A stretch of 64,000 bases of DNA, taken from the NCBI GenBank assembly GCA_049521895.1, contig JBEKOJ010000001.1, positions 482,717-546,716 of the forward strand, in the 5' to 3' direction. The notes under the pieces were generated by a model. That model had not been told where the DNA came from, made no database searches, and was given only the letters and a program-made list of their open reading frames with translations. Below are positions 1 through 64,000 of this stretch, piece by piece (position 1 is the first letter of the stretch; each line of letters begins with the position of its first letter). The DNA comes from Candidatus Saccharimonadales bacterium (lineage in GTDB: Bacteria; Patescibacteriota; Saccharimonadia; Saccharimonadales; UBA10212). The translations under genes and the position numbers were made by a program.

Positions 1-1304
1 AAAACGTGAATTTCCACGCTGTTCTGGTTATCGGCAGCCGTACTGAAAGTTTCGTTTTTGCTGGTCGGGATAGTGGTGTTACGCTCGATCAGCCTGGTGC
101 TTACGCTACCTAAAGTTTCAATGCCGAGACTCAAGGGTGTTACATCCAAGAGCAATACATCTTTGACATCGCCTTGCAATACACCGCCTTGGATAGCGGC
201 GCCCACGGCTACGACTTCGTCGGGGTTAACACCTTGTAGCGGATCTTTGCCAAAAATTTGTTTGACTTTTTCAATCACGGCCGGCATACGGGTCATGCCG
301 CCGACCAGTACGATTTCGTTGACATCCTTTGGCTCTAGTTTGGCGTCTTTTAGGGCTTTTTTGCACGGCTCTTCGGTTTTATCTATCAAGTCCTGAACCA
401 GCTCGATGAGTTTGGCGCGCGTCAGTTTGTATTCAAAGTGTTTGGGGCCTTCGGCATCAGCGGTTAAGAACGGCAAATTAATATCTGCCACCTCTGTTGT
501 GGATAGCTCTTTCTTGGCCTTTTCGGCTTCTTCTTTAAGCCGCTGCATGGCGGCTTTATCATCTTTTACATCAATGCCAGACTCTTTCTTGAACTGCTCT
601 ACAAAGTGGTTGACGATGCGCATATCGAAGTCTTCGCCACCTAGGTGGGTATCACCGTTAGTGCTTAGAACCTCAAACACGCCGTCGCCGAGCTGCAGGA
701 TTGAAACATCAAAAGTACCGCCGCCAAGGTCAAAGACAGCAATTTTTTCTTCTTTGCCTTTGTCTAAACCATAAGCCAGTGCAGCTGCGGTGGGTTCATT
801 AATGATACGCTTGACTTCCAGTCCGGCAATTTTGCCGGCGTCTTTGGTGGCCTGGCGCTGGCTATCGTCAAAATAAGCCGGAGTTGTAATTACGGCCTCT
901 GTAACCGGCTCGCCCAAGAAGGCTTCGGCGTCAGCTTTGAGTTTGGAAAGAATCATACCACTAACTTCTTCGGGGCTGTATTCTTTGGCAGCCATGACAA
1001 CTTTTACGCCTGTGCCGGCTTTGACAATCTTATACGGCATCAGTTCGATGTCTTTTTGGACCTCTTTATCTTCAAATTTGCGGCCAATTAAGCGCTTGAT
1101 GCCAAAAATCGTGTTAGTCGGATTGGTTACCCTTTGGCGGTTGGCCACTTGGCCAACTAGCCGTTCACCGTTTTTATTGATAGCTACTACACTCGGCGTA
1201 GTGCGGCCGCCCTCGCTATTGGCGATAATTTCCGGCTTGCCGGACTGCATTGCCGCCATCGCGGAGTTAGTTGTTCCTAGATCGATTCCTATTATTTTAC
1301 CCAT
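1..1304 (-). CDS. dnaK: Chaperone DnaK (Hsp70), N-terminal ~434 aa; the C-terminus lies beyond the left window edge
   Basis: Reverse translation from ATG 1304..1302 reads [40 protein letters not shown]...[12 protein letters not shown]...[20 protein letters not shown] lies upstream. It is missing from the ORF track only because no stop falls in the window. The + ORFs 58..396, 406..774 and 937..1326 are its antisense shadows. Confidence 0.95.
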
Positions 1305-1542
1305 TTGTTGCTCCTCCCTTGTTTAATAGTTTTGCCTTTTCTGCTTCAAGTAAATCGATTTCTTGCTGAATATACGGTTGTTCAAAGGTTTCTGACGCAA
1401 ATTCTACCCTATGTTGTAGTGAGGCTATCTCTCTGTCGATAGCTACTACCTTGATTCTACTTGGATCTGCAAGGTCTGCTTCCAAACCGGCAAATACATT
1501 TTCTAAATCCCCGTCCGAGAGTTCTTCTGGTTTTTGCCGCAC
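1297..1542 (-). CDS. Small hypothetical coiled-coil-like protein (81 aa) between grpE and dnaK, with a GTG start
   Basis: This is the distal part of track ORF 1297..1626. GTG at 1542..1540 overlaps the grpE stop (TAGTG), and its stop overlaps the dnaK ATG by 8 nt (ATGGGTAA), the same overlap style as the rest of the operon. The product is acidic and helical ([15 protein letters not shown]). Confidence 0.45.
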
Positions 1543-2006
1543 TACTTTTTCTCCATTCTTACTTTGACCATGGCGTGGCGGATGACTTCGTCGCCGATTT
1601 TGTAGCCGGGTTGAAGTTCCTCGCAAACAACTTCAACCGCGCCATCGCCGTCTTCCATATGGACTGCCTCGTGCAGTCTGGGGTCAAAGACTTCACCAAC
1701 GGTTTTGATGCGTTCAACCCCAAGCTTGGCAAAGCAGTCTTCAAACTGTTTTTTAACTCCTTCAACTCCCTTGACGTAGTCGTGCCCGGCCAGGTCTTTG
1801 GGAGCGTGTTTTAGGGCGCGGTCTAGATTATCCAGAGCCGGTAGAAGTTCGCGCAGCACCATAGCCTTATAAAAATTAGCTAGTTGAGCCCGCTCTTCTT
1901 CGGTGCGCCGGCGCAAGTTTTGAGCATCGGCCCGCTCACGCTGCAGCGCTTCGGTCAGCTCACCAATTTGCTGCTCCAGATCCTTGATAGTTGGTTTCTT
2001 AGTCAT
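1542..2006 (-). CDS. grpE: Nucleotide exchange factor GrpE
   Basis: 154-aa ORF with a coiled-coil N-terminus and a GrpE-like C-terminus (FDPRLHEAVHMED...GYKIGDEVIRHAMVKV). It lies between hrcA and dnaK. Confidence 0.9.
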   Translation of the reverse strand: MTKKPTIKDLEQQIGELTEALQRERADAQNLRRRTEEERAQLANFYKAMVLRELLPALDNLDRALKHAPKDLAGHDYVKGVEGVKKQFEDCFAKLGVERIKTVGEVFDPRLHEAVHMEDGDGAVEVVCEELQPGYKIGDEVIRHAMVKVRMEKK

Positions 2007-2286
2007 TTAACTCTTCTTTCACCTGCCTAGCGGTTTCAATAAGTCTATCGGTTGTCTCCGGTGACCAAGCAGCAGACTCAACAAGAAACATCAATTCGTC
2101 TGAGCCAAGCCCATACTTTTCGCCTAAGTAGCTTTCAAGACTGGTAACGAACTTGTCGGTTCTTGATGTACCGCCAGTCTCTATTAGCTCTGTTCGGAGT
2201 GATTGATCAGCTTCACCCCAAACCTGTTGAGCCTCAGCAAGCGCAAGCTTTACCTGGAAACTAGCATCCTTCGGTGACTCAAACAT
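1999..2286 (-). CDS. Hypothetical 95-aa protein embedded between hrcA and grpE
   Basis: Part of track ORF 1999..2316. The internal ATG at 2286 (MFESPKD...) overlaps the hrcA stop by 8 nt (ATGTTTGA), and its stop overlaps the grpE ATG by 8 nt (ATGACTAA). Confidence 0.5.
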   Translation of the reverse strand: MFESPKDASFQVKLALAEAQQVWGEADQSLRTELIETGGTSRTDKFVTSLESYLGEKYGLGSDELMFLVESAAWSPETTDRLIETARQVKEELND

Positions 2287-2983
2287 ATAAGGTTTCCTCC
2301 AGAGCTTCGCCAGCACGGCCGACTAAGTCCATGACATCGCGGTAGCTTTGGCGAGTAGGACCCAAGACGCCTATGTAGCTACGGTCAGAAAACGGGCTGC
2401 GAAAACGGCTGATAATTAAGCTGGCGCCGGCACTACGGCCAATAGGATTCTCGTGACCAATATAGACACTCAGTGGTTTGTTGGGTGCAGTCTCATATAA
2501 CCAAGGTTGCAGGTTGTCTAAAAGTCTGGCAACTTCCTGGACTTGCTCCGGATGCATAAACTCTGGCTGTCCGAAAAGATTAGATAAGCCGCTCATATAA
2601 AGTTCATTGCCGATGGTGGCTAGACCCAAGTTATGGGTCATTTCTACCAGCGTGTCCACGGTGCTGCGGATCGTCAGGGCCGGCTGGCCGCCAGGTTGTA
2701 CCCGCGCAGTAAGGACACGGCCGGCACGTTTGGTTCCAAGCTTGCCATCCATCTCTGCCAGGTGATTGACATAAAAACGGTAGCCCTCATCTGTAGGTAT
2801 GCGGCCGGCACTGGTGTGAGGTTGGGTGATATAGCCCAAATGCTCTAACTCCACCATATCAGCGCGGATAGTAGCACTAGATACGTCAAAAACTTTGGCT
2901 AACAAACTAGAGCCTACCGGACTGGCAACTTCGGCGTACTGTTCAATAATAGCTTGTAGGATTCTTTCTTGTCTTGGGGTCAT
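2279..2983 (-). CDS. hrcA: Heat-inducible transcription repressor HrcA
   Basis: Winged-helix N-terminus MTPRQERILQAIIEQYAEVASPVGSSLLAK, in hrcA-grpE-dnaK synteny. I place the start at M22 of track ORF 2279..3046, because the upstream track ATG lies inside a CIRCE operator. Confidence 0.85.
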   Translation of the reverse strand: MTPRQERILQAIIEQYAEVASPVGSSLLAKVFDVSSATIRADMVELEHLGYITQPHTSAGRIPTDEGYRFYVNHLAEMDGKLGTKRAGRVLTARVQPGGQPALTIRSTVDTLVEMTHNLGLATIGNELYMSGLSNLFGQPEFMHPEQVQEVARLLDNLQPWLYETAPNKPLSVYIGHENPIGRSAGASLIISRFRSPFSDRSYIGVLGPTRQSYRDVMDLVGRAGEALEETLYV

Positions 2984-2985
2984 AA

Positions 2986-3012
2986 CTAGCACTCGCTTGG
3001 TCTTACTGCTAA
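2986..3012. promoter_or_regulatory. CIRCE-like operator, proximal copy
   Basis: CTAGCACTC-N9-TACTGCTAA compared with the consensus TTAGCACTC-N9-GAGTGCTAA (8/9 and 7/9). It starts 3 nt upstream of the hrcA ATG. Confidence 0.65.
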
Positions 3013-3033
3013 GTGCATACATTATATCAGAAA

Positions 3034-3060
3034 CTAGCACTCTCATGTCAAGAGTGCCAA
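3034..3060. promoter_or_regulatory. CIRCE operator, distal copy
   Basis: CTAGCACTC-N9-GAGTGCCAA, matching the consensus 8/9 in each arm with exact 9-nt spacing. Confidence 0.85.
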
Positions 3061-3080
3061 TCAGGTTGAAGTCTATTTAA

Positions 3081-3102
3081 AATACTTGACTTGCTAAGTA
3101 TT
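3081..3102. repeat. 22-bp palindrome family copy (AATACTTGAC-TT-GCTAAGTATT)
   Basis: Imperfect copy located immediately 3' of the stop of the minus-strand gene 3105..3803. Confidence 0.7.
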
Positions 3103-3104
3103 TA

Positions 3105-3803
3105 TTAATGGGTGCGGATGTGGTCGATCAACCTCTGGGCCAGCTCGCGGTTACGATATTGAGAAGCCGCGTCAGTGACCCCCCTTAAAATCTCCTTAGC
3201 TACTCTAGGAACCTCGTCGTTGACTACCAGGATAAATCGTTCGTTTTGGATAACTGCTTCCAATTCTTCTTTAGCACTGTGCAATCTTTTAGCACGCTCT
3301 ACGTAACTCATGTGGCCTCGCCCGTCTAGGCGCTGCATCCAAATTTCAAAACTCGGTGGCAAAAGAAAAACTGGACGCAAGTCTGGAACTCGCTGTAAAA
3401 TTTCTTCCGCTCCCCATATATCTATCCTTAGTAACGGTTTCTTGCCGACATTTAGTACAAGCTCGTAAGCTGCCAGACTAGTGCCCGAGACTTGGATATT
3501 ATGAATATTTTTGACCTCAATCATGGCATCAGAATCCAGCAAGTTCAACATCTCTTCTTCGCTGACAAACCAATAACTCTGCCCATTTGACTCATCTGGC
3601 CTGGGTTGGCGTGTGGTGTGGTTAACTACGTATTGCCAATTACTAATTTTCTGAATGTATTGTTCAATGGCGTCTTTACCCGAACCAGTCGTCCCGGCAA
3701 GTATGTGAGGTGGATTCTGCGACAAGAGTTGGACTGCCTCTGCCGGCATTTTGTAGTGTTTTACTAAATCCAGAAGCTTACTGTGAGTATTATCCATTTG
3801 CAA
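3105..3803 (-). CDS. Guanylate-kinase-like P-loop protein (paralog 2)
   Basis: P-loop GTTGSGKD and a GK-type motif HTTRQPRPDESNGQSYWFVSEEEM. Its start abuts the stop of the upstream paralog with no gap. Confidence 0.6.
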   Translation of the reverse strand: MQMDNTHSKLLDLVKHYKMPAEAVQLLSQNPPHILAGTTGSGKDAIEQYIQKISNWQYVVNHTTRQPRPDESNGQSYWFVSEEEMLNLLDSDAMIEVKNIHNIQVSGTSLAAYELVLNVGKKPLLRIDIWGAEEILQRVPDLRPVFLLPPSFEIWMQRLDGRGHMSYVERAKRLHSAKEELEAVIQNERFILVVNDEVPRVAKEILRGVTDAASQYRNRELAQRLIDHIRTH

Positions 3804-4484
3804 TCAGTTTATACCATCAAACATCTCTTGGGCAGCCCGGTGGGCGGCTTTTTCCCTATTGGCATCAATAGCCCCCCGTAAAAGTTGTTTGACCTGCGTG
3901 GCGGCTTTTTCTAGATCATCGTTAAGGATAAAATGTGTCAACTTATCGCTAAAAACAAAGTCCAGCGAACGGCGGGCTTCATCCAAACGTTTCTTAAGCT
4001 GCTCATCTTTAAGTTGGTGGCTGCCCATACGGCGCATCCATTCCTGATAGCTGGGCGGGGCGATAAACACGCTGATGGTTTTAACGAAGCCCAGGTTGCG
4101 AAAAATTGGTACAACATCGGCCATCACGGGCATAACCGCTAAGCCAGATTTGGGGTATGCGCTTGCACGGGTTGCGTATAAATCGCCTTCGGTGCCGATT
4201 GCTACTTGCACAAAACGGCCGGCTTTGATGTCCGCCACAACTTGGTCGTAATCGGTAAGAAAGCAAAAGTCTACGCCTTCTTTCTCTTCCGGACGCGGCC
4301 GGCGAGTAGTATCCGAAGGTACAAATTGCAGCCCTAGCCGATTGATGATTGAGCTCTTGCCAACACCGGAAGGCCCAATGACAACCAGCAGCGAAATATT
4401 TTTTATACGCGCCAGTACTTCAGGTGCCGGACGATAATTTTTAACCACACCTGGTAGATCTTTAAGAAATTCTCCGCGTGTCAT
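3804..4484 (-). CDS. Guanylate-kinase-like protein (paralog 1)
   Basis: P-loop GPSGVGKSS and TTRRPRPEEKEGVDFCFLTDYD, matching the guanylate kinase signature region. Confidence 0.7.
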   Translation of the reverse strand: MTRGEFLKDLPGVVKNYRPAPEVLARIKNISLLVVIGPSGVGKSSIINRLGLQFVPSDTTRRPRPEEKEGVDFCFLTDYDQVVADIKAGRFVQVAIGTEGDLYATRASAYPKSGLAVMPVMADVVPIFRNLGFVKTISVFIAPPSYQEWMRRMGSHQLKDEQLKKRLDEARRSLDFVFSDKLTHFILNDDLEKAATQVKQLLRGAIDANREKAAHRAAQEMFDGIN

Positions 4485-4487
4485 TCG

Positions 4488-6347
4488 TCAGTCCCGTTTG
4501 AGCATTATAGCGAAAGCTTCGGCAGGGATGTCTACCCTACCAAAGCGTTTTAGTCGTTCTTTACCTCTCTTTTGTTTAGCCAGTACTTTCTTTTTGCGGC
4601 TAACATCCCCGCCATACAAGCCGCTGGTGACGTCTTTACGGTAAGCGCTTATATCTTCACGGGCAATAAACTTGCCGCCGATGGCCGCCTGTACGCTGAC
4701 TTTGAAATTCTGTCTTGGGATTACTGTTTTTAACTTGGCGACGGCGTTTTTGGCGACCCGCTCGGCCTCATCGCGGTGGATTATGACACTAAGCGCATCA
4801 ACCTTATCGCTGGCAATATAAAAATCCAGGCGCACCAAGTTTCCGGGCCGGTAATCGGTCAGTTCATAGTTAAACGAGCCATAGCCGCTAGTAATACTTT
4901 TGAGCTGGTCATAAAAATCTGTCAGCAAGTTAGCCAGTGGCGCTTCAAAATCTATAACCGCCAGCTCGTCCACATAGCTAATGTGTTTTTGCAAACCGCG
5001 AGCGTTGATTATTAGTTGCAGTACCGCGCCAACGTACTGGTTGGGCGCAACTATCTCGCCCCTAACCCAGGGCTCTCTGATCTCTGCCAGTTCGCTGGCA
5101 CCAGGTAGCTCGGCCGCTGATTTTATATCCTCCTCCTGACCGCCGGTCATCCTGATTTTATAATCAGTCGATGGGTTGGTGATTATCAAATCCAGAGAGT
5201 ATTCCCGCTCCAACCGCTCACGCACGATATCCATATGCAACAGCCCCAAAAAACCAATGCGCACGCCAAATCCTAGTACCGGCGAATTTTCCAGGACAAA
5301 CTGCAAAGCCGAATCGCTTAACGATAGTTTTTCGATAGCGTCTTTTAGTATTTGGTAATTTTCATTACTGTCCGGGAAAAAACCAGCATAAACAAACGGC
5401 TGGACATTTTTATACCCGGGCAACGGCTTGTCAGTTGGCGAATTGGCAAGAGTTACCGTATCGCCGACTTTAGCCTCACGTGTACTTTTGAGATTAGTGA
5501 CAACGTAGCCAATTTCGCCGGCTGCCAACTGGCCGGTTGGCCTCATTTCGGGATTCAGGCTGCCAATTTCTAGCGCTAAGCCCTCCGCGCCAGTCGCCAC
5601 CATCCTAATCGAATCATTTTTATTAAGTAGTCCGTCTACCACCCGCAAATACAGAATTACACCACGATAGTCATCGTAGTAACTGTCAAAAATCAGTGCC
5701 CTGGTCTTAGCGTCGGGCTGGCCGCTTGGTGGGGGCACAACTTCTACAATCTTATCCAGCAGCTCTCTAACGCCTTCACCGGTCTTGGCGGAAACCAGCA
5801 AGATATCCTCTTTTTTGCAGCCCAGCAGACCAATAATCTCGGCGCTGACTTTTGCTACATCAGCCGCCGGCAGGTCAATTTTATTCAGGACCGGGATAAT
5901 AATTAGGTTGGCTGCCAGCGATAGATAGACATTAGCTAGTGTTTGCGCCTGGATGCCTTGCGTGGCGTCAACCACCAAAATAGCACCCTCTACAGCAGCC
6001 AAACTGCGGCTGACCTCGTAGCTAAAGTCCACATGGCCCGGCGTATCAATCAAGTTGAGCTCGTACTCAATTTGATAGGAACTGGGAACATGAAACTGGG
6101 AACTAGTTTTTTCTTGTTCCTTGTTGCCTGTTCCTTGTTTCTGCTCGCTCCTATAGCGCATCCTTACAGGAGCGAGCTTAATAGTAATGCCCCGCTCACG
6201 CTCCAAATCCATCTTGTCCAGCAGTTGGGCTTTCATATCACGTTTCTCGACTGTGCCAGTTAATTCCAGCAAACGGTCCGCCAGCGTCGATTTACCATGA
6301 TCAATATGGGCCGTAATACAAAAATTCCTGATGTGCTCCTGATTCAT
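4488..6347 (-). CDS. lepA: Elongation factor 4 (LepA)
   Basis: IRNFCITAHIDHGKSTLADRLL, DTPGHVDFSYEVSRSL, NKIDLPAA, and the LepA C-terminal region GKERLKRFGRVDIPAEAF. Confidence 0.95.
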   Translation of the reverse strand: MNQEHIRNFCITAHIDHGKSTLADRLLELTGTVEKRDMKAQLLDKMDLERERGITIKLAPVRMRYRSEQKQGTGNKEQEKTSSQFHVPSSYQIEYELNLIDTPGHVDFSYEVSRSLAAVEGAILVVDATQGIQAQTLANVYLSLAANLIIIPVLNKIDLPAADVAKVSAEIIGLLGCKKEDILLVSAKTGEGVRELLDKIVEVVPPPSGQPDAKTRALIFDSYYDDYRGVILYLRVVDGLLNKNDSIRMVATGAEGLALEIGSLNPEMRPTGQLAAGEIGYVVTNLKSTREAKVGDTVTLANSPTDKPLPGYKNVQPFVYAGFFPDSNENYQILKDAIEKLSLSDSALQFVLENSPVLGFGVRIGFLGLLHMDIVRERLEREYSLDLIITNPSTDYKIRMTGGQEEDIKSAAELPGASELAEIREPWVRGEIVAPNQYVGAVLQLIINARGLQKHISYVDELAVIDFEAPLANLLTDFYDQLKSITSGYGSFNYELTDYRPGNLVRLDFYIASDKVDALSVIIHRDEAERVAKNAVAKLKTVIPRQNFKVSVQAAIGGKFIAREDISAYRKDVTSGLYGGDVSRKKKVLAKQKRGKERLKRFGRVDIPAEAFAIMLKRD

Positions 6348-6371
6348 TGAGCCATATTATAACAGAGGTAG

Positions 6372-7970
6372 CTACTGGATTCTTACGGGTTTGAGGGCAA
6401 TCTGTTTGATTTTAGCGATAACCGGCTGGACTTCTTCCAGGCCGAATAGTGATGAAATTGCAAAATGAACAATGAAAGTGGGTATGATGATAGCCAATAT
6501 TTTAGTCCCCAGAGTGATAAAGCCACGATCGGATACCTGCAGTGGTACCAAGCTAACCATTATGTAGGTGGTTATTAAGGTAAAACCGGTGACCGACAAG
6601 GTGCGTACAACACCGCTCCAAAATTCCGCAGTGAAGAGATGATGGTCACGCCAAACCATAATCAGTACTAATATAAACACCTCGACTGTAGCCACAATAG
6701 ACTCAGCCATGGCCAGCCCGGCAATGCCGTACCCGCCTACGACAATCGGTTTAGCCAGAGTGAAGGCCAAATAGATGTTAAGGGCAATCGCAAAAAGCGA
6801 GACAAACAGCGGTGTTCTGGTATCTTTGTGCGAATAAAAATAGCGCGAGATGATGGCATAGAGTGTGCGAAAAACAATAGCGCCGACCAAAAAGCCCAAT
6901 ACCAGGGCAATCTCGGGCGCTATGTTCTTATAAATTAAGCGGGCAAAGTAAGCCCGCGCAAAAAAGACAATTACAACCACTGGCAAAATTATCCAGATCA
7001 TTGCGCTAAGCACGCGCAAGAAATCGCGTCGGAATAGATCGGGCCGCCCTTGTGCCAAGCGTTCATTAAGCCGCGGAAAGGCGGCCGTGGCAATAGTGGT
7101 ACCAATCAATAGTATTGGCACCAGATGCAATGTATAGGCATTTTCGTAAAATGTGATGTTTCCCTGGCCCAGCACGGCAGCCCGGTTGGTTTCGACAATT
7201 GAGTTGATAGAATCCATCCCTTGGTCAATGGATCGTGGCGGTAAGTTGCGCAGAATACGCCGGAAATCTGGGTTACGTAGCGTAATAATGGGTTCGTAAT
7301 GAAAACGCATACCATACAAACCAAAAAGAACAATTAGTAGTTGCAAGATGGCACCAGCCAGCGCCCCGAAACCTAAACCCACCAGCCCAATACTGTTTTT
7401 GAACATATAGACGCTGGCTATGATGCAACCGTTATAAAGTATGGGTGCTAAGGCATAAAAGAAAAACCGCCCGAATGTTTGCTGAAGGCTGGTCAAAATA
7501 CCAGATATGGTAAACAGCAGCGGATTAAAGGCAATGATACGCATAATGGTCACAGCGTCGTGGGTTTGCCCGGGGCTGAGGTTGTGGCCAATAACCAGTC
7601 GTATCATCTGCGGGGCAAAAACAAACAGCACAACGCCCACGACAGCCATGATGATACCTAGTAAGTTAAGCAAACTAGAAGTTAGGCGCCAGACCGAACG
7701 CCGGTCACCAAGCTGAAGCTTATCCGCCAGAAACGGCATGAAAGCCACGCCCAGGGCGCCAGCGGCAATAGTATAGAAAAAGAGGTCGGGGATTTTGAAA
7801 GCCGCGAAGTAGGCGTCGGTGGTAATATGGCCTGGCGCGTTGAAGTTACCATTGACAATCTGGGTACGCATAAAACCCAGTAGCTGGCCAAAAAGCGAGG
7901 CGCCAATAAGTAGTACCGCGGCACTGGTAAGAGAAATACGCTGATTGGCGCGGTTAAGCCATCGATTCAT
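6372..7970 (-). CDS. murJ: Lipid II flippase MurJ/MviN family
   Basis: 532-aa polytopic protein. The N-terminus LFGQLLGFMRTQIVNGNF...DAYFAAFKIPDLFF is typical of MurJ. Confidence 0.85.
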   Translation of the reverse strand: MNRWLNRANQRISLTSAAVLLIGASLFGQLLGFMRTQIVNGNFNAPGHITTDAYFAAFKIPDLFFYTIAAGALGVAFMPFLADKLQLGDRRSVWRLTSSLLNLLGIIMAVVGVVLFVFAPQMIRLVIGHNLSPGQTHDAVTIMRIIAFNPLLFTISGILTSLQQTFGRFFFYALAPILYNGCIIASVYMFKNSIGLVGLGFGALAGAILQLLIVLFGLYGMRFHYEPIITLRNPDFRRILRNLPPRSIDQGMDSINSIVETNRAAVLGQGNITFYENAYTLHLVPILLIGTTIATAAFPRLNERLAQGRPDLFRRDFLRVLSAMIWIILPVVVIVFFARAYFARLIYKNIAPEIALVLGFLVGAIVFRTLYAIISRYFYSHKDTRTPLFVSLFAIALNIYLAFTLAKPIVVGGYGIAGLAMAESIVATVEVFILVLIMVWRDHHLFTAEFWSGVVRTLSVTGFTLITTYIMVSLVPLQVSDRGFITLGTKILAIIIPTFIVHFAISSLFGLEEVQPVIAKIKQIALKPVRIQ

Positions 7971-8244
7971 TCTGTAACTAGTATAAAGGTTGGGGTTAGA
8001 AAAATTAACCTAATTAACCTAATTTCTAATTAGCCTAAGTGTTTTTCTTTGAGTTATTGGTGTTTGTGGTTTGCTTAGAGCAATTAGAAATTTAGCCTGG
8101 CTACTCCCACCTGAAGACCCTGAAGGCGATGGTATAAATAATAACTGTCCAAATACCGATTTCTTCCAGCTGCGAACTGATTTGTGTCAGGTGCTGGCCT
8201 TCAGTAGCTATCATCCTGACGCCATCAATTAGGGGTATAAGCAC

Positions 8245-8277
8245 CAAAATACCCGGCTATTTTGTGTTTGGCCGGGC
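8245..8277 (-). terminator. Candidate intrinsic terminator for the small gene 8306..8503
   Basis: On the minus strand, the stem CCCGGC/GCCGGG (8252-8257 / 8271-8276) is followed by TATTTT. Confidence 0.5.
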
Positions 8278-8305
8278 ATTTTAAAGTTTCCGATTTAAAA
8301 ACGGA

Positions 8306-8503
8306 CTATTTGCGCTTGAGTGTCAAGAAACCATTGCGCGGGTTCTCGTTGACGCTGCGGTCGGAAGGCAACTCAGTGCCAGTGTCCTTGCGCTCGTCCT
8401 TAGAAAAGTAGTAAATGGTCTGAACCTTGCCGCCGCGAAGTGTAACCTTCTTGGAGTTCAAGTAGTATGTAACGCCCTTACTATTAGTATGCTTGTATGC
8501 CAT
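8306..8503 (-). CDS. Small basic hypothetical protein (65 aa)
   Basis: ORF MAYKHTNSKGVTYYLNSKKVTLRGGKVQTIYYFSKDERK with SD GGAGAGAGGGA upstream. A possible TTGACA-N18-TATGTT promoter lies at 8571..8542, and a terminator lies downstream. Confidence 0.6.
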   Translation of the reverse strand: MAYKHTNSKGVTYYLNSKKVTLRGGKVQTIYYFSKDERKDTGTELPSDRSVNENPRNGFLTLKRK

Positions 8504-8794
8504 TGCTCGTATCCCTCTCTCCGTAAGTTAATGGTACCCCTAACATACTCTGTTGGCTTTTCTCTTGTCAACCCTTATAAAGACTTTCGGCGGGGTTTTT
8601 CCCTAGTATACAGGTGTCTTACCCCTGTAAGTCGATGAAAAGTCTACTACAGAACCAACGGGGTTTTCTTCGGACATTATCCACCAGTAATCAACTTCTT
8701 GTTGCGCACCAAAGTGCTTATGCGCTAATATATCAGGGTACTAATTAATCTAGTGGGATAAACACGCATAATGGATTTTCATAGAGGAGGAAAT

Positions 8795-9397
8795 ATGCCC
8801 CCAACCCAACAAATTCACCAACCTCATCCGGCGCCGATGCCTGTGCGTCGCAAACATATAGACTGGGCCGCCAGAACAATACGTCTTGAGCTATTTACTG
8901 TCATTGTCGGTAGCGCTCTGCTGCTGGCAGCCGTATCGCTCTACTTGGCTTTCAGCGGCACCACCGGATCTGAAACCAAACTTGTGAATACCAGTAAATA
9001 CCAGGCTGTTTTTCTTAACGGCGGCGTTACCAGTGGCTCGGTTTCGTACTCCACTTATTTTGGCCATGTTGCCAAACTGACCAGCAGCTACATGGTATTA
9101 GATAATGTTTACTATCTAACTGATACAAGCACCACTACCTCAACCAGCAATCCGCAACTTGTTAAGCTGGGTTGCCAACAGTTGCACTCACCATACGACC
9201 AAATGGTCATTAACCGTAGCCAGGTTGCCTTTTGGGAGAACCTGCAAGATAGTGGCAAGGTGGTCCAGGCCATACAGCAGTACATCAAGCAGAACCCGAA
9301 CGGCCCGAACTGCAGCCAAAGCACAAACAGCAGTAGCCAGTCAACTACTACCCCACAGAGCTCAAGCAGTTCGTCTAACGCGACTTCAGGCCAATAA
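8795..9397 (+). CDS. Membrane-anchored Ser/Thr-rich hypothetical protein
   Basis: Track ORF 8771..9397. GGAGG lies just before the second ATG (8795), so I take that as the start. The product has one N-terminal TM helix and a poly-S/T tail. Confidence 0.6.
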   Translation: MPPTQQIHQPHPAPMPVRRKHIDWAARTIRLELFTVIVGSALLLAAVSLYLAFSGTTGSETKLVNTSKYQAVFLNGGVTSGSVSYSTYFGHVAKLTSSYMVLDNVYYLTDTSTTTSTSNPQLVKLGCQQLHSPYDQMVINRSQVAFWENLQDSGKVVQAIQQYIKQNPNGPNCSQSTNSSSQSTTTPQSSSSSSNATSGQ

Positions 9398-9420
9398 TAG
9401 GTTCCTAGTCAGCTAGTAGA

Positions 9421-9452
9421 AAACCTCTCTGAAAATATAAAGAGGGGTTTTT
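9421..9452. terminator. Candidate bidirectional terminator between convergent genes
   Basis: A 10-bp stem AAACCTCTCT / AGAGGGGTTT with a 10-nt loop, followed by a T-run. It sits between stops at 9397 (+) and 9453 (-). Confidence 0.55.
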
Positions 9453-10052
9453 CTATTTGGCCAATCTGGTAGCAACAAGTTTAGCAATGAATAACAGAGC
9501 TAGTAACGCCATAACCACCAAGCTCCAGCCAGCTAAGTCGGGTGACCAAGCAGGACTCAAAAAATCGAATTCATATAGGGCCACAGGTATAGTAGTGGAG
9601 CTAGTGTTTAGACTATGGGTACTGATGTAATTTTGCACGCAAGGCACGCGGTAGTAGCCGTAAAAATCCGTCGGGTCCTGTTGCTGGCAATAGTTTTCGG
9701 CCTCGGTATATAACTGGGAGTTGGCGCTGTCCAGCTGTTGCTGCTGGGCAGCGACTAGCCTTTGGTAGGTATATTTCAGTTGAATGGGTGGCTTGATAGT
9801 ATTTCCGCCGCTGGATAAATTGGTATTCATATGGGCGTAGACATAGTTGCGCAGATTATTTAATGTAGCGTTAACGTTGCCATCATTCTTATCGGCAACA
9901 TATAGTTCGTTGCGCAGTCTTATCATCGTTTGGTTGTTGTGCCGGAGTGCTAAAACAGACATCGAGCCACTAGCTAGCGCCAAAATTAAAAACACCCACA
10001 AGGACGTTTGCCAGGCTTTTTTAAAAACCACTCGAAGCTTATGCATAATCAT
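9453..10052 (-). CDS. Hypothetical membrane protein (TM helices at the N- and C-termini)
   Basis: 199-aa ORF with hydrophobic segments at both ends. I recognised no family. Confidence 0.55.
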   Translation of the reverse strand: MIMHKLRVVFKKAWQTSLWVFLILALASGSMSVLALRHNNQTMIRLRNELYVADKNDGNVNATLNNLRNYVYAHMNTNLSSGGNTIKPPIQLKYTYQRLVAAQQQQLDSANSQLYTEAENYCQQQDPTDFYGYYRVPCVQNYISTHSLNTSSTTIPVALYEFDFLSPAWSPDLAGWSLVVMALLALLFIAKLVATRLAK

Positions 10053-10131
10053 TGTTTTATGTTGACACGTCTAGCTACTGCCGTCAAAACGCACCCTGTA
10101 CGCTCTACGCTAAACGCTGTACGCTATATTT

Positions 10132-11427
10132 ATGCACGTCTATTTTTCGGGGATTGGCGGTACCGGCATCAGTGCTTTGGCGGTCATCGCTAAAGAGGCC
10201 GGGTATGATGTTAGCGGTTCGGATGCCCGCGACAGCCAGTATCTCAAATGGTTGCGCAAAAAAGGCATCAGTGACATACACGTCGGTTTAACTCACGAGC
10301 AAATTGCCTCCGTACACCAAAAACATCCTATAGATTGGTTCATTTATGGCTCAGCCCAGCCGTTAGATTTCCCCGATAACCCAGAGTTTGCTTTTTGCGA
10401 CGAGATGGGCATCAAAAAGTCAAAGCGCGACGAGTTGCTTAATAAAATTATTACTGACAAAAAGCTTAAACTAATCGCCATTGCTGGCACTCATGGCAAA
10501 ACTACCACTACCGCCATGGCTATTTGGCTATTTAAGCAGCTTAGCATTCCGGTAAGTTACTCCGTGGGCGCCAAGCTTAGTTTTGGCGAGACCGGCGAAT
10601 TTAACCCCTCTAGTCAATATTTCGTCTATGAAGCAGACGAGTTTGACCGTAATTTCTTGAGCTTTCACCCTACGTTTTCCCTAATAGCCGGCATCGACTG
10701 GGACCATCCAGATATTTTCCCAACCCGCGACTCTTACTACGACGCTTTCCGGCAATTTCTGGGGCAGAGTGCCCATAGCATTACCTGGCAATCAGATGCG
10801 ACCAAGCTAGGTGTCCGTCAATCGGCTGTACTACGTGTGCTAAACGGTGAAGATCCCCAGATAGACCGGCAGCTTAAGCTGGCCGGCAGGGTCAATCGGC
10901 TGGATGCCTGGCTGGTAGCCAACGGTCTGCAACCAATCGTCGGTAAAGATTTGGATGAACTAATAGAAATTCTCAACCGCTTTCCAGGCTTGTCACGGCG
11001 TTTTGAGCAGATCGCTCCTAATTTGTATAGTGATTATGCGCATACGCCGCCCAAAATTCGCGGAGCTTTACAACTGGCCCACGAAGTCGCTGGCAATAAT
11101 GTGGTGGTCGTTTATGAAGGCTTACATAATACACGCCAGCACTTTATTAAGAAGGAGCTAGCTAGCTTATTTGACGACGTTAAGCAGCTCTATATTATGC
11201 CTAGCTATCTGGCTCGCGAAGATCAAACCTTAAAGCTACTGTCCCCTGCTGATTTACTTAACATGTTAAGTAAATCTTCGAAGTTACATGCTCAGACAGC
11301 TGCACTTAATGATATATTGGCCAAAGATATCCGTAAGCATACTTCCCAAGGCAACCTGGTGCTCTGCCTTAGCGCCGGCGGCGGCGGTTCCTTGGACGAA
11401 TGGCTCCGTAGGGTTTTTGCCGCTTAA
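10132..11427 (+). CDS. Mur ligase family protein (MurC/Mpl-like)
   Basis: N-terminal Rossmann motif FSGIGGTGISALAVIAKEAGYDVSGSD, ATP site IAGTHGKTTTTAM, and YEADEFDRNF...DWDHPDIF. Confidence 0.8.
   Translation: MHVYFSGIGGTGISALAVIAKEAGYDVSGSDARDSQYLKWLRKKGISDIHVGLTHEQIASVHQKHPIDWFIYGSAQPLDFPDNPEFAFCDEMGIKKSKRDELLNKIITDKKLKLIAIAGTHGKTTTTAMAIWLFKQLSIPVSYSVGAKLSFGETGEFNPSSQYFVYEADEFDRNFLSFHPTFSLIAGIDWDHPDIFPTRDSYYDAFRQFLGQSAHSITWQSDATKLGVRQSAVLRVLNGEDPQIDRQLKLAGRVNRLDAWLVANGLQPIVGKDLDELIEILNRFPGLSRRFEQIAPNLYSDYAHTPPKIRGALQLAHEVAGNNVVVVYEGLHNTRQHFIKKELASLFDDVKQLYIMPSYLAREDQTLKLLSPADLLNMLSKSSKLHAQTAALNDILAKDIRKHTSQGNLVLCLSAGGGGSLDEWLRRVFAA
11252..11275. repeat. Perfect 24-bp palindrome ATTTACTTAACATGTTAAGTAAAT inside a CDS
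   Basis: It shares the core TACTTAAC-NN-GTTAAGTA with the intergenic palindrome family. It encodes LLNMLS in the Mur ligase gene. Confidence 0.75.
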
Positions 11428-11430
11428 GCC

Positions 11431-12066
11431 CTAAATAGCTACCGGGACAGCATTTTCCAGTTCAATAAATTCTACCCCTTGAGTTTGTAGGTATTTTTTG
11501 GCTTTAGCATAGTATTCCCCCTTGGCTTGCTTGTGCCAAGGCCAGTCATGGATTGGGATAATAACCTTCGGCTTGATAGCGATGGCTGCTTCCAATGCCT
11601 CTTTGATGGATGCAAATGGTGCGGTTATGGGTAAAGCCAAGATGTCACGGCTATGTTGGATATGTAGTGCGTCACCCGGGTGAGTAAATTGGCCGGCTAT
11701 GTGCACGCCTATGTTAGAAGGTGCCTGTAACCCCCATGAAGGCGGTTCGTGGGCTGCTTCAAATACCTGGATATTGTCATCGCTGCCGGTCATAATCGGG
11801 TTTTTAATCTCCAGCTTTTTGATCTCGTCTGCCAAGTCATTGTTGGTAACAATCGGTGTATAGGGAAATTTTTGGGCTACAGCCCGCAGAAAAGGTTCGT
11901 GGTAATGATCGGCGTGTTCGTGTGTTACCACGATATAATCCAGTTTTTCCAGTTTATCAATCGCTAGCAAATGGCTGTCCCAACTATAGTTACCCGGGTC
12001 AATCAAAACTATTAATTCGGGTGTCTCAACTAACAGGCAGGAATGTACATATTTGGTAATTTTCAT
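11431..12066 (-). CDS. MBL-fold metallo-hydrolase
   Basis: Contains the HxHxDH motif VVTHEHADHY in a 211-aa protein. Confidence 0.8.
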   Translation of the reverse strand: MKITKYVHSCLLVETPELIVLIDPGNYSWDSHLLAIDKLEKLDYIVVTHEHADHYHEPFLRAVAQKFPYTPIVTNNDLADEIKKLEIKNPIMTGSDDNIQVFEAAHEPPSWGLQAPSNIGVHIAGQFTHPGDALHIQHSRDILALPITAPFASIKEALEAAIAIKPKVIIPIHDWPWHKQAKGEYYAKAKKYLQTQGVEFIELENAVPVAI

Positions 12067-12071
12067 ACTAA

Positions 12072-12503
12072 CTAAACGCCGCCGGATTTCCTAAAGGCCG
12101 CAAAAGCAATAAACGCCAAGGCTAATGCCACTATCACCGCTACCGCCACCGGCATGGACTGGCTCGGGTTAGGATTACCCGGTTTGGGAGGGGATTTTTT
12201 GTCTGATTTCTTAAGGTTTTCACCGGTATTTTTACTATCCGCCTCTGTTGATGGCTTTTTTTCTTCGCGGTTAACGCCTCTTACAACTTGGTCGAACACT
12301 TTGTCGCCGCCGGGATGCTGGTTGGCGGCAGCTGACGGAGCAGCTGCTATGGGATTGCCGGCCGTTTGGCTATCCTGAGCCTTGACCGGAATATTGTTTA
12401 CCAGCTCTGCCGTCACTTGCTCGGCAGCCGTAGGTACCGGAGGGTTACCGGTGGTCGCCGGAGGCGCGAAGTCGCGTATGTAAGGGCTTTTTGCAGGTTC
12501 CAT
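12072..12503 (-). CDS. Pro-rich hypothetical protein with a C-terminal TM anchor
   Basis: Track ORF 12072..12518 starts at a TTG inside a repeat element. The likelier start is ATG 12503 (MEPAKSPY...), preceded by GAGG at 9-nt spacing. Confidence 0.5.
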   Translation of the reverse strand: MEPAKSPYIRDFAPPATTGNPPVPTAAEQVTAELVNNIPVKAQDSQTAGNPIAAAPSAAANQHPGGDKVFDQVVRGVNREEKKPSTEADSKNTGENLKKSDKKSPPKPGNPNPSQSMPVAVAVIVALALAFIAFAAFRKSGGV

Positions 12504-12607
12504 CCCGTTAGACCTCAAAGACTTTCATTGTTGATTGATACGACGAAGCATGCAAGCGATTCAAGACGCCGTAGACGGCACGGAAGTTAAGTGAGGTTCT
12601 AACGGGA
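12503..12607. repeat. 105-bp TIR element, copy A (MITE-like or structured leader)
   Basis: Ends TCCCGTTAGACCTCA ... TGAGGTTCTAACGGGA with the core GAAGCATGCAAGCGATTCAAGACGCCGTA. A second copy lies at 23415-23519 in inverted orientation. Confidence 0.75.
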
Positions 12608-12667
12608 TCCATTACAGAGGTATTTTAGCATAACCACTAATGTTAGCAGATTGCATGGTTTAATTAG

Positions 12668-13312
12668 ATGATGAATCTTGACCAAAAGCTACGCCAAGCC
12701 GAGCAGCATTTAAGTCGGCATGACAAGCGGCTGGCGCCAGTTATCAAAATGTACGGCCATTGCACTATTAAGCCGCACAGTGATCACTACGGCGAGCTAG
12801 TCAGTAGCATCGTTGGCCAACAGTTGAGCACCAAAGCTGGTGCCGCCATTTGGCGGCGGGTGTTAAACCTGTTTGGCGGCAAAATGCCGACCCCAAAACA
12901 GTTGCTCAAAGTAGATGCCGATAAAATTCGGGTTTGCGGCGTCAGCTATACCAAAATCGGCTATATGAAAGACTTGGCGTCTCACGTTTTGGATGGCCGG
13001 TTGGATCTGCTGCACATTGCCACCATGCCCAACGAGCAGCTCATCGAACAGCTAACAGCAGTCAAAGGCATTGGCGAATGGAGCGCGCATATGTTTATGA
13101 TTTTTGGGCTGGGCCGGTTGGATATTTTGCCGGTCGGCGACCTGGGCGTGCGCAAAGCTGTTATGAATTTGTATCAGCTCAAGGAGCTGCCGGACCCGGC
13201 GCGGATGGTAACTATCGCTAACAAAAATAACTGGCATCCGTACGAATCGGTGGCCGCCTGGTATCTGTGGCAAAGCCTGGACAATAACCCCCAACGACCC
13301 ACACGCCACTGA
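12668..13312 (+). CDS. DNA-3-methyladenine glycosylase II-like (AlkA / HhH-GPD family)
   Basis: Contains IVGQQLSTKAGAAIWRR and the HhH-GPD region VKGIGEWSAHMFMIFGLGRLDILPVGDLGVRKA. Confidence 0.8.
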   Translation: MMNLDQKLRQAEQHLSRHDKRLAPVIKMYGHCTIKPHSDHYGELVSSIVGQQLSTKAGAAIWRRVLNLFGGKMPTPKQLLKVDADKIRVCGVSYTKIGYMKDLASHVLDGRLDLLHIATMPNEQLIEQLTAVKGIGEWSAHMFMIFGLGRLDILPVGDLGVRKAVMNLYQLKELPDPARMVTIANKNNWHPYESVAAWYLWQSLDNNPQRPTRH

Positions 13313-13446
13313 GCCCTGCTGCTCGGCAAAGCCAAGCATGCCGGCTCAGTTCATGGCGCATTACTGCGTCAACAGCTGCGGTACTCGCTCAATGTACCAA
13401 TTAGTATACTTCCTCGGGCAGCTGCCGAGCCCTGATTACTTAATTA

Positions 13447-13563
13447 TCGAGGCCGCGAGTACCACTACTAAAAAGTGGGTCAGGCGTAGTGCAGCCCGAG
13501 TAGTGGTTTAGGCTACCCGGCGCGAAACGCACACTTTTTAGTAGTGGTGCGGAAGGCCGACGA
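13447..13563. other. Large imperfect hairpin with a perfect 16-bp core
   Basis: CCACTACTAAAAAGTG (13462-13477) pairs with CACTTTTTAGTAGTGG (13532-13547). A third AGTAGTGG copy in the loop (about 13497-13506) would allow alternative pairing. Confidence 0.5.
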
Positions 13564-13567
13564 GGAT

Positions 13568-13589
13568 AATACTTGACTAGTCAAGTATT
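13568..13589. repeat. 22-bp palindrome family copy (perfect: AATACTTGAC-TA-GTCAAGTATT)
   Basis: Located 9 nt 3' of the stop of the minus-strand gene 13598..15340. Confidence 0.8.
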
Positions 13590-13597
13590 TAGCGGGT

Positions 13598-15340
13598 TTA
13601 CTGGCCAAAGGCTGGTTCGTAGTCGGTGACTTTAAGCGGCGTGTCACCATGGGTGTCCATAATGTACAGCTCGCTGCCGCCTTTGCTGACCAGCAAATAG
13701 TTGTCCGTATACCAGCCATAAGTGCTGTAATCGCTCAGGTTTAAGATAGTTTTTGGACTACTACCGCTAGCATCCCCCAAGATCACGGCAAGTTTGCCAT
13801 CGCGCGGCTCGCTCCAAAAAGTCTGGTTGCCGCTTGGTGAGAATAAGTATGTGTAGCTACTGGCGTAGAGTTGGTTGCTGCTCAGAGTAACTTGCTTGGG
13901 TGTACTGCCAACGATGTAATCAAAGTAGGTCGTGATGGTCATGTCGGCTGATTCATCCATGATATAAACCCCCACCGGACTATGCTGGACGAACTGCACG
14001 ATGTCATTCGCGGGATAGGTGCCAACAGACTGGTGATTCTGACCATCGACGCTTATAATTTGCAGGCTGTCTTGCTTGCTATTTAGTACCGTTGGGTCAC
14101 TTGAGCCGCTGCTCCAAGTTTTGCCATAAACTACGTCGTTGCCAGAGAGGACGACTGTGTTGTAGTTTTCGTTAGCATTAGTGGTGGCGTCACTGCCGGC
14201 ACTTTGATCCAGCAAGGTGGTCCGGCCAGTAGTAGCATCGTAGCTTTTGAGTTTGTTAAGGCCTTGCTGCCAGTCCGGTAAATCTTGGCGGGCTACGGTA
14301 TAGATAAGCGAATCGCCGATCCAGCCGATCATGTTAAATATGGCGTTGCCGGAATCGGCCTGTAGCAGTTTGTCGTCGGCTGCGGCCAGCACGTAAAGTT
14401 GTGGCATGGCATCGGTGGTCGTGCGTTTGGAGACTAGCGCCACGTACTGGCCATCGGGCGATTGCAGTAAAAAGGTGTTACCAGCTTCTTCATTACCGGT
14501 GGCAGCCACCACAGTTTGGGCGTCGCTGCCGTCCAGGTTAGCCTTCATTACGTCTAGGCTGCCAGTACGCTTACTCAAAAAGTAAATCTTGCCGGCCGGC
14601 GTAAGTTTAAAGTCATTTTCCTCGATCTTCTGGCTACTGGTTTTTAATGTCACGCTGGCGTTGTTGTAGCCGCTTAGGTTCAAAGTGGCCTTTTGCGATG
14701 AGGCATTTGCCGGCACGACGATTGTAGCCGTGCCATCACTGCCAGTCTTAGATGTCGTATCAGCAACCTCGATAGTCGCGTCAGCCAAGACTTTGCCGCT
14801 AATTAGGTTGGTGATCTTGATTTTGACCTGCCGGCCGGTGGCTACTACCGGGATATCGGGGGTGGATTTTTGGTTGAGGATTGGCACCAATACGCTGACC
14901 TGCTTGCTTTGGTAATACTTTTTGGTGATTTGCAAGCTGCGGTGTCCAGCTTTTACACCGTGCAGGGTCACTTTGCCGCTGCCATTTGTCGTCCCACTGA
15001 CTCCGGTAATACTAACAGTAGCGCCACTGACTGGGGTATTGGCTGTGGAGTCAGAGACTTCGATCGTGAAGCTCTTTTTAAGTACCAAGCCGGCAGCCTG
15101 GTAGCGCGTCCAAGGGACTCCGCCGATGATAAGCAGCAAAATTATGATTGTGGCCGGTATGGACCACTTTTTGTGGCTTTTGTACCAGTTTTTAAAACGG
15201 TGCCAGTGCCGCCAATGTGAACTACCCGCCGCGGGTTTTTCGGTTTTAGGTTCTGACCCTGGTTCGGCCTGGGGCCCAGGCTGTTCCGTATCTAGTTCAG
15301 GCTCTGTCGATTCGTTTGCAGGGACTTGTTCATCTTCCAT
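13598..15340 (-). CDS. Membrane-anchored surface protein with carboxypeptidase-regulatory-like and TolB-like beta-propeller regions
   Basis: 580 aa with an N-terminal TM helix, Ig/CarboxypepD_reg-like repeats (VSGATVSITGVSGTTNGSGKVTL) and propeller-like repeats (SPDGQYVALVS). Confidence 0.6.
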   Translation of the reverse strand: MEDEQVPANESTEPELDTEQPGPQAEPGSEPKTEKPAAGSSHWRHWHRFKNWYKSHKKWSIPATIIILLLIIGGVPWTRYQAAGLVLKKSFTIEVSDSTANTPVSGATVSITGVSGTTNGSGKVTLHGVKAGHRSLQITKKYYQSKQVSVLVPILNQKSTPDIPVVATGRQVKIKITNLISGKVLADATIEVADTTSKTGSDGTATIVVPANASSQKATLNLSGYNNASVTLKTSSQKIEENDFKLTPAGKIYFLSKRTGSLDVMKANLDGSDAQTVVAATGNEEAGNTFLLQSPDGQYVALVSKRTTTDAMPQLYVLAAADDKLLQADSGNAIFNMIGWIGDSLIYTVARQDLPDWQQGLNKLKSYDATTGRTTLLDQSAGSDATTNANENYNTVVLSGNDVVYGKTWSSGSSDPTVLNSKQDSLQIISVDGQNHQSVGTYPANDIVQFVQHSPVGVYIMDESADMTITTYFDYIVGSTPKQVTLSSNQLYASSYTYLFSPSGNQTFWSEPRDGKLAVILGDASGSSPKTILNLSDYSTYGWYTDNYLLVSKGGSELYIMDTHGDTPLKVTDYEPAFGQ

Positions 15341-15403
15341 AATTGCTTACGCTTAGACTATAAGGCGCGCAAGGTTTTTTGCCAACCAAATTTTAAGGAT
15401 TTC

Positions 15404-16204
15404 CTAAGTTATAGAAAGTGATTCGAGCATGTTTTTCAGCGGGCCAGAAAAACTATTATTGCTCCAGTTGGCAGAGTCAATGGTCAGCGGCGTTGTTTTG
15501 CCTGAACAGTTAGCGTCAGCACACTGCAAAAAAGTAATATTTATGATGGGATCCTCTTTGCTGATATCTACCAGCGGTATGGCTTGGCCTTTTTGATAAC
15601 CGTTGTCGCTGGTGATATAAATCCCATCCAAGCCGCTGCCGGCGGTGTTGGCATATTGCAATAAACTTAAATAAGTAGCGGCGCGCTGGGTGGGCGTGGG
15701 ATTTTTGTAGCTAATTTTTTCCGAATCGAACACAGCTACGGCGTTGCCTTCCTTAAAACCGCTCAGAGTTTGCGTTGAATTAAGGAACAGCGTCTCAATC
15801 TGTCCGGTAACGATCTGCCCGACAGCATTTTTCAGCTTCATGGCCGGTGATATCACGGTCATTTGTCCGCCGCCAGGGTCAGTAATCGTCCAGTTGGCCG
15901 GATAACTAAAAGTCAGATAAAAATTTGGCGAGGTGTAGCTCCTGGTGGAGGCGTCAATTTGGGTGCTGACTTTGGGCTGGGCGGCCTGGGCAGCACGCGC
16001 AGTTGCGGCTGATTTTTGTGTTGGCCGGTGTTTTAAGTACCAATAACCCCCACCGCCAGCTCCAGCCAATAGTACCAACACTATTAGCAAAGCAATTATC
16101 CGGCCGGTTTTGTTGCCCTCTTTGTGGTAGTTAGGGCCTACGTACTCGCGGCTTGGCGGCGGCGCGGTTTCAGGCGGACTCTGTTGGCCCTCTTCGTGAT
16201 CCAT
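15404..16204 (-). CDS. Membrane-anchored hypothetical protein
   Basis: 266-aa ORF with a Pro-rich N-terminus and a single TM helix (IIALLIVLVLLAGAGGGGYWY). Confidence 0.55.
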   Translation of the reverse strand: MDHEEGQQSPPETAPPPSREYVGPNYHKEGNKTGRIIALLIVLVLLAGAGGGGYWYLKHRPTQKSAATARAAQAAQPKVSTQIDASTRSYTSPNFYLTFSYPANWTITDPGGGQMTVISPAMKLKNAVGQIVTGQIETLFLNSTQTLSGFKEGNAVAVFDSEKISYKNPTPTQRAATYLSLLQYANTAGSGLDGIYITSDNGYQKGQAIPLVDISKEDPIINITFLQCADANCSGKTTPLTIDSANWSNNSFSGPLKNMLESLSIT

Positions 16205-16374
16205 AGCAAAATTATACCCCGTAGTAGACTTTCCAGACGAGCCCGCCTAGCGGGCTTTATTATTTTGCAGAATGCAAAATCAAACTGGAAAGCTCACTAC
16301 AGGGTTATACCCCCAATCAAAAGGCCTAAGCTTGGATAGCAGCTATATGTATAATATTTAACAAGAAGTTATTT

Positions 16375-18624
16375 ATGATATTCAATAGCATCGCGCGCTT
16401 TTCTGTCCGTTTCCGATGGCTGATAATTATTGCCTGGCTGATTGCTGTACCACTGGCTGTCAAAACCTTGCCGTCATTATCCAGTGTCGCCCAAACCAGC
16501 AATACCGCTTTCCTGCCAACCAATGCCGCCAGCCAAAAGGCGGCCAATTTAGCTCAGCCGTTCCAAGGCAGCGCTACCGCCGCCACGGTTGAAGTCGTAG
16601 CGGTCCGCGGTTCGGGCCCACTAACTCAAGCCGACAAAAACGCTACCACCCGAGTTGAACAAGCTGCCGGCAAACTCAAAGATGTAAGTTTTGTACACGA
16701 CCAAGGCTTTTCGGCTGATGGTCAAGCCCAGCAGCTGCTAGTCGGTATAGGTAACGCTGCCTATGGTAACGATGCCCAAAAAATAATTGATAATTTACGG
16801 AGCACGTTCTCAAGCGCTGGGGCGCCGGCTGGGCTTAGCTTCCACGCAACTGGCTCGTTGGCCGAAAGTATTGACTCTGAGCGCGGCGGCAACACGGCTC
16901 GTAATAAAACCGAAGGCTACATCTTACTCTTAATCATAGTTCTGCTTCTTTTGGTATACCGCTCGGTACTGGCACCAATTATCACCCTGATTCCGGCTGG
17001 CTTGAGCCTGATTATTGCCGGCCCGATAATTGCCGAGTCTACGAAAATCGGCGTACAGGTATCGCTGATCACACAACTGTTACTGGTAGTATTGATCCTG
17101 GGCGCCGGTACAGATTACGGGCTGTTTTTGGTGTTCAGGGTACGCGAAGAATTGCGTAATGGATTAGAGCCCAAACAAGCGGTGACGCGCGCCCTGTCCA
17201 AAGTAGGCGAGACAATAACTTTTTCGGCGGCCACGGTTATAGCCGCTCTTTTAAGTCTGCTGTTGGCGACCTTTGGCTTTTATAAAGGCTTGGGTCCGGC
17301 GCTGGCAATTGGACTGGGTATAATGCTGCTCTCTGCCCTGACTTTTTTACCGGCAGTGTTGGCAGTTTTTGGACGACGTGCATTTTGGCCCTCAAAAACC
17401 CGGATTACGGACCAACGACTTGGCTTTTGGGGCAAGCTGGCCGATAGAGTGATTGAACGTCCGGTTGTCACGCTGGTAGCCGGCGTCATACTTTTTGGGG
17501 TGCTGATAGCCGGTATGATTGGTTATAGTACAACCGGATTTACCAGTAACGGTTCGCCGGCTGGCAGTGATTCGGCCAAGGGCGCCGCTGCCATTGCCGC
17601 CCATTTCCCGGCAGCTAATAATAACCCCCAGGAACCAGTTTTCCGTTTTAATTCGTCGGTATGGAATAGCGCTTCTGTGCTTCAAAAAGCCCAGTCCGAA
17701 CTAGCGGTTGCACCCAGCTTTGCAGCCATTGCCGGGCCGTTCAATCCACAGGTGCCAACGCTGACCCCGGCAGAACTGGTTGCTCTATACCAGCAGCTTG
17801 GCCCACCAGCCAATTTGCCATCAACGCCGCCAAGCAGTTTAAATATTCCGATCAAACTTTATGAAGCCTACCGCGCCACGGCCCAATTTATCAGCCCGGA
17901 TGGTAAGACAGTCCAGTTTTACGGAATATTAAAGGCCGGTCCAACCGGCACTGCCGCTGCTATGAACGCTATTCCAGCTGTCCGGACGGATGTGGCCAAT
18001 GTAGCCAAAGACATAGATGCGACCAACAACGGCTTACTTAGCGTGGACGCATTTTCCTATGACATCAGCCACGCGGCCACCAGCGATTTATGGAGAATCA
18101 TACCGGTGGTATTGATAATCATAGCGGCGCTGCTGGCCATTCTGCTACGTAGTCTGGTCGCGCCATGGTATTTAATAGCTACCGTCGGTCTTTCTTATTT
18201 AGCAACGCTGGGCTTCGCCATGCTGGTGTTCGTGCATTTCGGAAACAACCCGGGCCTTAATTTCATCTTGCCCTTTTTGCTGTTCATATTTTCTATGGCG
18301 CTAGGCGAGGATTACAACATCCTGGTGATGAGCCGCATCCGCGAAGAAGCCGGCAGCCACAAAGCGCTCAAAGCCGCTATCACCAAAGCCATAGGTGTTA
18401 CCGGCACAACGGTTACCTCCGCCGGTTTAATTTTAGCTGGCACATTTACTGTACTGGGCATTGTCGGCGGCGATAGTCAGGTCCAGCAAATTGGTTTTGC
18501 GGTTGCTTTCGGCATTCTGCTTGATACTTTCTTTGTACGTACTTTGTTGGTACCGTCAATCGCGGTGATGCTAGGCCGATGGAATTGGTGGCCGTCAAAG
18601 CTTAGCCGTCAGACCGAAGTTTAA
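16375..18624 (+). CDS. MMPL/RND-superfamily transporter
   Basis: 749 aa with two 6-TM bundles and the motifs GTDYGLFLVFRVREEL and GEDYNILVMSRIREE. Confidence 0.85.
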   Translation: MIFNSIARFSVRFRWLIIIAWLIAVPLAVKTLPSLSSVAQTSNTAFLPTNAASQKAANLAQPFQGSATAATVEVVAVRGSGPLTQADKNATTRVEQAAGKLKDVSFVHDQGFSADGQAQQLLVGIGNAAYGNDAQKIIDNLRSTFSSAGAPAGLSFHATGSLAESIDSERGGNTARNKTEGYILLLIIVLLLLVYRSVLAPIITLIPAGLSLIIAGPIIAESTKIGVQVSLITQLLLVVLILGAGTDYGLFLVFRVREELRNGLEPKQAVTRALSKVGETITFSAATVIAALLSLLLATFGFYKGLGPALAIGLGIMLLSALTFLPAVLAVFGRRAFWPSKTRITDQRLGFWGKLADRVIERPVVTLVAGVILFGVLIAGMIGYSTTGFTSNGSPAGSDSAKGAAAIAAHFPAANNNPQEPVFRFNSSVWNSASVLQKAQSELAVAPSFAAIAGPFNPQVPTLTPAELVALYQQLGPPANLPSTPPSSLNIPIKLYEAYRATAQFISPDGKTVQFYGILKAGPTGTAAAMNAIPAVRTDVANVAKDIDATNNGLLSVDAFSYDISHAATSDLWRIIPVVLIIIAALLAILLRSLVAPWYLIATVGLSYLATLGFAMLVFVHFGNNPGLNFILPFLLFIFSMALGEDYNILVMSRIREEAGSHKALKAAITKAIGVTGTTVTSAGLILAGTFTVLGIVGGDSQVQQIGFAVAFGILLDTFFVRTLLVPSIAVMLGRWNWWPSKLSRQTEV

Positions 18625-18663
18625 TAATAGGCAGTAACACCGGCGGGAATACATCAAGCCCAA

Positions 18664-18685
18664 AATACTTAACTTGTTAAGTATT
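18664..18685. repeat. 22-bp palindrome family copy (perfect: AATACTTAAC-TT-GTTAAGTATT)
   Basis: Located 40 nt 3' of the MMPL stop. Confidence 0.8.
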
Positions 18686-18753
18686 TCCTGTCAGCGGGGA
18701 GTTTATGGACCAGGAATGCGCGCCAAACCCCAGAATCTAAATCTCATACACCC

Positions 18754-19359
18754 TTACCTGTATTTTTTGTCGAATTCTCTATGCTGGAGGATATCCACAA
18801 TAGCGACACCGCCATGTGTGATTACATAGCTCACCCGTATAGCCAGTGAATCCGGAGTACTTCTTCCCTCAACTTTTCTATCTAACGGCGAAAATCGCCT
18901 TAATGTTACCTGGTTACCGTTAATGCGTATTTTTGCCGGTCCCGATAACATTTTTTTGGTTCCAGCACCCGTTGGTTGCTCTTGAATGCTTTTAATAATC
19001 AGTAAAATATCTTGCTGTGTAGCTGGGTTAAGCTTATCGAGCCCAAATTCTTCTATGAGTGTCCCCACCTCTAGGGGACCTAGTTCATAATTGCCATCGA
19101 TCTTTCTTTTAACTGAATATAATACTTTGACTGGCGCAGCCTCCCCAGCGGTTTTCTTTGCTTCTCCAGCGACGAGATCCGTTTGATCCGGCAGAGAACT
19201 TGGTTTCATCGAGTCAACCAATTTACGGGAAAAACGATCCAAAAATAGGTTATTAACGACGTTAGCCATATCTCCCAGTTCTGCTTTGGTACGGTGTGTA
19301 CGTATCCTAAAATATGGGTCACTAATAGAACCCGCTAATGTGGAAAAAGCTTCTTCCAA
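18754..19359 (-). CDS. Hypothetical protein with a possible RelE/ParE-like C-terminal domain
   Basis: The C-terminus LAIRVSYVITHGGVAIVDILQHREFDKKY resembles the RelE/ParE terminal strands and the H-R-x-x-Y region. This rests on pattern only. Confidence 0.4.
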   Translation of the reverse strand: MEEAFSTLAGSISDPYFRIRTHRTKAELGDMANVVNNLFLDRFSRKLVDSMKPSSLPDQTDLVAGEAKKTAGEAAPVKVLYSVKRKIDGNYELGPLEVGTLIEEFGLDKLNPATQQDILLIIKSIQEQPTGAGTKKMLSGPAKIRINGNQVTLRRFSPLDRKVEGRSTPDSLAIRVSYVITHGGVAIVDILQHREFDKKYR

Positions 19360-19419
19360 TTCTCTCGCGGAGGTCCTGCTAAACTCGTTAAAACTCTCGG
19401 ATATCTGGTCAAATGAGCC

Positions 19420-20340
19420 CTACTTTGAAAATGTGTCCCTCAGTACTCCTTGGATTCTAGTGCTATCCGGTGCGTCTATCCCTTGGTTAGCCAGTGCAAA
19501 ACTGGCCATATCCCGGATTTGCGTATATCGCCGATTTTGCTCGTTCTCGCCGACTTTTCTTATAAAAGCTTCTAGGAAGTAATCAGGAGTCTCCTTAATT
19601 CCTTGCAGAAAGGTGTGCAAAATACTCTGCTGCCTATCGGGATGTCTCCAATCTATCGCTATCATTCGTTTCAATTCTTCGCAAAGCGGTGAGTCGTAGC
19701 TCCCGTTTTTGGAGTGAGCTGCAAACTCTTTAGCTAGCTCAGGTCTTTGTTTCACTTCATCCACCAAAGCCCGCAGAACTTCCTCTGAAGCAGCATCCGC
19801 TTTTGTCAAACTAGCTATAAGCTCTGTAGAGCGCTTAGCCAGCTCTACCGTAGGGAAAGTCTCAGATAATACTTTACCAATAAAAGGGCTGTTAAAAGAC
19901 CGCAGTTCTTTGCCCGTCCTAGCTGCTGCCCGTATATCATTTTTTTCCGTGCGGCTGTAAAAACGGGCGGCGACCAACAGAAAAAGTCCAGCCTCCGCTG
20001 CGAGTCTAGAGGTATCTTGCGCGGAAATTTCGTGAGATAGATACGAGATTGGATTGCCGTCTTTTTCAGCCGTAGTGTATTCGGGACGGTTATATTCAAC
20101 TATATTAGTCTGTAGTTTTTCTAGGATCCTCGCATCGGCAGCAAAGTCAACAGTTTTGGCTATTGAATTCCATACCGCAGTTGATTGGTCTAACGGCTCC
20201 CGGTTTGCATCTAAAAACTCCTCAGGGGTAATGACCTGGTCAGAAAGATCTTTGCCTTTATCGAGAACTGTCTGCTCGGCCGGTGGGTGCTGAGCCTCGG
20301 GGGTTCTGGCCCTGATGAATCTCATTTGAAGATAATACAA
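19420..20340 (-). CDS. Hypothetical helical protein (306 aa)
   Basis: Long ORF upstream of 18754..19359 on the same strand. I recognised no motif. Confidence 0.5.
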   Translation of the reverse strand: MYYLQMRFIRARTPEAQHPPAEQTVLDKGKDLSDQVITPEEFLDANREPLDQSTAVWNSIAKTVDFAADARILEKLQTNIVEYNRPEYTTAEKDGNPISYLSHEISAQDTSRLAAEAGLFLLVAARFYSRTEKNDIRAAARTGKELRSFNSPFIGKVLSETFPTVELAKRSTELIASLTKADAASEEVLRALVDEVKQRPELAKEFAAHSKNGSYDSPLCEELKRMIAIDWRHPDRQQSILHTFLQGIKETPDYFLEAFIRKVGENEQNRRYTQIRDMASFALANQGIDAPDSTRIQGVLRDTFSK

Positions 20341-20394
20341 TATTTTTGAAGAATAGCAATAATTTTGTTAGACGCCAACACCAAACCCCAGGGT

Positions 20395-20967
20395 TTATAT
20401 TTTTGCAAGTTCTTCTCTGATGGCCTCAACATATTTCGGGGCGGCAATATCGTGTTTTACCCCGTCAAGCAAAATCAATTTACTTTTCTTAATCTTGCGG
20501 TTGGCTTCGCGAGCGCGCTTTTCTAACTGTTTGCCTTCCTTGGAGCCGGCAAATATCAGTGTTGGGCATTTTATATGTGAAGCAAGAGGACTCATGGGCA
20601 GTGCTTTAAAATTCTGTACCCGTTTCCTGCCAATGGCTTTAAGCCACCAGCCCTTGAGATAAGGAATGTCTTCGGAGAAATATGGAGACAGAGAGAACAA
20701 AAGGAGCTTCTTAGGGTTGGCATATTCTGCAGCTAAAACTAGCGAGGTTATGGCACCAAACGAGAATCCGCTTAAGAGAGAATTTTCTAAATCTTTCTTG
20801 AGAATTTTGTTTTTTACCTCTTTAACCCAGTCATCAATCGTTTTATAATTCCAGTCGATTGTTACAAACTTAGGGTCGTAACCGGCCGCACCATAAATAT
20901 CCAGCACCGATTTATAATTACGATCCTTTAAATCTTCACCCCACCCGGGAATGAGATAGGCTTTCAT
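20395..20967 (-). CDS. Alpha/beta hydrolase-fold protein
   Basis: 190 aa with the nucleophile elbow GFSFG. Confidence 0.65.
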   Translation of the reverse strand: MKAYLIPGWGEDLKDRNYKSVLDIYGAAGYDPKFVTIDWNYKTIDDWVKEVKNKILKKDLENSLLSGFSFGAITSLVLAAEYANPKKLLLFSLSPYFSEDIPYLKGWWLKAIGRKRVQNFKALPMSPLASHIKCPTLIFAGSKEGKQLEKRAREANRKIKKSKLILLDGVKHDIAAPKYVEAIREELAKI

Positions 20968-20988
20968 AAGTTTAATTGTATCGCCAAA

Positions 20989-21060
20989 CCCAGCACCTAG
21001 TGCTGAGATTATCTGCCTTTGGTAGATACTTTGTAAAAATACTCAGCACTAGGTGCTGGG
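20989..21060. repeat. 72-bp palindromic element with perfect 19-bp arms
   Basis: CCCAGCACCTAGTGCTGAG (20989-21007) pairs with CTCAGCACTAGGTGCTGGG (21042-21060). CAAACC lies on both flanks. Confidence 0.75.
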
Positions 21061-21065
21061 CAAAC

Positions 21066-21089
21066 CCCGGGAATTTAGATTTTTGAGCG
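21066..21089. repeat. 24-bp direct repeat, left copy (CCCGGGAATTTAGATTTTTGAGCG)
   Basis: Repeated at 21324-21347 with one mismatch. The two copies bracket the 74-aa gene. Confidence 0.75.
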
Positions 21090-21096
21090 TATAATC

Positions 21097-21321
21097 ATGG
21101 CTATGAAAAAAATAATTTGGTGGGTTGCAGGGATACTGTCGGTAATATTTATGTTGAACAGTATTGTAGGCGTGATATTAGAGGCCACTGGCGCTGATCA
21201 ATTGTCGCCAAACAAAAAAATAGATTGGGTCGGTATTATCTTGGCTTTAGCATTTGCGGTCATTTCTTACTTGATCTTCAAAAGAATCAATGAACTAGAT
21301 AGCCCGGCCAAGAAAAAATAG
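21097..21321 (+). CDS. Small two-TM membrane protein (74 aa)
   Basis: ORF MAMKKIIWWVAGILSVIFML..., with TATAAT at 21090-21095 directly upstream. Confidence 0.45.
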   Translation: MAMKKIIWWVAGILSVIFMLNSIVGVILEATGADQLSPNKKIDWVGIILALAFAVISYLIFKRINELDSPAKKK

Positions 21322-21323
21322 CT

Positions 21324-21347
21324 CCCGGGAATTTAGGTTTTTGAGCG
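21324..21347. repeat. 24-bp direct repeat, right copy
   Basis: CCCGGGAATTTAGGTTTTTGAGCG, matching 21066-21089 at 23/24 positions. Confidence 0.75.
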
Positions 21348-21436
21348 AGGACCACGACAAAAATTGTTAGGCATCTTTATTTTAAGGGTAATTTTTGTTA
21401 TAATAAAGGTAGATAAAAACATCGCCACCAAAAAAG

Positions 21437-21477
21437 CACGGAGCGATTGGCAATAATGCCAACTCCGTGTTTTTTTC
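21437..21477. terminator. Intrinsic terminator, possibly bidirectional
   Basis: Stem CACGGAG / CTCCGTG flanked by an upstream A-run and a downstream T8 run. Confidence 0.65.
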
Positions 21478-21616
21478 TTAGAAAGGTAAAGTTATGAAAA
21501 TACTCACCTTAGAAGAAATCAATTTTCTGGTAGGTTTATTTAAACTAATGTTAGATATAAAAGACTTACGTTCGAGGCGATAGGCAGATGGTACTGCAAG
21601 AAAATAGCGATAAAAA

Positions 21617-21976
21617 TTAGTTCTTATTGAGTCGGTCAATTTCTGCGTTGATGAAAGCCAGTGTTTCGAACTGAGTTGATGATGGTTGGTCATAAAGCAA
21701 GGTTGGGACTTCTAGATTTGCCATCTTATGGATAATGCTTAATACAGAGTCTCCGTTTTCAAGCAACAGAGTTTTTCCTGATTTAACATGAGTAAATTTA
21801 TAAAGGTTATCCTCATCTTGCGTATAGTCTGTTCTAGTCATTAAGACTGCGGCAGTTATATTTGGTCCCGCTGATATCTCTGGATGTTTTCGGTGTAATG
21901 CTATGGCCCCAATGAACATTGACTTATACAAAGACTTGGCATAGGCTTTTGCCATCCTTTTCTGTAGAAAATTCAT
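21617..21976 (-). CDS. Hypothetical protein (119 aa)
   Basis: ORF only; I recognised no motif. Confidence 0.4.
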   Translation of the reverse strand: MNFLQKRMAKAYAKSLYKSMFIGAIALHRKHPEISAGPNITAAVLMTRTDYTQDEDNLYKFTHVKSGKTLLLENGDSVLSIIHKMANLEVPTLLYDQPSSTQFETLAFINAEIDRLNKN

Positions 21977-21985
21977 AGACTTGAT

Positions 21986-22039
21986 TTAGGGCGTTAAACG
22001 GTTGATGTCGCGGGGGAAGAGAGTGGCTCGAGCTTCTGG
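21986..22039 (-). pseudogene. Orphan duplicate of the aspS 3' end
   Basis: The reverse strand reads PEARATLFPRDINRLTP*, while the functional gene 60-115 nt away ends ...KEATLFPRDINRLAP*. Confidence 0.65.
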
Positions 22040-22101
22040 CTCGGAGGTCGTTCCTTGGAATAATATTACAAGGTGCGACCTCTTAACAATCGTCAGGTTC
22101 C

Positions 22102-23415
22102 TTATGGTGCCAACCTGTTAATATCTCTAGGAAATAGTGTTGCTTCCTTTACGTTATTTAAGCCGATAATTTTTTCGGTTAATCGCTCTAGGCCCAAACC
22201 GAAGCCGCCATGAGGTGGCAGACCGTATTTAAAGGCTTGCAGGTAGTTCTTAAGACCAGGATCTTCTGGGTCGCCGACGGCCATTTTTTTGAGCTGCTTA
22301 ACCAGAGTGTCGTAGCGGTGCTCACGCATGCTGGTAGTAGCAATCTCCACACCACGGAAGAGTAGGTCAGCACGCTCGGCAAATTTCGGTTTGCCATCTA
22401 TGAGTTTGTGGTAAAACTTGGCCTCGGCTGCCGGCCATTCGGTGACAAATATGGCTTCTGAGCTAAGTTCTTTGGCGGCATATTCACAAATCCAGCGTTC
22501 CTCATCGGGCCGCAGGTCGTTTTCGCCAATGGTATTTTCGCCCGTGGCTTTGGAATATTTTTCGTGGATTTCGGCCATGGTCATAGCTGGAAATTCGGCA
22601 GGCAAAACCGGCTTTTTGGCATTCCAGAGGTTCAGCTGGGCCTCGCATTTCTCCCAAACATCTTTGACGACGGCATTAACTAAATTACTTAACAAGTTAA
22701 GTAATTCAGGGAAGGTGATAAAGCCCATCTCAACATCTATCGTTATAAATTCGGTCATGTGGCGCGTAGTGGCCGACGGTTCGGCGCGGTAAGTCGGGTT
22801 AATTTCAAAAACCCGCTCAAATACTCCCACCATCATCTGCTTATAAAACTGGGCGCTTTGGGCCAATGTTGCCTCTTTACCAAAATAATCCAGTTTGAAA
22901 ACCTCTGCCCCTCCCTCGGTAGCGCCAGGCAGCAGCTTGGGTGAGTTGAACTGGGTAAAATCTTGGCCATTCAGATATTTGCGGATGGCCTCTTCGGTCT
23001 CGGCTTGGATTTTGAATATTGCCTGTTCGCGGTTGTTGCGCAGCCCGATCACGCGTGCATCAAAAAGCGTGTCCAAATTTTCCGGCTTGTGGCTTAGGGG
23101 TTTATCAATTTCTACCGGCGACTCGTCCGTGACTGGTACGTCTACGGTAATTTTCGGCTCATGAATTTCCGCCCCGCCCGGTGCCCGCGGTTCATCAACT
23201 ACTTTTCCGGTGATAGCCAGGATGCTGCCGATCTGCAGGCCGCGCAGTTTTTCAACCTCGCCGTCCTCGCTCAATACGATTTGGACCAAACCGGAGCGGT
23301 CACGCATGACAATAAAGTTAATGCCGCCAATTAACCGTTTTTTGTGCAGCCAGCCTTGGATTTTAATCTCTTGGCCAACGTGGGATTTCACGTCGCGTGC
23401 TAAAACTCGCTCCAT
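22102..23415 (-). CDS. aspS: Aspartate--tRNA ligase, archaeal/type-2 form
   Basis: 437 aa with an OB-fold N-terminus and class II motifs: FNSPKLLPGATEGGAEVFKLDYFGKEATLAQSAQFYKQ, FRAEPSATTRHMTEF, GGFGLGLERL. Confidence 0.85.
   Translation of the reverse strand: MERVLARDVKSHVGQEIKIQGWLHKKRLIGGINFIVMRDRSGLVQIVLSEDGEVEKLRGLQIGSILAITGKVVDEPRAPGGAEIHEPKITVDVPVTDESPVEIDKPLSHKPENLDTLFDARVIGLRNNREQAIFKIQAETEEAIRKYLNGQDFTQFNSPKLLPGATEGGAEVFKLDYFGKEATLAQSAQFYKQMMVGVFERVFEINPTYRAEPSATTRHMTEFITIDVEMGFITFPELLNLLSNLVNAVVKDVWEKCEAQLNLWNAKKPVLPAEFPAMTMAEIHEKYSKATGENTIGENDLRPDEERWICEYAAKELSSEAIFVTEWPAAEAKFYHKLIDGKPKFAERADLLFRGVEIATTSMREHRYDTLVKQLKKMAVGDPEDPGLKNYLQAFKYGLPPHGGFGLGLERLTEKIIGLNNVKEATLFPRDINRLAP
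22683..22706. repeat. 24-bp palindrome AATTACTTAAC-AA-GTTAAGTAATT inside a CDS
   Basis: Has the same core as the palindrome family and encodes LLNLLS within aspS. Confidence 0.7.
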
Positions 23416-23519
23416 CCCGTTAGAACCTCACTCCGCTTCCATACCATTTACGGCGTCTTGAATCGCTTGCATGCTTCAAAACGCAAATATATTCTGATAG
23501 TCTTTGAGGTCTAACGGGA
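23415..23519. repeat. 105-bp TIR element, copy B (inverted relative to copy A)
   Basis: TCCCGTTAGAACCTCA ... TGAGGTCTAACGGGA, with the reverse-complemented core TACGGCGTCTTGAATCGCTTGCATGCTTC. Its first base is the last base of the aspS ATG. Confidence 0.75.
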
Positions 23520-23532
23520 TCCATTCTAGGTG

Positions 23533-24534
23533 TTATTCTACCTCAGATGCGCGTGGTTGGCCATGTTCTTTTTCGGCCTCGTGGTCATTGCCGCGCAGCC
23601 GGCCAAAAATTTGCTGGAGGATGCCTTCCAGAGTGATTACACCCGAGACTTCGTCAAAATTATTAATCACTACCAGCAGCATGGCGCCGGATTGCAAAAA
23701 TTGATCGAGGGCCTGGCGTAAGTTACACGATTCGTTGATAAAAACTGCCGGCGAATGCATCAGATCACGGATGTGGCCGTGGTCTTCCAAGTGGTCCAGT
23801 AAATCTTGCAAATAAAGCACGCCCAGCACTTCCGGGTCGGCTGACTTGGATATTTCTCTGACCACCGCAAAGCGCCTTTGGCCGGTTTTGTGCAGCTCAT
23901 CCATGACCATTGGTCCGATAGTCTCAGACGCCAGCACCCATTTAACCTTGGCGCGCGGCCTCATAGCGTCGCCAACAGTTTTTCCGTCAAAATTTAACGC
24001 GCCGGCGATGGTATCAAACTGGGCCGCGTTTATGCGATTATCTGGCTGGCGCGCCTGGCGCTTGAGCAGATCCAGCAGGTCGGCTGGCTCATAAAGCCCG
24101 GTTGACGGCGATGAGCGATGGCTTTTGATGACCTTGGCGGGCCTGCCAAGCAATGGCTGGAGCAGCCCCAGGATTTTGGCGCTCAGCGGCGCGAGTAGCG
24201 CCACATAGCGCATTTGCCAGCCGGACACGCGCCGGTTAGAACGGCCGGCGAGCGTTACCAAACTTATCAAGACGCCGGTTACCCCCGCCAGCCACCAACT
24301 AGTACGCGCTGCCCAGATAAGTAAACCCACGGCGCTGAAAGTGCCTGCAATCCACAACGCCAACTCCAGCGAGGAGCCGTAAGCTGCCGTTGCATAAAGC
24401 CGGGCAGCACGCCGGTCGTGGCCTAATTTGGCCCGGCGCCTCAGCTCAACCACAGGCAGAGCCCCATAAACTCGCTCAAATAAAACACTGTTACAAAAAA
24501 CCAGCACTAATACTGCCGCCAAGAGTATCATCAT
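23533..24534 (-). CDS. CNNM/CorC-HlyC family protein (DUF21 TM domain plus CBS pair)
   Basis: 333 aa with an N-terminal 4-TM domain followed by a CBS-like region (FDGKTVGDAMRPRAKV...FAVVRE...VVINNFDEVSGVITLEGIL). Confidence 0.75.
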   Translation of the reverse strand: MMILLAAVLVLVFCNSVLFERVYGALPVVELRRRAKLGHDRRAARLYATAAYGSSLELALWIAGTFSAVGLLIWAARTSWWLAGVTGVLISLVTLAGRSNRRVSGWQMRYVALLAPLSAKILGLLQPLLGRPAKVIKSHRSSPSTGLYEPADLLDLLKRQARQPDNRINAAQFDTIAGALNFDGKTVGDAMRPRAKVKWVLASETIGPMVMDELHKTGQRRFAVVREISKSADPEVLGVLYLQDLLDHLEDHGHIRDLMHSPAVFINESCNLRQALDQFLQSGAMLLVVINNFDEVSGVITLEGILQQIFGRLRGNDHEAEKEHGQPRASEVE

Positions 24535-24598
24535 ATCTTTAATTTTACGCTACCCGGAAAGAACCCGCTGCATGTTATGATTAGAATATAAAAGGAGT

Positions 24599-25300
24599 GT
24601 GAGTCAAATTATGGATAAGCGGTTTTTGGCGATATTGGCGGGTATTGTAATTATTTTCGGTGTGGTTTTTGCGGCCAGCCAGCATTCTAGCAACACTTCA
24701 GGCAACTCAAATACTAGCAATGCGCAGCCAACCAGTCATATTGAAGGCCAAGGCAGCACTAGTGTAAAGCTGGTGGAGTACGGCGATTACGAGTGCCCGG
24801 TCTGCAGCCTTTACTACCCTGTTGTCAAACAGGTGGCGGCGCAATTTAACAGCCAGGTTTACTTTCAATTCAGGAATCTGCCGCTGACCAGCCTCCACAA
24901 AAACGCTTTCGCCGCGGCCAGGGCGGCTGAAGCCGCTAGTCTTCAAGGTAAGTTTTGGCAGATGCACGACGAGCTATACAGTAACCAGGACCCAACCGGG
25001 CAAAGCGGCTGGGTGGCCAGCGACAACCCGTTGACTTATTTCACTGCCTTTGTCCAACAAATCGGGCTGAATATTAACCAGTTCAAAACCGACTACGCCA
25101 GCGACAAAGTCAATAACGCCATCAATGCTGACCTGGCAGCCTTTGCCAAAACCGGCCAGCAAGAAGCCACTCCGACCTACTTCTTGGACGGCAAATACAT
25201 TCCCAATACCGAGCTGGCGGATCCGACTACCGGCGAGCCTAGCGCATCGCTGTTTGCCAAAGTCATCAACGCTGAAATTACCGCCAAAACCCGGCAGTGA
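24599..25300 (+). CDS. DsbA-family thiol:disulfide oxidoreductase, membrane-anchored
   Basis: Contains the CxxC motif YGDYECPVCSLYY and an N-terminal TM helix. An alternative start is ATG 24611. Confidence 0.8.
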   Translation: MSQIMDKRFLAILAGIVIIFGVVFAASQHSSNTSGNSNTSNAQPTSHIEGQGSTSVKLVEYGDYECPVCSLYYPVVKQVAAQFNSQVYFQFRNLPLTSLHKNAFAAARAAEAASLQGKFWQMHDELYSNQDPTGQSGWVASDNPLTYFTAFVQQIGLNINQFKTDYASDKVNNAINADLAAFAKTGQQEATPTYFLDGKYIPNTELADPTTGEPSASLFAKVINAEITAKTRQ

Positions 25301-25539
25301 GACTTTGAGAGCATCATGTTCTACGTGTATGTACTAGAGAATGGTACGGAGCGCTACAAGTGTCGGCCGAAGGTCATTGAATCGTATGTTAAGCAGCTAT
25401 AACCTAACCCTTGGTTCGTTTGGCACTCAAAGCTCTACTGCCGGGAAACAAAGCCGCTAGTTAATCGGCTCCCAACCCGGTTGTGTTAAAGGGTGGCAAG
25501 CTATACCATAGTGCTTAAGGAAATACCAAAAAGCTTGCG

Positions 25540-26925
25540 ATGCCCAAAGCTAAAAAAGATTTTATAGAGAAAATAGAAAAAATTGCCGAAACGCCGGCAG
25601 TGGAGGCAATTGATACCACAATCGTCAAGACCGAGCAGATAGTCGCAGGTTTGCCCCAGTCCAGACCGGTCAAAAAAACCCGCAAGTACTGGAATATTTT
25701 GGGACCGGGGTTAACCACTGGCGCGTCCGACGATGACCCATCCGGCATTGCGACTTATTCGCAAACCGGTGCCCAGTACGGCTTCCAGCTGCTGTGGCTG
25801 GCGCCATTGACTTTTCCGGTCATGGCCTTGGTGCAAGAAATGTGCGCCCGCATTGGCATTGTGACCGGCCGCGGTTTGGCCAGTAATATCCGGGCACATT
25901 TTTCCAAAAAGGTACTTTACCTATGTACGCTACTGTTGTTTGCCGCTAATACCTTTAATCTTGGCGCCGACCTAGGGGCAATGGCTAAAGCCGTTCAGCT
26001 GTTGAACCACGGCGTGAACTTCAGCCTGATAGTAGTTGGTTTTGCCTTACTCTGCGTGCTGCTGCAAATCTTTCTGCCCTATGCCCGTTACGCCCGCTAT
26101 CTTAAATGGCTGGCGCTAATACTTCTGGCTTACGTGGCCTCGGCAATTATGGCCCACCTGCACTGGAGCAACGTCCTGCACCACTCTTATACCCCGTCTA
26201 TTAAATGGTCCAAAGACCAGCTGCTTTTGATTTGCGCGATTTTGGGTACGACTATCTCGCCTTACCTGTTTTTCTGGCAGACTTCGCAAGAAGTTGAGGA
26301 ACAGATAGAAGAAGGCCGCACGACCATTGCTTCGCGGCAGAATTCCAGCCCGGAAGAGATTCACTCCATGCGGGTGGATGTCTGGAGCGGTATGTTCCTT
26401 TCCAATGTGGTGATGTTTTTCATCATCGCCGCCTGCGGCGCGATTTTATTCCCCAAGGGCATAACGCACATCAACACCGCGGCACAGGCGGCCGAGGCCC
26501 TGCGGCCGTTTGCCGGCAACGCCACCTACTGGCTTTTTGCTATCGGTATCATCGGCACGGGTTTGCTGGCTATTCCGGTATTGGCTGGTTCTTCCAGCTA
26601 CGCCGTCGCTGAGAGCTTTAAGTGGCGTGAGGGGCTGTACCGCAAGTTCAAACAAGCCCACGCTTTTTATGGCACTTTGGTAGTTTCGGTTCTCGTGGGT
26701 TTATCGCTTAATTTTCTGGGTATCGACCCGATCAAGGCGCTGATTTATGCAGCGGTCGCTAACGGAATAGTAGCTCCAATAGTGCTGACTTTGATAGTTA
26801 TCATCAGCAGCAATAAGCATGTTATGGGCGACTGGGTTAACAAGCGCCCTACCACGTGGCTGGGCTGGGCGGTAACTAGCTTGATGGCTGTATCTGGCAT
26901 AGCCGCGATTTACTCGTTGTTTTAA
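25540..26925 (+). CDS. mntH: NRAMP-family divalent metal transporter
   Basis: GPGLTTGASDDDPSGIATYSQTGAQYGFQLLW and about 11 TM helices. Confidence 0.85.
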   Translation: MPKAKKDFIEKIEKIAETPAVEAIDTTIVKTEQIVAGLPQSRPVKKTRKYWNILGPGLTTGASDDDPSGIATYSQTGAQYGFQLLWLAPLTFPVMALVQEMCARIGIVTGRGLASNIRAHFSKKVLYLCTLLLFAANTFNLGADLGAMAKAVQLLNHGVNFSLIVVGFALLCVLLQIFLPYARYARYLKWLALILLAYVASAIMAHLHWSNVLHHSYTPSIKWSKDQLLLICAILGTTISPYLFFWQTSQEVEEQIEEGRTTIASRQNSSPEEIHSMRVDVWSGMFLSNVVMFFIIAACGAILFPKGITHINTAAQAAEALRPFAGNATYWLFAIGIIGTGLLAIPVLAGSSSYAVAESFKWREGLYRKFKQAHAFYGTLVVSVLVGLSLNFLGIDPIKALIYAAVANGIVAPIVLTLIVIISSNKHVMGDWVNKRPTTWLGWAVTSLMAVSGIAAIYSLF

Positions 26926-26936
26926 GACTTTATATA

Positions 26937-26958
26937 AATACTTAACAAGCTAAGTATT
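26937..26958. repeat. 22-bp palindrome family copy (AATACTTAAC-AA-GCTAAGTATT)
   Basis: Located 12 nt 3' of the NRAMP stop. Confidence 0.75.
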
Positions 26959-27187
26959 TCCTACACCTTTTAGCTTGAGAGCTTTCGGGGTAGAATTGAA
27001 TAAGATGAAACGATACTTACGGCCTCTGCGTTTAGATGCAACGCAAGGCGCCAGTGAGGAACGGAGTGAAATGTATTTAACATACATTGAAAGAGTACCG
27101 CAGCTGGCAACGCCGCGGTGCGCTATAAGCGCTTGCGGCGTTTTCGGCTTGGCCGGAAAGCAGGCCAGCGCGGCGCAGAGGCTGTAG

Positions 27188-28945
27188 ATGGATACCGTTT
27201 TCTCGGGCTTAAGCCTGATAATCGTCATCGGTGCGCTGATGGCACTGGTGATGCGTCTAATCAACCAACCGCTGATTATCGGGCACATCCTAACCGGTAT
27301 TATCGTCGGTCCGGCGGTACTGCATGTGGCCAAATCACCTGATACGCTGGCGCTATTTTCTGACTTGGGCATTGCCCTCTTGCTATTTATTATCGGTTTG
27401 GGACTAAACCCGCAGATTGTGCGCGAGGTGAGCCGTACCGCGGCATATGTCGGCGTTGTACAAGTTAGCGTAATTACGGTCCTGGGCTGGGCAGCTGGCC
27501 ACACACTCGGCCTATCTAATACATCGGCGGCATTTTTGGGCGCCAGCCTAGCCGTTTCCAGTACCATAATTATTTTAAAAATACTTAGTGATAAGCATGA
27601 ACAGGCGAGGTTATACGGTAAAATCGCTATAAGCGTGTCGCTGGTGCAAGACATGATCGCCATCGTACTGGTGGTGATTACCTCGGCCGGCAACAGCAGA
27701 TTTCTGGCTATTGGCTCCACTTTAGAGTTAGCCTTTAAGGGGGCTGTGCTGGGCCTGTTGATCTACTGGGTAAGCGCCCGATTGCTGCCGCAGTTTCATA
27801 AACTCATCTCCGGTAGCCAGGAATTTTTGTTTTTATTCGCCATCGCCTGGGGTTTGGGCAGCGCCGCGCTGTTCGCTAAGATCGGCCTTAGCTCGGAAAT
27901 CGGCGCGCTGCTAGCCGGCATCTGCCTGGCTTCACAACCATACTCCCAAGAGATTGCCTCGCGTCTGCGGCCACTGCGCGACTTTTTCGTGATAGTCTTT
28001 TTCATAACTTTAGGAGCCAATCTCAGCCTGCACCATATCGGTTCGATGCTGGCGGTTATCGTGGTTTCAGTCCTGATCGCCGCGGTCGCTAAACCGTTGG
28101 TCGCTATGGTGGTGATGGGCTATTTGGGCTACACCAAACGCACGAGTTTTAAAACTTCGGTGGCGCTCGCCCAGGTCAGTGAGTTTTCTATCGTACTGGT
28201 GCTACTAGGCGAGAAGCGCGGTCTGATCGGCGCCAACCTGGTCACAGCCATAACTTTTGTGGCCCTGGCATCCATCGCCGCCTCGTCCTACTTGATAATT
28301 TTCAGCGATAAAATTTTTAACGTACTAGAAAAATACCTGGGCCTTTTTGAACGCAGGCAAACCCATGGCGAAGCGGTCGCCCGGCGAGCCTACGAGCTGA
28401 TTCTGTTTGGCTATCAAAAAGGCGGACAAGAGTTTGTGCAGCTATTCAAACAAATGAAGCAAAGCTATTTGGTGGTTGATTATGACCCTGAAGTCATTGA
28501 CGTACTGGAGCACCATAAAATCAACCATCTTTACGGCGATGTTACCGATATGGAGCTGCTGGAAGAGGCCGGGGTCGCCAAGGCTAAATTGATCGTCTGC
28601 ACCATTACTGACTTTGACAGCAGCTCGTTTTTGCTGCAGTACCTGGAACGTAAAAATTCGCAGGCGGTGGTAATTGTGGAAGCCGAAAGCCCCAAACAGG
28701 CTACCGAGCTTTACGAGCGTGGCGCCAGCTACGTGACTTTGCCGCACTACATCGGTAGTGAACAAATCAGCGCCTTCGTCAGAAAATCAGGCTTGCAAAA
28801 ATCCGCCTTTAAAAAAGAGCGTACCAAACATCTTAGGGCGCTGGAACGCCAGTTGCGCCAGATGGAAAAAGGCAATGAGCAGGAAAAGAAACTCGGCCAA
28901 GCTATTATTGAGGGCGTGGCCAGCTTAACCAAAGCCAAGCCCTAA
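27188..28945 (+). CDS. Kef-type cation:proton antiporter (CPA2) with an RCK/TrkA-N domain
   Basis: 585 aa with an N-terminal about 12-TM domain (PLIIGHILTGIIVGPAVL) and a C-terminal Rossmann-like domain (LILFGYQKGGQEF...DYDPE). Confidence 0.85.
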   Translation: MDTVFSGLSLIIVIGALMALVMRLINQPLIIGHILTGIIVGPAVLHVAKSPDTLALFSDLGIALLLFIIGLGLNPQIVREVSRTAAYVGVVQVSVITVLGWAAGHTLGLSNTSAAFLGASLAVSSTIIILKILSDKHEQARLYGKIAISVSLVQDMIAIVLVVITSAGNSRFLAIGSTLELAFKGAVLGLLIYWVSARLLPQFHKLISGSQEFLFLFAIAWGLGSAALFAKIGLSSEIGALLAGICLASQPYSQEIASRLRPLRDFFVIVFFITLGANLSLHHIGSMLAVIVVSVLIAAVAKPLVAMVVMGYLGYTKRTSFKTSVALAQVSEFSIVLVLLGEKRGLIGANLVTAITFVALASIAASSYLIIFSDKIFNVLEKYLGLFERRQTHGEAVARRAYELILFGYQKGGQEFVQLFKQMKQSYLVVDYDPEVIDVLEHHKINHLYGDVTDMELLEEAGVAKAKLIVCTITDFDSSSFLLQYLERKNSQAVVIVEAESPKQATELYERGASYVTLPHYIGSEQISAFVRKSGLQKSAFKKERTKHLRALERQLRQMEKGNEQEKKLGQAIIEGVASLTKAKP

Positions 28946-28987
28946 CTCCGCGTCACGCCAGTCTGTCGTCCAACGGAGCCGGATCTG

Positions 28988-29082
28988 AATACTTAACTTG
29001 CCTGCCCCGCATTAAATCCTGAGCGTAGTAGTCTGTAATCAGATTACAGAGCATCAAGATTTTAGTGTCGGGGTTAAGTATT
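28988..29082. repeat. Split copy of the palindrome family enclosing a 75-nt insert
   Basis: AATACTTAAC (28988-28997) and GTTAAGTATT (29073-29082) flank an insert that contains the nested 19-bp palindrome TCTGTAATCAGATTACAGA (29032-29050). Confidence 0.65.
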
Positions 29083-29611
29083 TATGCTGCTTGTGATTTG
29101 CAGGCAGTTTAGAGCTGAGTTTCATCGCCAGCGCGTAGGCTCCGAATAAACTTGCAGTGTAGATTAAGTCGCTAAGCGCGGTGTTGCGGAAAAACGGCAA
29201 AGCCATGCTATAGCAGAGCGCCAAACCGCTCCAAGTGTGGGTGTACATATTGCCCCACAGCCAGACTGCAAAGTTGGTCACGAAAAAGAAAAACAGCGAC
29301 GCAGAGATTGTTAAAGATGCTCCCCGTAAAACACTTGGCTTTCTTAACCAATAGCTGCTAGCTAGGGCAATCAATATGTAACAACCCCAGGTAACAGGCA
29401 TGATATTGTAAAAACCAATGACCAAGTCAGATAGTGCCATGGCTACAAACGGCACCCAAAGCGCTAGCCGGCGAGGCAAAATTGCCCCGCCAAAAATGGC
29501 TACGGCCGCCACCGGTGCAAAATTAGCCGGATGTGGCAGCAGTCTGAGTCCTACGGCTAATAATATAAGGCTGATGGCTATAGCCAGGTTAAGAGTGGAC
29601 CTTTTTATCAT
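29054..29611 (-). CDS. Polytopic membrane protein (DUF6580-like; possible vitamin/cobalamin-related transporter component)
   Basis: LPHPANFAPVAAVAIFGGAILP and 5-6 TM helices. ATG 29611 overlaps the upstream stop (ATGA). Confidence 0.55.
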   Translation of the reverse strand: MIKRSTLNLAIAISLILLAVGLRLLPHPANFAPVAAVAIFGGAILPRRLALWVPFVAMALSDLVIGFYNIMPVTWGCYILIALASSYWLRKPSVLRGASLTISASLFFFFVTNFAVWLWGNMYTHTWSGLALCYSMALPFFRNTALSDLIYTASLFGAYALAMKLSSKLPANHKQHKYLTPTLKS

Positions 29612-29985
29612 TGCAGTTTCCAATCCAAGATATCAGAATTCTTGGTGATATACGCACCGGCGCCAACGGAGGCTTCTTTGCCGTTGATGTAGAACGTCCA
29701 GTACTTGGGGCCATTACCAGCTATCCCGTTGATGGAAACTACGAAATCTCCGAATGAATAGTGTTTAGTCTGTACCTGGGCATGTTGTTTCAGTAAGGTC
29801 AAAGCGTCTTTGCCATTTTCGCCTTTGTAGCTGATTTCAGTAGTTTGGCTTTGAGAATTTTTTATCACGTGGACTTGGTCGGGGTTAACCCCGTGCGACC
29901 AAATGGCCACGCCAGCGCCGAATACCAGGATAAACGCTGGAAGTATTAATATTTTTGCTTTGATTTGTTGAGCTACTCGGCTCAT
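29608..29985 (-). CDS. DUF4430-like secreted or anchored protein
   Basis: GKDALTLLKQHAQVQTKHYSFGDFVVSINGIAGNGPKYWTFYINGK. GGGAGG precedes ATG 29985, so I discount the track's TTG start at 30009. Confidence 0.65.
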   Translation of the reverse strand: MSRVAQQIKAKILILPAFILVFGAGVAIWSHGVNPDQVHVIKNSQSQTTEISYKGENGKDALTLLKQHAQVQTKHYSFGDFVVSINGIAGNGPKYWTFYINGKEASVGAGAYITKNSDILDWKLQ

Positions 29986-30009
29986 AAAAAACCTCCCTGT
30001 TTCAAGCAA

Positions 30010-30330
30010 GGAGGCTAAAATACGGTTTTGTCCTGTCTTGCTCGAGACATTTATTTAAAGTCTGCTGTATCGGACTCAGCCTCCGCTATCGCGGAGGTTT
30101 TAACACTTATCATTTTTCATTTGGCATTTATCTCTCTTTGGTCATCTATCATTGCAGCTGCAATCTGGTAAATGTTACCTGGTAAATAAATGTAAATTGT
30201 TAAATGTAAAATGCTAAATCGCTCGCCTTTGGCGGGCGCTTTACCGTTGCGGCACAGTGTTGGCATCTCACCAACTTCCAGCAATCGTTTGTTAATGTTC
30301 CATCATGATAGACCGCCGGCCGCAGGCCGT
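30010..30330 (-). ncRNA. Candidate cobalamin riboswitch / long structured 5' leader
   Basis: The minus strand at 30279..30240 reads GGAAGTTGGTGAGATGCCAACACTGTGCCGCAACGGTAAA. This parallels the conserved cobalamin-riboswitch core GGAA-stem-GUG.GA-stem-CUG..CGCA.CGGUAA. I did not identify a clear B12 box. Confidence 0.45.
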
Positions 30331-30530
30331 CCAGTGTAATAAATACCGCGCCTAAAAATGTCTGGGTTTGACGCGTACCTCTGTTTTCCCATATAATTTA
30401 CCTGCTCTTACCCTTTTTAAATTCTAGGGAAAAGGAGTAGTGCTGGTTCCGTTTTGGCGGAAGCCGAATTTATTTCGGCAGGCACGATGAGGGAAAACCA
30501 TCGGTTGTCCTTCATAAGCGTTAGCGCTAT

Positions 30531-30605
30531 TCCGGAGTAGCTCAATGGTAGAGCAATCGACTGTTAATCGATTGGTTGCCGGTTCGAGTCCGGCCTCCGG
30601 AGCCA
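30531..30605 (+). tRNA. tRNA-Asn (anticodon GUU), CCA encoded
   Basis: Cloverleaf: acceptor TCCGGAG/CTCCGGA, anticodon stem ATCGA/TCGAT with loop CTGTTAA, T-arm GCCGG-TTCGAGT-CCGGC, discriminator G, then CCA. Confidence 0.95.
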
Positions 30606-32171
30606 TTGTGAGCGAACAGCCGAAAAAGCGGCTGTTTTCTCTTTAGAAGAGCTGAAATTGTTGGTTCTAACCTTGTTAAAAGCTCTTTCTAGCTTTGGAT
30701 ACTCATTTCGTATTGGCACGAACCATAAATTTGGCTCAATTGTCAGTTGTTTTTCTTTGAGAATGAAGCTACTACCGAGGGTAGTAAAGATATCCCTCCG
30801 CTCCTGCTTCCCACCTGCTTTAAAGGATTGGCGAGCGTGTGTGGCAAAATCAAAGGTATTTTCGGTTAGTTCTAACCATTTTTCGGCACGCTCTTCTGTA
30901 TCACGCAATTGTTCTTTTAGTCGGTTGATTTCTCCAACGAGCGTCTCACGCTGCTCAATATACTCATCATCGTTTATTAGCTCTCTTAGTCTTAGCTTTG
31001 TGAGTGTGTCTAGTTGCTTCTGCGTAGCAAGCAATGCTTTGGCTTGATTTTCGTGTATCACTGTTCTTTCACTGATTTCTTGGTCATTATTTTCTCTAAG
31101 CACGTCTAAAGCCCAGTCTCGGAACTCTGGGAGAATTGTAATGCTGGCTAGATGTTCGTCAATTTGTTTTTCTAGCTCTGTTTCTGTTACTGAGCCTTTT
31201 TGGGAACAGGGCTTCTTATGGGTGCAGTGATAATAGACGTATTCTCGGGTCTCACCAGTGCTTTTAATATATTTTTGCTTAACTTCTGCCGTTATAGTGC
31301 AGCCACACTCGCCGCAAACAATAGGTCCACGATAGGTCATTTCGTGTTTCTTGGGCCGTGGCTTGCCCTTACGACCTAGTATTTGCTGCACTCTATCATA
31401 TTCAGCTAGGGTTACCATTGGCTTATGGCTGCCCTGATGTAGTTGTCCTAGATACCTAATTTGGCCTGCATAGAAAGGATTAGTAAAAATTCCATACAAA
31501 GCCGAACGAGACAAAGGGCCGCCGCCTGTTTTGCGTGTTTTTCTTAATCTAAACCCTAAATCAAACTCTGCGATATCAAGTATTTCAGGAACAGAGTAAT
31601 TACCTGTTAGCATCAGGTCCCACATTTTTCTTACAATAGGGAAACGCTCAGGGTCAATAATTATAATCTTTGAACCTTTATCTCTGTCGGGAGTATTTAA
31701 ATAGCCCGTTGGGGCCCAGCCTGGCTTCCAGCCCAGCTGTATCTTTTTTTCATTTCCACGTTTTACATCTTTGCTTAATTTGGCCGAGAAATACTGCGAT
31801 TGAGACATTACCATTTGGAGCATCATCATACCCTCTGGCGAGTTATCAAAAGTGTAAGAGCCGAACTTTAAGTCCAAAATCTTGCCATTTCTTATTCTGT
31901 AAGTGATTGAGGCAGCGTCTATTTCATTCCTAGATAAACGGTCAGGGTGCCAAGAGATTATTCCGTGTGCTTCACCCTCATCTATTCTTTTCAGCATCTG
32001 CTCAAAAATCGGCCTGTTGTTTGGTGTAAATGCACTGGCACTCTCAGGCGGTAGCTCAATTATCTCTAAGTCTGAAAATATCTGTCGGGCGTTATCTATT
32101 TGGCTTTGCAGTGAAAGAACCTGACGCTCTTCCTCTTCTGAGGATTTTCTAGTGTAAAGAAAGTATTTCAT
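30564..32171 (-). CDS. Large serine recombinase (integrase)
   Basis: N-terminal resolvase domain YTRKSSEEEE...HPDRLSRN, a recombinase domain, and a Zn ribbon CGECGCTITAEV...YYHCTHKK with a coiled coil. The last 14 codons are antisense to the tRNA. Confidence 0.9.
   Translation of the reverse strand: MKYFLYTRKSSEEEERQVLSLQSQIDNARQIFSDLEIIELPPESASAFTPNNRPIFEQMLKRIDEGEAHGIISWHPDRLSRNEIDAASITYRIRNGKILDLKFGSYTFDNSPEGMMMLQMVMSQSQYFSAKLSKDVKRGNEKKIQLGWKPGWAPTGYLNTPDRDKGSKIIIIDPERFPIVRKMWDLMLTGNYSVPEILDIAEFDLGFRLRKTRKTGGGPLSRSALYGIFTNPFYAGQIRYLGQLHQGSHKPMVTLAEYDRVQQILGRKGKPRPKKHEMTYRGPIVCGECGCTITAEVKQKYIKSTGETREYVYYHCTHKKPCSQKGSVTETELEKQIDEHLASITILPEFRDWALDVLRENNDQEISERTVIHENQAKALLATQKQLDTLTKLRLRELINDDEYIEQRETLVGEINRLKEQLRDTEERAEKWLELTENTFDFATHARQSFKAGGKQERRDIFTTLGSSFILKEKQLTIEPNLWFVPIRNEYPKLERAFNKVRTNNFSSSKEKTAAFSAVRSQWLRRPDSNRQPID
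30579..30604. repeat. attL-like 26-bp direct repeat (tRNA 3' end)
   Basis: CCGGTTCGAGTCCGGCCTCCGGAGCC, identical to 44908-44933. Confidence 0.85.
30616..30640 (+). terminator. Intrinsic terminator after tRNA-Asn
   Basis: Stem ACAGCCG / CGGCTGT, loop AAAAAG, then TTTT. Confidence 0.6.
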
Positions 32172-32758
32172 AGTAATTTTCCGAGGTCAGCTTTATTATA
32201 CGCCCCAGAGGCCATCTCATACAGCTTGTAGAGTCTTAGTTGCTTTTTTGTAAGTCTACCTGCATAAGTTCGGCGTTTGATTGATGCTTGAAGTTCTTCA
32301 ATTTTTTGTTCGGTTTCTAATACTTTGAAAAGACCGCTCCATTTATAGGAACGGTTTTTATTTCTGCTTTCGTAAGTTAGGTCATAACAATGGCGGCAGC
32401 CAAAATGGTCCCCATCTTTGTATAGCTTACGAACTCGCCGTTCGCAGGACCTACCGTTTATAACGAGCGGGCATATAAACCACCATCGCTCACCACCCAG
32501 GTTGCAGGGCGTGGACTCCAACCTGACCTTATAATTAAAAGATTTCTTTTCTCCTGACCATCTGTCCGTCTGTTGATAGCTGAGGCTAAAATACGGAAAA
32601 TCATCAAATATATTTGCTGTAAAACTGACCGAACTTTTACTATCGCTAAACCCCGAAGTCCAGCTTAGTGTTCCGCTCATTATCCCTTTCAAATAGCCTT
32701 GCTGTTTGATGTAGCTAAGGTCAATACTCAACAGGTTGTCAGCTTCTGTTTTGCTCAT
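32168..32758 (-). CDS. Hypothetical Cys-rich (zinc-ribbon-like) protein coupled to the recombinase
   Basis: Contains CPLVINGRSCERR...GCRHCYDLTYESR. Its stop overlaps the recombinase ATG (ATGA). Confidence 0.5.
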   Translation of the reverse strand: MSKTEADNLLSIDLSYIKQQGYLKGIMSGTLSWTSGFSDSKSSVSFTANIFDDFPYFSLSYQQTDRWSGEKKSFNYKVRLESTPCNLGGERWWFICPLVINGRSCERRVRKLYKDGDHFGCRHCYDLTYESRNKNRSYKWSGLFKVLETEQKIEELQASIKRRTYAGRLTKKQLRLYKLYEMASGAYNKADLGKLL

Positions 32759-32823
32759 AGTGTTTCAATAATCTTCCGAAATCATTAGACATTGTTAGCC
32801 TTTTACTCTGTTGGGTTATTGCC

Positions 32824-33357
32824 TTATTTTTGCCCTTTTTCCGAAACGAACCCATTTTTCCTAGCCTCTTGTGCTTTCAAAAGCTCACGAATAGCTTTGA
32901 AGAGGTTACGTTCTATTTCTGTTTCATAACGAAGATAAATACCACCTAAAAGCTCAATGTCTGCTTCCTTAATCTTCGGCTCATAACCCTGATGTATTAT
33001 TTTTACTTCTGAAAGCGGCATTAGGTCCCAGTTGTTAGTCGTCTCGGTTTTTGTTGGGTCATTTATTTTCTTTAACTGTTCAGCTTCTGCGGCAACAACC
33101 CGCTGCAGTCGGACATACCAAATCGCAACTCTTTCAACTAACAGCTCTTCAAGAACAGTCGCTGGTTCATAATCAGTATGAAGCCTTGCCTTTATAAGGC
33201 TCGCTTGCTTTGCTTCTTCACCGCTGAGCAGCTCAGTTAAGATGTTATGCCTTACAGCGTTATACTTTGACTTTTCTTTTCCAGCTTCTGTTTTAACGCC
33301 ACCCTTCTTGCTGTTAATGCGGTTTGCCTCTAGCTGCTTATCGCTTACTTCAGCCAT
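32824..33357 (-). CDS. Hypothetical protein (177 aa)
   Basis: ORF in the island's minus-strand module, with a basic N-terminus QLEANRINSKKGGVKTEAGKEKSKYNAVRHN. Confidence 0.5.
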   Translation of the reverse strand: MAEVSDKQLEANRINSKKGGVKTEAGKEKSKYNAVRHNILTELLSGEEAKQASLIKARLHTDYEPATVLEELLVERVAIWYVRLQRVVAAEAEQLKKINDPTKTETTNNWDLMPLSEVKIIHQGYEPKIKEADIELLGGIYLRYETEIERNLFKAIRELLKAQEARKNGFVSEKGQK

Positions 33358-33841
33358 TTTGCAGTCTCCTCTTTAGCTCTTCTCTTTTTCTTAAAAAATC
33401 TTGATACCCTTTTGATGTATTTCTTTGGTTACTCTTAGTAGTAGCTTTCAGGTTTTGGGCATCAGTGGCAGACAATTCATCGCTTTCAAGTTTGCTGGTT
33501 TCCTGCAAACTGGAGGCAAGGTAATTCTCAATCTTTTGGACATTCAGCTTAAAGTGCCGTTTAGCAGGGATACTTTTCCTAACTACTTCAATTAGGCCAA
33601 GGGATTTTAGCTGCCCAATAACTCTTTCCTGTTGTGAACGGCTTAGGCCCGTTTCTAGCTTCATTTCCGCAATTGTTTTGAAGGACCAGACTTTATCCCT
33701 TCCGAGCCCATTCCAATAAAGAAGCTGGCCCAGTAAGATTGATGACTCAACTGAACCTAGCGAATGGGCCAGTCCAGCACTGTATGCAATAGGCTTCTGC
33801 TGGAACATTTTATAAATCCTTTGCTGGTCCTGCTTGCTCAT
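33350..33841 (-). CDS. Putative winged-helix DNA-binding / replication-organiser-like protein
   Basis: LGQLLYWNG...FKTIAEMKLETGLSRSQQERVIGQLKSLGLIEV. An alternative start at 33808 would remove the overlap with the upstream ORF. Confidence 0.45.
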   Translation of the reverse strand: MSKQDQQRIYKMFQQKPIAYSAGLAHSLGSVESSILLGQLLYWNGLGRDKVWSFKTIAEMKLETGLSRSQQERVIGQLKSLGLIEVVRKSIPAKRHFKLNVQKIENYLASSLQETSKLESDELSATDAQNLKATTKSNQRNTSKGYQDFLRKREELKRRLQNG

Positions 33842-34022
33842 CGTAATTCACATATTCATTAGCCTTAGAAGGCCTATTAAAGGGCTTTGAGACCGCTTTG
33901 ATTAGCTGGACCAGCTGTAATCCCTTTTCCTTTGCTTCATCTTCAGTTAGCTCAACATCAAAATGGTCTTTATATAATGCCTGGAATTTTTGCACCTGCT
34001 GGAAAGAGAGTTGCATTTCCAT
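33810..34022 (-). CDS. Hypothetical small protein (70 aa)
   Basis: ORF coupled to both neighbours on the same strand. Confidence 0.4.
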   Translation of the reverse strand: MEMQLSFQQVQKFQALYKDHFDVELTEDEAKEKGLQLVQLIKAVSKPFNRPSKANEYVNYDEQAGPAKDL

Positions 34023-34270
34023 TACACCCCCGAATAAATCCTTGTTTTAAGATGCTTCATAGCATCAAAGTAGGCCTTTGGATTGACCTTCAACTTGTCT
34101 GACCAATAATTATCAACCGCTGTTTTTAGTGCAGGGGTCGTTTCAAACAAGAAGGTAGCTTTGCCAGCTGAAGATTTTTCAATACCTATAACTAAAAAGC
34201 CCTCTGTAACCAGAGCCGAGGATAGGGCTAGGTCAAAGGTTCTAAATTCATAGGAATTGTAATTACTCAT
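34022..34270 (-). CDS. Small hypothetical protein (DUF5659-like by pattern)
   Basis: 82 aa: FDLALSSALVTEGFLVIGIEK...ATFLFETTPALKTAVDNYWSDKLKVNPKAYFDAMKHLKTRIY. Confidence 0.45.
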   Translation of the reverse strand: MSNYNSYEFRTFDLALSSALVTEGFLVIGIEKSSAGKATFLFETTPALKTAVDNYWSDKLKVNPKAYFDAMKHLKTRIYSGV

Positions 34271-34325
34271 CTTAATGATGAGCTTAACCCTATAACCCTA
34301 CCTACGTATAAGGCATCAATTGAGC

Positions 34326-35129
34326 CTAATTGATGCCTACAAGCTTTTTATAATTCCGTATGATTGTTGAGATTTCTGAGTATGTATAAACCTTGTCTTC
34401 GTCTTCAAAAGGGTATTTTTCATCAAATATCGTCGCAATTTCGCTAAGGGTCTTTCCTTCAATTGTTTTGAGCCTGTATGCTTCTGCTCCTTTTTCAAGA
34501 ACATCATAATCGGCTGGCTGATGTTTTTGACGGCTCATATAGCTCAGTCGCTTTTGGTGGAATTTTACTAACGGCCACGCTGCCTTTACCTCATCAAGCG
34601 TAGTATCTTCATCTATAACAATATGAATTTCCTCGTCGTCTTCTCCTGGCTGGTGGGGCACGCCCATTCGGACACCAATTTTATTTCTTATATTTTTGGG
34701 GTTGTTAAGAAGAATATATCCCCTCAAACCATCCTTCCACGAGGGTCCAAGTCTATACTTTATTCTGAGCTGTTTAATATCGTTATAAAAAGCATTTAGC
34801 GGTGCTATGAGATTGATTTCTGCCTGCCTATCTACAAATTTTGTGTAGGGGATTTTTTTAGCAAGTGCGTCTTCTTGAAGTTGCTTGAGCTCTTGTCTAA
34901 ATGTCGGCCAAACTTTGTCGTGCCACTTTTCGGTCTCTTCCCCTATCCAGTGCCACCAAGCTTCCTGCTTACCAGAATTAATATCTTTAAAACCGTTCGC
35001 AGGGATTTTGTAACGTTTTCGGATAGCAGCTATATCTGCTTGAAAATCTGGGCGAGAAGCTAAGATGAGAGACTGCTGTTCTCTTTTGGCTTTACTCTTT
35101 AGAAAAACTTTATCTTCTGAACCCTTCAT
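34326..35129 (-). CDS. Hypothetical protein (267 aa)
   Basis: ORF only. It is the first gene downstream of the XRE regulator. Confidence 0.5.
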   Translation of the reverse strand: MKGSEDKVFLKSKAKREQQSLILASRPDFQADIAAIRKRYKIPANGFKDINSGKQEAWWHWIGEETEKWHDKVWPTFRQELKQLQEDALAKKIPYTKFVDRQAEINLIAPLNAFYNDIKQLRIKYRLGPSWKDGLRGYILLNNPKNIRNKIGVRMGVPHQPGEDDEEIHIVIDEDTTLDEVKAAWPLVKFHQKRLSYMSRQKHQPADYDVLEKGAEAYRLKTIEGKTLSEIATIFDEKYPFEDEDKVYTYSEISTIIRNYKKLVGIN

Positions 35130-35180
35130 AGTAATAGTAATCCTGCTTCAATTATCTACAGGATTGGGCTTAAAGACTAG

Positions 35181-35402
35181 TTAGAGCGGTTTGAACAGGT
35201 CTTTGAGACTGACCTTCAAAGCCTTGGCGATTTTATAAACATTCCCCACGCTAGGGTTGCGTTTGCCTTGTTCAATAAATCCGATATATGTTCTGTGTAA
35301 ATCAACAAGGTCGGCCAATTCCTCTTGGGTTAAGCCGCTTTTTCGTCTTAATTCGGCAACTCTTGCACCGAAATCCTTTATAAATTTTGTTTCTGTCGCC
35401 AC
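35181..35402 (-). CDS. XRE-family helix-turn-helix transcriptional regulator
   Basis: LRRKSGLTQEELADLVDLHRTYIGFIEQGKRNPSVGNVYKIAKAL, with a GTG start. Confidence 0.85.
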   Translation of the reverse strand: MATETKFIKDFGARVAELRRKSGLTQEELADLVDLHRTYIGFIEQGKRNPSVGNVYKIAKALKVSLKDLFKPL

Positions 35403-35406
35403 ACAT

Positions 35407-35467
35407 ACAGTTTGTCGCTAAAAAGTGTTTGCCACCACAGACAGATTGTCGCATAATAACAGACAAT
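35407..35467. promoter_or_regulatory. Divergent promoter/operator region with repeated ACAGNTTGTCGC boxes
   Basis: ACAGTTTGTCGC (35407-35418), ACAGATTGTCGC (35441-35452; GACAGATTGTC is a palindrome), and ACAGACAAT (35459-35467). Confidence 0.45.
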
Positions 35468-35478
35468 AAGGAGTTTTT

Positions 35479-35976
35479 ATGAAAATTAGCAAGGCTTGGT
35501 TCGTGAAACACAAAGTTCTTTCAGTAGTATTGGCTCTTATTGTATTAGGGATAATCGGTGCTGCCGCAGGTGGTAGCAAACCCAACAGCACGGTCAATAG
35601 CAGCACAACAGCAAACACGGCTATTAAAACCCAGCCAGCAGCCAAAGCCCAAACTCAGCAACCTGCTGTGCCAGCCGAATATAAATCTGCTCTCAACCAG
35701 GCTACTTCTTATGCCAACGACCAGCATCTGTCTAAACAAGGAGTATATGACCAGCTAGTTTCACAATACGGAGGTAAGTTCTCAGCAGCCGCTGCACAGT
35801 ATGCAATAGACAATGTGAAGGCTGATTGGAACGCAAACGCTCTTGCACAGGCAAAGGATTACCAAAGTCAGCAGAGCCTATCGCCATCAGCAATTCACGA
35901 CCAATTAACCTCTTCATATGGCGGAAAATTTACGCAGGCTGAGGCAGACTACGCCATTGCCCACCTGAACGATTAG
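35479..35976 (+). CDS. Ltp-like surface (lipo)protein with two Ltp-type repeats (superinfection-exclusion family)
   Basis: An N-terminal TM helix followed by two repeats: YKSALNQATSYANDQHLSKQGVYDQLVSQYGGKFSAAAAQYAIDNV and NALAQAKDYQSQQSLSPSAIHDQLTSSYGGKFTQAEADYAIAHL. Confidence 0.7.
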   Translation: MKISKAWFVKHKVLSVVLALIVLGIIGAAAGGSKPNSTVNSSTTANTAIKTQPAAKAQTQQPAVPAEYKSALNQATSYANDQHLSKQGVYDQLVSQYGGKFSAAAAQYAIDNVKADWNANALAQAKDYQSQQSLSPSAIHDQLTSSYGGKFTQAEADYAIAHLND

Positions 35977-36002
35977 TGAGTTCATCGCAACAGAAATGGA
36001 TT

Positions 36003-36030
36003 GAGGCAGGAAACCCTGCCTCGTTTATTA
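36003..36030 (+). terminator. Intrinsic terminator after the Ltp-like gene
   Basis: Stem GAGGCAGG / CCTGCCTC, loop AAAC, then GTTTATTAT. Confidence 0.65.
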
Positions 36031-36078
36031 TCAAAACGAACAATAAAGAATTAGAATTAAAGTTAAGGTTCTCCGAAG

Positions 36079-39000
36079 ATGACAATTACGAACTATACAG
36101 ATGAAATGCTTGAAGCTCTTAGAGCAAATATTGAGTATTTAAAAACTACTGGCGACTCACAGATAAGAATAAAAAACGGCGAACTTGTAGACATCCAATC
36201 TGATTTATACATTTATATTTTTGAGCTAGATTTTCTTCAAAATCTTGATGTGGACTCTGAAATTGAGGTTAGGGTTAATAGCCAGTCTGCATCAGGAAAA
36301 GTCATTGCTATCAACGACAACAAACTCCAAATTCAACTAGATACAAATCTAGGACCAAAAATTGCTGAGGCTCTTTTGATTGTTTCTAGTTATTTTCTGC
36401 TGGAAAAGTTAACCGAATTCCTAGAAGGCCTTAAAGGAAGCGACTCAGACTTATCAGACAAGGCACTGGGCCTAATAAGACCGCAGAATGGGTCAGACGA
36501 TGATTATGTGATACCGAGGGCCACTGACGTATTAAATGAGTTTCAGGTTAAGGCGTTGAGGTTCACTCTGGGAAGCGATGTCTCCTATATTTGGGGGCCG
36601 CCTGGAACAGGAAAGACCCAGACCATCGCCAGCATAATTGAAGGTCTTTTGGCGAAAGATTTAAGTATTTTACTTATTGCACACACGAACGCAGCAACTG
36701 ACAGTGCACTTCTCAAAGTTGTTGAGCATTTAAAAGATACCGAAGATTACCACGAGGGCAGATTTCTAAGAGAAGGAAAAGTTAGCAATAAAGAGCTAAG
36801 AAAATATAAGGTTATTCCCGAAGTTATTCTTGAAGAAAAAGTTAAGCCAATAAGAGAAGAGCTTGAAGCAAATAGGATAGAGCTTGGCAAGTTAGAGGGT
36901 AAAATCCAGGCACATAAAGCGGCACATTTTATGATGGTCGGCAAAGATGACCTGGATGCACAAACTGAAAACTTACTCTCGTATCTTAAACAAAAAGAAG
37001 AAGAGTTTGAGAGCAAGAAAGACGACATTAGATATTTAGCCCAGAGAATTCAAAGCATAAATAATCAAATAGAAGAGCACCAAAATAAAGGGTCTTTAGG
37101 ACGTTTATTCTCTGGGACTAACCTTGCTAAGTTAACCGAACAGAAAACAAGTTGGCTTCGTGAGGGTAAGGTTCAAAAGGATATGCTGCTTTCCCTAGCG
37201 GACGGAGTGAAGGAAGCAAAAAATAAACTTAGCCTTGCCAAGAAAAAAGCAGCTGAATATGAAAAGAAGTTCCGTGAGGAAGGTCTACTGTCTGATGCTG
37301 AGGAAGCTGAGATAAATAAAAAGATTAAAAATCTTCAAGAGCAACAAGAAGAGCTACTTAGTGAGATAGAGAAAATTAAGGATGACTTGATTAAGAACGC
37401 CAAAGTTGTAGCAAGCACCCTAACTATGAGTTATATAAACAAAAAGGTGCTGAGCCGTGAATATGACTGTGTAATTTTAGACGAGGCATCTATGGCCCCC
37501 CTGCCTGCCATCTACTCTGCGGCCAGTATCGCTAAGAAGAAGGTTATTTTAGTCGGAGACTTTTTTCAATTACCTCCAATCGCAAAACACGAAGTAAACA
37601 CTAAGGGTAAGACTGATGAAGAAATAAAACACGAAGAAGATTTAATCAAAAATTGGCTAAAGAGAGATGTCTTTGACCTAGTGGGTATTACTGCCTCAGT
37701 ATTGAAAGGTCAAGAACCTTCAATATTGAAGCAACTGAAAATTCAGTATCGTATGCATCCTGATATCTCCGCTCTCATTAACTATCTTGTTTATTCTCCA
37801 AAAGGTGAAAAGAAATTCCGTCTTGAAAACGGTCCGAACACTGAGGACTTGGGTCAAGAAAGGCTAGAGTCTCAACCCTTGAAGTCAGCTCATTTAGGTT
37901 TTTACGATACTGCTGGGCTTGGCTCACTGCCCGTAAAGACAGACTCTGGTTCTTACTATAATCTTGCCCAGGCACTACTTTGTGTGGAGTTGGCGAAGGA
38001 AGGAATAAAAAGTGGGTATAAAACAATTGGAATAATTTCTGCTTACAGAGCACAGACAAATCTGATACAAAAAATCATTCAGGACTCGTTCTCGGAAGAT
38101 GAAAGTAAGATAGTGCTTGCAGATACGGTGCATCGTTTTCAAGGTGGAGAGAGACAGTTAATAATTTTTGACGTAACCACGCCGAAGGCTCTTTCAATGT
38201 ATGACGACTTTGCAGAGGGCGGAGACGATATGAAGCTAATGAACGTAGCTTTTTCTCGTGCTAAAGAAAAGTGTGTAATTGTCGCAGATGTAGGTGGAGT
38301 TAAGAAAAAACACAGCGAGCATTCCTTAGTAAAAAGAGCTATTGAGTTTTGCGAAGTTAATCACCGTCCCTTTTTGAAAGCGGAAGAAGTGCTCCCAAAG
38401 TATGTTGCTGACGATAGAACAGAACAATGGTTGCAAAAAATAAATATTACAAATCTTGAAAAAGAAGTTCAAAATACAAGCCTTTTTGATGAATATGATT
38501 TCTATCCAGCCTTTTTGAAAGACTTAGTTAAGGCAAAAAAAGAGGTAGTTATCAGCAGCCCCTTTATCACTACCTCACGAGCAAAGCAGTTTAAGCCATA
38601 CTTCAATCTTTTAATCGGCAGAGGGGTGAGAATATTTTTGATAACTAAGCCCCCTGACTCTTTCAAAGATGCGATGAAGGAAATGTCAAAGAGAGAGCTG
38701 AAAGAGTTTGAGAGGATTGGTGTCGTTGTTCTACCAATTATGGGTGTCCACGAAAAGGTGGCACTCATTGATAGAAAGGTTCTCTACGATGGAAGCCTAA
38801 ACATTTTGTCGCAAAGAGACAGCACCGAATTAATGCACAGATTTAAAGGAAGTAATGTTGCAAAACAAATGGCTGGTTTCTTGCGAATAGACAAGAATAT
38901 TGGTCCTCTCGGAGAAAACAACTTGAAAAGGTGTGAGGTTTGTTCAGAAACGGGTTCTTGGTATTGGACTAGCAAAAGTGTGTATGGATTTTGGACCCAT

Positions 39001-39258
39001 TGTCTTACTGGCTCACACTCAGCTGGTAAACCTCCAAAAACTAAAGAAGATAGACAGCAGCGACTGAAAAAGATAAGTAGTGTCCGAAAAACCGTTACAT
39101 TAAATGCTAAGAACATTCCTGTCTGCCCAGTGCACGGTATCGCAACTGTTTTAAAACGAGGTCCATTTGGCGAGCTGTATGGTTGCCCTCAGCATAGAGA
39201 ATGTCATTTTGCTGTGAGCAAGGCTAAGGTGGATAAAATGGTCAATGCGAAGGTCTGA
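36079..39258 (+). CDS. SF1 (Upf1/DNA2-like) helicase fused to a PLD-family (HKD) nuclease and a C-terminal Cys/His zinc-ribbon region
   Basis: GPPGTGKT (aa173-180), VILDEAS (465-471), LVGDFFQLPP, QYRMHP, TVHRFQGGERQLIIFD. A K/E-rich insert spans aa~235-445. The HKD motif is HEKVALIDRKVLYDGSLN (891-908). Cys/His clusters are CEVC...WTHC and CPVHG...GCPQHRECH. Confidence 0.85.
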   Translation: MTITNYTDEMLEALRANIEYLKTTGDSQIRIKNGELVDIQSDLYIYIFELDFLQNLDVDSEIEVRVNSQSASGKVIAINDNKLQIQLDTNLGPKIAEALLIVSSYFLLEKLTEFLEGLKGSDSDLSDKALGLIRPQNGSDDDYVIPRATDVLNEFQVKALRFTLGSDVSYIWGPPGTGKTQTIASIIEGLLAKDLSILLIAHTNAATDSALLKVVEHLKDTEDYHEGRFLREGKVSNKELRKYKVIPEVILEEKVKPIREELEANRIELGKLEGKIQAHKAAHFMMVGKDDLDAQTENLLSYLKQKEEEFESKKDDIRYLAQRIQSINNQIEEHQNKGSLGRLFSGTNLAKLTEQKTSWLREGKVQKDMLLSLADGVKEAKNKLSLAKKKAAEYEKKFREEGLLSDAEEAEINKKIKNLQEQQEELLSEIEKIKDDLIKNAKVVASTLTMSYINKKVLSREYDCVILDEASMAPLPAIYSAASIAKKKVILVGDFFQLPPIAKHEVNTKGKTDEEIKHEEDLIKNWLKRDVFDLVGITASVLKGQEPSILKQLKIQYRMHPDISALINYLVYSPKGEKKFRLENGPNTEDLGQERLESQPLKSAHLGFYDTAGLGSLPVKTDSGSYYNLAQALLCVELAKEGIKSGYKTIGIISAYRAQTNLIQKIIQDSFSEDESKIVLADTVHRFQGGERQLIIFDVTTPKALSMYDDFAEGGDDMKLMNVAFSRAKEKCVIVADVGGVKKKHSEHSLVKRAIEFCEVNHRPFLKAEEVLPKYVADDRTEQWLQKINITNLEKEVQNTSLFDEYDFYPAFLKDLVKAKKEVVISSPFITTSRAKQFKPYFNLLIGRGVRIFLITKPPDSFKDAMKEMSKRELKEFERIGVVVLPIMGVHEKVALIDRKVLYDGSLNILSQRDSTELMHRFKGSNVAKQMAGFLRIDKNIGPLGENNLKRCEVCSETGSWYWTSKSVYGFWTHCLTGSHSAGKPPKTKEDRQQRLKKISSVRKTVTLNAKNIPVCPVHGIATVLKRGPFGELYGCPQHRECHFAVSKAKVDKMVNAKV

Positions 39259-39914
39259 TGAGTGATTTAACCGATAATTTACCTGACCCAGAATTAGCTT
39301 TCAAGCTAATTGAAGCCAACTTTATATACAAAGATAACATTCGCAATCAGGACTCAGCAGTAGCCAAGAAATTAAAGAGATATTGTGCTTTCTTATATTT
39401 TTACTTCTCTCAAGCAGAAGAAAAATCTAGAATGTTTGATGCACTTCGCCCAAGACTAGATATCGTAACGGTGATGAAGGACGATGATGCACGTATGACT
39501 GTTTGGTGGTGGGCTTATTTAGATGCCATCGTCCATACGAGCAATTTATATGACAAGCCAACTGGCGGTAACGAACCAGCCTCTTTGCCCTTCTTAAACA
39601 GTAAGTTACCTATGTGGGGTAAAGAGCTAGGTGTGCCAAAAGTGCCTGAGTTGGCCGACATAAAAAACGATGAAAGTCTTAAAAACCTACTTGGCTTGCG
39701 GGATAAGCTAATAATCCATATTGAGCCAAAATCATATTTCAAAGTTATGTTTGACCTTAGAGATGTGCCTAACTTCTTTGACCATCTAATAAACGAGGTT
39801 GCGAAACCTTACCTTGAAGAAGTCTATGACACCTTTTTTATAGGAAAGCACGACTTTACTCCAAAAACTGAAAACATAGATGCAATTCTAAAATTAAAGC
39901 TGAAGATTGAGTAA
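39258..39914 (+). CDS. Hypothetical protein (218 aa) translationally coupled to the helicase-nuclease; possible HEPN-like Rx5H motif
   Basis: Its ATG overlaps the upstream TGA (TGATG). RDKLIIH at aa148-154 fits the Rx4-6H spacing. I recognised no other motif. Confidence 0.55.
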   Translation: MSDLTDNLPDPELAFKLIEANFIYKDNIRNQDSAVAKKLKRYCAFLYFYFSQAEEKSRMFDALRPRLDIVTVMKDDDARMTVWWWAYLDAIVHTSNLYDKPTGGNEPASLPFLNSKLPMWGKELGVPKVPELADIKNDESLKNLLGLRDKLIIHIEPKSYFKVMFDLRDVPNFFDHLINEVAKPYLEEVYDTFFIGKHDFTPKTENIDAILKLKLKIE

Positions 39915-40161
39915 CGTTATGTATCAAAAACTGCTAATTTTTCTTAAAGAAATTGACTACTGGAACAAATACCCAAGCAGGTGGTATCTTAAAGATAGCC
40001 TTAAAACAGCAAAAAATGAGGAAGAAAAGATTGAGGTGCTATTGCGAGACTCCTTAATCTTGCAACATCTATACCCTAATAATTGGCTAGATGTCATACA
40101 TAAAGCCGCAGATGACCCAGTGCGTTTTGTGAGAGAAAATATGCCAGAGATGCTTAGATAA
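39907..40161 (+). CDS. Hypothetical small protein (80-84 aa), third gene of the operon
   Basis: A TTG at 39907 overlaps the upstream gene, or ATG 39919 lies 5 nt after its stop. Confidence 0.5.
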   Translation: MSNVMYQKLLIFLKEIDYWNKYPSRWYLKDSLKTAKNEEEKIEVLLRDSLILQHLYPNNWLDVIHKAADDPVRFVRENMPEMLR

Positions 40162-40174
40162 TGGACACTTGCTT

Positions 40175-41110
40175 ATGAAAACAAAATCAAACAGACCGAT
40201 ATCTAAAATTGGCATTGGTAGTTATGGAGTTGGCGGACGTGGGCATAGGGATATGGAGATTACCGAAAAAGACGAAGACCAGAAGTATATTGACGCATTG
40301 GTCTACACGCTTCAAAAAGGCATCAATTTTACCGAAATTGCTTTGGGGTATGGGCACGGTCAATCACTGGCTATCTTCAAACAAGCATTTGATAAAAGCT
40401 CGGTAGTAAGAGAGGATTTCTTTTTTACTCATTCACTTTATCCAAGGGACCTGCCAACGATTGAAACAGCTAATGAAGATATTGCCAGCTTCTACAAAAT
40501 TATGGAAACAGATTACGCCGACAGCACACTAATAACCCAATCAATGATTTTAAAATTTGGGACGGATAAGGTTTATCCTCTACTACATAAACTGCTTGAA
40601 AACGGTAAAACTCGTTATGTGAGCTTGTCTAATGCAAACCCTGATTGGATTAAGGCATTTAAAAAAGAATTTGGTGATGGCTTTGTTGCTCACGAAGGCC
40701 ATTTTAGCTTTGAGGTTAGAGCATTGCAGGACAAGGGTGTGTTTAAAGTTTGTGATGAACTGGGCGTAAAGAACATTATTTGGCGACCTCTTCGTCGTAA
40801 TAAAACTGTGCAACATAACTGGGAGCTTCTATCAGAATTGGCTAATAAATATCAAAAGACACAGAACCAAATCGTCCTAAACTGGATGTGCAGTCTGGGC
40901 TACAATCCGATGGTTTTTTCTACTAGCCAAAAACATATTGACGAAAATATAGCTGCTACGGATTTTGAGATGTCGGCGGTGGATTATATGCGAATGACGG
41001 ATTTTCGTCCGCAGAATTACAACCCCCCAAAGGTTGATTGGGAAGGCCTTAGTATTGATGATGATATAGTTGTCCTGGCTAATGACTTTGAGGAGCACTT
41101 GCTAAAATAG
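40175..41110 (+). CDS. Aldo/keto reductase family oxidoreductase
   Basis: IGIGSYGVGG...INFTEIALGYGHGQS...RYVSLSNANPDWI. I take ATG 40175 as the start rather than the track's TTG 40169. Confidence 0.8.
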   Translation: MKTKSNRPISKIGIGSYGVGGRGHRDMEITEKDEDQKYIDALVYTLQKGINFTEIALGYGHGQSLAIFKQAFDKSSVVREDFFFTHSLYPRDLPTIETANEDIASFYKIMETDYADSTLITQSMILKFGTDKVYPLLHKLLENGKTRYVSLSNANPDWIKAFKKEFGDGFVAHEGHFSFEVRALQDKGVFKVCDELGVKNIIWRPLRRNKTVQHNWELLSELANKYQKTQNQIVLNWMCSLGYNPMVFSTSQKHIDENIAATDFEMSAVDYMRMTDFRPQNYNPPKVDWEGLSIDDDIVVLANDFEEHLLK

Positions 41111-41123
41111 TTATGATTTGCGA

Positions 41124-41660
41124 ATGAGCTTATATTTCATTACAGGCAATAAGGGCAAGTTAGCCGAAGCCCAAGAGATACTACCAGAGATTGAGGGACT
41201 GGACATTGACCTGCCCGAAATACAAGGAGTTGATGCCCACAAGATTATTGAAGCTAAGCTACAAGCTGCACTTGAACATCAAGAGGGTGAATTTATTGTT
41301 GAAGACACCTCTCTTTATTACGAAGGGCTAAATGGATTGCCTGGGCCACTAGTAAAGTGGTTTTTAGAGACCGTTGGACCTGATGGCTTATATAAATTTG
41401 CGAAGGGCTTTAATGCATACAAAGCTACCGCAAAGACCATTGTTGGTTACGCCAAAGACCCAGACAATATTCAATTCTTTGAAGGCAATATTGACGGTGA
41501 GGTAGTAGAACCAAGAGGCGACCAGGGCTTTGGGTTTGACCCCATCTTTCAACCCAATGGTTATAATCAAACTTTTGCCGAAATGACTCTAGAAGAAAAA
41601 AACAATCTAAGTATGAGAAAAATAGCGTTCAACAAACTGCGAGAGTATCTAGGGAGATAA
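41124..41660 (+). CDS. rdgB: Non-canonical purine NTP pyrophosphatase (RdgB/HAM1, ITPase family)
   Basis: YFITGNKGKLAEAQEIL...EDTSLYYEGLNGLPGPLVKWF...GFGFDPIFQPNGYNQTFAEM. Confidence 0.85.
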   Translation: MSLYFITGNKGKLAEAQEILPEIEGLDIDLPEIQGVDAHKIIEAKLQAALEHQEGEFIVEDTSLYYEGLNGLPGPLVKWFLETVGPDGLYKFAKGFNAYKATAKTIVGYAKDPDNIQFFEGNIDGEVVEPRGDQGFGFDPIFQPNGYNQTFAEMTLEEKNNLSMRKIAFNKLREYLGR

Positions 41661-42124
41661 TAGTTCTAACTTCCATCACTACGGGGAGCCATTCGACTCG
41701 GCTCAATAAATTGAGCCTCGCTCATGGCCTTCGGCCGAGTCGAATGTCCTGAGCGAAGTCGAAGGACTGATAATTTATGGTCTATCTCTATATTCTCCGC
41801 AATGTTCGCAATCGACTTTACATTGGGCATGCTGAGAACTTAGACCAGTGTATATCCGATCACAAGACTAATCATGGCGCCAAATTTATAAAAGACCATG
41901 GCAATTTTAACCTCGTGTATACAGAGAAATACTCCTCTCGTGCTGAAGCTATGAAGCGCGAAAAACAACTGAAGGGCTGGACGCGAGCAAAAAAAGAGGC
42001 ATTAATCGCTAATGACCTAGCTCTGCTAAAGAAACTCTAGGAAGCGCTGTCCGGCCTCTCTTCGAGCCTGAGCGATGAGGCTCAGGCCTCAGAGCCGAAT
42101 GGCCGGAGCCACAAAGTTAGAACT
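41661..42124. mobile_element. GIY-YIG mini-cassette nested inside a GTTCTAAC-type repeat unit
   Basis: The left end TAGTTCTAACTTCCATCACTACGGGGAGCCAT and right end AGTTAGAACT together match the solo 42-bp unit at 42669-42710. GGAGCCA is duplicated at both junctions, and internal 11-13-bp inverted repeats are present (CATTCGACTCGGC / GCCGAGTCGAATG). Confidence 0.55.
41777..42040 (+). CDS. GIY-YIG nuclease-domain protein (87 aa, UPF0213-like)
   Basis: MVYLYILRNVRNRLYIGHAENLDQCISDHK...REKQLKGWTRAKKEALI. Confidence 0.85.
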   Translation: MVYLYILRNVRNRLYIGHAENLDQCISDHKTNHGAKFIKDHGNFNLVYTEKYSSRAEAMKREKQLKGWTRAKKEALIANDLALLKKL

Positions 42125-42140
42125 TTGCTATGATGACAAC

Positions 42141-42671
42141 ATGATTAAACGCTGGAAAGAGTTGAGCCGAGAGGAAGTTCTTAGGAAATACTCTTGGCTA
42201 ATTGAAAAGAGGGTTTATAAATTACCAAGTGGCGAAGTGGCCGATTACTACATTCGAGCCGTAAAATCGGGGGCTTGTGTTCTAGCAGTTACTGAAGGCA
42301 ATCAAATTGTTACGGTTAAGCAATATCGCCCTGGACCTGACCGAATTTACAATGAGCTACCTGGTGGAGTCGTAGAAGATGATGAAGATCCTAAATTGGC
42401 GGGTATACGTGAACTAAAGGAAGAAACTGGTTATTTTGGGGATGTGGTTTGGCGGGGTCAATGGCAGAACGATGCATATACTCAGCAAGAAAGAAATATC
42501 ATTGTCGCAACCAACTGCAAAAAGGTTAGCGAACCAAAACTGGATAACACAGAGTTTGCGGAAGTTGAACTTCTTAATATCAAGGATTTCATTACAAAAG
42601 CAAGAAATGGAGAGCTTACGGATACAGCTGGGGCTATGCTGGGATTAGATCATCTTGGGCTGCTAAAATAG
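42141..42671 (+). CDS. NUDIX hydrolase
   Basis: Nudix box GGVVEDDEDPKLAGIRELKEETGY. I set the start at ATG 42141 because the upstream part of the track ORF is repeat-encoded. Confidence 0.8.
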   Translation: MIKRWKELSREEVLRKYSWLIEKRVYKLPSGEVADYYIRAVKSGACVLAVTEGNQIVTVKQYRPGPDRIYNELPGGVVEDDEDPKLAGIRELKEETGYFGDVVWRGQWQNDAYTQQERNIIVATNCKKVSEPKLDNTEFAEVELLNIKDFITKARNGELTDTAGAMLGLDHLGLLK

Positions 42672-42710
42672 TCCTAACTTCCTCCACTACAGGGAGCCAT
42701 AGTTAGAACC
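42669..42710. repeat. Solo GTTCTAAC-type unit with 9-bp terminal inverted repeats
   Basis: TAGTCCTAACTTCCTCCACTACAGGGAGCCATAGTTAGAACC. Its TAG is the Nudix stop codon. Confidence 0.7.
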
Positions 42711-42719
42711 AAAATCTAT

Positions 42720-42740
42720 AGAGGTCAATCGCCTCTTTTA
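42720..42740 (+). terminator. Weak candidate terminator
   Basis: AGAGG-TCAATCG-CCTCT followed by TTTTATT. Confidence 0.4.
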
Positions 42741-42778
42741 TTCATTTGAGGGGGTATTTCTTGGTATAAAATAATCTT

Positions 42779-43030
42779 ATGACCACAAAAGAGATTGCCG
42801 AAGGTGTGGTGCACAAAGTGCCGGCGGATTTACGTAAAGCGTTGATATCTGATGAATCTGCACAAGAGCGGTGGGAAGACCTCACGCCACTGGCGCGCAA
42901 TGAATGGATTTGCTGGACAGTCTCCACCAAAAAACCGGAGACGAGAAAAAATCATATCGAGAGGACAATCACAGAGCTTTTGGAAGGCAAACGCCGGCCT
43001 TGTTGTTGGGCCGGCTGCATCCATCGTTGA
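42779..43030 (+). CDS. YdeI/OmpD-associated family small protein
   Basis: VPADLRKALISDESAQERWEDLTPLARNEWICWTVSTKKPETRKNHIERTITEL. Confidence 0.6.
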   Translation: MTTKEIAEGVVHKVPADLRKALISDESAQERWEDLTPLARNEWICWTVSTKKPETRKNHIERTITELLEGKRRPCCWAGCIHR

Positions 43031-43040
43031 AATAAGCAGC

Positions 43041-43059
43041 GGTTCTAATTTCCTCCGCC
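43041..43059. repeat. Variant GTTCTAAC-type repeat (GGTTCTAATTTCCTCCGCC)
   Basis: Located 11 nt after the YdeI-like stop and aligns with the TAGTTCTAACTTCCTCCAC units. Confidence 0.45.
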
Positions 43060-43123
43060 AGCCGGCGGAACTACGCCGGGGCCACGATTTACAAATACCA
43101 CAATTAGTGTTATTATTTGCTTT

Positions 43124-43427
43124 ATGAGCGAGGCATATCGACATATAGTTCTTTTTGGGCTTAAGCCTGAAACCAGTGACACAGACCCGAGCCAAAGCCG
43201 TTAACCTGTTACAGGAGCTTGGGCAAAGTGCAGTAGGTGTAAGAGAGTGGGTTGTGACCGAATCATTAGATAGCCGCAAGGGTGATGTCATTGTTGAAAA
43301 TGGGCTTTTTGAAAACCAAGCCGCTTTTGAGGAATTTAGAGCTTCCGAGGCACATCTTGAAGCTGGAAAATTTATGCAAGAAATTGCCGACTGGTTAGTT
43401 GGCGATTACCTAGAACATCAAAAGTAG
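43124..43427 (+). pseudogene. Dabb (stress-responsive alpha/beta-barrel) domain gene with an apparent frameshift
   Basis: The frame from ATG 43124 gives MSEAYRHIVLFGLKPETSDTDPSQSR* (a Dabb N-terminus). The rest of the domain (AKAVNLLQELG...FEEFRASEAHLEAGKFM) is in the +1 frame (track ORF 43155..43427). Confidence 0.6.
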
Positions 43428-43453
43428 TTCTAACTTCCTCCACTACGGGGAGC
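43425..43453. repeat. GTTCTAAC-type unit, left half only
   Basis: TAGTTCTAACTTCCTCCACTACGGGGAGC. Its TAG is the stop of the Dabb ORF. Confidence 0.65.
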
Positions 43454-43528
43454 AAGGGCCACTTTGGGTAAGATTTAAGAGCGCCCCAAAAGGCCCGGTG
43501 CAATGGTTCTTAGGGTATTGATGAGCAT

Positions 43529-44827
43529 CTAGAGCAAAGTAACTTGCTGAGCTGGAGCGAAATTTTTCCAATCCTTGTCAGAGAATATATGCACCGTACC
43601 GAATTCACCGTCATAACCAGGTTCAATTTGAAGCTGGTGAGTCCGGACACGCTTAATGGCTTCAGCGATTATGGGGCTGCTGGCAGCTTTGATAGAATCC
43701 AGATCCGCATCAAGCAGTACATTCAATTCGTCACTAAAGGTCTGCAGAAGCTTATCATATTGAGCGGTCACTTTTTTGGTGCCCGGTTTTACACGAAGAG
43801 CCTCGGCAATTATTTCTTCCAGGGGAACCAAAGACCAATAATCTGGCGCGCCCGAGGGCTTTTGGCCAGCAGGCCGGTCAGCTAGTGTTTCAACCCGCGA
43901 TAGTACGCCCACGGTAACCGGGCGGCCGCATACCGGGCAAAGGCCTTTGTGCTGTTTAGTCTGCTGCGGGTCCCAGCGGATACGGTGGGCGCTATGCCCA
44001 TCATAATGGTACTTGCCTTCCTCGGGAAAGAATTCAATGGTGCCAGCAAGTCTGGTGCGCGGCGTTGCAAGCTGTTGCTTTGCCCTGGCCGGTGCCCCAT
44101 ATTGTAGGGCGGCGGCCATGCCGTTGTAGCTAAGTTCACCGTCAAACTTGGTGGCTTCGCGGGCTAGTTTGGTAGCCGAGTGAGCATCGGAGCTAGACAT
44201 TAAAGCTACTTGATCCAGCTTGCTCAGTCGCCAGTTCATTGGCGGATCAGACGACAAGCCTGTTTCTATAGCCAAAATCTTGGGGGTTAGTTCTTCAAAA
44301 CACTCTTCGAGCGAATCAAATCCTGACTGCGAGCCTAGAACCCCAAACCATGGCGTCCAGGCATGAGCAGGTATTACTAAAGCTTCGGGATGAGCGATAA
44401 AGGCTAGCTCAGCAACTTGCTTAACGCTCAGGCCTACTATTGGCCGGCCGTCGCTGGCTAGTTTGGCTCCGTGGGTTGCCAGCAAGCTACTAAACCCTGA
44501 GGCGGCTTCAAGAGAAGGGACTAAAACCAGGGTATGAACACGACGGCCTCTGCCACCCTGCTGGTAAATGCTGGAGATCTCCACGCTCAAGACAAAACGG
44601 GTAGTGTTGCCGTCGGAAGCATCCTTTAACATCAATAAGCCCGGTTCTGGGGCAGGAGTTAGTAACTGTCTTATTTCGGAGAACCAGATAGGGTGTGTAA
44701 AATCGCCGGTTCCTAAAACGGTCAACCCTTTCTTGCGGGCAAATTCGTCAAGTATGGGTAAGGTTAGATAGCGCGAAGTAGCACGGGCAAAGCGCGAATG
44801 GACATGAAAGTCGGCGTAGTAAACCAC
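43529..44827 (-). CDS. PHP-domain protein of the endonuclease Q (TIGR00375-like) family
   Basis: N-terminus VYYADFHVHSRFARATS, a central PHP region, and a Zn-finger-like CPVCGRPVTVGVLSRV. GTG start. Its GC looks host-like by eye. Confidence 0.65.
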   Translation of the reverse strand: MVYYADFHVHSRFARATSRYLTLPILDEFARKKGLTVLGTGDFTHPIWFSEIRQLLTPAPEPGLLMLKDASDGNTTRFVLSVEISSIYQQGGRGRRVHTLVLVPSLEAASGFSSLLATHGAKLASDGRPIVGLSVKQVAELAFIAHPEALVIPAHAWTPWFGVLGSQSGFDSLEECFEELTPKILAIETGLSSDPPMNWRLSKLDQVALMSSSDAHSATKLAREATKFDGELSYNGMAAALQYGAPARAKQQLATPRTRLAGTIEFFPEEGKYHYDGHSAHRIRWDPQQTKQHKGLCPVCGRPVTVGVLSRVETLADRPAGQKPSGAPDYWSLVPLEEIIAEALRVKPGTKKVTAQYDKLLQTFSDELNVLLDADLDSIKAASSPIIAEAIKRVRTHQLQIEPGYDGEFGTVHIFSDKDWKNFAPAQQVTLL

Positions 44828-44907
44828 ATTTTTATTTTAGACCTTTTAAATGGAATTAAGTTTACTGAGCTCCTGCAAAGTACCAATGGACTGCTCTCGC
44901 CACTACT

Positions 44908-44933
44908 CCGGTTCGAGTCCGGCCTCCGGAGCC
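44908..44933. repeat. attR-like 26-bp direct repeat (orphan tRNA-Asn 3' end)
   Basis: CCGGTTCGAGTCCGGCCTCCGGAGCC, identical to 30579-30604. No complete tRNA can be folded here. Confidence 0.85.
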
Positions 44934-44944
44934 GTGAGTACGTG

Positions 44945-44966
44945 AATACTTAACAAGTTAAGTATT
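44945..44966. repeat. 22-bp palindrome family copy (perfect: AATACTTAAC-AA-GTTAAGTATT)
   Basis: Located 12 nt beyond the attR-like repeat. Confidence 0.8.
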
Positions 44967-45023
44967 TTTACGATCTTAGGTGTTATACTGAATGATGATA
45001 CCCAAAAATACGGGGTGTGATAA

Positions 45024-46232
45024 ATGAGTATTTTCCATGCCCCGAAACAGACTAGTAAGCACGTAAAAGATTTTGATTATTTGGCCGATGAGGCCTTTTA
45101 TTTTGATTCGGCTTGCCAGACCCTAAGGCCCCAACAAGTTATCGACGCCGTAAATGAGTATTACCACGAGTACAATGCTTGTGGTGACCGCGTAAAGTAC
45201 GAATGGGGGCTGAAAGTCGATGAAAAAATTCGAACAACCCGCCAGAACCTGCTGGTGCTCGCCGGCAAGTCAGACCGTGATTACGCCTGCGCCTTTACGC
45301 TCAACACCACTTATGGCATTAATTTGCTTTTGAGCCAGCTACCAGCCAAGACTTATGAACGGATTGTCACATCCGAGATAGAGCACAATTCTGTGTTCCT
45401 GCCCTCCATGACTTGGGCTAAGCGCTTTGGCATAGAGCGACTGGTGCTTGGGCGCGGCCCGGACGGTTCGCTAATTTACAGCACCAAAGACCTGGATAAG
45501 GGCATGGTAGTGGTCAATACTACGACGAACGTCAATGGTGTTAATCTGATCAACGCAGCCGAGCTGGCTAACGACGTACATCATGCCGGAGGGATAGTTA
45601 TGCTTGACGGAGCCCAGACCATGGGCCATAACCCGGAGTCAATTAAGAATGTGGATTTTGATGGCCTATGTTTTTCCGGCCACAAAATGTACGGGCCGAG
45701 CCTGGGCGTGATTATCATCAAGAGGAAGTTACTTGATGCGCTCGACTTAAGTTTTATCGGCGGCGGCACCGTGGAAGATGTGCAAAAAGACAGCTATACC
45801 CTGCTGCGCGGCGAGCCGGAAAGCCATTTGGAAGCCGGGCTACAAAATTTCTCGGGTATTATCGGCCTTAACGCAGCCGTTGAGTGGCAAAAAAATTACC
45901 GGCCGGAGGGCAAAAAGCCGCAACAGCATGAAGAATTTCTGGCGAATAAACTTTTTGCCGGCCTGAAAGCCATGCCGTCGGTGCAACTATTTAACCAAGC
46001 GCCAAGTTCAATCATAAGTTTTCATTCGAATAAGATTGATGCCCACAAACTGGCAATCTACTTATCGGCCGAAGGGGTTATGGCCCGCAGCGGCTATTTT
46101 TGCTGCCACTACTGGCTGGATGTCAAGAGTCATTTACCGCCGTTGCTTAGGTTGTCGCTGGGGCTCAATAACACCGAAGCGCAAGTGGATAAATTGCTCA
46201 ATACATTATCCGCTATTATCGGAGGCAGATAG
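45024..46232 (+). CDS. Class V aminotransferase / cysteine desulfurase-like PLP enzyme
   Basis: 402 aa with the PLP-lysine region CFSGHKMYGPSLGVIII and an N-terminus FDSACQTLRPQQVIDAV. Confidence 0.8.
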   Translation: MSIFHAPKQTSKHVKDFDYLADEAFYFDSACQTLRPQQVIDAVNEYYHEYNACGDRVKYEWGLKVDEKIRTTRQNLLVLAGKSDRDYACAFTLNTTYGINLLLSQLPAKTYERIVTSEIEHNSVFLPSMTWAKRFGIERLVLGRGPDGSLIYSTKDLDKGMVVVNTTTNVNGVNLINAAELANDVHHAGGIVMLDGAQTMGHNPESIKNVDFDGLCFSGHKMYGPSLGVIIIKRKLLDALDLSFIGGGTVEDVQKDSYTLLRGEPESHLEAGLQNFSGIIGLNAAVEWQKNYRPEGKKPQQHEEFLANKLFAGLKAMPSVQLFNQAPSSIISFHSNKIDAHKLAIYLSAEGVMARSGYFCCHYWLDVKSHLPPLLRLSLGLNNTEAQVDKLLNTLSAIIGGR

Positions 46233-46234
46233 GC

Positions 46235-47311
46235 GTGTTTTGTATAGCGGCATTTATAATCCTGGGGATCCTGGGTATTTTTTCGGCCCGCTACCGCCGC
46301 CTGGCCGCCGAGGCCTGGAAATGTGTCGCCCGCAAAACCACTTTCAGAAAATGTGATACCAATTTTAAAGAGGATTTAAAAAGCCGTTTGCTGAGCGGAC
46401 TGGCGGTTCACCGGCCGCGTTTGGCGCGATTTTTTGAGAAGTGGATTGAAGTCCTGGCTTTTATATTTGTAATCTTGGCAATCTGGAGTTTGCTGACCGT
46501 CTTGCGCAGCGGTCTTAATCTTTACGTGTATGATACTTGCAACCCGGGTCATCCGGAATCGTGCACGCTGAGTGCCCAGGCCTGCTCTATCGACTCGAAC
46601 TATCCCAGCTTTTGGCATTCACTACGGACGGGCCATCTGCTGAGCTGGGGGCATAACGACATCAAGCAATTTGTAGATACTATTGAACGTATTCCTGACC
46701 GGATGAAAAAATGGCAGCCGCTCAGCTACACCAGTAAAACCAGCTCTTATTACTACGCATTTAATCCGTCCAAACCTACTGCCCTGGAGATCGTTGACCC
46801 GGGCTGCGAGTTCTGTGCACAGTTGTTTAGAAACATGCAAGCCGCGGGCATAGAGAACCGCTACAACCTGACATATATCGCCTACCCTATCCCCAATCCA
46901 AACAGCAATACTTATAAGTTCGCTAATTCCTTCCTAATAGCTTCGTATCTTGAGGCAATACGGACACAGCCGCTCAGCGGCCTTAAGACTCCGGCCGACT
47001 GGCAAATACTGCAGCGGATTTTTAGCTGGCAGGATCCGGACCATATTATTTACCAATCACGTATAGACTATGTTTACACTGGGGCGCAGGTTGAGGCTCT
47101 GCTACAAAAATGGCTCGGGCAAATTGGTTACTCGGATCAGCAGGTGCAAAGTATCGTTTTTGCTACCAAATCTCAGGCCGTGAAAAGTGCAATCGCCCAA
47201 GACCGGCAAACGGTAGAACAACAGATCAAAACTGTTAAAATCCCCACTCTGCTTCTAGGCAGCCGGCGCTATGACGGTGTAGTTGATACTAAAGCACTAC
47301 AAAGCCATTAA
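46235..47311 (+). CDS. Membrane-anchored thioredoxin-fold (DsbA-like) protein
   Basis: GTG start, two N-terminal TM helices, several Cys pairs, and the CxxC motif VDPGCEFCAQLF. Confidence 0.6.
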   Translation: MFCIAAFIILGILGIFSARYRRLAAEAWKCVARKTTFRKCDTNFKEDLKSRLLSGLAVHRPRLARFFEKWIEVLAFIFVILAIWSLLTVLRSGLNLYVYDTCNPGHPESCTLSAQACSIDSNYPSFWHSLRTGHLLSWGHNDIKQFVDTIERIPDRMKKWQPLSYTSKTSSYYYAFNPSKPTALEIVDPGCEFCAQLFRNMQAAGIENRYNLTYIAYPIPNPNSNTYKFANSFLIASYLEAIRTQPLSGLKTPADWQILQRIFSWQDPDHIIYQSRIDYVYTGAQVEALLQKWLGQIGYSDQQVQSIVFATKSQAVKSAIAQDRQTVEQQIKTVKIPTLLLGSRRYDGVVDTKALQSH

Positions 47312-47365
47312 GTCATACCTGCCTCTTCTGAATTTACCGCAGAGGAGTTAGAATAAGTTGTAGTC

Positions 47366-47479
47366 ATGGATGGTGGGATTTTTGATAAGTACCTGCGCAC
47401 GGCTAATTACCTAACCGCGGCGCAGATTTTTTTGCAGGATAATTTCCTGCTGGCTACACATACTCATAAACTGAGCTGA
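47366..47479 (+). pseudogene. Phosphoketolase N-terminal remnant (37 codons)
   Basis: MDGGIFDKYLRTANYLTAAQIFLQDNFLL matches the conserved N-terminus of Xfp-type phosphoketolases (DKYWRAANYL..AQIYL.DNPLL). A stop follows soon after. Confidence 0.65.
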
Positions 47480-47490
47480 AGCTTGTTGCC

Positions 47491-47528
47491 TTTTAGATGC
47501 TTTCGGTATTAGATAAAAGCATCTAAAA
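47491..47528. other. 13-bp perfect hairpin just upstream of the DUF1761 SD
   Basis: TTTTAGATGCTTT (47491-47503) pairs with AAAGCATCTAAAA (47516-47528) across a 12-nt loop. The SD AGAGGA begins at the 3' edge. Confidence 0.5.
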
Positions 47529-47542
47529 GAGGATCTAGCAAA

Positions 47543-47950
47543 ATGCCAAGTGTAGATATTAATTATTGGGCTGTGCTGGTAGCGGCCATCATTAATATGA
47601 TGATTGGGAGCTTGTGGTACTCACCATCGCTGTTCGGAAAAGCCTGGTCCAAGCTGGTCGGCAAATCTATGAAAGATATGCGCGCTAACGGCCAGGCCGG
47701 TTACGCCATTTTGGCCTTGGGGGCTCTTGTGCAATCGTGGATCTTGGTACACTTTATAGAATACGCCGGTTCAACAACTATTTGGGAAGGGGTTGTTACT
47801 GGCTTTTGGTTGTGGCTGGCTTTTGTGGCCATAGTTATGGCCGGCAGTATGATTTTTGAAGGCCGTCCCTGGAAACTATGGCGAATCAACGCCGGTTACT
47901 TTTTAGCGGTGTTGGTAATTAATGGCGCCCTGCTGGCCGCCTGGCGCTAA
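47543..47950 (+). CDS. DUF1761-family membrane protein
   Basis: INYWAVLVAAIINMMIGSLWYSPSLFGKAWSKLVG and 4 TM helices. Confidence 0.7.
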   Translation: MPSVDINYWAVLVAAIINMMIGSLWYSPSLFGKAWSKLVGKSMKDMRANGQAGYAILALGALVQSWILVHFIEYAGSTTIWEGVVTGFWLWLAFVAIVMAGSMIFEGRPWKLWRINAGYFLAVLVINGALLAAWR

Positions 47951-48012
47951 ATTAACATAAACCTTTAGCTCAGCCATGTTACAATAAGATCGTAATAAGG
48001 GGTAATTAATCG

Positions 48013-48240
48013 ATGCAACCGCAACAAACTACGCAAGATCCGCCAACACAAACAACACCCGAACCGCCAACGCCAGGACCTATGCCTGGCCCGCAACCGC
48101 CGGCTGAGCCAACGCCACCGGCACCCGCGCCCGCCCCACTAGCCTCGCCAGCCGCTAAATCCTCTTCCATGAAATGGCTGATCGTCCTTTTGGTCGTGGT
48201 CATCGTTGCTGTAATAGTCTGGCTGGCAGTTAAGAAATAG
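48013..48240 (+). CDS. Pro-rich small protein with a C-terminal TM anchor
   Basis: 75 aa, PTQTTPEPPTPGPMPGPQPPAEPTPPAPAP followed by WLIVLLVVVIVAVIVWLAV. Confidence 0.45.
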   Translation: MQPQQTTQDPPTQTTPEPPTPGPMPGPQPPAEPTPPAPAPAPLASPAAKSSSMKWLIVLLVVVIVAVIVWLAVKK

Positions 48241-48458
48241 TGTGATAAAACTTGTGCCCGTCAAAGGCTATGGTAAACAGCCTGTGTGGCGGTAGGTGGT
48301 GGTTCACGTTTCATACAAAGCAGCAGCTTCTCAAGCAATTCTCTTGGTTATTAGCTGGTCAGTCCAATTTAAAGATAACAGTTTTTCATTTTGGCTGATC
48401 CGATGACTATGCTTTATAATAGTTATTAAATTTCAATAAAAAATAGGGGCTCTGCTTC

Positions 48459-50123
48459 ATGTTAAATTTGCCTACTAGGCAAAAAATTCCAATTATGCTG
48501 GCAGTAATGTCCGGCATGTTGCTGGCAGCCTTAGACCAAACGATCGTAGCCACCGCCTTACCACGCATAGTTAGCGAACTACACGGATTGAGAGACCTTA
48601 GCTGGGTAGTTACCGCTTATCTCCTGACATCTACTATTGCTATTCCTATTTCTGGCAAACTGTCTGATATCTATGGCCGCAAGAAGCTGCTGCTGATAGC
48701 AATTTTCGTATTCGTAACTGGTTCAGCGTTAAGTGGCTTGAGCCAAAACATGGCTGAGTTAATCATCTTCCGGGCCTTTCAGGGCATTGGCGCCGGTATG
48801 CTAATGAGCAACGCCATAGCCGTTATTGGCGACCTGTTTTCGCCGGCCGAACGCGGCCGCTGGCAGGGTCTTATTGGCGGCGTGTTTGGCTTGGCCTCGG
48901 TAATCGGCCCACTGGTAGGAGGCTATTTGACCGACCATGCTTCCTGGCGCTGGAACTTTTATATCAACGTCCCCGTTGGTATATTGGCTTTCTTCATGAT
49001 CAGCACCCTTATGCCGCACATCACGTCAGATAAAAAGCGCCAAAATATTGATTATCTCGGTGCTGGGCTACTGGCCGGCGGGCTATCAGCTTTACTGTTG
49101 GCCTTTGTCTGGGGTGGCAACCAATATGCCTGGGGCTCGGTGGAGGTAGTAGGTACATTGCTGGCCAGCATATTGTTACTGGCAGCCTTTGCTTTAGTAG
49201 AGCACCGTCACGCCAAAGACCCGATTTTGGAACTCGATCTCTTTAAAAACCGGACTTTCAGCTTATCAATGATAGTGGTCTTTCTGATCGGCATGGCGAT
49301 GTTCGGAGCAATCTTATATATCCCGCTATTTGCCCAGGATGTATTGGGGCGTAGCGCTACTAACTCGGGAGTTATCTTGACACCTATGGTCTTAAGCCTA
49401 GTGGTCACCAGCATAGCCGCGGGCCAATACGTGTCGCACAGCGGTAGGTATAAACGCTTAGTGGTAGTGGGTATGGCCGTGATACCAGTTGCACTGTTTT
49501 GGTTCAGTACTATGAACCCGCACACCACTAATCATCAGCTGGCCATCCGCATGATATTCGCCGGTCTGGGTCTGGGTGTCGGTATGCCGATTTTCAACCT
49601 GATAGTGCAAAACGCTTTTGACCACAGCAAAATCGGCGTAGTTACGGCCTCGGTGCAAATGTCGCGTAACATTGGCGCTACGGTAGGCGTGGCTGTTATG
49701 GGCAGTGTTTTAAATAACCGGCTGGGGCGCAGTCTCGCCAATCTCAATGCCAGCAGCTCAGCCCACCAATTAGCCAGCCTGAATTCTGGGCAGGCAGATT
49801 TTTCCAAAATTAACTCTAACCAATTGCAAACACTCCTGTCGCCGCAAAGCCAAAGCTCGATCATGGGCCGTATCGCCCAACTACCAGCTGACGTTCAACG
49901 CCAAACAATGCTGGCTTACGAGCACTTTATAACGGTCGTTAAAACCGCCTTATCCAGCTCGATCAGTGATGTATTTTTGGTATCCAGCATTGTGGTTTCT
50001 TTGGCCTTTTTTGCTACCCTTTTCCTCAAAGAAATTCCGCTGCGCACCGGTCGCGACCACGAACCCTTTCTGGATGAGATCGGCAGAGAGGTTAACGCCC
50101 CGGGTAGCGGGCAAGCTTTATAG
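48459..50123 (+). CDS. MFS transporter, DHA2 (EmrB/QacA-like, 14-TMS) family
   Basis: [27 protein letters not shown], and about 14 hydrophobic segments. Confidence 0.85.
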
Positions 50124-50125
50124 TG

Positions 50126-50629
50126 CTAAGCCGCGTACTGGTTGCCTTTATGCTTAGCCTTGATTTTGCTTAAGCGGGGGATGAATGATTGAGCTGCGCC
50201 CTCCAGCCCCAGGACTTTTAGGGCGCCAACCAGGACATAAAGTTGGTCCAGCTGCCGCTCAGTTGGCTTGGTGGCGTTTTCAGCTTCCTTGAAAAATAGC
50301 TCGACTTTTTCAACCAGCCATTTTTCCTCGCTGGCTCTTAGTTGTTTGGTAACAACCTTTGACTCTGCTGCTGTATGCGGCTTGACCACCTCAAGCGAGC
50401 GGGCAGAGTGGTCGCGCTTAACCAGATGTCCGCGTTTTATAAGATTATTGACGTGCAGGGCCACCGTGGCTACCGAGGTGTATTCCAACCCCTTCATAAT
50501 TTCACGGTAGCTGGGGCTGTAGCCATGTTCAGCTATAAAAGTTTCTATAAAGCCTAGTAGCTCGTGCTGTTTCTTGGTAGGTCGGATAGCCTCCGGATGC
50601 CTATTAATTTTTTCCTCTGTATCTGGCAT
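50126..50629 (-). CDS. LexA-type winged-helix DNA-binding protein without a recognisable S24 protease domain
   Basis: The N-terminus HELLGFIETFIAEHGYSPSYREIMKGLEYTSVATVALHVNNLIKRGHLVK is LexA_DNA_bind-like. The C-terminal ~85 aa is helical, with no Ala-Gly cleavage context or Ser/Lys dyad motif visible. Confidence 0.65.
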   Translation of the reverse strand: MPDTEEKINRHPEAIRPTKKQHELLGFIETFIAEHGYSPSYREIMKGLEYTSVATVALHVNNLIKRGHLVKRDHSARSLEVVKPHTAAESKVVTKQLRASEEKWLVEKVELFFKEAENATKPTERQLDQLYVLVGALKVLGLEGAAQSFIPRLSKIKAKHKGNQYAA

Positions 50630-50843
50630 CAGTGCCGCTCTCCGGAGGCAATTATCAATTTACAATTATATAGCTTCAAGCCAGGCTGGCTTTTATTTTT
50701 AAGGCTGGCCAGCTTGGTTTTGGCATATAATGCTTCCTTATCGGTCACATTATCAATTTTCAATAATTTAGCATTTAGTAATTTCCAGTTGTTAATTGGC
50801 AAATGTAAATTTAATGTGAACTGTGAAATGTAAAGTGCAAAAT

Positions 50844-51341
50844 TCATGTAATGCTCCTGCGGTAAGCGCTGTGGCCGTGAGCCCTGTGAGCTACAACTCG
50901 GGCAACCGTAATCTTAGTTTTGCGCTTGGCCATATGTTCCGGAAATACCCAGAAACGGTACCAAAAATAGTTCCAGCCCGTGAAGAAGGCCGATGAAATA
51001 AATTGGCCAATGGCTGGCGTAATACCAACTTGGCGCAGGCCATAGAGGATAAAGTAATTAAGTACAAAATCCACCAGTGTAATGAAAATGTAGCGGCTGG
51101 TGACCTCGGTCTGATGACCTTTGAGTGCTCGGTTATTAAAAACCCAGTAGCGCTGCAAAGCAAAGTTGACCGACCAGCCTATAACGTTGCTGACGATGGT
51201 CGACCACCACAAACTCCAATGCTGAGCATAATAAAGGTAGTCGAGTAGTACGTAACCCACCCAAAAATAGGCACCGCCACTAATCATGTATTCGATGAAC
51301 TGGATTAAGAGCTTACGCCGGTTTTGCCTGGGTTTTTTCAT
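50844..51341 (-). CDS. GtrA-family membrane protein
   Basis: 165 aa with 4 TM helices: FIEYMISGGAYFWVGY...NFALQRYWVF...WNYFWYRFWVF. Confidence 0.8.
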   Translation of the reverse strand: MKKPRQNRRKLLIQFIEYMISGGAYFWVGYVLLDYLYYAQHWSLWWSTIVSNVIGWSVNFALQRYWVFNNRALKGHQTEVTSRYIFITLVDFVLNYFILYGLRQVGITPAIGQFISSAFFTGWNYFWYRFWVFPEHMAKRKTKITVARVVAHRAHGHSAYRRSIT

Positions 51342-51498
51342 TTAACCGCTTACGCTTGTTCGCTTTTAGTATACCAGTAACTGCTGCACTTGGATGTAGC
51401 GCGAGGAAGAAACGAGTAGCGGAGCAAGATGTATTTTTTAATACATTGAGCGAGTAACGCAGTTTCTGACAAAGCGATGCGCCAGGAGCGGCGGCGCG

Positions 51499-52821
51499 TC
51501 ACCGGCTTCGCCGGTGAGCAGGCCGACGCATTGCAGTAGTTATTGCAGGCGCGCAAGCTACGCCGGCTAATCCCCACCAAAGCAGACTCAGGGTGTCATC
51601 TGCCCAGGCATGTGATACCAAATTAACAAAACTTATGCCGACCAGACTGGCCAGTAAAACCTTGGCTAACGTGCCCTGCCGCAGCAACCAAAGCTGCTTC
51701 GCAGTCAACAGTACTACGGATAGAAAGATAGCCAGGCCAATGACCCCAACCTCTTGGGCAATCTGTAGATAGTAGTCCTCGGCAATGCGCGCGGAGTGAT
51801 TGTTGCGAAAAGACGCTGGCCCGGCCGTACCCGGTCCCCTACCTAGCGGCTGATGCCAGACATCATTTAGCGCGTCCTTAATTGCTGAACCGCGTACTAC
51901 ATTAGAAGACTTAGGCGACATGGAGGATCTACTGGTGTGGAAGAAAATATCCTGCACTGACTGGTCAGACCGCAGCCCATAAATGCTGCCCGCAAACAAT
52001 ACTATCAAGGCCGCTAAGCTGACCACCCACCAGCGCGGTAGATGCTGCCACAGTAACCAAAACAGCACTACGGCGGCCATAGCCGTACCAAGCCAAGCGC
52101 TGCGCGAATAGCTGTAAAACAATAGCACACCTCCAGCCAGCGCAAATAAAATGCAAGTCACGACTTTATGTCTAAGCATAGCCAGCCCGGCTGGTACAAC
52201 CAAAACCAGATACGCCCCCAGTGGGTTGGCGCCACGTAAAGTTGACTGCACCCTAATATAGCGCGAGTTAGCATCAACCGTCTCATAAGGCAGTATTGTT
52301 TTAGGCCCGTAGCCAAAGTGCTTTAAAAAATCATCAGATAGTAGATAATGCTGGGCCAAGCCAAAGGCTATTACTATAGCCGCGGGCCAAAGAACTATTT
52401 TGGGCCACTGCCGGACCAGCAGACTGCTGGTAGCCGCCGCTACCAGGCACACCAGAAAAAATCCAAAAAAGCGTAGGTTTATGCCAAGCGCGTATACCAA
52501 AGCCGCGGAATTTACCCGGTCAGTTTTTAGCGCCCATAATCCCAGCGCTAAATGGATCAAAATATATAACCCGACCAGGCGTACGATTGAAGACCTTGCA
52601 AACCATTGCCTGAGGTTTTTGTCGCGAAGTACCAGCCAAAAAACCAGCGGCAAACTCAATACAATGAGCATTTCTTTCCAGATCCTGAACAGGTCCGGAT
52701 GCCCAAAATTACTGGTTAGCCAAGTAGTCAGTAGCGCGTGGAAAGGCAACAGACAGAGTACGGCTGCTACTATCCAACTAAGTAATCTGGCCGGTTTGGA
52801 GTCCCTTAGATTGGCTTTCAT
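51499..52821 (-). CDS. O-antigen ligase/polymerase-like (Wzy_C) membrane protein
   Basis: 440 aa, polytopic, with LFYSYSRSAWLGTAMA. Confidence 0.7.
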   Translation of the reverse strand: MKANLRDSKPARLLSWIVAAVLCLLPFHALLTTWLTSNFGHPDLFRIWKEMLIVLSLPLVFWLVLRDKNLRQWFARSSIVRLVGLYILIHLALGLWALKTDRVNSAALVYALGINLRFFGFFLVCLVAAATSSLLVRQWPKIVLWPAAIVIAFGLAQHYLLSDDFLKHFGYGPKTILPYETVDANSRYIRVQSTLRGANPLGAYLVLVVPAGLAMLRHKVVTCILFALAGGVLLFYSYSRSAWLGTAMAAVVLFWLLWQHLPRWWVVSLAALIVLFAGSIYGLRSDQSVQDIFFHTSRSSMSPKSSNVVRGSAIKDALNDVWHQPLGRGPGTAGPASFRNNHSARIAEDYYLQIAQEVGVIGLAIFLSVVLLTAKQLWLLRQGTLAKVLLASLVGISFVNLVSHAWADDTLSLLWWGLAGVACAPAITTAMRRPAHRRSR

Positions 52822-52842
52822 AAGTGATACAATCTAGTATAG

Positions 52843-54288
52843 ATGAAATCTAACGGATCTCTACTATACGGCCTATGTTTAATGGTGGGAGATTTTGTAG
52901 CACTGGTGGCGGCTTTTAGCGGCGGCTATATTTTGCGTGTTTCTATAGACCATCGGCCTATAGCCTACTCAGTCCATGCTTCCACCTATTTAGAAATTTT
53001 TTTGTTGCTTTTGCCATTTTGGATCCTATTATTCGCCTTGCTTGGGCTGTATAGCAGTTCCATATACGAAAAACGCTTTACCGAGGCTAGCCGGCTATTC
53101 ATCGGTTCATTTATCGGTTTACTGTCGGTCACCAGTTTAGCTTATTTTGAGCGCCGGGCGATTTTCCCGGCCCACCTGGTACCGGTCTACGCCTTCATCC
53201 TAGCGTTTATATTTTTGTTGATATTTCGTAATTCCGCCCGGGCTATTCGGGTCAAGCTTTTTGACTACGGCATTGGTATTACAAATATATTAATTGTCGG
53301 TAACACCAGAATCGCCCGCGAGCTTGTGGAGTCTTTGGCAAATTACCGGGTTTCCGGCTACCGTATCGTTGGTGTAGTTGGAGCCAAAGAACACACTACC
53401 CGCAACTACCCGCACCTGGCGGTTTTTAAAACTTTTCAGGATGCCGTCGCCAAACTCAAAGTAGATGATATCCATAGCATCGTGCAGACTGAGCTTTATG
53501 CCTCCGGAGAAAGCAACAACGAGATCCTGGAGTTTGCCCAGGCTAACCATATTGCCTACCGCTTCATCCCCGGAAACTCCGAACTGTTTGTCGGCAATAT
53601 TGAAGTTGAGCTGTTCCGCTCCTCGGTTCCGGTCATTGCCGTACATCAAACCGCGTTAATTGGCTGGGGGCGTATTGTTAAACGCCTCACCGACTTGATT
53701 TTGGGCGGACTGATTTTTATCATCACCAGCCCATTTATGCTGCTGATAGCCATAGCTATTAAGCTCTTTGATTTCCGCGGGCCGGTTTTACATAAAGATA
53801 TACGCTTCACGCGCTTTGGCGGCACCATCCAAGTTTATAAGTTCCGCAGCATGAAGCAAACTTATAGCGGCCTGACTCCGGAGGAGGCCTTTACCAAAAT
53901 GGGCAAGCCGGAACTTACAAAACCCTACCGCGAGAACGGGGACTTCTTATTAAATGACCCTCGCATCAGCCGCATTGGACGTTTTTTGCGCCGCACCAGC
54001 CTGGATGAACTGCCCCAGTTCATAAATATTGTTAAAGGGGATATCAGTTTAGTTGGGCCCCGCGCCCTGCAAACCGCAGAGTTGGAAAAACACGCCAATA
54101 AAGATTTAATTTTGTCCGTAAAATCTGGCCTCACCGGTTTAGCCCAGATATCTGGGCGCAAAGAAATCAGCTTTGAAGAACGCCGCAAACTTGATTTGTA
54201 CTACGTACAAAATTGGAGTTTTTGGATGGATATGATGATCATCATCAAAACCATAAGGGTGGTATTCAGTCGCGCTGGGGCCCGCTAG
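52843..54288 (+). CDS. Polyprenyl-phosphate glycosylphosphotransferase (WbaP/EPS priming sugar transferase)
   Basis: KRLTDLILGGLIFIITSPFMLLIAIAIK...YKFRSM...DELPQFINIVKGDISLVGPRA. Confidence 0.9.
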   Translation: MKSNGSLLYGLCLMVGDFVALVAAFSGGYILRVSIDHRPIAYSVHASTYLEIFLLLLPFWILLFALLGLYSSSIYEKRFTEASRLFIGSFIGLLSVTSLAYFERRAIFPAHLVPVYAFILAFIFLLIFRNSARAIRVKLFDYGIGITNILIVGNTRIARELVESLANYRVSGYRIVGVVGAKEHTTRNYPHLAVFKTFQDAVAKLKVDDIHSIVQTELYASGESNNEILEFAQANHIAYRFIPGNSELFVGNIEVELFRSSVPVIAVHQTALIGWGRIVKRLTDLILGGLIFIITSPFMLLIAIAIKLFDFRGPVLHKDIRFTRFGGTIQVYKFRSMKQTYSGLTPEEAFTKMGKPELTKPYRENGDFLLNDPRISRIGRFLRRTSLDELPQFINIVKGDISLVGPRALQTAELEKHANKDLILSVKSGLTGLAQISGRKEISFEERRKLDLYYVQNWSFWMDMMIIIKTIRVVFSRAGAR

Positions 54289-54324
54289 TAGATGGCGGAT
54301 AGTAGGTAGTAGATGGTAGATAGA
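54286..54324. repeat. GTAG-rich word array forming the left flank of the four-helix-bundle cassette
   Basis: TAGTAGATGG occurs at 54286-54295 and 54307-54316, followed by GTAGATAG. Confidence 0.7.
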
Positions 54325-54684
54325 ATAAAATCTTTCGAACAGTTAATAGTTTGGCAAAAGGCCCAAGAACTTGCGGTTTCAATGTATGAGATTACCAAGA
54401 GGTTCCCAGCGAACGAAAAGTTTGCTCTTACAAACCAAGTTCGCAGAGCCGCCAATTCGGTTTCAGCTAATATTGCGGAGGGCTTTGGCCGTCGATCCCC
54501 TAAAGATAAAGTACAATTTTATACGATTGCGTATGGTTCATTACTCGAGGTGAAAAACTATCTGTATCTAGCTGAAAAACTAGGATACATTAACAATGTT
54601 GATAGAGGGAATGCTAATAACACTGTACTTGATGTACAAAAATTAATTAATGCTCTTATTAAATCCATAACTAAAAATGCCTAA
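54313..54684 (+). CDS. Four-helix-bundle protein (23S rRNA intervening-sequence protein family)
   Basis: IKSFEQLIVWQKAQELAVSMYEITKRFPANEKFALTNQVRRAANSVSANIAEGFGR...YGSLLEV. Confidence 0.85.
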   Translation: MVDRIKSFEQLIVWQKAQELAVSMYEITKRFPANEKFALTNQVRRAANSVSANIAEGFGRRSPKDKVQFYTIAYGSLLEVKNYLYLAEKLGYINNVDRGNANNTVLDVQKLINALIKSITKNA

Positions 54685-55930
54685 CTCCCGAACTACGAAC
54701 TACGAACTACGAACTACAACAGCAAGGCCACGCGTGGCTTTGGTGCATGATTGGTTAATAGGCGGCGGCGCCGAGCGGGTGGTTGAGCAACTGCACAAAA
54801 TGTATCCGGAGGCGCCGATCTACACGTCTTGCTGTTCAAACGAGTGGCGCCAGAAATTGGATGGCAAGGTTGTTACCGGTTATCTGCAGCATTGGCCGTT
54901 CTCGCAACTGCGTAAGTTTTTACCGCCGCTGCGCGGCCTATGGTTCTCGCGCCTCAAACTAGACGGTTACGATTTAGTCATCAGCAGCTCGGGTGCCGAA
55001 GCCAAATTCATCAAAACTCGTAGATCGCATATAGAAGATAGTAGATCGGGCAAAACAAAGAGAATATTGTTTAGGAAAACGGCCAAACTCCTACCTACGA
55101 CCTACGACCTACGATCTGCGAAAGCGGTGCACATCTCGTACATCCACGCGCCAACGCATTACTATTGGAGCCGCTACGACGATTACATGCGCCACCCGGG
55201 TTTTGGCAAATTGGACCCGCTGGCCAGACTTGGACTTAAGGTCTTTGTCAGGCCAATGCGCCGCTGGGATTTCCGCGCTGCCCAGCGTCCTGATTATCTA
55301 ATCGCCAACTCAACTTACACCAAAGAGCAAATAGAAAAATATTACGGCCGCGATGCTGTTGTGATCCACCCGCCAGTTGAGACCAAGCGTTTCAAAATAC
55401 TTAACAAGTCAAGTATTTTACGACACGGTTTTGTCATAGCTGGCCGGCAGACTCCATATAAGCGCATGGATCTTGCTGTGCGCGCTTGTAGCCGGCTTAA
55501 ATTACCGCTGCTGGTTTTGGGTGACGGGCCGGAGCACCGTAAATTAAAAAAGCTAGCAGGACGCAGCATTACGTTTATTAAAAATCCATCCGACGAACAG
55601 GTTGCGGACTATTTCAAATCTTCCCTAGCCTTTATTTTCCCGGGGCTTGATGATTTTGGAGTTGTGGCTGTAGAGGCCATGGCCGCTGGTACGCCAGTAA
55701 TTGCCTACGAAGCCGGTGGTGCTTTGGACTATGTCGAACCGGGTAAAACCGGCTTGTTTTTTGAACCCCAAACTGTTGAGGCTTTGGAGAAAGCCCTGCA
55801 AAAATTCAAGCCTGCTAATTTTAATAATTCAGATATTCAAAAAGCTGCGGGCAAATTTTCAGGCACGGTTTTTGCGAATAACTTTCAAAAATATATTAGC
55901 CAAGTCTTTAAGAACCAGCCTTCTGCTTAG
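54677..55930 (+). CDS. Glycosyltransferase family 4 (GT-B)
   Basis: VALVHDWLIGGGAERV...GRQTPYKRMDLAV...EDFGVVAVEAMAAGTPVIAYEAGG. The start is uncertain: ATG 54677 lies in the repeat, and GTG 54734 gives the canonical VALVHDW N-terminus. Confidence 0.85.
   Translation: MPNSRTTNYELRTTTARPRVALVHDWLIGGGAERVVEQLHKMYPEAPIYTSCCSNEWRQKLDGKVVTGYLQHWPFSQLRKFLPPLRGLWFSRLKLDGYDLVISSSGAEAKFIKTRRSHIEDSRSGKTKRILFRKTAKLLPTTYDLRSAKAVHISYIHAPTHYYWSRYDDYMRHPGFGKLDPLARLGLKVFVRPMRRWDFRAAQRPDYLIANSTYTKEQIEKYYGRDAVVIHPPVETKRFKILNKSSILRHGFVIAGRQTPYKRMDLAVRACSRLKLPLLVLGDGPEHRKLKKLAGRSITFIKNPSDEQVADYFKSSLAFIFPGLDDFGVVAVEAMAAGTPVIAYEAGGALDYVEPGKTGLFFEPQTVEALEKALQKFKPANFNNSDIQKAAGKFSGTVFANNFQKYISQVFKNQPSA
54689..54716. 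repeat. Heptamer tandem repeat (CGAACTA)x4 forming the right flank of the cassette
   Basis: Four exact tandem copies. The reverse complement (TAGTTCG)x4 mirrors the GTAG-rich left flank. Confidence 0.85.
55019..55126. repeat. Miniature GTAG/CTAC word-array element inserted in frame in the GT4 CDS
   Basis: GTAGATCG x2 (55020-55027, 55041-55048), an about 45-nt spacer, then (CCTACGA)x3 (55094-55114). It is translated as RRSHIEDSRSGKTKRILFRKTAKLLPTTYDLRSAKA. Confidence 0.6.
55396..55417. repeat. 22-bp palindrome family copy inside the GT4 CDS (AATACTTAAC-AA-GTCAAGTATT)
   Basis: Encodes ILNKSSI and has one arm mismatch. Confidence 0.7.
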
Positions 55931-56395
55931 CTTAGCCCGAGCTTCTTCATAAGACGCCAAATCCTGTTCCAATTTCTCAAGAAGTCCAACTATTTTTTCC
56001 TCGCTATACCCAGGTAAGACGGGCTTGAATTGTTGCCTGGAAAGATAGTCGTACCGCTCGATTACCTGGGGAATCTTAAGGCCTCCTTCACCCAAGAACC
56101 ATTTAGCCATGATGCTTGGCTCATAGTTGGTCGTAGATTCTTTCGGTCGTGGTTTATAAATAAAAAATTGTAGCGACAGGGCTTGGCCATCCTGTTCGGC
56201 CACCGCCAAAGGTTCTGTCTGAAAATTTACATCGCCGATTGCGTCTGGCATTGGGTCAGCATAGGCTCCGATACGTTCAAGTAAGCCATCAAATCTTACC
56301 AGATACTGTTCGTGCCCCGCTGGTATAGATTCGGCTCTTCCAGAGGGGTTGTTAACATCATAAAAATGATCACCTTCGCGGTTGCGTAAACTCAT
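55859..56395 (-). CDS. Hypothetical protein (178 aa)
   Basis: ORF only. Its 3' end overlaps the convergent GT4 gene by 72 nt. Confidence 0.45.
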
Positions 56396-56474
56396 TTATA
56401 TAGCGAACCATAAAATGCCTAAAAAAACAATATATCAGAACAGTAATCATGGAGTAGTTGATATACTAAGACTA

Positions 56475-56669
56475 ATGTGCAATATCCTAGTCACCGGGGG
56501 CTGTGGGTTTATCGGCTCGCATACTGTCGTTGTACTTGTAGGCGCCAGCTACCGTCCAATCATTATTGATAATTTTAGTAATTCTGAAAAATCCGTGCTG
56601 GCGGCAAAAATAAGAAAAGTCTCACGGAGAGATAGGCTAGTTAGCGATCGGAGTAACTGCGATAATTAA
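56475..56669 (+). pseudogene. UDP-glucose 4-epimerase (GalE-type SDR) N-terminal remnant
   Basis: [42 protein letters not shown] has a Rossmann GxxGxxG followed by DNxSNS. Only about 64 codons remain before a stop. Confidence 0.65.
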
Positions 56670-56701
56670 AACCACAGCTTTGCGAGAGTTGTTTCTGACT
56701 C

Positions 56702-57598
56702 TTAGGTTTTAACGGCCACGACTTCCATGATATCGCCGGTATTGAGGGGGACGTTTAATTTATGGAGGCCTGTAACCTTAGCGGCATTCGTGAGCCCTTC
56801 AAAAACTATGGCGGATTTATTTTTAGCTTTACGGTTATAAGTAAGCTGGTGTAAAACAGAGCCAAGATTGCGGTGCACGCCTTTGTGCCGCACCGATATT
56901 ACTTTTATGCCATGCCTTTTAAAAAGCCGCTCTAGGCTTTGGGGCGTAAAGTAGTGCAAGTGTGTCGGTGGATGAATCAAACGCCAGTTGTCTTTGCGCA
57001 GCCTTGGCAATAAGGAGCTGATATCGCCGGTAGTCAGCACTACATGGCCTCCTGGCTTTAACAATGTTGATATCTTGGCGATAAATAACTCTGGATGGGG
57101 CAGATGTTCTATCACGTCCCACATATAAACGGTATCAATGCTCGATTCGGACAGCTTTGCATCCAAAAAGTTCTGTGTCGTCGCATTGACTTTTAATATC
57201 CTGCGGGCAAAATCAACTCCCTCTTGATTAACATCAAAGCCCTTATGTGAGGCTACTTTATCCTTGATGAGGTTTAAGAAATAACCGTAGGCACAGCCTA
57301 TTTCTATCACGCTGGCATTGCGGTCATATGTATCAGATAGCTGTTTCAGGCGTTTCTTGAAATTTTTTTCCAAGGCGGGGCGGTCAGCTATATAGTCAAA
57401 GTACTCTTTGCCAAAAAAATAATCTCTGGCGTAGATTTTTTCTAGTTGTTTAGCGGAGGGAAAGGTCTTGGCGACGGCGTGGCCGCAGCGTCGGCATTGC
57501 AAAAGAGTGCGATAGTTATCCTCGAGTTGCTTGTAACCACAAGCCGGACACTTTTGGAGCTTGTTTGCTGGTTTTACGGGTTTGGCAGACTGGGGCAT
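56702..57598 (-). CDS. Class I SAM-dependent methyltransferase with an N-terminal zinc ribbon
   Basis: CPACGYKQ...CRRCGH followed by VIEIGCAYGYFLN. I take ATG 57598 as the start, 1 nt after the upstream stop. Confidence 0.75.
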   Translation of the reverse strand: MPQSAKPVKPANKLQKCPACGYKQLEDNYRTLLQCRRCGHAVAKTFPSAKQLEKIYARDYFFGKEYFDYIADRPALEKNFKKRLKQLSDTYDRNASVIEIGCAYGYFLNLIKDKVASHKGFDVNQEGVDFARRILKVNATTQNFLDAKLSESSIDTVYMWDVIEHLPHPELFIAKISTLLKPGGHVVLTTGDISSLLPRLRKDNWRLIHPPTHLHYFTPQSLERLFKRHGIKVISVRHKGVHRNLGSVLHQLTYNRKAKNKSAIVFEGLTNAAKVTGLHKLNVPLNTGDIMEVVAVKT

Positions 57599-57599
57599 A

Positions 57600-58370
57600 T
57601 TATGAAAGATATAATATAGTTTCGATAACCGAGGCAGTTTCTTGCCAATTTGCAATGGCTACACAGTCAACGCCCATGACTTTAACGGAATAGTCGTTAC
57701 CGCCTTTGCTCAGCCGGTCGCCAATAAATAAGACATCTTCTTTATTAATACTTAACATGTTAAGTAATTTGGCGATGCCATAGGCTTTGTCTATTCCGGG
57801 CTTGGTGATATCTACAGAGGTGCCGCCACCTACACGAACTTCAAACTCTGGTATAAGTTTAGCGACGTAGTCGCGCAGTTTATATTTTTTTTCGGTAGTT
57901 GGATCCCACTCTGCTTTAAGCCGCACGCCTTCGTCACCCAACTGGGCCACTATATCCTGCCCCAGCGCCGAAAAGGTGATTTGGCTACCACGGTCTTCTA
58001 TAATATCTCCCCAGGTTTTCTTCTCGCGATAGCCAAAATGGTCTATGCCCTGATTAAGGGCTTTAATAATCTTGGCCTTTTGAGGATCAGTGAAATCTTC
58101 GGCGTACTTTTGTGTCCACTTGCCTTTTTCAAATCTGTAATAGCGTGTGCCGGAGGTTGGCATGATATGCAGCTTTTCCAGCTTAGCCGGGTCAGCTTTA
58201 AGGTGCGCCAAAAATTGGCTTTCGAATTGTTCAAATTTACCGCCGCTCATCACGCACACCTGGTACTTTTCCAGCAGGCGGTCAATTAGCTCCGACATGT
58301 GGTCTGTTATCGGTGATTTGCTTGCCGTTAGCGTTCCGTCCAGATCAAAAGCTATGACTTGTCTTTTCAT
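57600..58370 (-). CDS. HAD-IIB hydrolase / phosphomannomutase-like
   Basis: VIAFDLDGTLTASKSPI ... FIGDRLSKGGNDYSV. Confidence 0.7.
   Translation of the reverse strand: MKRQVIAFDLDGTLTASKSPITDHMSELIDRLLEKYQVCVMSGGKFEQFESQFLAHLKADPAKLEKLHIMPTSGTRYYRFEKGKWTQKYAEDFTDPQKAKIIKALNQGIDHFGYREKKTWGDIIEDRGSQITFSALGQDIVAQLGDEGVRLKAEWDPTTEKKYKLRDYVAKLIPEFEVRVGGGTSVDITKPGIDKAYGIAKLLNMLSINKEDVLFIGDRLSKGGNDYSVKVMGVDCVAIANWQETASVIETILYLS
57747..57768. repeat. Palindrome family copy inside the HAD CDS (core TACTTAACATGTTAAGTA)
   Basis: Perfect 18-bp core at 57749-57766, encoding LLNMLS. Confidence 0.7.
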
Positions 58371-59335
58371 TTTTTACCCCTAGCGACGGGCGGCAACTTA
58401 TGGTCGACTATGACATACTCCGGCCGCGACTTTACAATCCGGTTATTTTGGGCAATATAGGCACCGAGGACACCCAGGAACACGAAATTCATACCAAAAA
58501 AGAATAGCACAATGGTCATCAAGGAAGCCCAGCCACTGACAGTTTGCGAACCGGCGAGCTTTGCAATAATGATATACAGGCCGTATAGGAAAGAAAACGT
58601 TGCAATTACTAACCCGAGTGCCATTGTCAGCAGTAAGGGTTTTTCGCTAAATTGCATAACACCCTCCGTGCCCAGCTTTAGCATCTTTTTATAAGTATAT
58701 TTACTTTCTCCCTTAGCCCTTTTGGCTGGCTTATAGCTCAAGGTAATTCTTTTTGAAGGTATCCAGGAAAAATAGGCCCTAAGGAAAATCTTTTGCTCTG
58801 GACTTGACGACAATGAGCGGATAATTGAGCCGTCCACTAAGCGGAAGTCCGAAGCGCCGCTTTCCAAGGATAAACCGGATAGCCGATTGATTATTGCGTA
58901 GTAGGATTTTGATGTTAGGAACTTTAGGGGACCGAGCTTTTTTAATGAATCCTCGCGTACCATCTGGACTATTTGATAGCCTTGCTCCCATAGCTCGAGT
59001 ATCTTTCCAAAGTATGCTGGTGGATGCTGCAAGTCCGCGTCCAACATGATTACTGCGTCGGCGTGCGATGATGCCGCTAAGCCTGCCCGTAGCGCGGACT
59101 GGTGGCCAAAATTGGCGGCAAAATTAATATAAAAAACTTGCTGATGGCGGTTGCAAAGATGGCCGATAATTTTTTGGGTATTGTCGGTGCTACCATCGTT
59201 AACGAATAGTAGTTGCAGCTGGTATTTATTTTTTAACTGTTTCAGCTCCCGGTTTACTTCTTTGAAGAAATGAGGCAGGCTTTCTCCTTCGTTAAAGCAT
59301 GGTACGACGACCACAACGGTTGGCTTCGGTTTCAT
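58367..59335 (-). CDS. GT2 polyprenol-phosphate glycosyltransferase (GtrB/DPM1-like)
   Basis: VVVVPCFNEGESL...VNDGSTDNT...MLDADLQHPP and two C-terminal TM helices. Confidence 0.85.
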   Translation of the reverse strand: MKPKPTVVVVVPCFNEGESLPHFFKEVNRELKQLKNKYQLQLLFVNDGSTDNTQKIIGHLCNRHQQVFYINFAANFGHQSALRAGLAASSHADAVIMLDADLQHPPAYFGKILELWEQGYQIVQMVREDSLKKLGPLKFLTSKSYYAIINRLSGLSLESGASDFRLVDGSIIRSLSSSPEQKIFLRAYFSWIPSKRITLSYKPAKRAKGESKYTYKKMLKLGTEGVMQFSEKPLLLTMALGLVIATFSFLYGLYIIIAKLAGSQTVSGWASLMTIVLFFFGMNFVFLGVLGAYIAQNNRIVKSRPEYVIVDHKLPPVARGKK

Positions 59336-59384
59336 GGAATCTATATTAGTAACCCAGAATTAGTGTTTTAATAGTATAAGTCCA

Positions 59385-61442
59385 ATGAGGAAAAGTCGAG
59401 TGCTTATGCAAAGCCGCCTCGCCCGCTATTTACTGGTCGGCGGAGGTAGCTATGCCGTGGAGTTATCGCTGCTGGTTTTTCTAACTGCGGTTCTTAACCT
59501 TAACAGGGTGTTGTCGACAGCGTTGGCCTTCTGGGTTGGCCTTGTCTTATCCTTTGGTCTACAGAAACTTTACGCCTTCCAGGATTACCGAAAAGAGCTG
59601 GGTGCTATTAGTCGGCAAACCGGGGCGTTTTCTTTGTTGGTCGGGTTTAATTACTGCTTCACGCTAGTTGTAGTCTCATTGTTTTCAAGCCATTTAATTA
59701 TTTTTAGCCGGACTTTAGCCATCGCCTGTACGACCACCTGGAATTATTTTATTTATAAACGCATATTCACTGGGACAAAAAATAGTTTATTAGACTCTGC
59801 AGCCTCGTTGATTATTGGATTTTCTAAATCAATTCACGGGCGCTACCGCAAAAACGAACGCAAGATTTTTAAGCTTGTTTGTTTGGTTTCTATAGTGTCT
59901 TTACTGGGAGCTGGCCTGTACACATCAGTCAAAGCCAGTTATTACCAGTCAGTTAACGCCGACGCGCTAAGTAGCGTTTACGCCAGCAAAGATTTTTCTG
60001 GCCGGTCGCAAGTACACGTGCTAGATGACCATACCAATGCCATGAAGCTGCCTATCCTTGGTCTACAAGGCAGGCTTTTTAATTACGATTACACAAGCTT
60101 TGTGGCGTTGAATATTGTCCTGGTCCTTATAACCTTATCGGGGATAGTTTTTATTGTTTACAAGTGGTTGGGCAGCAGGGCTATACCTCTTGTGTGCTTG
60201 CCGCTGGCTTCAATGCTCATAGCTTCGTCTTTGCTTGCTATCAACATAGTCTATGCCACTACCAGGAACATTGAATTTCTGATTGCTTTTTGGCTGCTTT
60301 TTCAGGCAATACGCATATCAAAACATTCAGCTAACTGGCAAAGCTCCTTGGCCTTTGTAGTATATGGCCTGCTCATAGCTAGCGATCTTTATTTCTTTTA
60401 TGTCTGGACTGCGCCAATTTTGCTGCTATTCGCCGCCCTGGCTCTTATAAGAAAAGGCTTCGGCATGGTAAAAGCCCTGCTTTACGTCGCCGCCAGCAGC
60501 CTATTCGGGCTCATAACTATGCTCGTGCTCGCAAAAACTGATGTGCTCGTGGTGGTTCATGCTTCCCCTGGTAGCGTGGTAACAGAAAGCCAGTTGCTGC
60601 CGCAACTCAATACTACTTTCTTTCAGATTCTGCATTTATTCGGGGCATATATATTCGGTAAAGCAGCGAGCTTAGCGTCTCTGGGCAATTTACTTAACTT
60701 CATTATGGCTATACTTTGTATCTACGCCTTCTTTGTTATAGGCAAGTCTCTGAAAACCATTAGCAAAAACAGCCTGCCGGTGGTTGCGAATTGGCTAGCC
60801 ATCCTCTTTATTGTTTTGTCTTACGCGTTCTCGAACAAGGTGGTGGCCGGCGACGAGCGGTATCTGGTCTTTGCGATTTTGCTTTTAGTGATTAACCTGG
60901 CCTGGTTGCTGATCCATAGGTTCAATATATCTTATGGGGCGATAGTAGCAATATCTTTGGTCCTGCTAGCCGGTATGGCCGTGCAGTTTATGAAGCAGAC
61001 CCGGGCGGAGTATTTAGGCGTCTATCAGGCCACAAACCAAAGAAAGGCCGCCTACGTTGACTTCTCTAACGAGTTGCTAGCTAACAATGTCCATGAGGCT
61101 TTTTCGGCTTACTGGACCGCTAGCCCTACCCGTTTCTGGAGCGGCAACAAAGTCATGGTCTCTCCGATTGAAGACTGTAATAAGCCTATGGAAATTCTAA
61201 CTAACGAGAAGTGGTATGTACCCACAGGCGCCAAACGCACAGCTATAATTTTTGACAACATCGGGCCTAATGGCGGCTTTTGGAGCGCTTGTGGCTTGGG
61301 CCAGCTAGCCCAGTTTTACGGCCAACCGGCCAAGACTATCCAGATAACCGAGCCTGACCCGTCATTTGATGGTACGCTTTTGGTTTATAACTATGATATC
61401 CGGACTAAGATGGACCAAAATTATCTAAAATCTTTCCACTAA
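59385..61442 (+). CDS. Large polytopic membrane protein: N-terminal GtrA-like domain fused to a GT-C-like multi-TM domain
   Basis: The first ~130 aa are LARYLLVGGGSYAVELSLLVF...TTWNYFIYKRIF (GtrA pattern). They are followed by about 12 TM helices and a soluble C-terminal domain. Confidence 0.65.
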   Translation: MRKSRVLMQSRLARYLLVGGGSYAVELSLLVFLTAVLNLNRVLSTALAFWVGLVLSFGLQKLYAFQDYRKELGAISRQTGAFSLLVGFNYCFTLVVVSLFSSHLIIFSRTLAIACTTTWNYFIYKRIFTGTKNSLLDSAASLIIGFSKSIHGRYRKNERKIFKLVCLVSIVSLLGAGLYTSVKASYYQSVNADALSSVYASKDFSGRSQVHVLDDHTNAMKLPILGLQGRLFNYDYTSFVALNIVLVLITLSGIVFIVYKWLGSRAIPLVCLPLASMLIASSLLAINIVYATTRNIEFLIAFWLLFQAIRISKHSANWQSSLAFVVYGLLIASDLYFFYVWTAPILLLFAALALIRKGFGMVKALLYVAASSLFGLITMLVLAKTDVLVVVHASPGSVVTESQLLPQLNTTFFQILHLFGAYIFGKAASLASLGNLLNFIMAILCIYAFFVIGKSLKTISKNSLPVVANWLAILFIVLSYAFSNKVVAGDERYLVFAILLLVINLAWLLIHRFNISYGAIVAISLVLLAGMAVQFMKQTRAEYLGVYQATNQRKAAYVDFSNELLANNVHEAFSAYWTASPTRFWSGNKVMVSPIEDCNKPMEILTNEKWYVPTGAKRTAIIFDNIGPNGGFWSACGLGQLAQFYGQPAKTIQITEPDPSFDGTLLVYNYDIRTKMDQNYLKSFH

Positions 61443-61458
61443 GCCCGTGGGCGTTTGG

Positions 61459-62307
61459 TTAGCTCTCCAAGCTTAATAGTTCAACCAGCTGCTTATAGGA
61501 CTTCAGGTCATTAACAGCGACCCAGATACCTTTTGTTAGCCCAACTGACCAAAGTTTTTTCTCTTGGGCCAACAGCGGGAAGAGCACTTGCTCAAAATCA
61601 TTTTTTTCCTTTAGGCTAAATAGCTTCAGGAACCGCGGCAAAATTTTTGGCGAAAATATGGTTACGCCTACATGGGCAGGTACCGGTATAAACGGGTACA
61701 TCTGGGTATCCACAACTTTGTTGTCAACCACCATCATGCCGGTTGCGGCGTAAGCCTGCCCGGGCGCTAAGACTGCTGTCGCCAACATACCTTTTTTCTG
61801 GCCCTCAATATGGGCGTTGCCGACAAAACGCGGAAATGAGCCGGGAAAATTAAGAATAATGTCATCTGGGTTAGACACTATCAAATTGCAGCCCGAGGGG
61901 ATGGAGCCGTTGTCCAGGGCGTTTCTAATAGCACCACCTTTGCCTACCGGCTTTGTGGGATCGTGGCTGTAAACAATCTCTACACCCAGTCCAGCGCCAT
62001 CGCCAAGGCGATCCTGAATAGTGTGCGCGTGGTGGTAAACCAGGGCTACGAATTTTTTGATGCCAGCGTCGCGGTACATGCGTATGGCCATTTCTATCAT
62101 GGTGTCACCATTGGGCAGCTGGTGGGCGTTTTTATTGACTTTTTTGCCGTTTAAAACAGCCGCATAACGAGTACTTTCGCCGCCAGCCATCAAGGCCACT
62201 ACGGAATTGGCGGCAAATTTCTCCCACTCCTGCTCGCTAGCCTCGGGAGGTTCATGAAACTGGGCTACCACCTCGGCCAGATTATCAAGTTTTTCTTGTA
62301 AGTCCAT
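61459..62307 (-). CDS. Sugar-phosphate nucleotidyltransferase
   Basis: VALMAGGESTRY (a variant of the G-x-G-T-R signature) and a GT-A-like fold pattern. Confidence 0.7.
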   Translation of the reverse strand: MDLQEKLDNLAEVVAQFHEPPEASEQEWEKFAANSVVALMAGGESTRYAAVLNGKKVNKNAHQLPNGDTMIEMAIRMYRDAGIKKFVALVYHHAHTIQDRLGDGAGLGVEIVYSHDPTKPVGKGGAIRNALDNGSIPSGCNLIVSNPDDIILNFPGSFPRFVGNAHIEGQKKGMLATAVLAPGQAYAATGMMVVDNKVVDTQMYPFIPVPAHVGVTIFSPKILPRFLKLFSLKEKNDFEQVLFPLLAQEKKLWSVGLTKGIWVAVNDLKSYKQLVELLSLES

Positions 62308-62475
62308 AAGAATACCAAGATAGTATATCAGGTGTGTTCTTACAGATTAACAGACCCCGACCACCAGGCTACCACGTTCCGATTGTTTGCACCGAGATTA
62401 TAATAGTCGGCAATGCCTAGCCTTTTACGGCCAAGCCTTTTTATAGTAAGGTTCAATAATGATTAGTCTTAATGT

Positions 62476-63234
62476 ATGGTCCACGCAAGTAGTATAGCCC
62501 GCCTCAAAAAAGCGACTCCAAAGAAAGTCATTCGGAAGATAGGTTTTGAGGTTAATAATTACAAAACTCATCTGAAGTGCCAGAAAGCCAAGAAAAAGTT
62601 ACTAAAAACTTTTGATAACCCCCCGGCTTTTGCTGTTACCTATGATGAGCTTGGCCTCATAACTGGTTCGATTGTTTTTCTGGACAATAAGGAGATTCCC
62701 ACGCTATTTAGGTATGGACAAAGTGCCAAAACTTTAGTAGAGATTGGGGCAGCCTTTGGCGGATCGTCTTCTATATTCCTTGCAGGTATGCCAAAGGGGG
62801 GGCATCTTTTTTCTATTGACCCCTTTGTTGAGGATTCTATAGGTCCTTGGAGCGCCACGGAAGAAAAGTGCCGGCAAAGCGTTTCCCGGCTGTTAAGGGT
62901 TTTGAACAAAGAAGATGCCCTGAAAAATTGGTCACTACTGGTTAAGCCTAGCTATGACGCTGTAAAAAAATGGCAGAAAAAAATTGACCTGATTTTTATT
63001 GACGGTGACCATAATTATATAGCAGTCAAGAAGGACTTTGCGGACTGGCTACCGCATGTTAAAAAGGGTGGGCTTATCCTCATACATGATTCGCGTCGAA
63101 TTTCCGCTACTCCGGCAAAGGAATACCACAGAGGCTGGCCTGGACCGACCAAACTCGCCAAAGAGCTACGAAATGATAAACGAGTCCACTTGATTGATGA
63201 GTCTCATTCCATTACTGTTTGGAAGAAACGCTAG
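62476..63234 (+). CDS. Class I SAM-dependent methyltransferase (Methyltransf_24-like)
   Basis: LVEIGAAFGGSS ... IFIDGDHNYIAVKKDFADWLPHVKKGGLILIHD. Confidence 0.7.
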   Translation: MVHASSIARLKKATPKKVIRKIGFEVNNYKTHLKCQKAKKKLLKTFDNPPAFAVTYDELGLITGSIVFLDNKEIPTLFRYGQSAKTLVEIGAAFGGSSSIFLAGMPKGGHLFSIDPFVEDSIGPWSATEEKCRQSVSRLLRVLNKEDALKNWSLLVKPSYDAVKKWQKKIDLIFIDGDHNYIAVKKDFADWLPHVKKGGLILIHDSRRISATPAKEYHRGWPGPTKLAKELRNDKRVHLIDESHSITVWKKR

Positions 63235-63335
63235 TGGTACGGTAGAACAGTACAAACAGATTGACATAAGGGGTAAGAAAGTTCTAAAATTAAGGTACAC
63301 CAAGACCGGGCCATAGGGCGCGGTAAAATAAAGGT

Positions 63336-63887
63336 ATGCCTAAAAAGTTTAAAAAAATCAGCCGAAGAAGATTATTGATAGCTACAGTCAGCATTTTGGT
63401 TATTGCCGGGATAGTTTTGGCTTTGCTACTCCATTTTCATAAATCGGTAACGTCTATCCCTACTCTTCCCACGCCTGCCAACCAGTCTTCCGCTTCTAAT
63501 AAACTCGTACCCAGTAACAGCGGTACTTCATCCGTCAAAAATGGCTCTAGCCCATCTAGCAATACCAGCAACGTAGAGCTGGCAGCGCCATACGGCACAC
63601 TTGTTAGTAACCACCGGCCCAATTTAGGCGGCTCGCCAGCCCCCTCCCAAGAGCAGTCGGTGTGTAATACAACTGTTGGTGCAACTTGCTATATCGAGTT
63701 CACTCAAGGCAGTACTGTCAAGAAGCTAGATGCCCAAACCGTTGATAGCACTGGAACAGCTATATGGACCTGGGATGTTAGCCAGGCGGGTTTTAGCCAA
63801 GGGACTTGGCAAATTACGGCCGTAGCAACGCTGGGCGGGCAGACTAAAACCACGGCTGATCCAACGCCACTCGAGGTGTTGCCATGA
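63336..63887 (+). CDS. Membrane-anchored secreted hypothetical protein
   Basis: An N-terminal TM helix, a Ser-rich linker and a beta-rich C-terminus. Confidence 0.5.
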   Translation: MPKKFKKISRRRLLIATVSILVIAGIVLALLLHFHKSVTSIPTLPTPANQSSASNKLVPSNSGTSSVKNGSSPSSNTSNVELAAPYGTLVSNHRPNLGGSPAPSQEQSVCNTTVGATCYIEFTQGSTVKKLDAQTVDSTGTAIWTWDVSQAGFSQGTWQITAVATLGGQTKTTADPTPLEVLP

Positions 63888-64000
63888 AAAAATTCTTAAA
63901 AATTATCCTTGGCCTTAGCCCGGCGCTTATGGTTGCCGCGGCCTTAATTTTATCCTCCAGCCGGGTATTTGCCTTTAACGCCAACGATCTAATGGATGAC
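63884..64000 (+). CDS. Partial ORF with a signal peptide that runs off the right edge
   Basis: Its ATG overlaps the upstream TGA (ATGA). The product reads MKKFLKIILGLSPALMVAAALILSSSRVFAF. Confidence 0.4.
   Translation, partial: MKKFLKIILGLSPALMVAAALILSSSRVFAFNANDLMDD

Follow-up and report, generated by a model that had tools for sequence, protein, structure and literature searches.

The 14.3-kb block downstream of the tRNA-Asn gene in the analyzed window, a 64-kb stretch of a Saccharimonadales genome (candidate phyla radiation), is indeed an insertion, though one made up of stacked units and not the single element bounded by a 26-bp repeat that had originally been predicted. We consider it likely to be an accretion island at the tRNA-Asn 3' end, in which Unit 1, an element with its own large serine recombinase (LSR), is followed by stacked units 2-6, the mechanism being deduced. 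The anatomy of the island, the architecture common to the LSR family, the junctions in related loci and a strain polymorphism were observed directly. Coordinates of the features are listed in Table 1.

Table 1. Features of the island at tRNA-Asn, in window coordinates.
Feature	Position	Strand	Evidence or remarks
tRNA-Asn(GUU), putative left half-site of attB	30531-30605	+	ARAGORN; Rfam tRNA, 75 bits
Large serine recombinase, 535 aa	30564-32171	-	Pfam: Resolvase, Recombinase, Zn_ribbon_recom
attL core CCGGAGCCA	30597-30605	+	Core comparison across loci
Element-side arm P', TTGTGAGCGAAC + hairpin + T-run	30606-30646	+	Terminator-like site 30614-30637
Conserved LSR core module	32168-35402	-	Pfam, PHROG (phrog_9773, 1.7e-22)
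p196	32168-32758	-	
p177	32824-33357	-	
Replication initiator, O/DnaD-like	33350-33841	-	
70-aa ORF	33810-34022	-	
DUF5659	34022-34270	-	
p267	34326-35129	-	
XRE	35181-35402	-	
Cargo of the LSR element	35479-41660	+	Pfam; PADLOC
Ltp lipoprotein	35479-35976	+	
Mokosh-like SF1 helicase fused to PLD nuclease	36079-39258	+	PADLOC MkoA 8.5e-64, MkoC 2.3e-40
p218	39258-39914	+	
p84	39907-40161	+	
Aldo-keto reductase (AKR)	40169-41110	+	
Ham1/ITPase	41118-41660	+	
attR of the LSR element, arm GTTCTAACTTCCATCACTAC + core GGGGAGCCA	41663-41691	+	PWM score 26.1
GIY-YIG unit (gene 41777-42040)	41692-42111	+	GGAGCCA on both sides, without 20-nt arm
NUDIX cassette (gene 42099/42075-42671)	42112-42699	+	Ends: arm 42671-42690 + core AGGGAGCCA
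OmdA cassette (gene 42779-43030)	42700-43084	+	Degenerate arm (from 43042), 13-nt insertion, core GGGGCCA
Dabb cassette	43085-43455	+	Ends: arm 43427-43446 + core GGGGAGCAA
EndoQ segment (gene 43529-44827, minus strand)	43456-44934	.	Host-like composition; absent from L154
26-nt copy of tRNA T-arm + acceptor (B-type arm)	44908-44933	+	Preceded by CCACTAC+T, then host flank
Host hairpin ATACTTAACAAGTTAAGTAT + T-run	44946-44970	+	Read from sequence

The gene content had been predicted correctly. The tRNA-Asn(GTT) gene, the sole tRNA gene in the window (ARAGORN and Rfam), adjoins the LSR (Pfam), and the eight minus-strand ORFs said to run from XRE to the recombinase are present, with overlaps of 1-8 nt and 32 nt. 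The Ltp-like gene was found; the helicase-nuclease operon contains an AAA_11/AAA_12 helicase fused to PLDc_2; AKR, Ham1, GIY-YIG, NUDIX and Dabb genes come next (Pfam); and the presumed EndoQ-like gene encodes a full-length EndoQ homolog (PDB 5zb8, E = 6e-46). No unknown protein of the block matched a phage structural PHROG, in agreement with the original view of a non-phage, non-conjugative island integrated at tRNA-Asn with a large serine recombinase.

A compositional break, proposed earlier as a check, is real for positions 30606-41690, with GC of 0.407 versus 0.486 and 0.472 in the host flanks and a tetranucleotide distance of 2.77 versus no more than 0.96 for host chunks of 11 kb. In composition the EndoQ segment resembles the host, as had been guessed by eye (GC 0.516; distance 2.0 versus a mean of 1.94 for 1.5-kb host chunks), and the island is composite. 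The nearest relative with both flanks in synteny, the species-level L154, lacks the whole island, including the EndoQ segment; in this locus and in L156 and L157 about 3.1 kb of other content lies between the DUF4430 and aminotransferase genes. The element is also missing at the same locus in L098. Among the strain-level contigs (23 + 23 read) all carry the element, and neither an attP circle nor an empty site was seen. The possibility that close relatives share the block with no break thus holds for strain-level presence; as to the break, which is clear, and the species-level relative, it does not.

The LSR has the A118 (4kis) and SPbeta (9dxh) integrases as PDB matches, and R8 and S10 are conserved in the family alignment. 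Its last 14 codons lie inside the tRNA-Asn gene, running from a tryptophan whose TGG is the antisense of CCA to a stop in the anticodon loop, and the tail WLRRPDSNRQPID is translated tRNA; an in-frame tail W-L/R-R-x-x-D-S-N-x-R-P is kept across the same alignment. A genome scan revealed at least 580 relatives, of which nearly all come from Patescibacteria; IMG/VR contains hardly any members of the family (five matches). In 62 of the 72 loci with room, the LSR 3' end overlaps a tRNA 3' end in antisense, the partners being His (14), Asn (13), Gln (11), Ser (9), Trp (6), Asp (3) and others. This is apparently a large, undescribed LSR family integrating at the very 3' end of tRNA genes.

At the far end of the elements of this family lies a conserved arm, GTTCTAAC-N4-TCCACNAC, behind which the 3' end of the target tRNA is repeated over 9 nt. 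Arm and core together matched 27 times in sense versus 4 times in the antisense control over 62 loci, the search being limited to the 10 kb available per locus and the arm being found in only 18-20 of them; across nine tRNA types, the core fits the tRNA abutting the LSR of the same locus. In the arm, 29 nt separate the G of GTTC from the A of CCA, a spacing first seen in core-only matches, versus 24 nt between G53 of the T-loop and A76 in the tRNA. This agrees with the 5-bp offset of LSR sites, in which the distal motif is about 5 bp nearer the center in attB than in attP (PMC11722253). In a set of matches preselected for at most one mismatch in the last 7 nt, differences between attL and attR cores are confined to positions -9, -8, -7 and -2, -1, and we infer a crossover within -6 to -3, a stretch made up of the final nucleotides of the acceptor, the discriminator and the first C. 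Against this, the right half-sites lack the mirror-image GTTAGAAC that a textbook LSR site should have: in P', a conserved ACGAAC follows CCA by only 7-12 nt, and the B' flank is just A-rich terminator sequence. By its sequence, P' looks like an intrinsic terminator of the tRNA gene, lying antisense within the final codons of the LSR; its hairpin has a mean z of -3.1 in 57 family loci (z < -2 in 65%), with differing stem sequences. The CCA is encoded in the tRNA-Asn gene, whose terminal nucleotides probably come from the element.

Searching the window for LSR att sites, as had been suggested, placed its first such arm at the end of Unit 1 (30606-41691, 11.1 kb, GC 0.41); the remaining PWM matches in the 64 kb fall in the island, plus one elsewhere. 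Unit 1 shares only GGAGCCA(TT), about 7-9 nt, with tRNA-Asn. The long tRNA-end duplication originally linked to the LSR by implication gives way to the family site, a conserved 20-nt arm and a core of about 9 nt, and the oddity that it posed is gone, because a short shared core is what LSR chemistry predicts. Homologs of p196 (16 loci), p177, DUF5659 (29 loci) and XRE are found upstream of family LSRs. In L159 (LSR 73% identical) the tRNA-Asn, P' and arm are identical or nearly so to those of the window, and its 10.65-kb element ends with an identical arm abutting a host terminator; no tRNA repeat longer than 10 nt was found there. L158 (LSR 79% identical, same host flank) has an 8.3-kb LSR element followed by more arm-bounded cassettes, and in L010 (70% identical) the 5.7-kb element is the eight-gene core alone.

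The rest of the island, 41692-44934, is an accreted array of recombinase-less units. The 3' end of the GIY-YIG unit, GCGCT-GTCCGGCCTC...GGAGCCA, mimics that of tRNA-Asn, and in L110 and L112 the same unit lies behind a different cassette that directly adjoins tRNA-Asn. OmdA cassettes, 60-80% identical at the protein level, stand behind arms in six other loci (L097, L098, L109, L124, L128 and L143). The Dabb cassette has a promoter-like site (43088-43116) and a frameshifted gene (43124.. / 43155-43427). The arm occurs in 55 metagenome stretches, about 20 of them with the arm 0.27-5.5 kb downstream of tRNA-Asn and no LSR in the locus; L121 has six tandem sites with His-type cores, and tandem P-O-P' junctions were found in L053/L072, L015, L082 and L086. 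Because most cassettes lack a conserved left arm, their independent LSR-mediated mobility is unproven. Tandem stacking implies that occupied sites (attL or attR) serve as targets. Canonical LSRs avoid such sites, which counts against accretion.

The exact repeat of the tRNA end, CCGGTTCGAGTCCGGCCTCCGGAGCC, was borne out in exactly two copies, 30579-30604 and 44908-44933, with a chance expectation of about 5e-7 (our own arithmetic, ~2e9 position pairs x 4^-26). It had been taken for the last 26 nt of the tRNA; it does come from the 3' end, without the terminal A of the encoded CCA, and the right copy reads CCG at the CCA position. Since nothing tRNA-like precedes the right copy, it is a 3' fragment and not the remnant of a second tRNA-Asn gene, the alternative raised with the original prediction. 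The 26-mer is the outer boundary of the island, not a footprint of Unit 1. Together with the host flank it resembles attB and looks like a secondary attB-like site that remains in use within the population: L005 matches the window at 100% identity over 7.8 + 2.7 kb to either side, the sole difference being an extra 2.1-kb cassette at the 26-mer, flanked by CCGGAGCC and with its own arm GTTCTGAATAAGTCCACTAG, and it is this insert in otherwise identical sequence that points to attB-like activity. The hairpin beyond it is probably the original tRNA terminator (B' flank); it also flanks the arm in L154 and L091. The origin of a 26-nt B-type arm directly behind a degenerate CCACTAC sits uneasily with accretion.

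The mechanism we propose is as follows. The core of Unit 1 would serve integration, regulation and replication (LSR, p196, p177, O/DnaD-like initiator, DUF5659, XRE), with the Ltp-type lipoprotein and the Mokosh-like helicase-PLD as putative defense cargo and AKR and Ham1 as further cargo. The tRNA T-arm and acceptor would form the left half of attB, in which the universal T-loop G53TTC would be the distal motif for the zinc-ribbon domain, about 20 bp from the crossover; in the left half of attP, GTTCTAAC-N4-TCCACNAC, this GTTC would lie 5 bp farther away. Strand exchange would occur at the last acceptor nucleotide or the discriminator, so that only a core of about 7-12 nt is shared. The tRNA would stay intact, its CCA and a terminator concealed in the final LSR codons being brought by the element, and the C-terminal tail of the LSR would be swapped on integration (535 aa integrated, ~542 aa predicted for the circle). 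Units 2-6, devoid of a recombinase, are stacked at this core. A left end resembling a promoter, a single gene and the family arm make up each of the NUDIX, OmdA and Dabb cassettes; the GIY-YIG unit is an insert of another kind, and the EndoQ segment lies outermost. These units may have been mobilized by LSRs in trans or may be distal remnants of earlier LSR elements. The LSR is presumably the enzyme acting on the arm, and the cassettes are presumably mobile.

That the cassettes are instead immobile, left over as the far ends of successive LSR elements that lost their cores by deletion, a graveyard rather than an integron-like system, is rather unlikely in our view, although conservation is confined to the right ends (the arm), the Dabb gene carries a frameshift, the OmdA arm has decayed, and cargo adjoins the arm in LSR elements (L159 and the window). 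Their left junctions are precise, directly after CCA and often with a promoter-like TTGACA-N17-TATTAT, the same single-gene units recur across arrays, and L005 represents a clean gain or loss of the 2.1-kb unit in identical sequence. The arm could also belong to another, trans-encoded recombinase (tyrosine or integron-like) and be associated with the LSR incidentally, given that most arm-bearing metagenome loci have no LSR and that some sites look like imperfect hairpins, GTYCTAAC...GTTAGAAC, reminiscent of attC. However, GTTAGAAC is found in only a few cassettes, and neither the island nor the L121 array has a tyrosine recombinase. Moreover, the arms lie at the far ends of LSR elements in the right orientation with the core of the LSR's tRNA (27 versus 4 in the control), abut LSR 3' ends directly in tandem arrays, and show the 5-bp GTTC offset in line with LSR site logic; this alternative is improbable.

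We find it very improbable that one 14.3-kb element was integrated by its LSR with the 26-bp repeat as attL/attR duplication, even though an exact 26-nt repeat brackets a low-GC block with the LSR at the tRNA end and the whole block is missing from L154. Within 10 kb, repeats of the tRNA end never exceed 14 nt in any family member, and in the closest relatives, L159 and L158, the element stops at the 20-nt arm and its 7-nt core; the block itself has four arms inside it and a heterogeneous composition, and its GIY-YIG and OmdA units are known from other contexts. The fixation of the element in all strain-level contigs would suit a domesticated, immobile host LSR that is always beside a tRNA, the arms being REP-like or terminator repeats, but this is hardly credible in view of the many different tRNA partners, the absence of the element from the same locus in L098 and L154, its foreign base composition, the variable cargo of close LSRs and the confinement of the arm to the island plus one other place in 64 kb.

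The LSR resembles the A118/LI, SPbeta SprA, Bxb1, phiC31 and TP901-1 integrases in its resolvase catalytic domain (with the conserved Ser), recombinase and zinc-ribbon domains, and it shares with phage and ICE large serine integrases a short attP/attB identity and a distal motif about 5 bp nearer the center in attB than in attP. Unlike them, it targets the extreme 3' end of tRNA genes (more than ten tRNA types family-wide) instead of a protein-coding gene, and the universal T-loop appears to take the role of the distal motif in attB; attP and the end of the integrase gene overlap, so that the ORF reads into the tRNA, the elements stack in tandem, and the hosts are Patescibacteria, with hardly any of the family in IMG/VR. 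SCCmec/Ccr and CIME-type accretion is similar in having serine recombinases at the 3' end of a conserved gene and tandem arrays that include recombinase-less units with the same short repeats, for which mobilization in trans is possible; there, however, the target is rlmH or another protein-coding gene, not a tRNA, the enzymes are paired CcrA/B and the units are larger.

As portrayed in the parts of their description drawn on here, most Prochlorococcus tycheposons rely on tyrosine recombinases, with partial tRNAs of about 40 nt left behind, and a minority carry LSRs; like our island, they are anchored at tRNAs, lack capsid and conjugation genes, combine an integrase with a small replication module and cargo, and form islands with partial-tRNA remnants as new integrations push older elements outward (bioRxiv 10.1101/2020.12.28.424599). 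They differ in phylum and hallmark genes, and a conserved 20-nt arm and single-gene cassettes do not figure in those parts of the description. As in integrons, the cassettes mostly hold a single gene, each ends in a conserved recombination site and there is one anchor site. Unlike integrons, the island has no IntI tyrosine recombinase, attI or Pc; its cassettes have their own promoter-like left ends, its site is a 20-nt arm with a tRNA-matching core instead of a folded attC, and its anchor is the 3' end of a tRNA gene.

The genomic island extends for 14.3 kb from a tRNA-Asn(GTT) gene, the only tRNA gene of the window (see table). The 26-mer CCGGTTCGAGTCCGGCCTCCGGAGCC occurs exactly at 30579-30604, within this gene, and at 44908-44933, with no further copy in the window; by our own arithmetic, the chance expectation for such 26-mers in 64 kb is about 5e-7. 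The tRNA search, repeat search and domain assignments thus bear out the original prediction of a tRNA-Asn(GUU) with an exact 26-nt repeat and an adjoining large serine recombinase (LSR). The right copy consists of a 3' fragment only, the sequence upstream of it being unrelated to the tRNA body, and so it is not a remnant of a second tRNA gene, which the prediction had considered.

Features located between and around the two copies of the 26-mer (window positions; arm, conserved far-end motif with its weight-matrix score)
Feature	Position	Strand	Details
tRNA-Asn(GTT)	30531-30605	+	
LSR	30564-32171	-	535 aa; Resolvase, Recombinase and Zn_ribbon_recom domains
Seven more coupled ORFs beyond LSR		-	ending at XRE regulator
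Ltp lipoprotein			
SF1 helicase fused to PLD nuclease	36079-39258		1059 aa
Two ORFs of no recognised family, then aldo-keto reductase and Ham1			
Small GIY-YIG protein, NUDIX, OmdA and Dabb genes			
Arm site	41663		score 26.1
GIY-YIG unit	41692-42111		GGAGCCA on both sides
NUDIX cassette	42112-42699		arm at end
Arm site	42671		score 27.2
OmdA cassette	42700-43084		arm at end
Arm site	43042		score 20.5; 13-nt insertion
Dabb cassette, frameshifted	43085-43455		arm at end
Arm site	43427		score 30.4
EndoQ homologue	43529-44827	-	432 aa

The predicted compositional break is clear at 30606-41690, where GC content is 0.407 compared to 0.486 and 0.472 in the flanks, and the tetranucleotide distance to the host is 2.77 (at most 0.96 for 11-kb host chunks); the EndoQ segment is host-like, as anticipated. 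A local GC dip to 0.375 was also seen at 21001-22000, well outside the island. The right-most gene is indeed EndoQ-like, with full-length similarity to solved Endonuclease Q structures (5zb8 and 7k30, E about 1e-45; 6e-46 for 5zb8; query residues 1-414 against chain residues 1-382). Mokosh defence systems combine an RNA-helicase-type ATPase with a PLD nuclease, type II being a single MkoC-like protein, and the helicase-PLD ORF matches as a Mokosh-like candidate defence protein (PADLOC MkoA 8.5e-64, MkoC 2.3e-40; Pfam AAA_11/AAA_12 and PLDc_2). One protein of otherwise no known family matches an O/DnaD-like replication initiator (phrog_9773, 1.7e-22). No capsid, portal, terminase or tail gene was found among PHROG and Pfam matches of the island ORFs, and no relaxase, type IV coupling protein or T4SS gene among their Pfam matches, in agreement with the reported lack of phage structural and conjugation genes. 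The island is neither a prophage, an ICE nor an integron.

By its domains and conserved residues the recombinase is a bona fide LSR, with an N-terminal catalytic domain (PF00239, 1.1e-16), a C-terminal part assigned to PF07508 and PF13408 with invariant cysteines C286, C289, C316 and C322, and residues 204-447 aligning to the C-terminal domain of A118 integrase (4kis). R8, S10 and further R/E/Q positions are invariant among 26 homologues. The last 14 codons of the gene, WLRRPDSNRQPID, are the antisense translation of the tRNA, the stop codon lying in the anticodon loop and the TGG codon being the complement of the tRNA CCA. The tail W-L/R-R-x-x-D-S-N-x-R-P is conserved in the 26 homologues (48-86% identity), keeping the frame of the protein body with no indels; for annotation, this means that the recurrent "WLRGxDSNxRP" tails of CPR recombinases are translated tRNA. 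A scan of one genome per GTDB species revealed at least 580 relatives, nearly all in Patescibacteria, the nearest named ones being from Candidatus Saccharimonadales; only five were found among 2.9 million IMG/VR contigs. Sequence beyond the gene is available at 72 loci, and in 62 of these the 3' end of an antisense tRNA overlaps with, or lies directly against, that of the LSR (His 14, Asn 13, Gln 11, Ser 9, Trp 6, Asp 3 and six others once each). Homologues of p196, p177, DUF5659 and XRE, all from the eight-gene module of the LSR, accompany it at many loci, and p196, the conserved overlapping upstream gene, is a candidate for the recombination directionality factor (RDF) that LSRs need for excision.

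Throughout the family, the tRNA CCA is directly followed by a conserved NNGTGNACGAA(C/T), then by a hairpin and T-run (30614-30637 in the window). The hairpin has a mean z of -3.1 over 57 loci and its stem sequences differ, so the element appears to supply the tRNA terminator within the integrase's last codons. Moreover, several cores at the far-end junction (attR) read CAA, CTA or CCG whereas the tRNA now reads CCA, and therefore the element seems to donate the CCA. Several contigs (L006, starting with ctccggagccgtgag at position 1, L145, L146 and L148) begin or end exactly in the core or tRNA junction, which is compatible with branching of the assembly graph at the att site, i.e., population heterogeneity there.

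The first far-end arm with its core, GTTCTAACTTCCATCACTAC+GGGGAGCCA, lies at 41663-41691 just after the Ham1 stop codon, which places the LSR element at 30606-41691, sharing just GGAGCCA(TT) with the tRNA. In L159 (LSR 73% identical) the element-side arm after the CCA is near-identical and the far-end arm identical, 10.65 kb from tRNA-Asn and abutting a host terminator, and tRNA repeats there do not exceed 10 nt. In L158 (79% identical, with the left host flank of the window), more arm-bounded cassettes lie behind an LSR element of 8.3 kb, and the entire 5.7-kb element of L010 (70% identical) consists of the eight-gene core. At the level of sequence comparison, these loci confirm that the LSR element is bounded at the arm. 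In the composite model, excision would yield the circle junction GTTCTAACTTCCATCACTACGGGGAGCCA|TTGTGAGCGAACAGCCG (41691|30606) and the repaired site tRNA...CCGGAGCCA|TTCGACTCGGCTC (30605|41692); the LSR of the predicted circle has 542 aa ending in WLPVVMEVRTIISLDTLAVC, compared to 535 aa when integrated. When the terminal 45 nt of each tRNA were aligned locally to up to 10 kb upstream of the LSR, no tRNA-end repeat exceeded 14 nt in 60 loci, which rules out long repeats as a family trait. Thus, the original interpretation stands as far as an accessory composite LSR island at tRNA-Asn is concerned, and fails in taking the 26-bp tRNA duplication for the footprint of the LSR itself: the puzzle is resolved into a canonical-looking short-core LSR site at 41663-41691 and an older outer boundary at the 26-mer.

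Recurrences of the tRNA terminal 8-mer carry GTTCTAAC-N4-TCCACNAC just before them. A relaxed scan (start GT[TC][CG], at most one mismatch in the last 7 nt, fixed 29-nt frame from G of GTTC to A of CCA) gave 27 matches in the expected orientation and four in the antisense control; the frame had been noticed in core-only matches before it was used in the scan. At some 40 of the LSR loci, up to 10 kb of upstream sequence gave no arm. The core agrees with the tRNA adjoining that particular LSR (Asn, Ser, Lys, Leu, Trp, Asp, Gln, His and Tyr). The distance from GTTC to CCA is 29 nt in the arm and 24 nt in the tRNA (G53TTC to A76), hence the motif lies 5 bp further out in the arm. The attP and attB sites of LSRs have in common a short core with a 2-bp crossover. 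In LSR half-sites, the distal motif is about 5 bp closer to the centre in attB than in attP (PMC11722253), and the left half-sites described here appear to fit this logic. Among matches preselected for few mismatches, cores at the tRNA-side junction (attL) and attR vary solely at -9, -8, -7 and at -2, -1 (A of CCA being -1). With -6 to -3 invariant, strand exchange would fall on the last acceptor nucleotides, the discriminator or the first C, which is consistent with half-sites of 25 bp (P) and 20 bp (B). A symmetric site centred at -9/-8 is ruled out, as several loci have attL and attR cores that disagree at -8/-7, and no mirror-image motif was seen in the right half-sites. The arm is not a known RNA either: an Rfam search at E <= 1 over 30000-46000 gave the tRNA alone.

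The weight matrix was built from 24 arms, and host-sequence shuffles never reach a score of 17.5. A solitary arm-like 20-mer (GTTCTAACGGGATCCATTAC, score 17.6) at 12596-12624 (+) is followed by AGAGGTATT, which is not a CCA-type core; situated in an intergenic gap far from any tRNA, it may be a relic site.

The remainder of the island, 41692-44934, is an array of recombinase-less units. The GIY-YIG unit occurs in L110 and L112 behind a different 266-nt cassette placed directly after tRNA-Asn, and so 41691|41692 is a true junction. The Dabb unit has a promoter match (10/12) 4 nt past its junction; its gene is probably a decaying cassette gene, with the N-terminus MSEAYRHIVLFGLKPE read from 43124 in one frame and the remainder in the 43155-43427 frame. 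An arm scan of metagenomes yielded 55 stretches, in which the core behind the arm shows the same kind of variation as tRNA 3' ends (GGGGAGCCA, CCGGAGCCA, GCTGTACCA, GTGACCCCA and others). In about 20 of them the arm lies 0.27-5.5 kb downstream of a same-strand tRNA-Asn and the locus has no LSR. OmdA cassettes (60-80% protein identity) were found behind arms at six other loci, and L121 has six tandem sites with His-type cores, spaced 0.5-1.6 kb, with single genes (peptidase S51, two HAD hydrolases, DUF3800) and no recombinase. Arms abutting an LSR 3' end (P-O-P' junctions) were found in L053 (in tandem with L072, 22 kb away on one contig), L015, L082 and L086, and stacking is therefore common. 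The contigs L082 and L086, labelled Abditibacteriaceae / Abditibacterium, and thus not as Patescibacteria, carry family LSRs with the arm directly at the gene 3' end, pointing to a wider host range or else to binning errors.

A conserved non-coding segment (GGTTCGG..CGCGCAGAAGCTTGCTTCGAGCAYGGYTGAGCGGAGAAGG..GCCGCT) occupies 110-150 nt just downstream of tRNA-Asn in L091, L093, L098, L102 and L144, and is also found in L112 and at window positions 42041-42111; it has no Rfam match, and its end replicates 14-18 nt of the tRNA-Asn 3' terminus. The GIY-YIG unit has the same 3' end, GCGCT-GTCCGGCCTC..GGAGCCA, so the segment looks like a second kind of insert mimicking the tRNA 3' end, possibly a non-autonomous form of the GIY-YIG unit. 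A group I intron is ruled out for both, as there is no Rfam intron match; those reported for Patescibacteria tRNA-Asn lie at position 35/36 rather than the 3' end (PMC13011429). Homology of the right end of the island (44830-44907) to this segment family was unsupported by alignment.

We infer that the LSR acts on the arm and that the cassettes are mobile. A Patescibacteria-wide cassette system, in which one LSR family inserts its own 5-12-kb elements and mobilises arm-tagged recombinase-less cassettes in trans, is a tentative reading to which we give less than an even chance. Under such a reading, insertion would use the universal tRNA T-loop and a core of about 9 nt co-varying with the target and would switch the integrase's own C-terminus, and promoter-bearing single-gene cassettes, marked by the 20-nt arm and without a recombinase, would form integron-like arrays at the 3' ends of many tRNA genes in ultra-small genomes.

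The right 26-mer is preceded by CCACTAC+T, a degenerate arm end, and followed by host flank GTGAGTACG...ATACTTAACAAGTTAAGTAT-TTTTT, the same terminator hairpin as next to the arm in the syntenic locus L154. Since its T-loop GTTC is at the B-type distance, the 26-mer together with its flank resembles an attB in form. Contig L005 matches the window at 100% identity over 7,788 and 2,683 nt and carries a 2.1-kb insert (GC 0.41, two genes) exactly at the 26-mer. This insert is flanked by CCGGAGCC, with A at -1 on the left and the host G on the right, and ends in its own arm GTTCTGAATAAGTCCACTAG; it is a clean site-specific gain or loss inside one population. The B-type arm at the outer edge could derive from an early integration, possibly through another integrase, that crossed over 5' of the T-arm, from excision of an L005-type unit regenerating B-O-B', or from an element arm with captured tRNA sequence.

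A protein that NCBI assigns to a Candidatus Saccharimonadales MAG matches the flanking aminotransferase with 100% identity. All strain-level metagenome contigs with the exact flanking proteins also carry the island, and no empty site was found among 46 strain-level contigs. In the related loci L154, L156 and L157, whose aminotransferase is 76% identical, the two flanks are conserved (Na/H exchanger, DUF6580 and DUF4430 on one side; aminotransferase, p358, DUF1761, MFS, LexA and GtrA on the other) and the island is missing; the roughly 3.1 kb between them contain a tRNA-Asn in inverted orientation, an HNH gene, another gene of 704 aa and an arm-like TCCACTAG-CGGGAGCCA. The left flank and tRNA-Asn are also present in L098, followed there by other cassettes and no LSR element. 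Therefore, the whole 14.3 kb, including EndoQ, is accessory. Loci L150-153 with P0123 orthologues have a different upstream context and were uninformative. In L154 (2858-5900; likewise in L156 and L157), the tRNA-Asn runs in inverted orientation with respect to its flanking genes, with inverted GGAGCC+GTG and a palindromic terminator on its other side, which suggests site-specific inversion at the hotspot.

The DUF4430-DUF6580 operon is preceded, immediately left of the tRNA, by a sub-threshold cobalamin-riboswitch match at 30218-30335 (-; 19.8 bits, E = 0.18), and an AdoCbl match of 46 bits (gathering score 50) occupies the equivalent place in L098 (9347-9471); a divergent B12 riboswitch is likely. 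A small gene at 54313-54684, within a glycosyltransferase cluster, has 23S_rRNA_IVP and weak bAvd Pfam matches.

Serine integrases are usually taught to use protein-coding or intergenic sites, tRNA genes being left to tyrosine integrases. Here, tRNA 3' ends are the systematic target of a large LSR family, which numbers hundreds of members among species-representative genomes. Genome sequences directly reveal the architecture of its sites as a conserved arm, a target-covarying core and a 5-bp motif offset, the attB motif being the universal T-loop, which provides a simple rationale for one family hopping among tRNA species and offers dozens of natural attP/attB pairs for genome engineering. It also points to a main route of gene flux, including defence genes, house-cleaning hydrolases and single-gene cassettes, in Patescibacteria with their tiny genomes and few recognised mobile elements. 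A full-text literature search of incomplete coverage gave no account of this LSR family, of tRNA-targeting LSRs or of cassette arrays in Patescibacteria; given this coverage, it is weak evidence of novelty. The putative Patescibacteria-wide tRNA-3'-end LSR family with arm-tagged cassette arrays merits experimental follow-up.

Compared to characterised serine integrases, the system differs in its target (tRNA 3' ends), in the apparent distal attB motif (the T-loop), in an attP overlapping the integrase stop region, and in tandem stacking with arm-bearing recombinase-less cassettes. An integron is ruled out: no tyrosine recombinase (in integrons, intI next to attI and Pc) was found in the island or in the L121 array, the inverted GTTAGAAC partner is inconsistent (two of the four window sites), and promoters are present. 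Integron attC cassettes are promoterless with R''-L''...L'-R' imperfect palindromes, whereas the cassette left ends here have promoter-like hexamers. SCC/CIME-type accretion is also close conceptually. The conceptually nearest system is the tycheposon of Prochlorococcus (bioRxiv 10.1101/2020.12.28.424599), tRNA-anchored, with integrase, replication and cargo genes, accretion islands and a minority carrying LSRs. The tRNA target, integrase, replication module, cargo and tandem accretion islands of tycheposons are all found here, the resemblance being functional only, in another phylum and with an LSR as integrase.

Follow-up and report, generated by a model that had tools for sequence, protein, structure and literature searches.

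Several single genes in this stretch of Saccharibacteria DNA are each followed, at or just past the stop codon, by a related short sequence, which raises the question of what this repeat is and how it relates to the genes that it separates. Throughout, the window denotes the whole stretch of DNA that was analysed, 64 kb in length. The original prediction described the repeat as a 40-bp solo unit with 9-bp inverted repeats, a recombinase-type site in a cassette-like array.

The 29-nt motif L and the array in the window

The conserved unit of the repeat is a 29-nt motif, GTTCTAACTTCC(AT/TC)CACTACGGGGAGCCA, here called L, whose final 7 nt, GGAGCCA, are those of the tRNA-Asn 3' end. It occurs in a main type and a AAGTACGTCCACTAG..GGGAGCCA variant. 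The window holds three near-identical copies (41663-41691, 42671-42699 and 43427-43455) and one decayed copy (43042-43084), each 3' of a stop codon, as had been predicted for successive genes. A search with GTTCTAACTTCCTCCACTACGGGGAGC, allowing up to 3 mismatches, returned positions 41663, 42671 and 43427, all on the forward strand, and 0 matches in 100 shuffles; a chance origin was rejected on these 3 observed against 0 expected copies. The weight-matrix scan of the window detected no further L beyond the array.

The array reads ITPase-L, Nudix-L, YdeI-(decayed L), Dabb-L. The last gene before the first L encodes an ITPase of the Ham1 type (41118..41660, forward strand; Pfam PF01725, E = 1.4e-43); its stop TAA occupies 41658-41660, and L copy 1 (41663..41691, forward) starts at 41663 with 0 mismatches to the consensus and a GIY-YIG mini-element directly 3'. 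The Nudix gene (42141..42671, forward; PF00293) has in-frame ATGs at 42075, 42099 and 42141, the first two of which lie inside the right end of that element. Its stop TAG (42669-42671) overlaps L copy 2 (42671..42699, forward; 4 mismatches), the G of TAG being position 1 of L. The stop TGA (43028-43030) of the YdeI/OmdA gene (42779..43030, forward; PF13376) is followed 11 nt later by the decayed copy 3 (43042..43084, forward), which had been noted as a variant at 43041; the copy is real, and its position and form are corrected here to GTTCTAATTTCCTCC, a 13-nt insertion and ACTACGCCGGGGCCA. A gapped alignment matches it at 24 of 29 positions; besides the 13-nt insertion it shows another of 2 nt and a deletion of 1 nt. 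A promoter-like TTTACA-17 nt-TATTAT, read from the sequence, begins 3 nt past it (43088..43116, forward), and this class of promoter/operator also lies 3' of L or tRNA-Asn in five other loci. The Dabb-like gene (43124..43427, forward; weak PF07876, E = 8e-4) appears frameshifted from a reading of its frames, and every strain contig shown has an identical call of 90 aa. Its stop TAG (43425-43427) overlaps L copy 4 (43427..43455, forward), which has 3 mismatches, ends in GCAA instead of GCCA and is not followed by the right arm. A 432-aa gene with an MJ0043_C domain (43529..44827, reverse strand) is convergent to the array, and a homologue 70% identical to it stands 3' of an L on the forward strand in locus L003.

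The predicted 40-bp palindrome is not the conserved entity. The solo unit at 42671-42710 does have arms, GTCCTAACT and AGTTAGAAC, but these are complementary at 8 of 9 positions and the unit folds no better than its shuffles (z = -0.12). Complete units (L plus a right arm, R) measure 39-41 nt, and the right arm is absent from about three quarters of the L copies; GTTAGAAC was found 3' of only 4 of about 44 non-redundant copies, in addition to the split first copy of the window. The unit at 42669-42710 is complete as described, but it is not the only such unit, since the copy at 41663 is complete as well and is split by a 420-bp insertion (41692-42111), beyond which sequence and alignment place its right arm, CAAAGTTAGAAC (42112..42123, forward). 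Behind copy 2, R (TAGTTAGAACC) is followed by a terminator-like hairpin, AGAGGTCAATCGCCTCTTTT (42700..42741, forward). This composite of R and the AGAGGTCAATCGCCTCTTTT hairpin recurs 3' of tRNA-Asn in L010/L027 and, in L001 and L039, 3' of L. R is short and may represent a piece of an inverted L. Inverted copies of L as transposon ends were rejected: the best, in L001, has 8 mismatches, and none scored at least 12 bits.

The 9-mer GGTTCTAAC is enriched in the window as predicted, with 4 occurrences (12595, 23419, 30663 and 42702) against 0.37 expected, but the first lies at 12595 and not at 12597. The three outside the array had been taken as kin of the repeat and are unrelated to it. Those at 12595 and 23419 form the two ends of a separate 110-nt repeat, where the end is a ribosome-binding region and spacer before an ATG (GAGGTTCTAACGGGATG); the one at 30663 lies inside a recombinase ORF, and no other part of L was found beside any of the three.

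Distribution of L and its link to tRNA-Asn

Scanning GTDB with a single genome for each species yielded 8 L loci, all in Saccharibacteria/Patescibacteria and one per matching genome, and a metagenome scan gave 40 further loci. These collapse to 31 other non-redundant Saccharibacteria/Patescibacteria contexts. The sample comes from a pattern search that is biased towards conserved copies and misses variants by its strictness; positions 2, 3, 20, 21, 28 and 29, which the pattern did not constrain, are nonetheless conserved in 36-39 of 40 copies. Copies outside the pattern selection are more diverged (1-7 mismatches). The motif has sharp ends, with an information content of about zero from position +1 onward, just past L.

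Location at gene boundaries was confirmed in the 31 other contexts, where L again follows a co-oriented gene, in nearly every case -6 to +71 nt from its stop. All matches of the GTDB and metagenome scans lie 3' of a protein gene and none inside a tRNA; on these grounds, and as no T-arm could be drawn, L was rejected as the 3' half of a real tRNA. A dispersed repeat was not found in the DNA searched: the window copies are confined to one array, and the other copies occur mostly at a single kind of locus, 3' of tRNA-Asn. In 15 contexts a tRNA-Asn of the same orientation precedes L, at a distance of 0.27-2.5 kb (11 kb in the window); tRNA-Gln takes its place in 2 contexts and tRNA-Met in 1. The arrays downstream of tRNA-Asn comprise 1-5 single-gene modules, and L recurs at single-gene spacing five times in L021, three times in L001 and twice each in L008, L014, L020, L042 and L045. 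Loci L005/L012 have no tRNA within 7 kb upstream, and in L056 a strong L follows an ABC permease gene with no tRNA in 14 kb. The survey of YdeI homologues also showed L away from tRNAs.

The cargo is very diverse. Besides the genes of the window, the modules elsewhere carry HAD hydrolases, methyltransferases, P-loop kinases, a deaminase, and PhnB-like, Rce1-like and PNPOx-like proteins. Small nucleotide- and metabolite-related enzymes dominate. The expectation that neighbouring genes vary as cassettes would was borne out between species, where gene order around L differs, but not within the window species. There, 23 contigs carrying an identical YdeI protein were read (7 places shown, 16 similar ones collapsed), and gene order was invariant on every contig examined. 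Gene content was identical on these contigs, and the strain-variation test is therefore negative at the species level: no presence/absence polymorphism of modules was seen on them. No circular or excised form of a module was observed. The array in the window species appears to be fixed and partly decaying. YdeI homologues stand 3' of an L in L005, L007 and L008, with other upstream genes. Because YdeI homologues occur in varied contexts, the test of tRNA-Asn|YdeI as an ancestral empty site is not clean, and that candidate was dropped.

The placement of the array within an island that carries a serine recombinase was upheld. The island is linked to a tRNA-Asn(GTT) gene (30531..30605, forward; ARAGORN; Rfam tRNA, 75 bits), whose 3' end, ...CCGGCCTCCGGAGCCA, anchors an integration hot spot. 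A large serine recombinase of 535 aa (30564..32171, reverse strand; Pfam Resolvase, Recombinase and Zn_ribbon_recom), related to the A118 integrase and SPbeta YokA, has its stop codon inside the tRNA gene. The island is bounded by 26-nt direct repeats of the tRNA-Asn end, CCGGTTCGAGTCCGGCCTCCGGAGCC on the attL side within the tRNA (30579..30604, forward) and its counterpart on the attR side (44908..44933, forward), which is followed by a flank, AATACTTAACAAGTTAAGTATTTT, common to L010/L027. These att repeats are copies of the tRNA-Asn end and not L. The L arm matches the island attR arm at 10 of 20 positions, including CCACTAC directly before the tRNA-like segment (empirical p of about 0.014), a likeness that is suggestive only. 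Speculatively, in terms of the spacing of serine-integrase half-sites, L could be a half-site of attP type that exceeds the tRNA half-site, of attB type, by 5 nt.

A tblastn search of 55 loci (322 kb) with the window serine recombinase and E. coli XerD found no recombinase gene near L in the other loci, the XerD query being an approximate sequence and the sensitivity of the search limited by it. Phage_integrase had no match in the window ORFs tested or in the Pfam table of the +/-10 kb surroundings. Several known classes of repeat were tried and rejected. A CRISPR, a DNA-uptake sequence or a REP does not fit the copy number, spacing and clustering; L has, on inspection, neither the dyad nor the XerD-arm motif of a dif/Xer site; and a phage or plasmid origin was set aside on a search of 2.9 million viral contigs without an L.

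Junctions past GCCA and the GIY-YIG mini-element

Similarity between sequences ends exactly after GCCA, and the classes of sequence that begin there are common to L, tRNA-Asn and tRNA 3' remnants. They are R with an AGAGG..CCTCT terminator, a AGCATAAGC terminator, the left end of the GIY element, and promoters whose -35 box starts 2-5 nt past GCCA. A further recurrent hairpin element ('class B', TCCTCCGTCGCA...) was found 3' of L and of tRNA-Gln. As a junction, L is equivalent to the tRNA ends. Between loci L048 and L001, an identity of 88% extends from the tRNA end across a HAD gene as far as the L end, and past that point the two are unrelated. The original prediction is supported in part: L delimits single-gene modules and has the behaviour of a recombination junction, with sharp ends, mosaic flanks and cargo that differs between species.

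The GIY-YIG mini-element is a discrete insertion of 420 bp (41692..42111, forward) after the GCCA of L copy 1, with an ORF of 87 aa (41777-42040; PF01541). A hairpin, CATTCGACTCGGC...GCCGAGTCGAATG, forms its left end and CGCTGTCCGGCCTC...CGGAGCCA its right end, and GGAGCCA flanks it on both sides (41685-41691 and 42105-42111). Such elements are inserted at tRNA-Asn (L001), at tRNA-Gln (L033) and at L (the window and L023/L025). The window element aligns with the L001 copy, which lies directly 3' of tRNA-Asn, and L048 represents an empty site. The elements are bounded by an 18-nt direct repeat of the target gene 3' end. Between two species the left-end hairpin is 98% identical and the ORFs about 68%. 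A motif C(G/A)CT(G/A)(T/C) before the tRNA-like segment is common to the GIY right end, other tRNA-like right ends and L.

Candidate mechanisms and meaning for Saccharibacteria

The explanation that we favour, with about even confidence, is that small gene modules without an integrase were stacked in tandem at a Saccharibacteria tRNA-Asn integration hot spot, with L as their conserved right end of att type. About 20 nt of L (GTTCTAACTTCCNNCACTAC) would form an arm specific to the element, and the remainder would be a short copy of the extreme 3' end of tRNA-Asn (GG-GGAGCCA). Incoming DNA would repeatedly have been joined exactly past the final GCCA of the tRNA gene, of a displaced tRNA 3' remnant or of L. 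A module that ends in L re-creates the target, so that the array could grow, and the GIY-YIG mini-element would have been inserted later, past the GCCA of the first L in the window. We infer that joining was by site-specific recombination, with a crossover in or beside GGAGCCA and a recombinase acting in trans. The prime candidate for this enzyme, as a suspect only, would be a large serine integrase like that of the island. In favour of this explanation are the occurrence of L well beyond the window, the arrays with single-gene spacing, the link to tRNA-Asn, the equivalence of L and tRNA ends as junctions, the break in homology between L048 and L001, the discrete GIY insertion, the diverse cargo and the published parallel in Dehalococcoides. 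Against it count the lack of a recombinase gene near L in the 55 loci searched, the att repeats of the island that are not L, the invariant gene order on the contigs examined of the window species and the copies of L away from any tRNA. The left ends of the modules are heterogeneous, so a complete attP could not be reconstructed.

A bolder version, which we regard as doubtful, makes the system a gene-capture platform of Saccharibacteria with an integron-like logic, in which the tRNA-Asn 3' end would play the part of attI and L that of the single portable site, which every single-gene cassette, with its own promoter, would carry 3'. A trans-acting enzyme, which could be the small GIY-YIG nuclease or a serine integrase whose crossover is unusually terminal, would recombine exactly past GGAGCCA, and the GIY-YIG mini-element would parasitise the same site.

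L might instead act in RNA, as an element of the 3' UTR that imitates the end of tRNA-Asn with a small hairpin CUUCC/GGGAG and then GCCA. Its role would be in trimming, in transcript stability or in termination of the upstream mRNA, and it would have spread with tRNA-Asn trailers and terminators. Such a role would suit the constant position of L on the transcribed strand 3' of a co-oriented gene (-6 to +71 nt from the stop in nearly every context), its ending exactly in GCCA like a mature tRNA, the terminator hairpins of tRNA-Asn that often follow it too, and the copies away from any tRNA. We consider it unlikely. The hairpin folds no better than shuffles; its 5-bp helix is 90% paired, with essentially no informative variation at stem positions that the search pattern itself had fixed; only one pair changes, in two related copies, which makes covariation uninformative; and diverged copies break the stem yet keep CACTA and AGCCA. 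Only tRNA passed the Rfam gathering thresholds, a scan at E <= 10 returned noise with no match to L, and a known RNA family was rejected. Moreover, a role in RNA leaves unexplained why unrelated DNA starts exactly past GCCA, how a mobile GIY element can use L or a tRNA end equally well, and why the copies gather at a single kind of locus and not behind many genes.

An account without a dedicated enzyme is equally improbable. L, tRNA-Asn and the remnants would then serve as short homology anchors for RecA exchange after natural transformation, or L would be the passively inherited fossil of one ancestral module end. The lack of a recombinase in cis at every other locus searched, the static array within the species, the greater divergence of copies not selected by the pattern, the indels in one window L and the frameshift in one cargo gene all agree with it. 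As an anchor, however, 29 nt is very short for homologous exchange, and every junction falling exactly at GCCA would remain without explanation; as a neutral fossil, L should have diverged beyond the 0-3 mismatches seen between species that share about 70-80% identity in coding DNA.

Small GIY-YIG nucleases offer a further, decidedly improbable, route, with L as the right end of non-autonomous elements that the nuclease mobilises or targets and the mini-element as the autonomous form; cutting at ...GGAGCCA ends would be followed by repair that inserts or exchanges DNA. The GIY element and all other modules use exactly one junction, the GIY right end has the C(G/A)CT(G/A)(T/C) motif in common with the other tRNA-like right ends and L, and the left-end hairpin is better conserved than the ORFs between the two species compared. 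Most arrays nevertheless have no GIY gene, the 87-aa protein is just a catalytic domain, without a recognisable DNA-binding domain, and no GIY-YIG enzyme is known to catalyse integration.

An integrase-less integron cassette array (CALIN) with the units as attC sites is extremely improbable and largely refuted: single genes in one orientation with a repeat after each do look cassette-like, and the arms GTTCTAAC and GTTAGAAC match the R'' (RYYYAAC) and R' (GTTRRRY) boxes at 6 of 7 positions each, but the units of 39-41 nt fall short of the 57-141 bp of attC sites, about three quarters of the L copies have no right arm, conservation lies in sequence and not in structure, and no tyrosine recombinase was found nearby in the DNA searched. 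An attC site is an imperfect palindrome with paired R''/R' and L''/L' boxes that is recognised as a folded single strand. The modules also have promoter-like sites of their own directly past L, and integron cassettes rarely carry promoters (PMC4889954).

The remaining likeness to integrons and CALINs is one of logic: every single-gene cassette ends 3' in one conserved site, the 5' ends are heterogeneous, and diverse small accessory genes form arrays of a single orientation beside a fixed anchor. The differences are that L is a conserved 29-nt sequence and attC a structure-defined hairpin, that most L copies have no R' box, that the modules are self-promoted, that no IntI was found in the DNA searched, and that the anchor is a tRNA 3' end. 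Saccharibacteria genomes are ultra-small, of the size class in which complete integrons were not found. The pdif (XerC/XerD) modules of Acinetobacter plasmids are elements exploiting Xer recombination at dif. Like these, the L modules are small, have sites of about 28 bp, can form tandem arrays at one site and would depend on a recombinase encoded elsewhere; unlike them, L has no XerC-spacer-XerD layout and no TTATG..AA arm, its copies are all direct repeats instead of alternating, and it is tRNA-linked. REP or MITE-like repeats also lie just past stop codons and are sometimes palindromic, but L is low in copy, bound to one locus type, mostly non-palindromic and sharply ended like a tRNA.

The ssrA islands of Dehalococcoides lie in tandem. 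A 20-bp repeat of the RNA gene 3' end bounds them, and immediately before it stands a conserved element motif of 15 bp; some have no integrase, and a CcrB-like serine integrase ORF overlaps attL (PMC3146451). With these islands and with the staphylococcal SCC composite islands, the L modules share a tandem arrangement just past a small stable-RNA gene or an essential gene, a conserved element motif next to the sequence that copies the target, and integrase-less (cis-mobilizable) members. The recombinase ORF of the window reaches into tRNA-Asn as the CcrB-like ORF does into attL. In contrast to islands of several kb, the L modules are mostly single genes of 0.3-1 kb, their target is tRNA-Asn, and among the loci searched an integrase accompanies L in the window only. 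The boundary repeat of the target 3' end is 26 nt for the island, 18 nt for the GIY elements and only GGAGCCA for L; the stretch that L has in common with its target is just 7-9 nt, most of the conservation residing in the element arm.

We found no description of L or of tRNA-Asn-linked module arrays in the searchable literature. Were L only a fixed relic, it would still be a useful boundary marker for island annotation. As a searchable 29-nt sequence it marks a recurrent hot spot of gene gain, and the junction past GGAGCCA gives a defined site at which candidate enzymes can be tested. L is also a candidate neutral or natural insertion site for genetics in the now-transformable Saccharibacteria. 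Gene gain and exchange in the tiny genomes of Saccharibacteria/Patescibacteria are poorly understood, and the cargo of ITPase, Nudix, HAD hydrolase, deaminase, kinase and methyltransferase genes hints at what these epibionts trade.

Copies of the motif at gene ends in the window

The modules of the array are mostly single genes, each ending in a 29-nt motif (L). A search for GTTCTAACTTCCTCCACTACGGGGAGC with up to three mismatches identified three matches in the window (41663, 42671 and 43427), all on the plus strand, and none in shuffled sequence. A weight matrix made from 40 independent L copies revealed no further copies in the 64-kb window. In line with the original prediction, repeat units were located at the stop codons of the ITPase, Nudix, YdeI and Dabb-like genes, with all four L copies at gene ends. 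On the plus strand, the ITPase stop codon (TAA, 41658-41660) precedes the copy starting at 41663, while the stop codons of the Nudix (TAG, 42669-42671) and Dabb-like (TAG, 43425-43427) genes provide position 1 of their L copies. Eleven nucleotides on from the YdeI stop codon (TGA, 43028-43030) begins a decayed L (43042-43084) carrying 13-nt and 2-nt insertions and a 1-nt deletion; the variant previously placed at 43041 is repeat-related and corresponds to this copy. The proposed 40-bp solo unit with 9-nt arms exists, but its folding was no better than that of shuffles. The unit at 41663 is complete too, but it is interrupted by a 420-bp insertion (41692-42111), flanked on both sides by GGAGCCA, and its right arm (CAAAGTTAGAAC) lies at 42112-42123.

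An excess of the 9-mer GGTTCTAAC had also been claimed. Four copies were observed in the window versus 0.37 expected, but in unrelated contexts: those at 12595 and 23419 terminate a distinct 110-nt repeat, and that at 30663 falls within the recombinase ORF. The 110-nt repeat is present as two inverted copies of approximately 85% identity, at 12497-12610 (+) and 23413-23522 (-), with ends ATCCCGTTAGACCTCAAAG... and ...GAGTGAGGTTCTAACGGGAT. Its end comprises a ribosome-binding region and the spacer before a start codon. The same 20 nt are found 5' of the ABC ATPase ATG in L003 (such handles denote other L-carrying loci), and the copy at 23413 adjoins the start codon of a class II aminoacyl-tRNA synthetase (D/K/N type). 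The repeat had no match in Rfam and may represent a common 5' leader or regulatory element.

Distribution, consensus and cargo in other genomes

Scanning GTDB (one genome per species) yielded eight loci with L, all in Saccharibacteria/Patescibacteria MAGs, and metagenomes provided 40 additional loci; together they collapsed into 31 non-redundant contexts, with flanks mostly of 8 kb or less per locus. The consensus, GTTCTAACTTCC(AT/TC/..)CACTACGGGGAGCCA, derives from a pattern-ascertained sample skewed to well-conserved copies, and the pattern-free positions 2, 3, 20, 21, 28 and 29 were conserved in 36-39 of 40 copies. L is preceded by a weak A-rich lead, with A at -6 (36 of 41 copies) and TA at -2/-1, and on its 3' side the information content is about zero from position +1 on. 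Secondary copies within loci, which were not pattern-selected, differed from L by 1-7 mismatches and included a second subtype (..AAGTACGTCCACTAG.GGGAGCCA). Only four of approximately 44 non-redundant L copies, in addition to the split first copy of the window, are followed by the right arm R (GTTAGAAC).

In nearly all contexts a co-oriented gene lies 5' of L, with its stop codon at -6 to +71 nt. L itself contributes the stop codon in about 17 of 40 cases, either as TAG ending at position 1 or as TAA at 5-7. Arrays with single-gene spacing were present in L021 (five copies), L001 (three) and L008, L014, L020, L042 and L045 (two each). A co-oriented tRNA-Asn(GTT) was found 0.27-2.5 kb upstream of L in 14 contexts besides the window, counting a partial gene at the L017 contig end; in the window this distance is 11 kb. 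Two contexts have tRNA-Gln instead, and one has tRNA-Met. Of the contexts whose upstream DNA extends for 2 kb or more, two showed no tRNA there, L005/L012 (7 kb) and L056 (12.9 kb). L056 has a degenerate second-subtype L immediately 3' of YdeI and, at 12900, a strong copy 3' of an ABC-2 permease gene, with no tRNA in 14 kb; because of this tRNA-distant copy, L is not strictly limited to tRNA-Asn loci.

Besides the ITPase, Nudix, YdeI and Dabb-like genes of the window, the cargo elsewhere included HAD hydrolases, SAM methyltransferases, P-loop kinases, PhnB-like, Rce1-like and PNPOx-like proteins, cytidine deaminase and several unknowns, few families being seen more than once across loci. A 432-aa MJ0043_C-domain gene (43529-44827, minus strand) is convergent with the window array; its 70%-identical homologue in L003 (1218-2513, plus strand) lies directly 3' of L and on the strand of L, and therefore one of the two lineages carries this module in inverted orientation. 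In L008, a second, partial YdeI 3' end of another allele (7363-7440, oriented coordinates) follows the YdeI gene and is succeeded by a degenerate ..CTAGGGGAGCCA end, which suggests that a YdeI-L module was replaced or duplicated.

The tRNA-like end of L and the tRNA-Asn island

L closes with GGAGCCA, seven nucleotides identical to the end of tRNA-Asn. The DNA immediately 3' of this GCCA falls into a few sequence classes, and most of them are likewise found directly 3' of the GCCA in tRNA-Asn genes and in displaced 3' remnants of tRNA-Asn. The classes seen after L comprised AGGTTAGAACC.. with an AGAGG..CCTCTTTT terminator (directly after tRNA-Asn in L010/L027), AGCATAAGCACTTTG.. terminators, the left end of a GIY-YIG element (TTCGACTC...), predicted promoters whose -35 box lies 2-5 nt from GCCA, several with an ACCAC..GTGGT palindrome, and a hairpin element (class B). 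Class B is a recurrent GC-rich hairpin, TCCTCCGTCGCA..(GGGTTAG)CTATGGAGGAT.., that begins with the first base past a GCCA, whether this belongs to L or, in L021 (1721-1790), to tRNA-Gln; it also occurs in L003 (1085-1165), L001 (6613-6680), L014 and the L035 group. The predicted promoter family, TTTACAAATACCAC-N5-GTGGTATT(-10), is found 5' of unrelated module genes in the window (43088-43120), L004, L020, L021, L033 and L045, and the palindrome between its -35 and -10 boxes looks like a shared operator. Starting at the tRNA end and continuing across a HAD gene up to where L stops, L048 and L001 share 88% identity; past L they are unrelated. The flank after the window attR, AATACTTAACAAGTTAAGTATTTT, recurs behind the last tRNA remnant in L010/L027, where the left side shows synteny with the window; it therefore seems to represent the original flank of tRNA-Asn, with the DNA between tRNA and flank inserted.

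Our preferred reading, to which we give about even weight for and against, sees L as the att-type right end of small modules that lack an integrase and have accreted at a tRNA-Asn hot spot, where they would be joined exactly after GGAGCCA. L might instead work in RNA as a mimic of a tRNA end; its position would fit, but structural support was lacking, and we consider such a role improbable.

The entire L array sits within a 14.3-kb island between tRNA-Asn (30531-30605) and a 26-nt repeat of the tRNA 3' end (44908-44933, attR). The island encodes a large serine recombinase of 535 aa with Resolvase, Recombinase and zinc-ribbon domains, whose relatives include the A118 integrase and SPbeta YokA. 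Coming from the island, its ORF enters tRNA-Asn, and the final 14 codons overlap the 3' portion of that gene in antisense orientation (30564-30605). The Dehalococcoides ssrA islands are alike in that the integrase ORF (DsiB) was reported to end in the same overlap with an RNA gene (PMC3146451). The exact junction of the modules would fit site-specific recombination by a serine integrase. We only infer this step, because no recombinase gene was found near L in any other locus (tblastn, with an approximate XerD sequence as the tyrosine-recombinase query), the left ends of the modules are heterogeneous and the repeats of the island itself copy the tRNA and not L. The likeness of the attR arm to L (10 of 20 positions, empirical p of about 0.014) is suggestive only. 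Recombinase-free exchange via short homology anchors seems to us as doubtful as the RNA role.

GIY-YIG mini-elements and the age of the array

The 420-bp insertion at 41692-42111 is a mini-element with an 87-aa GIY-YIG ORF. Such elements consist of a left hairpin, the first two nucleotides of which (CA) belong to the GCCA before it, the ORF (87-99 aa) and a right end, CGCTGTCCGGCCTCCGGAGCCA, mimicking the tRNA-Asn 3' end. They are inserted exactly after tRNA-Asn (L001, where 18 nt of the tRNA end are repeated), tRNA-Gln (L033) or L (window, L023/L025), and L048 represents an empty site. Between the window and L023/L025, the 66-nt left hairpin is 98% identical and the ORFs approximately 68%. 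In L025 the right end is unlike the local tRNA-Asn end, so that the element brings its own tRNA-like end. The sequence C(G/A)CT(G/A)(T/C) precedes most tRNA-like right ends, and CCACTAC occupies this position in both L and the island attR. That GIY-YIG drives the insertion of modules is, in our judgement, less probable still than the RNA and homology explanations. Identity with integron attC sites is highly implausible: the size is wrong, the right arm is missing from most copies, sequence and not structure is conserved, the cassettes are self-promoted and no IntI was found in the DNA around the arrays. The literature searched contained no account of motif L or of tRNA-Asn arrays in Patescibacteria.

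Thirty-six blocks of the collection list the exact YdeI protein; 23 contigs that carry it were read (seven places viewed and 16 similar ones grouped). The variation in neighbouring genes expected of cassettes was not observed: the order ITPase, GIY, Nudix, YdeI, Dabb and 432-aa gene recurred on every contig examined, wherever the contig reached these genes, and the array therefore appears fixed in the species of the window. The Dabb-like gene (43124-43427) is apparently frameshifted, its N-terminus (MSEAYRHIVLFGLKPE..) lying in the frame of ATG 43124, with a stop near 43202, and the remainder in frame 43155-43427. Since the same 90-aa call was made on all strain contigs shown, the frameshift is probably a true pseudogene or a programmed shift and not an assembly error. 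Together with one decayed L, the frameshifted Dabb-like gene is consistent with an old, inactive array.

Follow-up and report, generated by a model that had tools for sequence, protein, structure and literature searches.

A probable gene-less copy of an intervening-sequence-type hairpin element within a GT4 glycosyltransferase gene of a Saccharimonadales bacterium

The stretch analysed here, hereafter the window, is 64,000 nucleotides of a contig from a Candidatus Saccharimonadales bacterium. In it, the gene for a GT4 glycosyltransferase contains, in frame, a 103-base hairpin-shaped repeat at 55020-55122, which we call the mini element. A gene for a four-helix-bundle (4HB) protein, bracketed by two arrays of heptamers, lies upstream; the distance from this full-size element, the cassette, to the mini element is 330 bp. 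The features of the locus are as follows.

54288..54322, + strand: left arm of the cassette, heptamers GTAGATG GCGGATA GTAGGTA GTAGATG GTAGATA
54313..54684, + strand: four-helix-bundle protein gene (23S_rRNA_IVP / TIGR02436, distantly Avd-like), from profile matches
54689..54719, + strand: right arm of the cassette, (CGAACTA)x4 then CAA
54734..55930, + strand: GT4 (GT-B fold) glycosyltransferase, likely start GTG at 54734
55018..55121, + strand: outer stem of the mini element, 10 bp, from RNA fold and duplex computation
55020..55047, + strand: left arm of the mini element, four heptamers GTAGATC GCATATA GAAGATA GTAGATC
55048..55090, + strand: spacer of the mini element, 43 nt
55091..55122, + strand: right arm of the mini element, CTAC CTACGAC CTACGAC CTACGAT CTGCGAA, four to five CTAC-type heptamers

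The GT4 product matches Glycos_transf_1 (Pfam, 1.7e-25) and is encoded in a polysaccharide locus, with a Bac_transf sugar transferase gene as its neighbour. Its AlphaFold model (mean pLDDT 89.1, pTM 0.86) has the GT-B fold and is matched by Foldseek to MshA, PimA and BshA at E about 1e-16. A longer version of the ORF, from an ATG at 54677, passes through the cassette's right arm. The mini element contains no stop codon inside this ORF (54677..55930), as a previous sequence-only reading of the locus had stated; in the GT4 frame its left arm is translated as R-S-H-I-E-D-S-R-S and its right arm as P-T-T-Y-D-L-R-S-A. From ISSSGAEAK to HAPTHY, 105 of 121 GT4 sequences have 29 residues, compared to 61 in the window, a net gain of 32 residues (96 nt). 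The segment is thus an insertion that lengthens the enzyme, as had been claimed, at a size slightly below the 34-36 residues first given. In the model the insert sits between strands E82-86 and E133-138, where the pLDDT drops to 47-50, so that the structural check proposed with the earlier reading places it in a low-confidence, predicted surface loop between two core strands. The window GT4 retains all columns that are invariant in an alignment of 57 sequences. A protein of 398 aa (P0001) is 99% identical to it, and the P0001 cluster, whose 10 members come from 4 contigs, is full length. An independent assembly (L094), the one other strain compared, has the same allele with the element unchanged.

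The inverted GTAG and CTAC arrays described in the earlier reading are present, with a spacer of 43 nt rather than the approximately 45 nt estimated there. In the left part of the mini element, GTAGATCG is found twice (55020-55027 and 55041-55048), and in the right part Tandem Repeats Finder (TRF) reports a period of 7 at 55093-55114, with 3.1 copies and 100% matches. The outer stem pairs TCGTAGATCG (55018-55027) with CGATCTGCGA (55112-55121). As an RNA hairpin, the mini element is weak and its inner stem has decayed: the fold of the whole segment is no better than those of shuffles (z -0.66), and the arm-arm duplex, at -23.3 kcal/mol (z -2.2), has a value that is reached by 7 of 200 shuffles. 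Neither a target-site duplication nor a defined junction flanks the mini element. The sole flanking direct repeat, 55012-55026 with 55130-55144 (80%), includes the conserved host codons for HISYIH.

In the cassette, the 4HB gene constitutes the loop, and it is the sole ORF. Its product matches PF05635 (1e-35) and, more distantly, bAvd (9.8e-06) in Pfam, as well as TIGR02436 (3.2e-34), and is no known transposase. The 4HB start codon (54313) falls in the fourth heptamer of the left arm, and the GT4 start codon lies 15 nt beyond the end of the right arm, for which TRF gives a period of 7, 4.1 copies and 100% matches. The duplex of the two arms is predicted at -30.3 kcal/mol, and with longer flanks its z is -2.5. 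A scan of 54100-55300 detected no promoter-like or terminator-like sites between the genes, and among the 28 window ORFs scanned with Pfam (64 kb of genome) no transposase, Y1/RAYT included, was found.

The mini element resembles the ends of this cassette on both sides. Its left end (55017-55046) is 80% identical to the left end of the cassette (54285-54314) and its right end (55076-55125) is 72% identical to the right end (54674-54723), with order and orientation in agreement. In Smith-Waterman searches of both strands of the window, the left half scores highest against the left end of the cassette (30, next 22), and the right half against the right end (40, with 28 as the next score outside the cassette). 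The pattern CTACGANCTACGA, with at most one mismatch, has 6 matches in the window where 0.14 are expected, a number reached by 0 of 100 shuffles, and all six are confined to the right arm of the cassette (54693-54719) or of the mini element (55095-55121). Furthermore, the mini right arm is 79% complementary to the cassette left arm at 54295-54323, with a duplex of -39.1 kcal/mol (z -3.0). The proposal that the segment is a miniature, ORF-less version of the cassette, placed in frame in GT4 and measurably similar to the cassette flanks, is borne out by these comparisons. The final ~15 nt of the spacer (AAAACGGCCAAACTC) also resemble the final codons of the 4HB gene (AAAAATGCCTAACTC), such that the 4HB stop TAA might correspond to an AAA (Lys) in the GT4 frame; coming from visual inspection of some 15 nt, this is only suggestive.

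Inserts at the same site of GT4 were found in about 12 scattered orthologue lineages, several made of the same or of other heptamer words. The sequence-only reading had named homologous segments of like length in orthologues as a point against an insertion. This point applies in part: a homologous insert of equal length occurs in one distant orthologue (P0008), and about 11 further lineages have other inserts there. Since the insert-bearing GT4s are interspersed among insert-free relatives, the distribution points to repeated occupancy of a hot spot and not to an ancestral segment. The GT4 gene of L001 has an insert at the same site as the window, with an equally long spacer; the two inserts are homologous and of the same length, with 38% amino-acid identity, so that old inheritance followed by losses could account for at least part of the distribution. 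The GT4 genes of L001 and L002 show the layout again: four heptamers, spacer and four heptamers, the second left unit being degenerate. L003 and L085 have inserts made up of a single word type in direct repeats without an inverted partner, for which slippage-driven growth of an array would be a fitting explanation too. The GT4 insert and the adjacent cassette share one word family in the window, in L001 and in L085. That cassette and mini element moved together between the lineages of the window and of L001 is not supported, the insert-free L087 being nearer to the window in every gene segment.

Elements of the same design are also found in other genes and at other loci. For example, an unrelated Trm11-like methyltransferase gene (L092) has an in-frame GTAG/CTAC element with four-heptamer arms and, again, a degenerate second left unit. 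Three methyltransferase genes with ~93% identical DNA have GTAG/CTAC arrays, AGAAT/ATTCC arrays or no array at one site, and the GT4 genes of L085 and L086 are about 98% identical yet different at the insert site. Near-identical genes that differ at one loop are thus available in two sets, L085/L086 and L092/L095/L096. Two further elements lie in the window itself:

6078..6139, - strand: lepA element, a 4+4 heptamer hairpin of different words, in frame, from TRF and translation
30108..30218, + strand: intergenic ORF-less hairpin of CATTT-type and AAATG-type heptamers

The LepA hairpin contributes 22 residues (positions 69-94), and solved LepA structures align with residues 1-68 and 95 onward only; its arm duplex has a z of -4.3. 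The RNA fold of the intergenic hairpin is -35.5 kcal/mol (z -4.33). An inverted-array detector found 2 clusters in the window and 0 in 20 shuffles, counts that are lower bounds, as strict periodic-array detection overlooked both the degenerate mini left arm and the LepA arrays. Scanning metagenome contigs with a strict pattern yielded 6 loci, two of them (L088 and L089) apparently chance matches; the approximately four true copies that remain imply either a low copy number or a very diverse family. A synthetic 42-aa probe for in-frame copies drew no candidate with shared words from the protein database, a result that does not speak to their absence.

Arrays bracket 4HB genes in general. Among 79 4HB loci from many phyla, 60 have an array of period 6-8 on at least one side, and reverse-complementary words occur on both sides in 19 of the 79, compared to 0 of 572 control positions. 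Pairing of the arms was assessed by per-locus shuffles and by this word-based count with positional controls, a cross-locus control being confounded by G+C content and shared words.

We propose that the segment at 55020-55122 is probably a gene-less, decaying copy of a hairpin element of the intervening-sequence (IVS) type, translated as a tolerated loop. Its full-size form, the cassette, is a 4HB (23S_rRNA_IVP/S23p) gene flanked on the left by some four to five heptamers of the GTAG type and on the right by about four of the CTAC type, which is the design of a classical ORF-bearing 23S rRNA IVS, located outside rRNA. The mini element may have been derived from an ORF-bearing copy through internal deletion, and could have arrived either by a local hop from the neighbouring cassette or by recombinational import. 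With no target-site duplication or junction and no transposase in the window, it is only from the distribution of the elements that mobility can be deduced. In GT4, the copy lies in the short connection of two core beta strands in the N-terminal Rossmann domain and would be transcribed and translated with the enzyme, presumably without harm, as about 32 basic, probably disordered surface residues. It would survive because the loop tolerates added length and because its orientation gives a stop-free frame: the left arm owes its open frame to a second unit without TAG, and the CTAC heptamers are open in all frames. In the opposite orientation, every frame of the element would contain a TAG. In other Saccharibacteria this loop has been taken by arrays of this type more than once, and their presence and absence would be shuffled through homologous recombination of alleles.

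An alternative without any mobile element is that heptamer tracts grow by replication slippage in a permissive loop, the likeness to the cassette flanks being due to convergence on easily expanded words or to local gene conversion. The direct repeats of one word type in L003 and L085 are what slippage would give, Coxiella strains vary in heptamer copy number (PMC4990558), and heptamers are reported to be an abundant class of bacterial repeats (PMC4679880). However, slippage does not yield two arms of mutually complementary words on either side of a unique 43-nt spacer. Nor does it account for the same layout, degenerate second unit included, in an unrelated methyltransferase, or for the similarity to the cassette, which runs ~15 nt past the array over the 3'-terminal part of the 4HB ORF. 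For these reasons we consider it unlikely. Simple-repeat switches are well established in glycosyltransferase genes of Haemophilus, Neisseria and Campylobacter, and the three perfect tandem heptamers within this gene, in a polysaccharide locus beside the Bac_transf gene, could in theory operate in the same way. The gain or loss of one unit in (CCTACGA)x3 would shift the frame, 7 not being a multiple of 3, and turn a surface-polysaccharide glycosyltransferase off or on. The tract is short, though, at three copies; the repeat number is the same in L094, the one related strain compared, the P0001 cluster is full length, and elements of the same kind reside in lepA and a tRNA methyltransferase gene, where switching is implausible, all of which makes a contingency (phase-variation) switch quite improbable.

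We give equally little credence to an action at the RNA level, in which the arms pair in the mRNA and RNase III cuts the message, or the message is otherwise regulated, such that GT4 expression is lowered or split. The IVS design, whose stem is an RNase III substrate (PMC4990558), would be in keeping with this, as would the 10-bp outer stem, an arm duplex somewhat more stable than those of shuffles (z -2.2), and the intergenic and LepA copies that fold far better than chance (z about -4.3). Against it, the fold of the whole mini segment does not surpass those of shuffles (z -0.66), its inner stem has decayed, cleavage without religation would ruin a gene that otherwise appears fully conserved, and translating ribosomes would be expected to melt so weak a stem. 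No Rfam family, intron or terminator signal was detected; a known RNA family or intron was rejected as a candidate, with no Rfam match at E up to 1 in 54000-56000 and a fold that does not surpass those of shuffles. The least probable explanation, and a very unlikely one, is incipient decay of a gene whose enzyme was disabled by the insertion and whose ORF is open only by chance. By our arithmetic, a random 108-nt insert would be in frame and stop-free in ~6% of cases, so the open frame alone proves little, and the insert is located in the N-terminal, acceptor-binding domain. Nevertheless, all invariant columns of the 57-sequence alignment are intact, the model is confident outside the loop, independent lineages retain in-frame inserts at the same site, and the allele is common to separate assemblies. 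Thus, of the three outcomes envisaged in the sequence-only reading, the tolerated loop insertion fits best, in view of the low-confidence loop, the retained invariant residues and the shared allele. Removal at the RNA level, given the weak hairpin and the lack of an Rfam match, and the onset of gene decay, given the conserved residues and the allele in an independent assembly, find no support.

The IVSs of Salmonella are ~100 nt long and ORF-less. Among rRNA IVSs, long ORF-bearing forms (Coxiella and Leptospira, with S23p) and short ORF-less forms (Salmonella and others) both exist, and the mini copy corresponds to the latter. The cassette loop encodes the same protein family (PF05635), and the terminal inverted arms of tandem heptamers overlap the ORF start, as in Coxiella (PMC4990558), where the heptamer GACAGAT stands three times before the S23p start and an IVS with a 28-bp terminal stem is excised by RNase III (PMC4990558). 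In contrast to rRNA IVSs, the mini copy is in the GT4 coding sequence instead of a 23S or 16S rRNA helix (54000-56000 has no Rfam match), and would have to be read through, not excised; the cassette is between two protein genes; and the arms pair at only 4-6 of each 7 positions.

Peptides encoded by Rickettsia palindromic elements (RPE) are located in surface loops. Like the mini element, RPEs are inserted in frame at structurally permissive sites; they are short palindromic repeats in conserved genes whose products are thought to be functional (PMC3733652), and both occur in small genomes of host-dependent bacteria. The elements described here differ in that the arms are tandem heptamer arrays with a word that changes from copy to copy, in the existence of an ORF-bearing relative that encodes a 4HB protein, and in their lineage, Saccharibacteria. 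Given the heptamer-array build, membership of the mini element in an RPE consensus family is unlikely. The GTAG-tagged REP/REPIN-RAYT systems have an outer GTAG and inverted pairs able to form long hairpins, and some intragenic REP copies encode 20-30 residues (PMC3733652). However, a REP is a single GTAG tag with a palindrome of 20-40 nt, whereas here GTAG recurs every 7 nt, the arms are not self-complementary, and other copies use wholly different words. A REP/RAYT element, suggested by the GTAG word, was rejected on this misfit of arm structure and on finding no Y1 transposase among the 28 window ORFs. An MITE, as a short non-coding derivative, would likewise share both ends with a longer ORF-bearing element, and here the likeness continues into the 3' end of the ORF; unlike an MITE, the mini element has no target-site duplication, and its longer relative, the cassette, encodes no known transposase. 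An intron or intein was also dismissed: Rfam gave no match at E up to 1, and 32-36 residues are far below the size of an intein.

The heptamer arrays (STRR, TAACTGA) of Cyanobacteria, Beggiatoaceae and Bacteroidetes consist of two to six tandem 7-nt units, often end just before a start codon and have an unexplained patchy distribution across phyla (PMC4679880); the cassette right arm similarly ends 15 nt before the GT4 start. They were described there as direct repeats without a partner array, as opposed to the inverted pairs around a 4HB ORF or spacer seen here, and the text of PMC4679880 as searched makes no link of heptamer arrays to 4HB genes. A more speculative view, which we offer tentatively and hold to be less probable than not, is that array hairpin and 4HB (S23p/IVP, Avd-like) gene form one widespread, unrecognised mobile or self-maintaining class, in which a pentameric 4HB protein might recognise the four to five words of each arm. 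The rRNA IVSs, the heptamer arrays of Cyanobacteria, Bacteroidetes and Beggiatoaceae and the loop inserts of Saccharibacteria might then be its products, and the GT4 mini element a non-autonomous form.

Rickettsia (RPE) and some REP families are the main known sources of selfish palindromic repeats within protein-coding genes. A comparable phenomenon is now seen in Saccharibacteria, which have very small genomes, and we met no earlier description of such repeats in this group in the literature searched. For the annotation of these genomes, the arrays are a source of spurious N-terminal extensions and odd peptides (TTNYELR, IVDSRS). The near-identical gene pair and triplet whose sole difference is the element at one loop (L085/L086 and L092/L095/L096) provide concrete material on the mechanism of insertion. 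Finally, the in-gene repeats are tied to a specific ORF-bearing relative, the 23S_rRNA_IVP cassette. This link bears on the origin and possible mobility of rRNA intervening sequences and on the role of the S23p/four-helix-bundle family, which is called functionally unknown in PMC4990558 and in a 2024 preprint on rRNA insertions in CPR bacteria.

The ORF-less heptamer-array hairpin that lies in frame in the GT4 glycosyltransferase gene (the mini element) is laid out in the same way as the cassette ~330 bp upstream, which consists of a four-helix-bundle (4HB) protein gene and its flanking heptamer arrays. The features compared here are as follows:

54288-54322, + strand: cassette left flank, GTAGATG GCGGATA GTAGGTA GTAGATG GTAGATA
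54313-54684, + strand: 4HB protein gene, 23S_rRNA_IVP / TIGR02436 (Pfam 1e-35, weak bAvd match)
54689-54716, + strand: cassette right flank, (CGAACTA)x4
55020-55047, + strand: mini element left arm, GTAGATC GCATATA GAAGATA GTAGATC
55048-55090, + strand: mini element spacer, 43 nt
55091-55122, + strand: mini element right arm, CTAC CTACGAC CTACGAC CTACGAT CTGCGAA

The 4HB start codon falls within the fourth unit of the left flank. The left part of the mini element is 80% identical to the left end of the cassette over 30 nt and the right part 72% identical to the right end over 50 nt, both in the same order and orientation. When each half was searched by Smith-Waterman against both strands of the whole 64-kb window, the top match was the corresponding cassette end (30 vs 22 for the runner-up on the left; 40 vs 28 outside the cassette on the right), which bears out the resemblance to the cassette flanks proposed in the sequence-only reading. 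Tandem Repeats Finder reports the mini right arm as period 7 with 3.1 copies and 100% matches, and CTACGANCTACGA, at no more than one mismatch, has six matches in the window where 0.14 would be expected, all of them within this arm or the array directly downstream of the 4HB gene (54693-54719). The right-side likeness does not stop at the array but reaches ~15 nt further, into the 3' end of the 4HB ORF, where the cassette has AAAAATGCCTAACTC and the mini element AAAACGGCCAAACTC; by inspection, the TAA stop of the cassette aligns with AAA in the GT4 frame. These few bases suggest that the mini element may be what an internal deletion left of an ORF-bearing copy.

We aligned the window GT4 with its 120 best database relatives, mostly from Candidatus Saccharibacteria or Saccharimonadales. 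The span from ISSSGAEAK to HAPTHY is exactly 29 residues in 105 of the 121 sequences and 61 in the window protein and the 99%-identical P0001, so that the segment is indeed an insertion relative to the orthologues, with a net gain of 32 residues over the majority length rather than the 34-36 originally estimated. As also claimed, it is free of stop codons, being open throughout within ORF 54677..55930. An AlphaFold model built from a 57-sequence alignment (mean pLDDT 89.1, pTM 0.86) falls to pLDDT 47-50 solely across residues ~93-132, between strands E82-86 and E133-138, in agreement with the earlier suggestion of a loop; on this model, the insert is an expansion of a GT4 surface loop.

The open frame has its basis in the units themselves. 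With four intact GTAG units, every one of the three frames would contain TAG (stops derived by hand); the degenerate second left unit, common to all hairpin copies and the cassette, lacks TAG and leaves a single frame open, in which all genic copies are read (..VDSRS..). CTAC units have no stop in any frame; in reverse orientation there is TAG in each.

The longest GT4 ORF begins at ATG 54677, still within the 4HB gene, and its extra 5' part (54677-54733) translates the cassette right arm as RTTNYELRTTT, whereas gene callers place the start of P0001 at GTG 54734. Arrays of this kind likely create false N-terminal extensions in annotations.

A 4HB protein scan with one genome per species gave 80 loci (L005-L084) from Saccharibacteria, other CPR phyla, Bacteroidota, Acidobacteriota, Gammaproteobacteria and others. 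These are flanked by inverted arrays whose units are 6-8 nt long (in some cases 14 nt), with a different word at almost every locus. Under a strict criterion (an exact 4-mer at least three times at period 6-8), 79 loci had an array upstream in 40 cases, downstream in 49 and on at least one side in 60, with reverse-complementary words on both sides in 19. The corresponding counts for 572 control positions were 15 upstream, 34 downstream and 0 with reverse-complementary words on both sides (at least one side was not counted). Many Saccharibacteria cassettes share one location, between a Bac_transf sugar transferase and GT4. The closest insert-free GT4 relative (L087) has no 4HB gene there; it has instead an ORF-less hairpin at ~2475-2565, of GAGAATA-type then AATTCCC-type units, annotated as an N-terminal extension of its GT4.

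The GT4 insertion site has been occupied repeatedly. About a dozen further lineages carry +7 to +56 residues there; they are scattered in the neighbour-joining tree, and every one has insert-free close relatives. Four such inserts, named by database locus, are:

L001: GTAGACA GGGACTA GTAGATA GTAGATG, 43-nt spacer, CAAACTA CAAACTA CAAACTG CAAGCTG
L002: four left and four right units without a spacer
L003: four CTAC-type units alone
L085: nine AATGG-type units

The first matches the window mini element in layout and length. In three of four cases the GT4 insert and the neighbouring cassette use one and the same word family, a hint of local copying. L085 and L086 are ~98% identical over the gene yet differ at the insertion site, and eight substitutions are crowded into the 20 nt right of the insert (L085 671-690). 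In the related strain L094 the window element is unchanged, and in the otherwise nearly identical gene 18 differences lie within the 55 nt immediately to its left (54940-54994). The substitution clusters in both pairs suggest recombination tracts ending at the element; such mosaics would show that filled and empty alleles have moved between strains by homologous recombination. Among the orthologues there is also a second hot spot in the interdomain region (alignment columns 295-340, after PVDxxRF; window about 55400-55420), where ~nine have CTAC-array peptides or other short inserts (LPTTNYQLQ, LPTNNYQLPQ) and the window GT4 has none.

Elements of this design are also found in other genes. When metagenome contigs were scanned for an exact pattern, one was found in L091 and L092 (GTAGATC GCAGATA GTAGATA GCAGATT, 38-nt spacer, CTAACTA CGAACTA CGAACTA), in frame in a Saccharibacteria Trm11/UPF0020-like methyltransferase, directly ahead of motif I (DPFCGTG). 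Among 120 orthologues, the loop before this motif ranges from 28 to 85 residues, and its inserts represent at least three word families. At this one site, three methyltransferase genes of ~93% DNA identity have a GTAG/CTAC element, an AGAAT/ATTCC element or no array (loop regions L092 1686-1850, L095 686-820 and L096 1080-1184). An insert type of ~55 residues with the motifs GVQGAGEQR..QSAK..GSAG.Q is common to the GT4 insertion site and this methyltransferase loop (GT4 P0011 and P0085; methyltransferase P0127, P0130, P0192 and P0232) and presumably represents a further element family. Two more hairpins lie in the window:

6078-6139: 4+4 heptamers, in frame in lepA (LepA/EF4; 4488..6347, minus strand)
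~30108-30218: intergenic ORF-less hairpin, CATTT-type and AAATG-type heptamers, between two minus-strand genes

The lepA hairpin has GGAACTG-type then CTTGTTC-type words on the plus strand (GAAC then GTTC on the coding strand) and an arm duplex z of -4.3. The alignment of solved LepA structures covers residues 1-68 and resumes at 95, so the hairpin adds 22 residues (69-94). The intergenic hairpin folds as RNA at -35.5 kcal/mol (z -4.33; 0 of 200 shuffles as good), and L003 and L086 use its word family in their 4HB cassettes. A (TACGCTA)x4.3 array at 10099-10128 stops 4 nt short of a Mur-ligase gene start (10132); no complementary partner array was found for it, and a solo arm is one possible reading.

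We propose that the mini element is transcribed along with the GT4 gene and that the ribosome would read it through as a basic, disordered loop of no benefit to the enzyme; it would persist because the site is permissive. Other explanations can be considered. All invariant columns of the family alignment are retained, and Foldseek matches the model to the GT-B GT4 enzymes MshA, PimA, BshA and HepE (E about 1e-16); together with the confident model, this makes the gene look intact, and we give little weight to gene decay. The mini copy is decayed as a hairpin (fold z -0.66, arm duplex z -2.2), which fits a coding context without selection for pairing, and control by RNase III is an improbable role for it. 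A phase-variation switch is similarly unlikely, and origin of the heptamers by slippage in place also ranks low.

Among known systems, the closest in construction is the Coxiella burnetii intervening sequence (IVS) in 23S rRNA, where an S23p ORF is preceded by tandem heptamers (GACAGAT) of strain-dependent number, with a 28-bp terminal stem and excision by RNase III; how the IVS arose and what S23p does are described as unknown (PMC4990558). The match in design indicates that the cassette is an element of IVS type located outside rRNA, with the GT4 segment as its ORF-less form. In its mode of action, the mini element resembles the Rickettsia palindromic element, a palindromic repeat that lies in frame within conserved genes (PMC3733652). 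It differs from REP/RAYT elements in arm structure and from MITEs in that no target-site duplication was found around it and no transposase in the window. An intron or intein identity was rejected. A published account of heptamer direct repeats in Cyanobacteria, Beggiatoaceae and Bacteroidetes leaves them unexplained, and text searches of it turned up no link to 4HB genes (PMC4679880). In the literature searched, whose coverage was incomplete, we came across neither array-flanked 4HB cassettes outside rRNA nor their in-frame miniatures, which is therefore absence of evidence only. The main interest of these elements is that they tie IVS-type cassettes to in-frame loop inserts, and the nearly identical filled and empty alleles render the mechanism of insertion testable.
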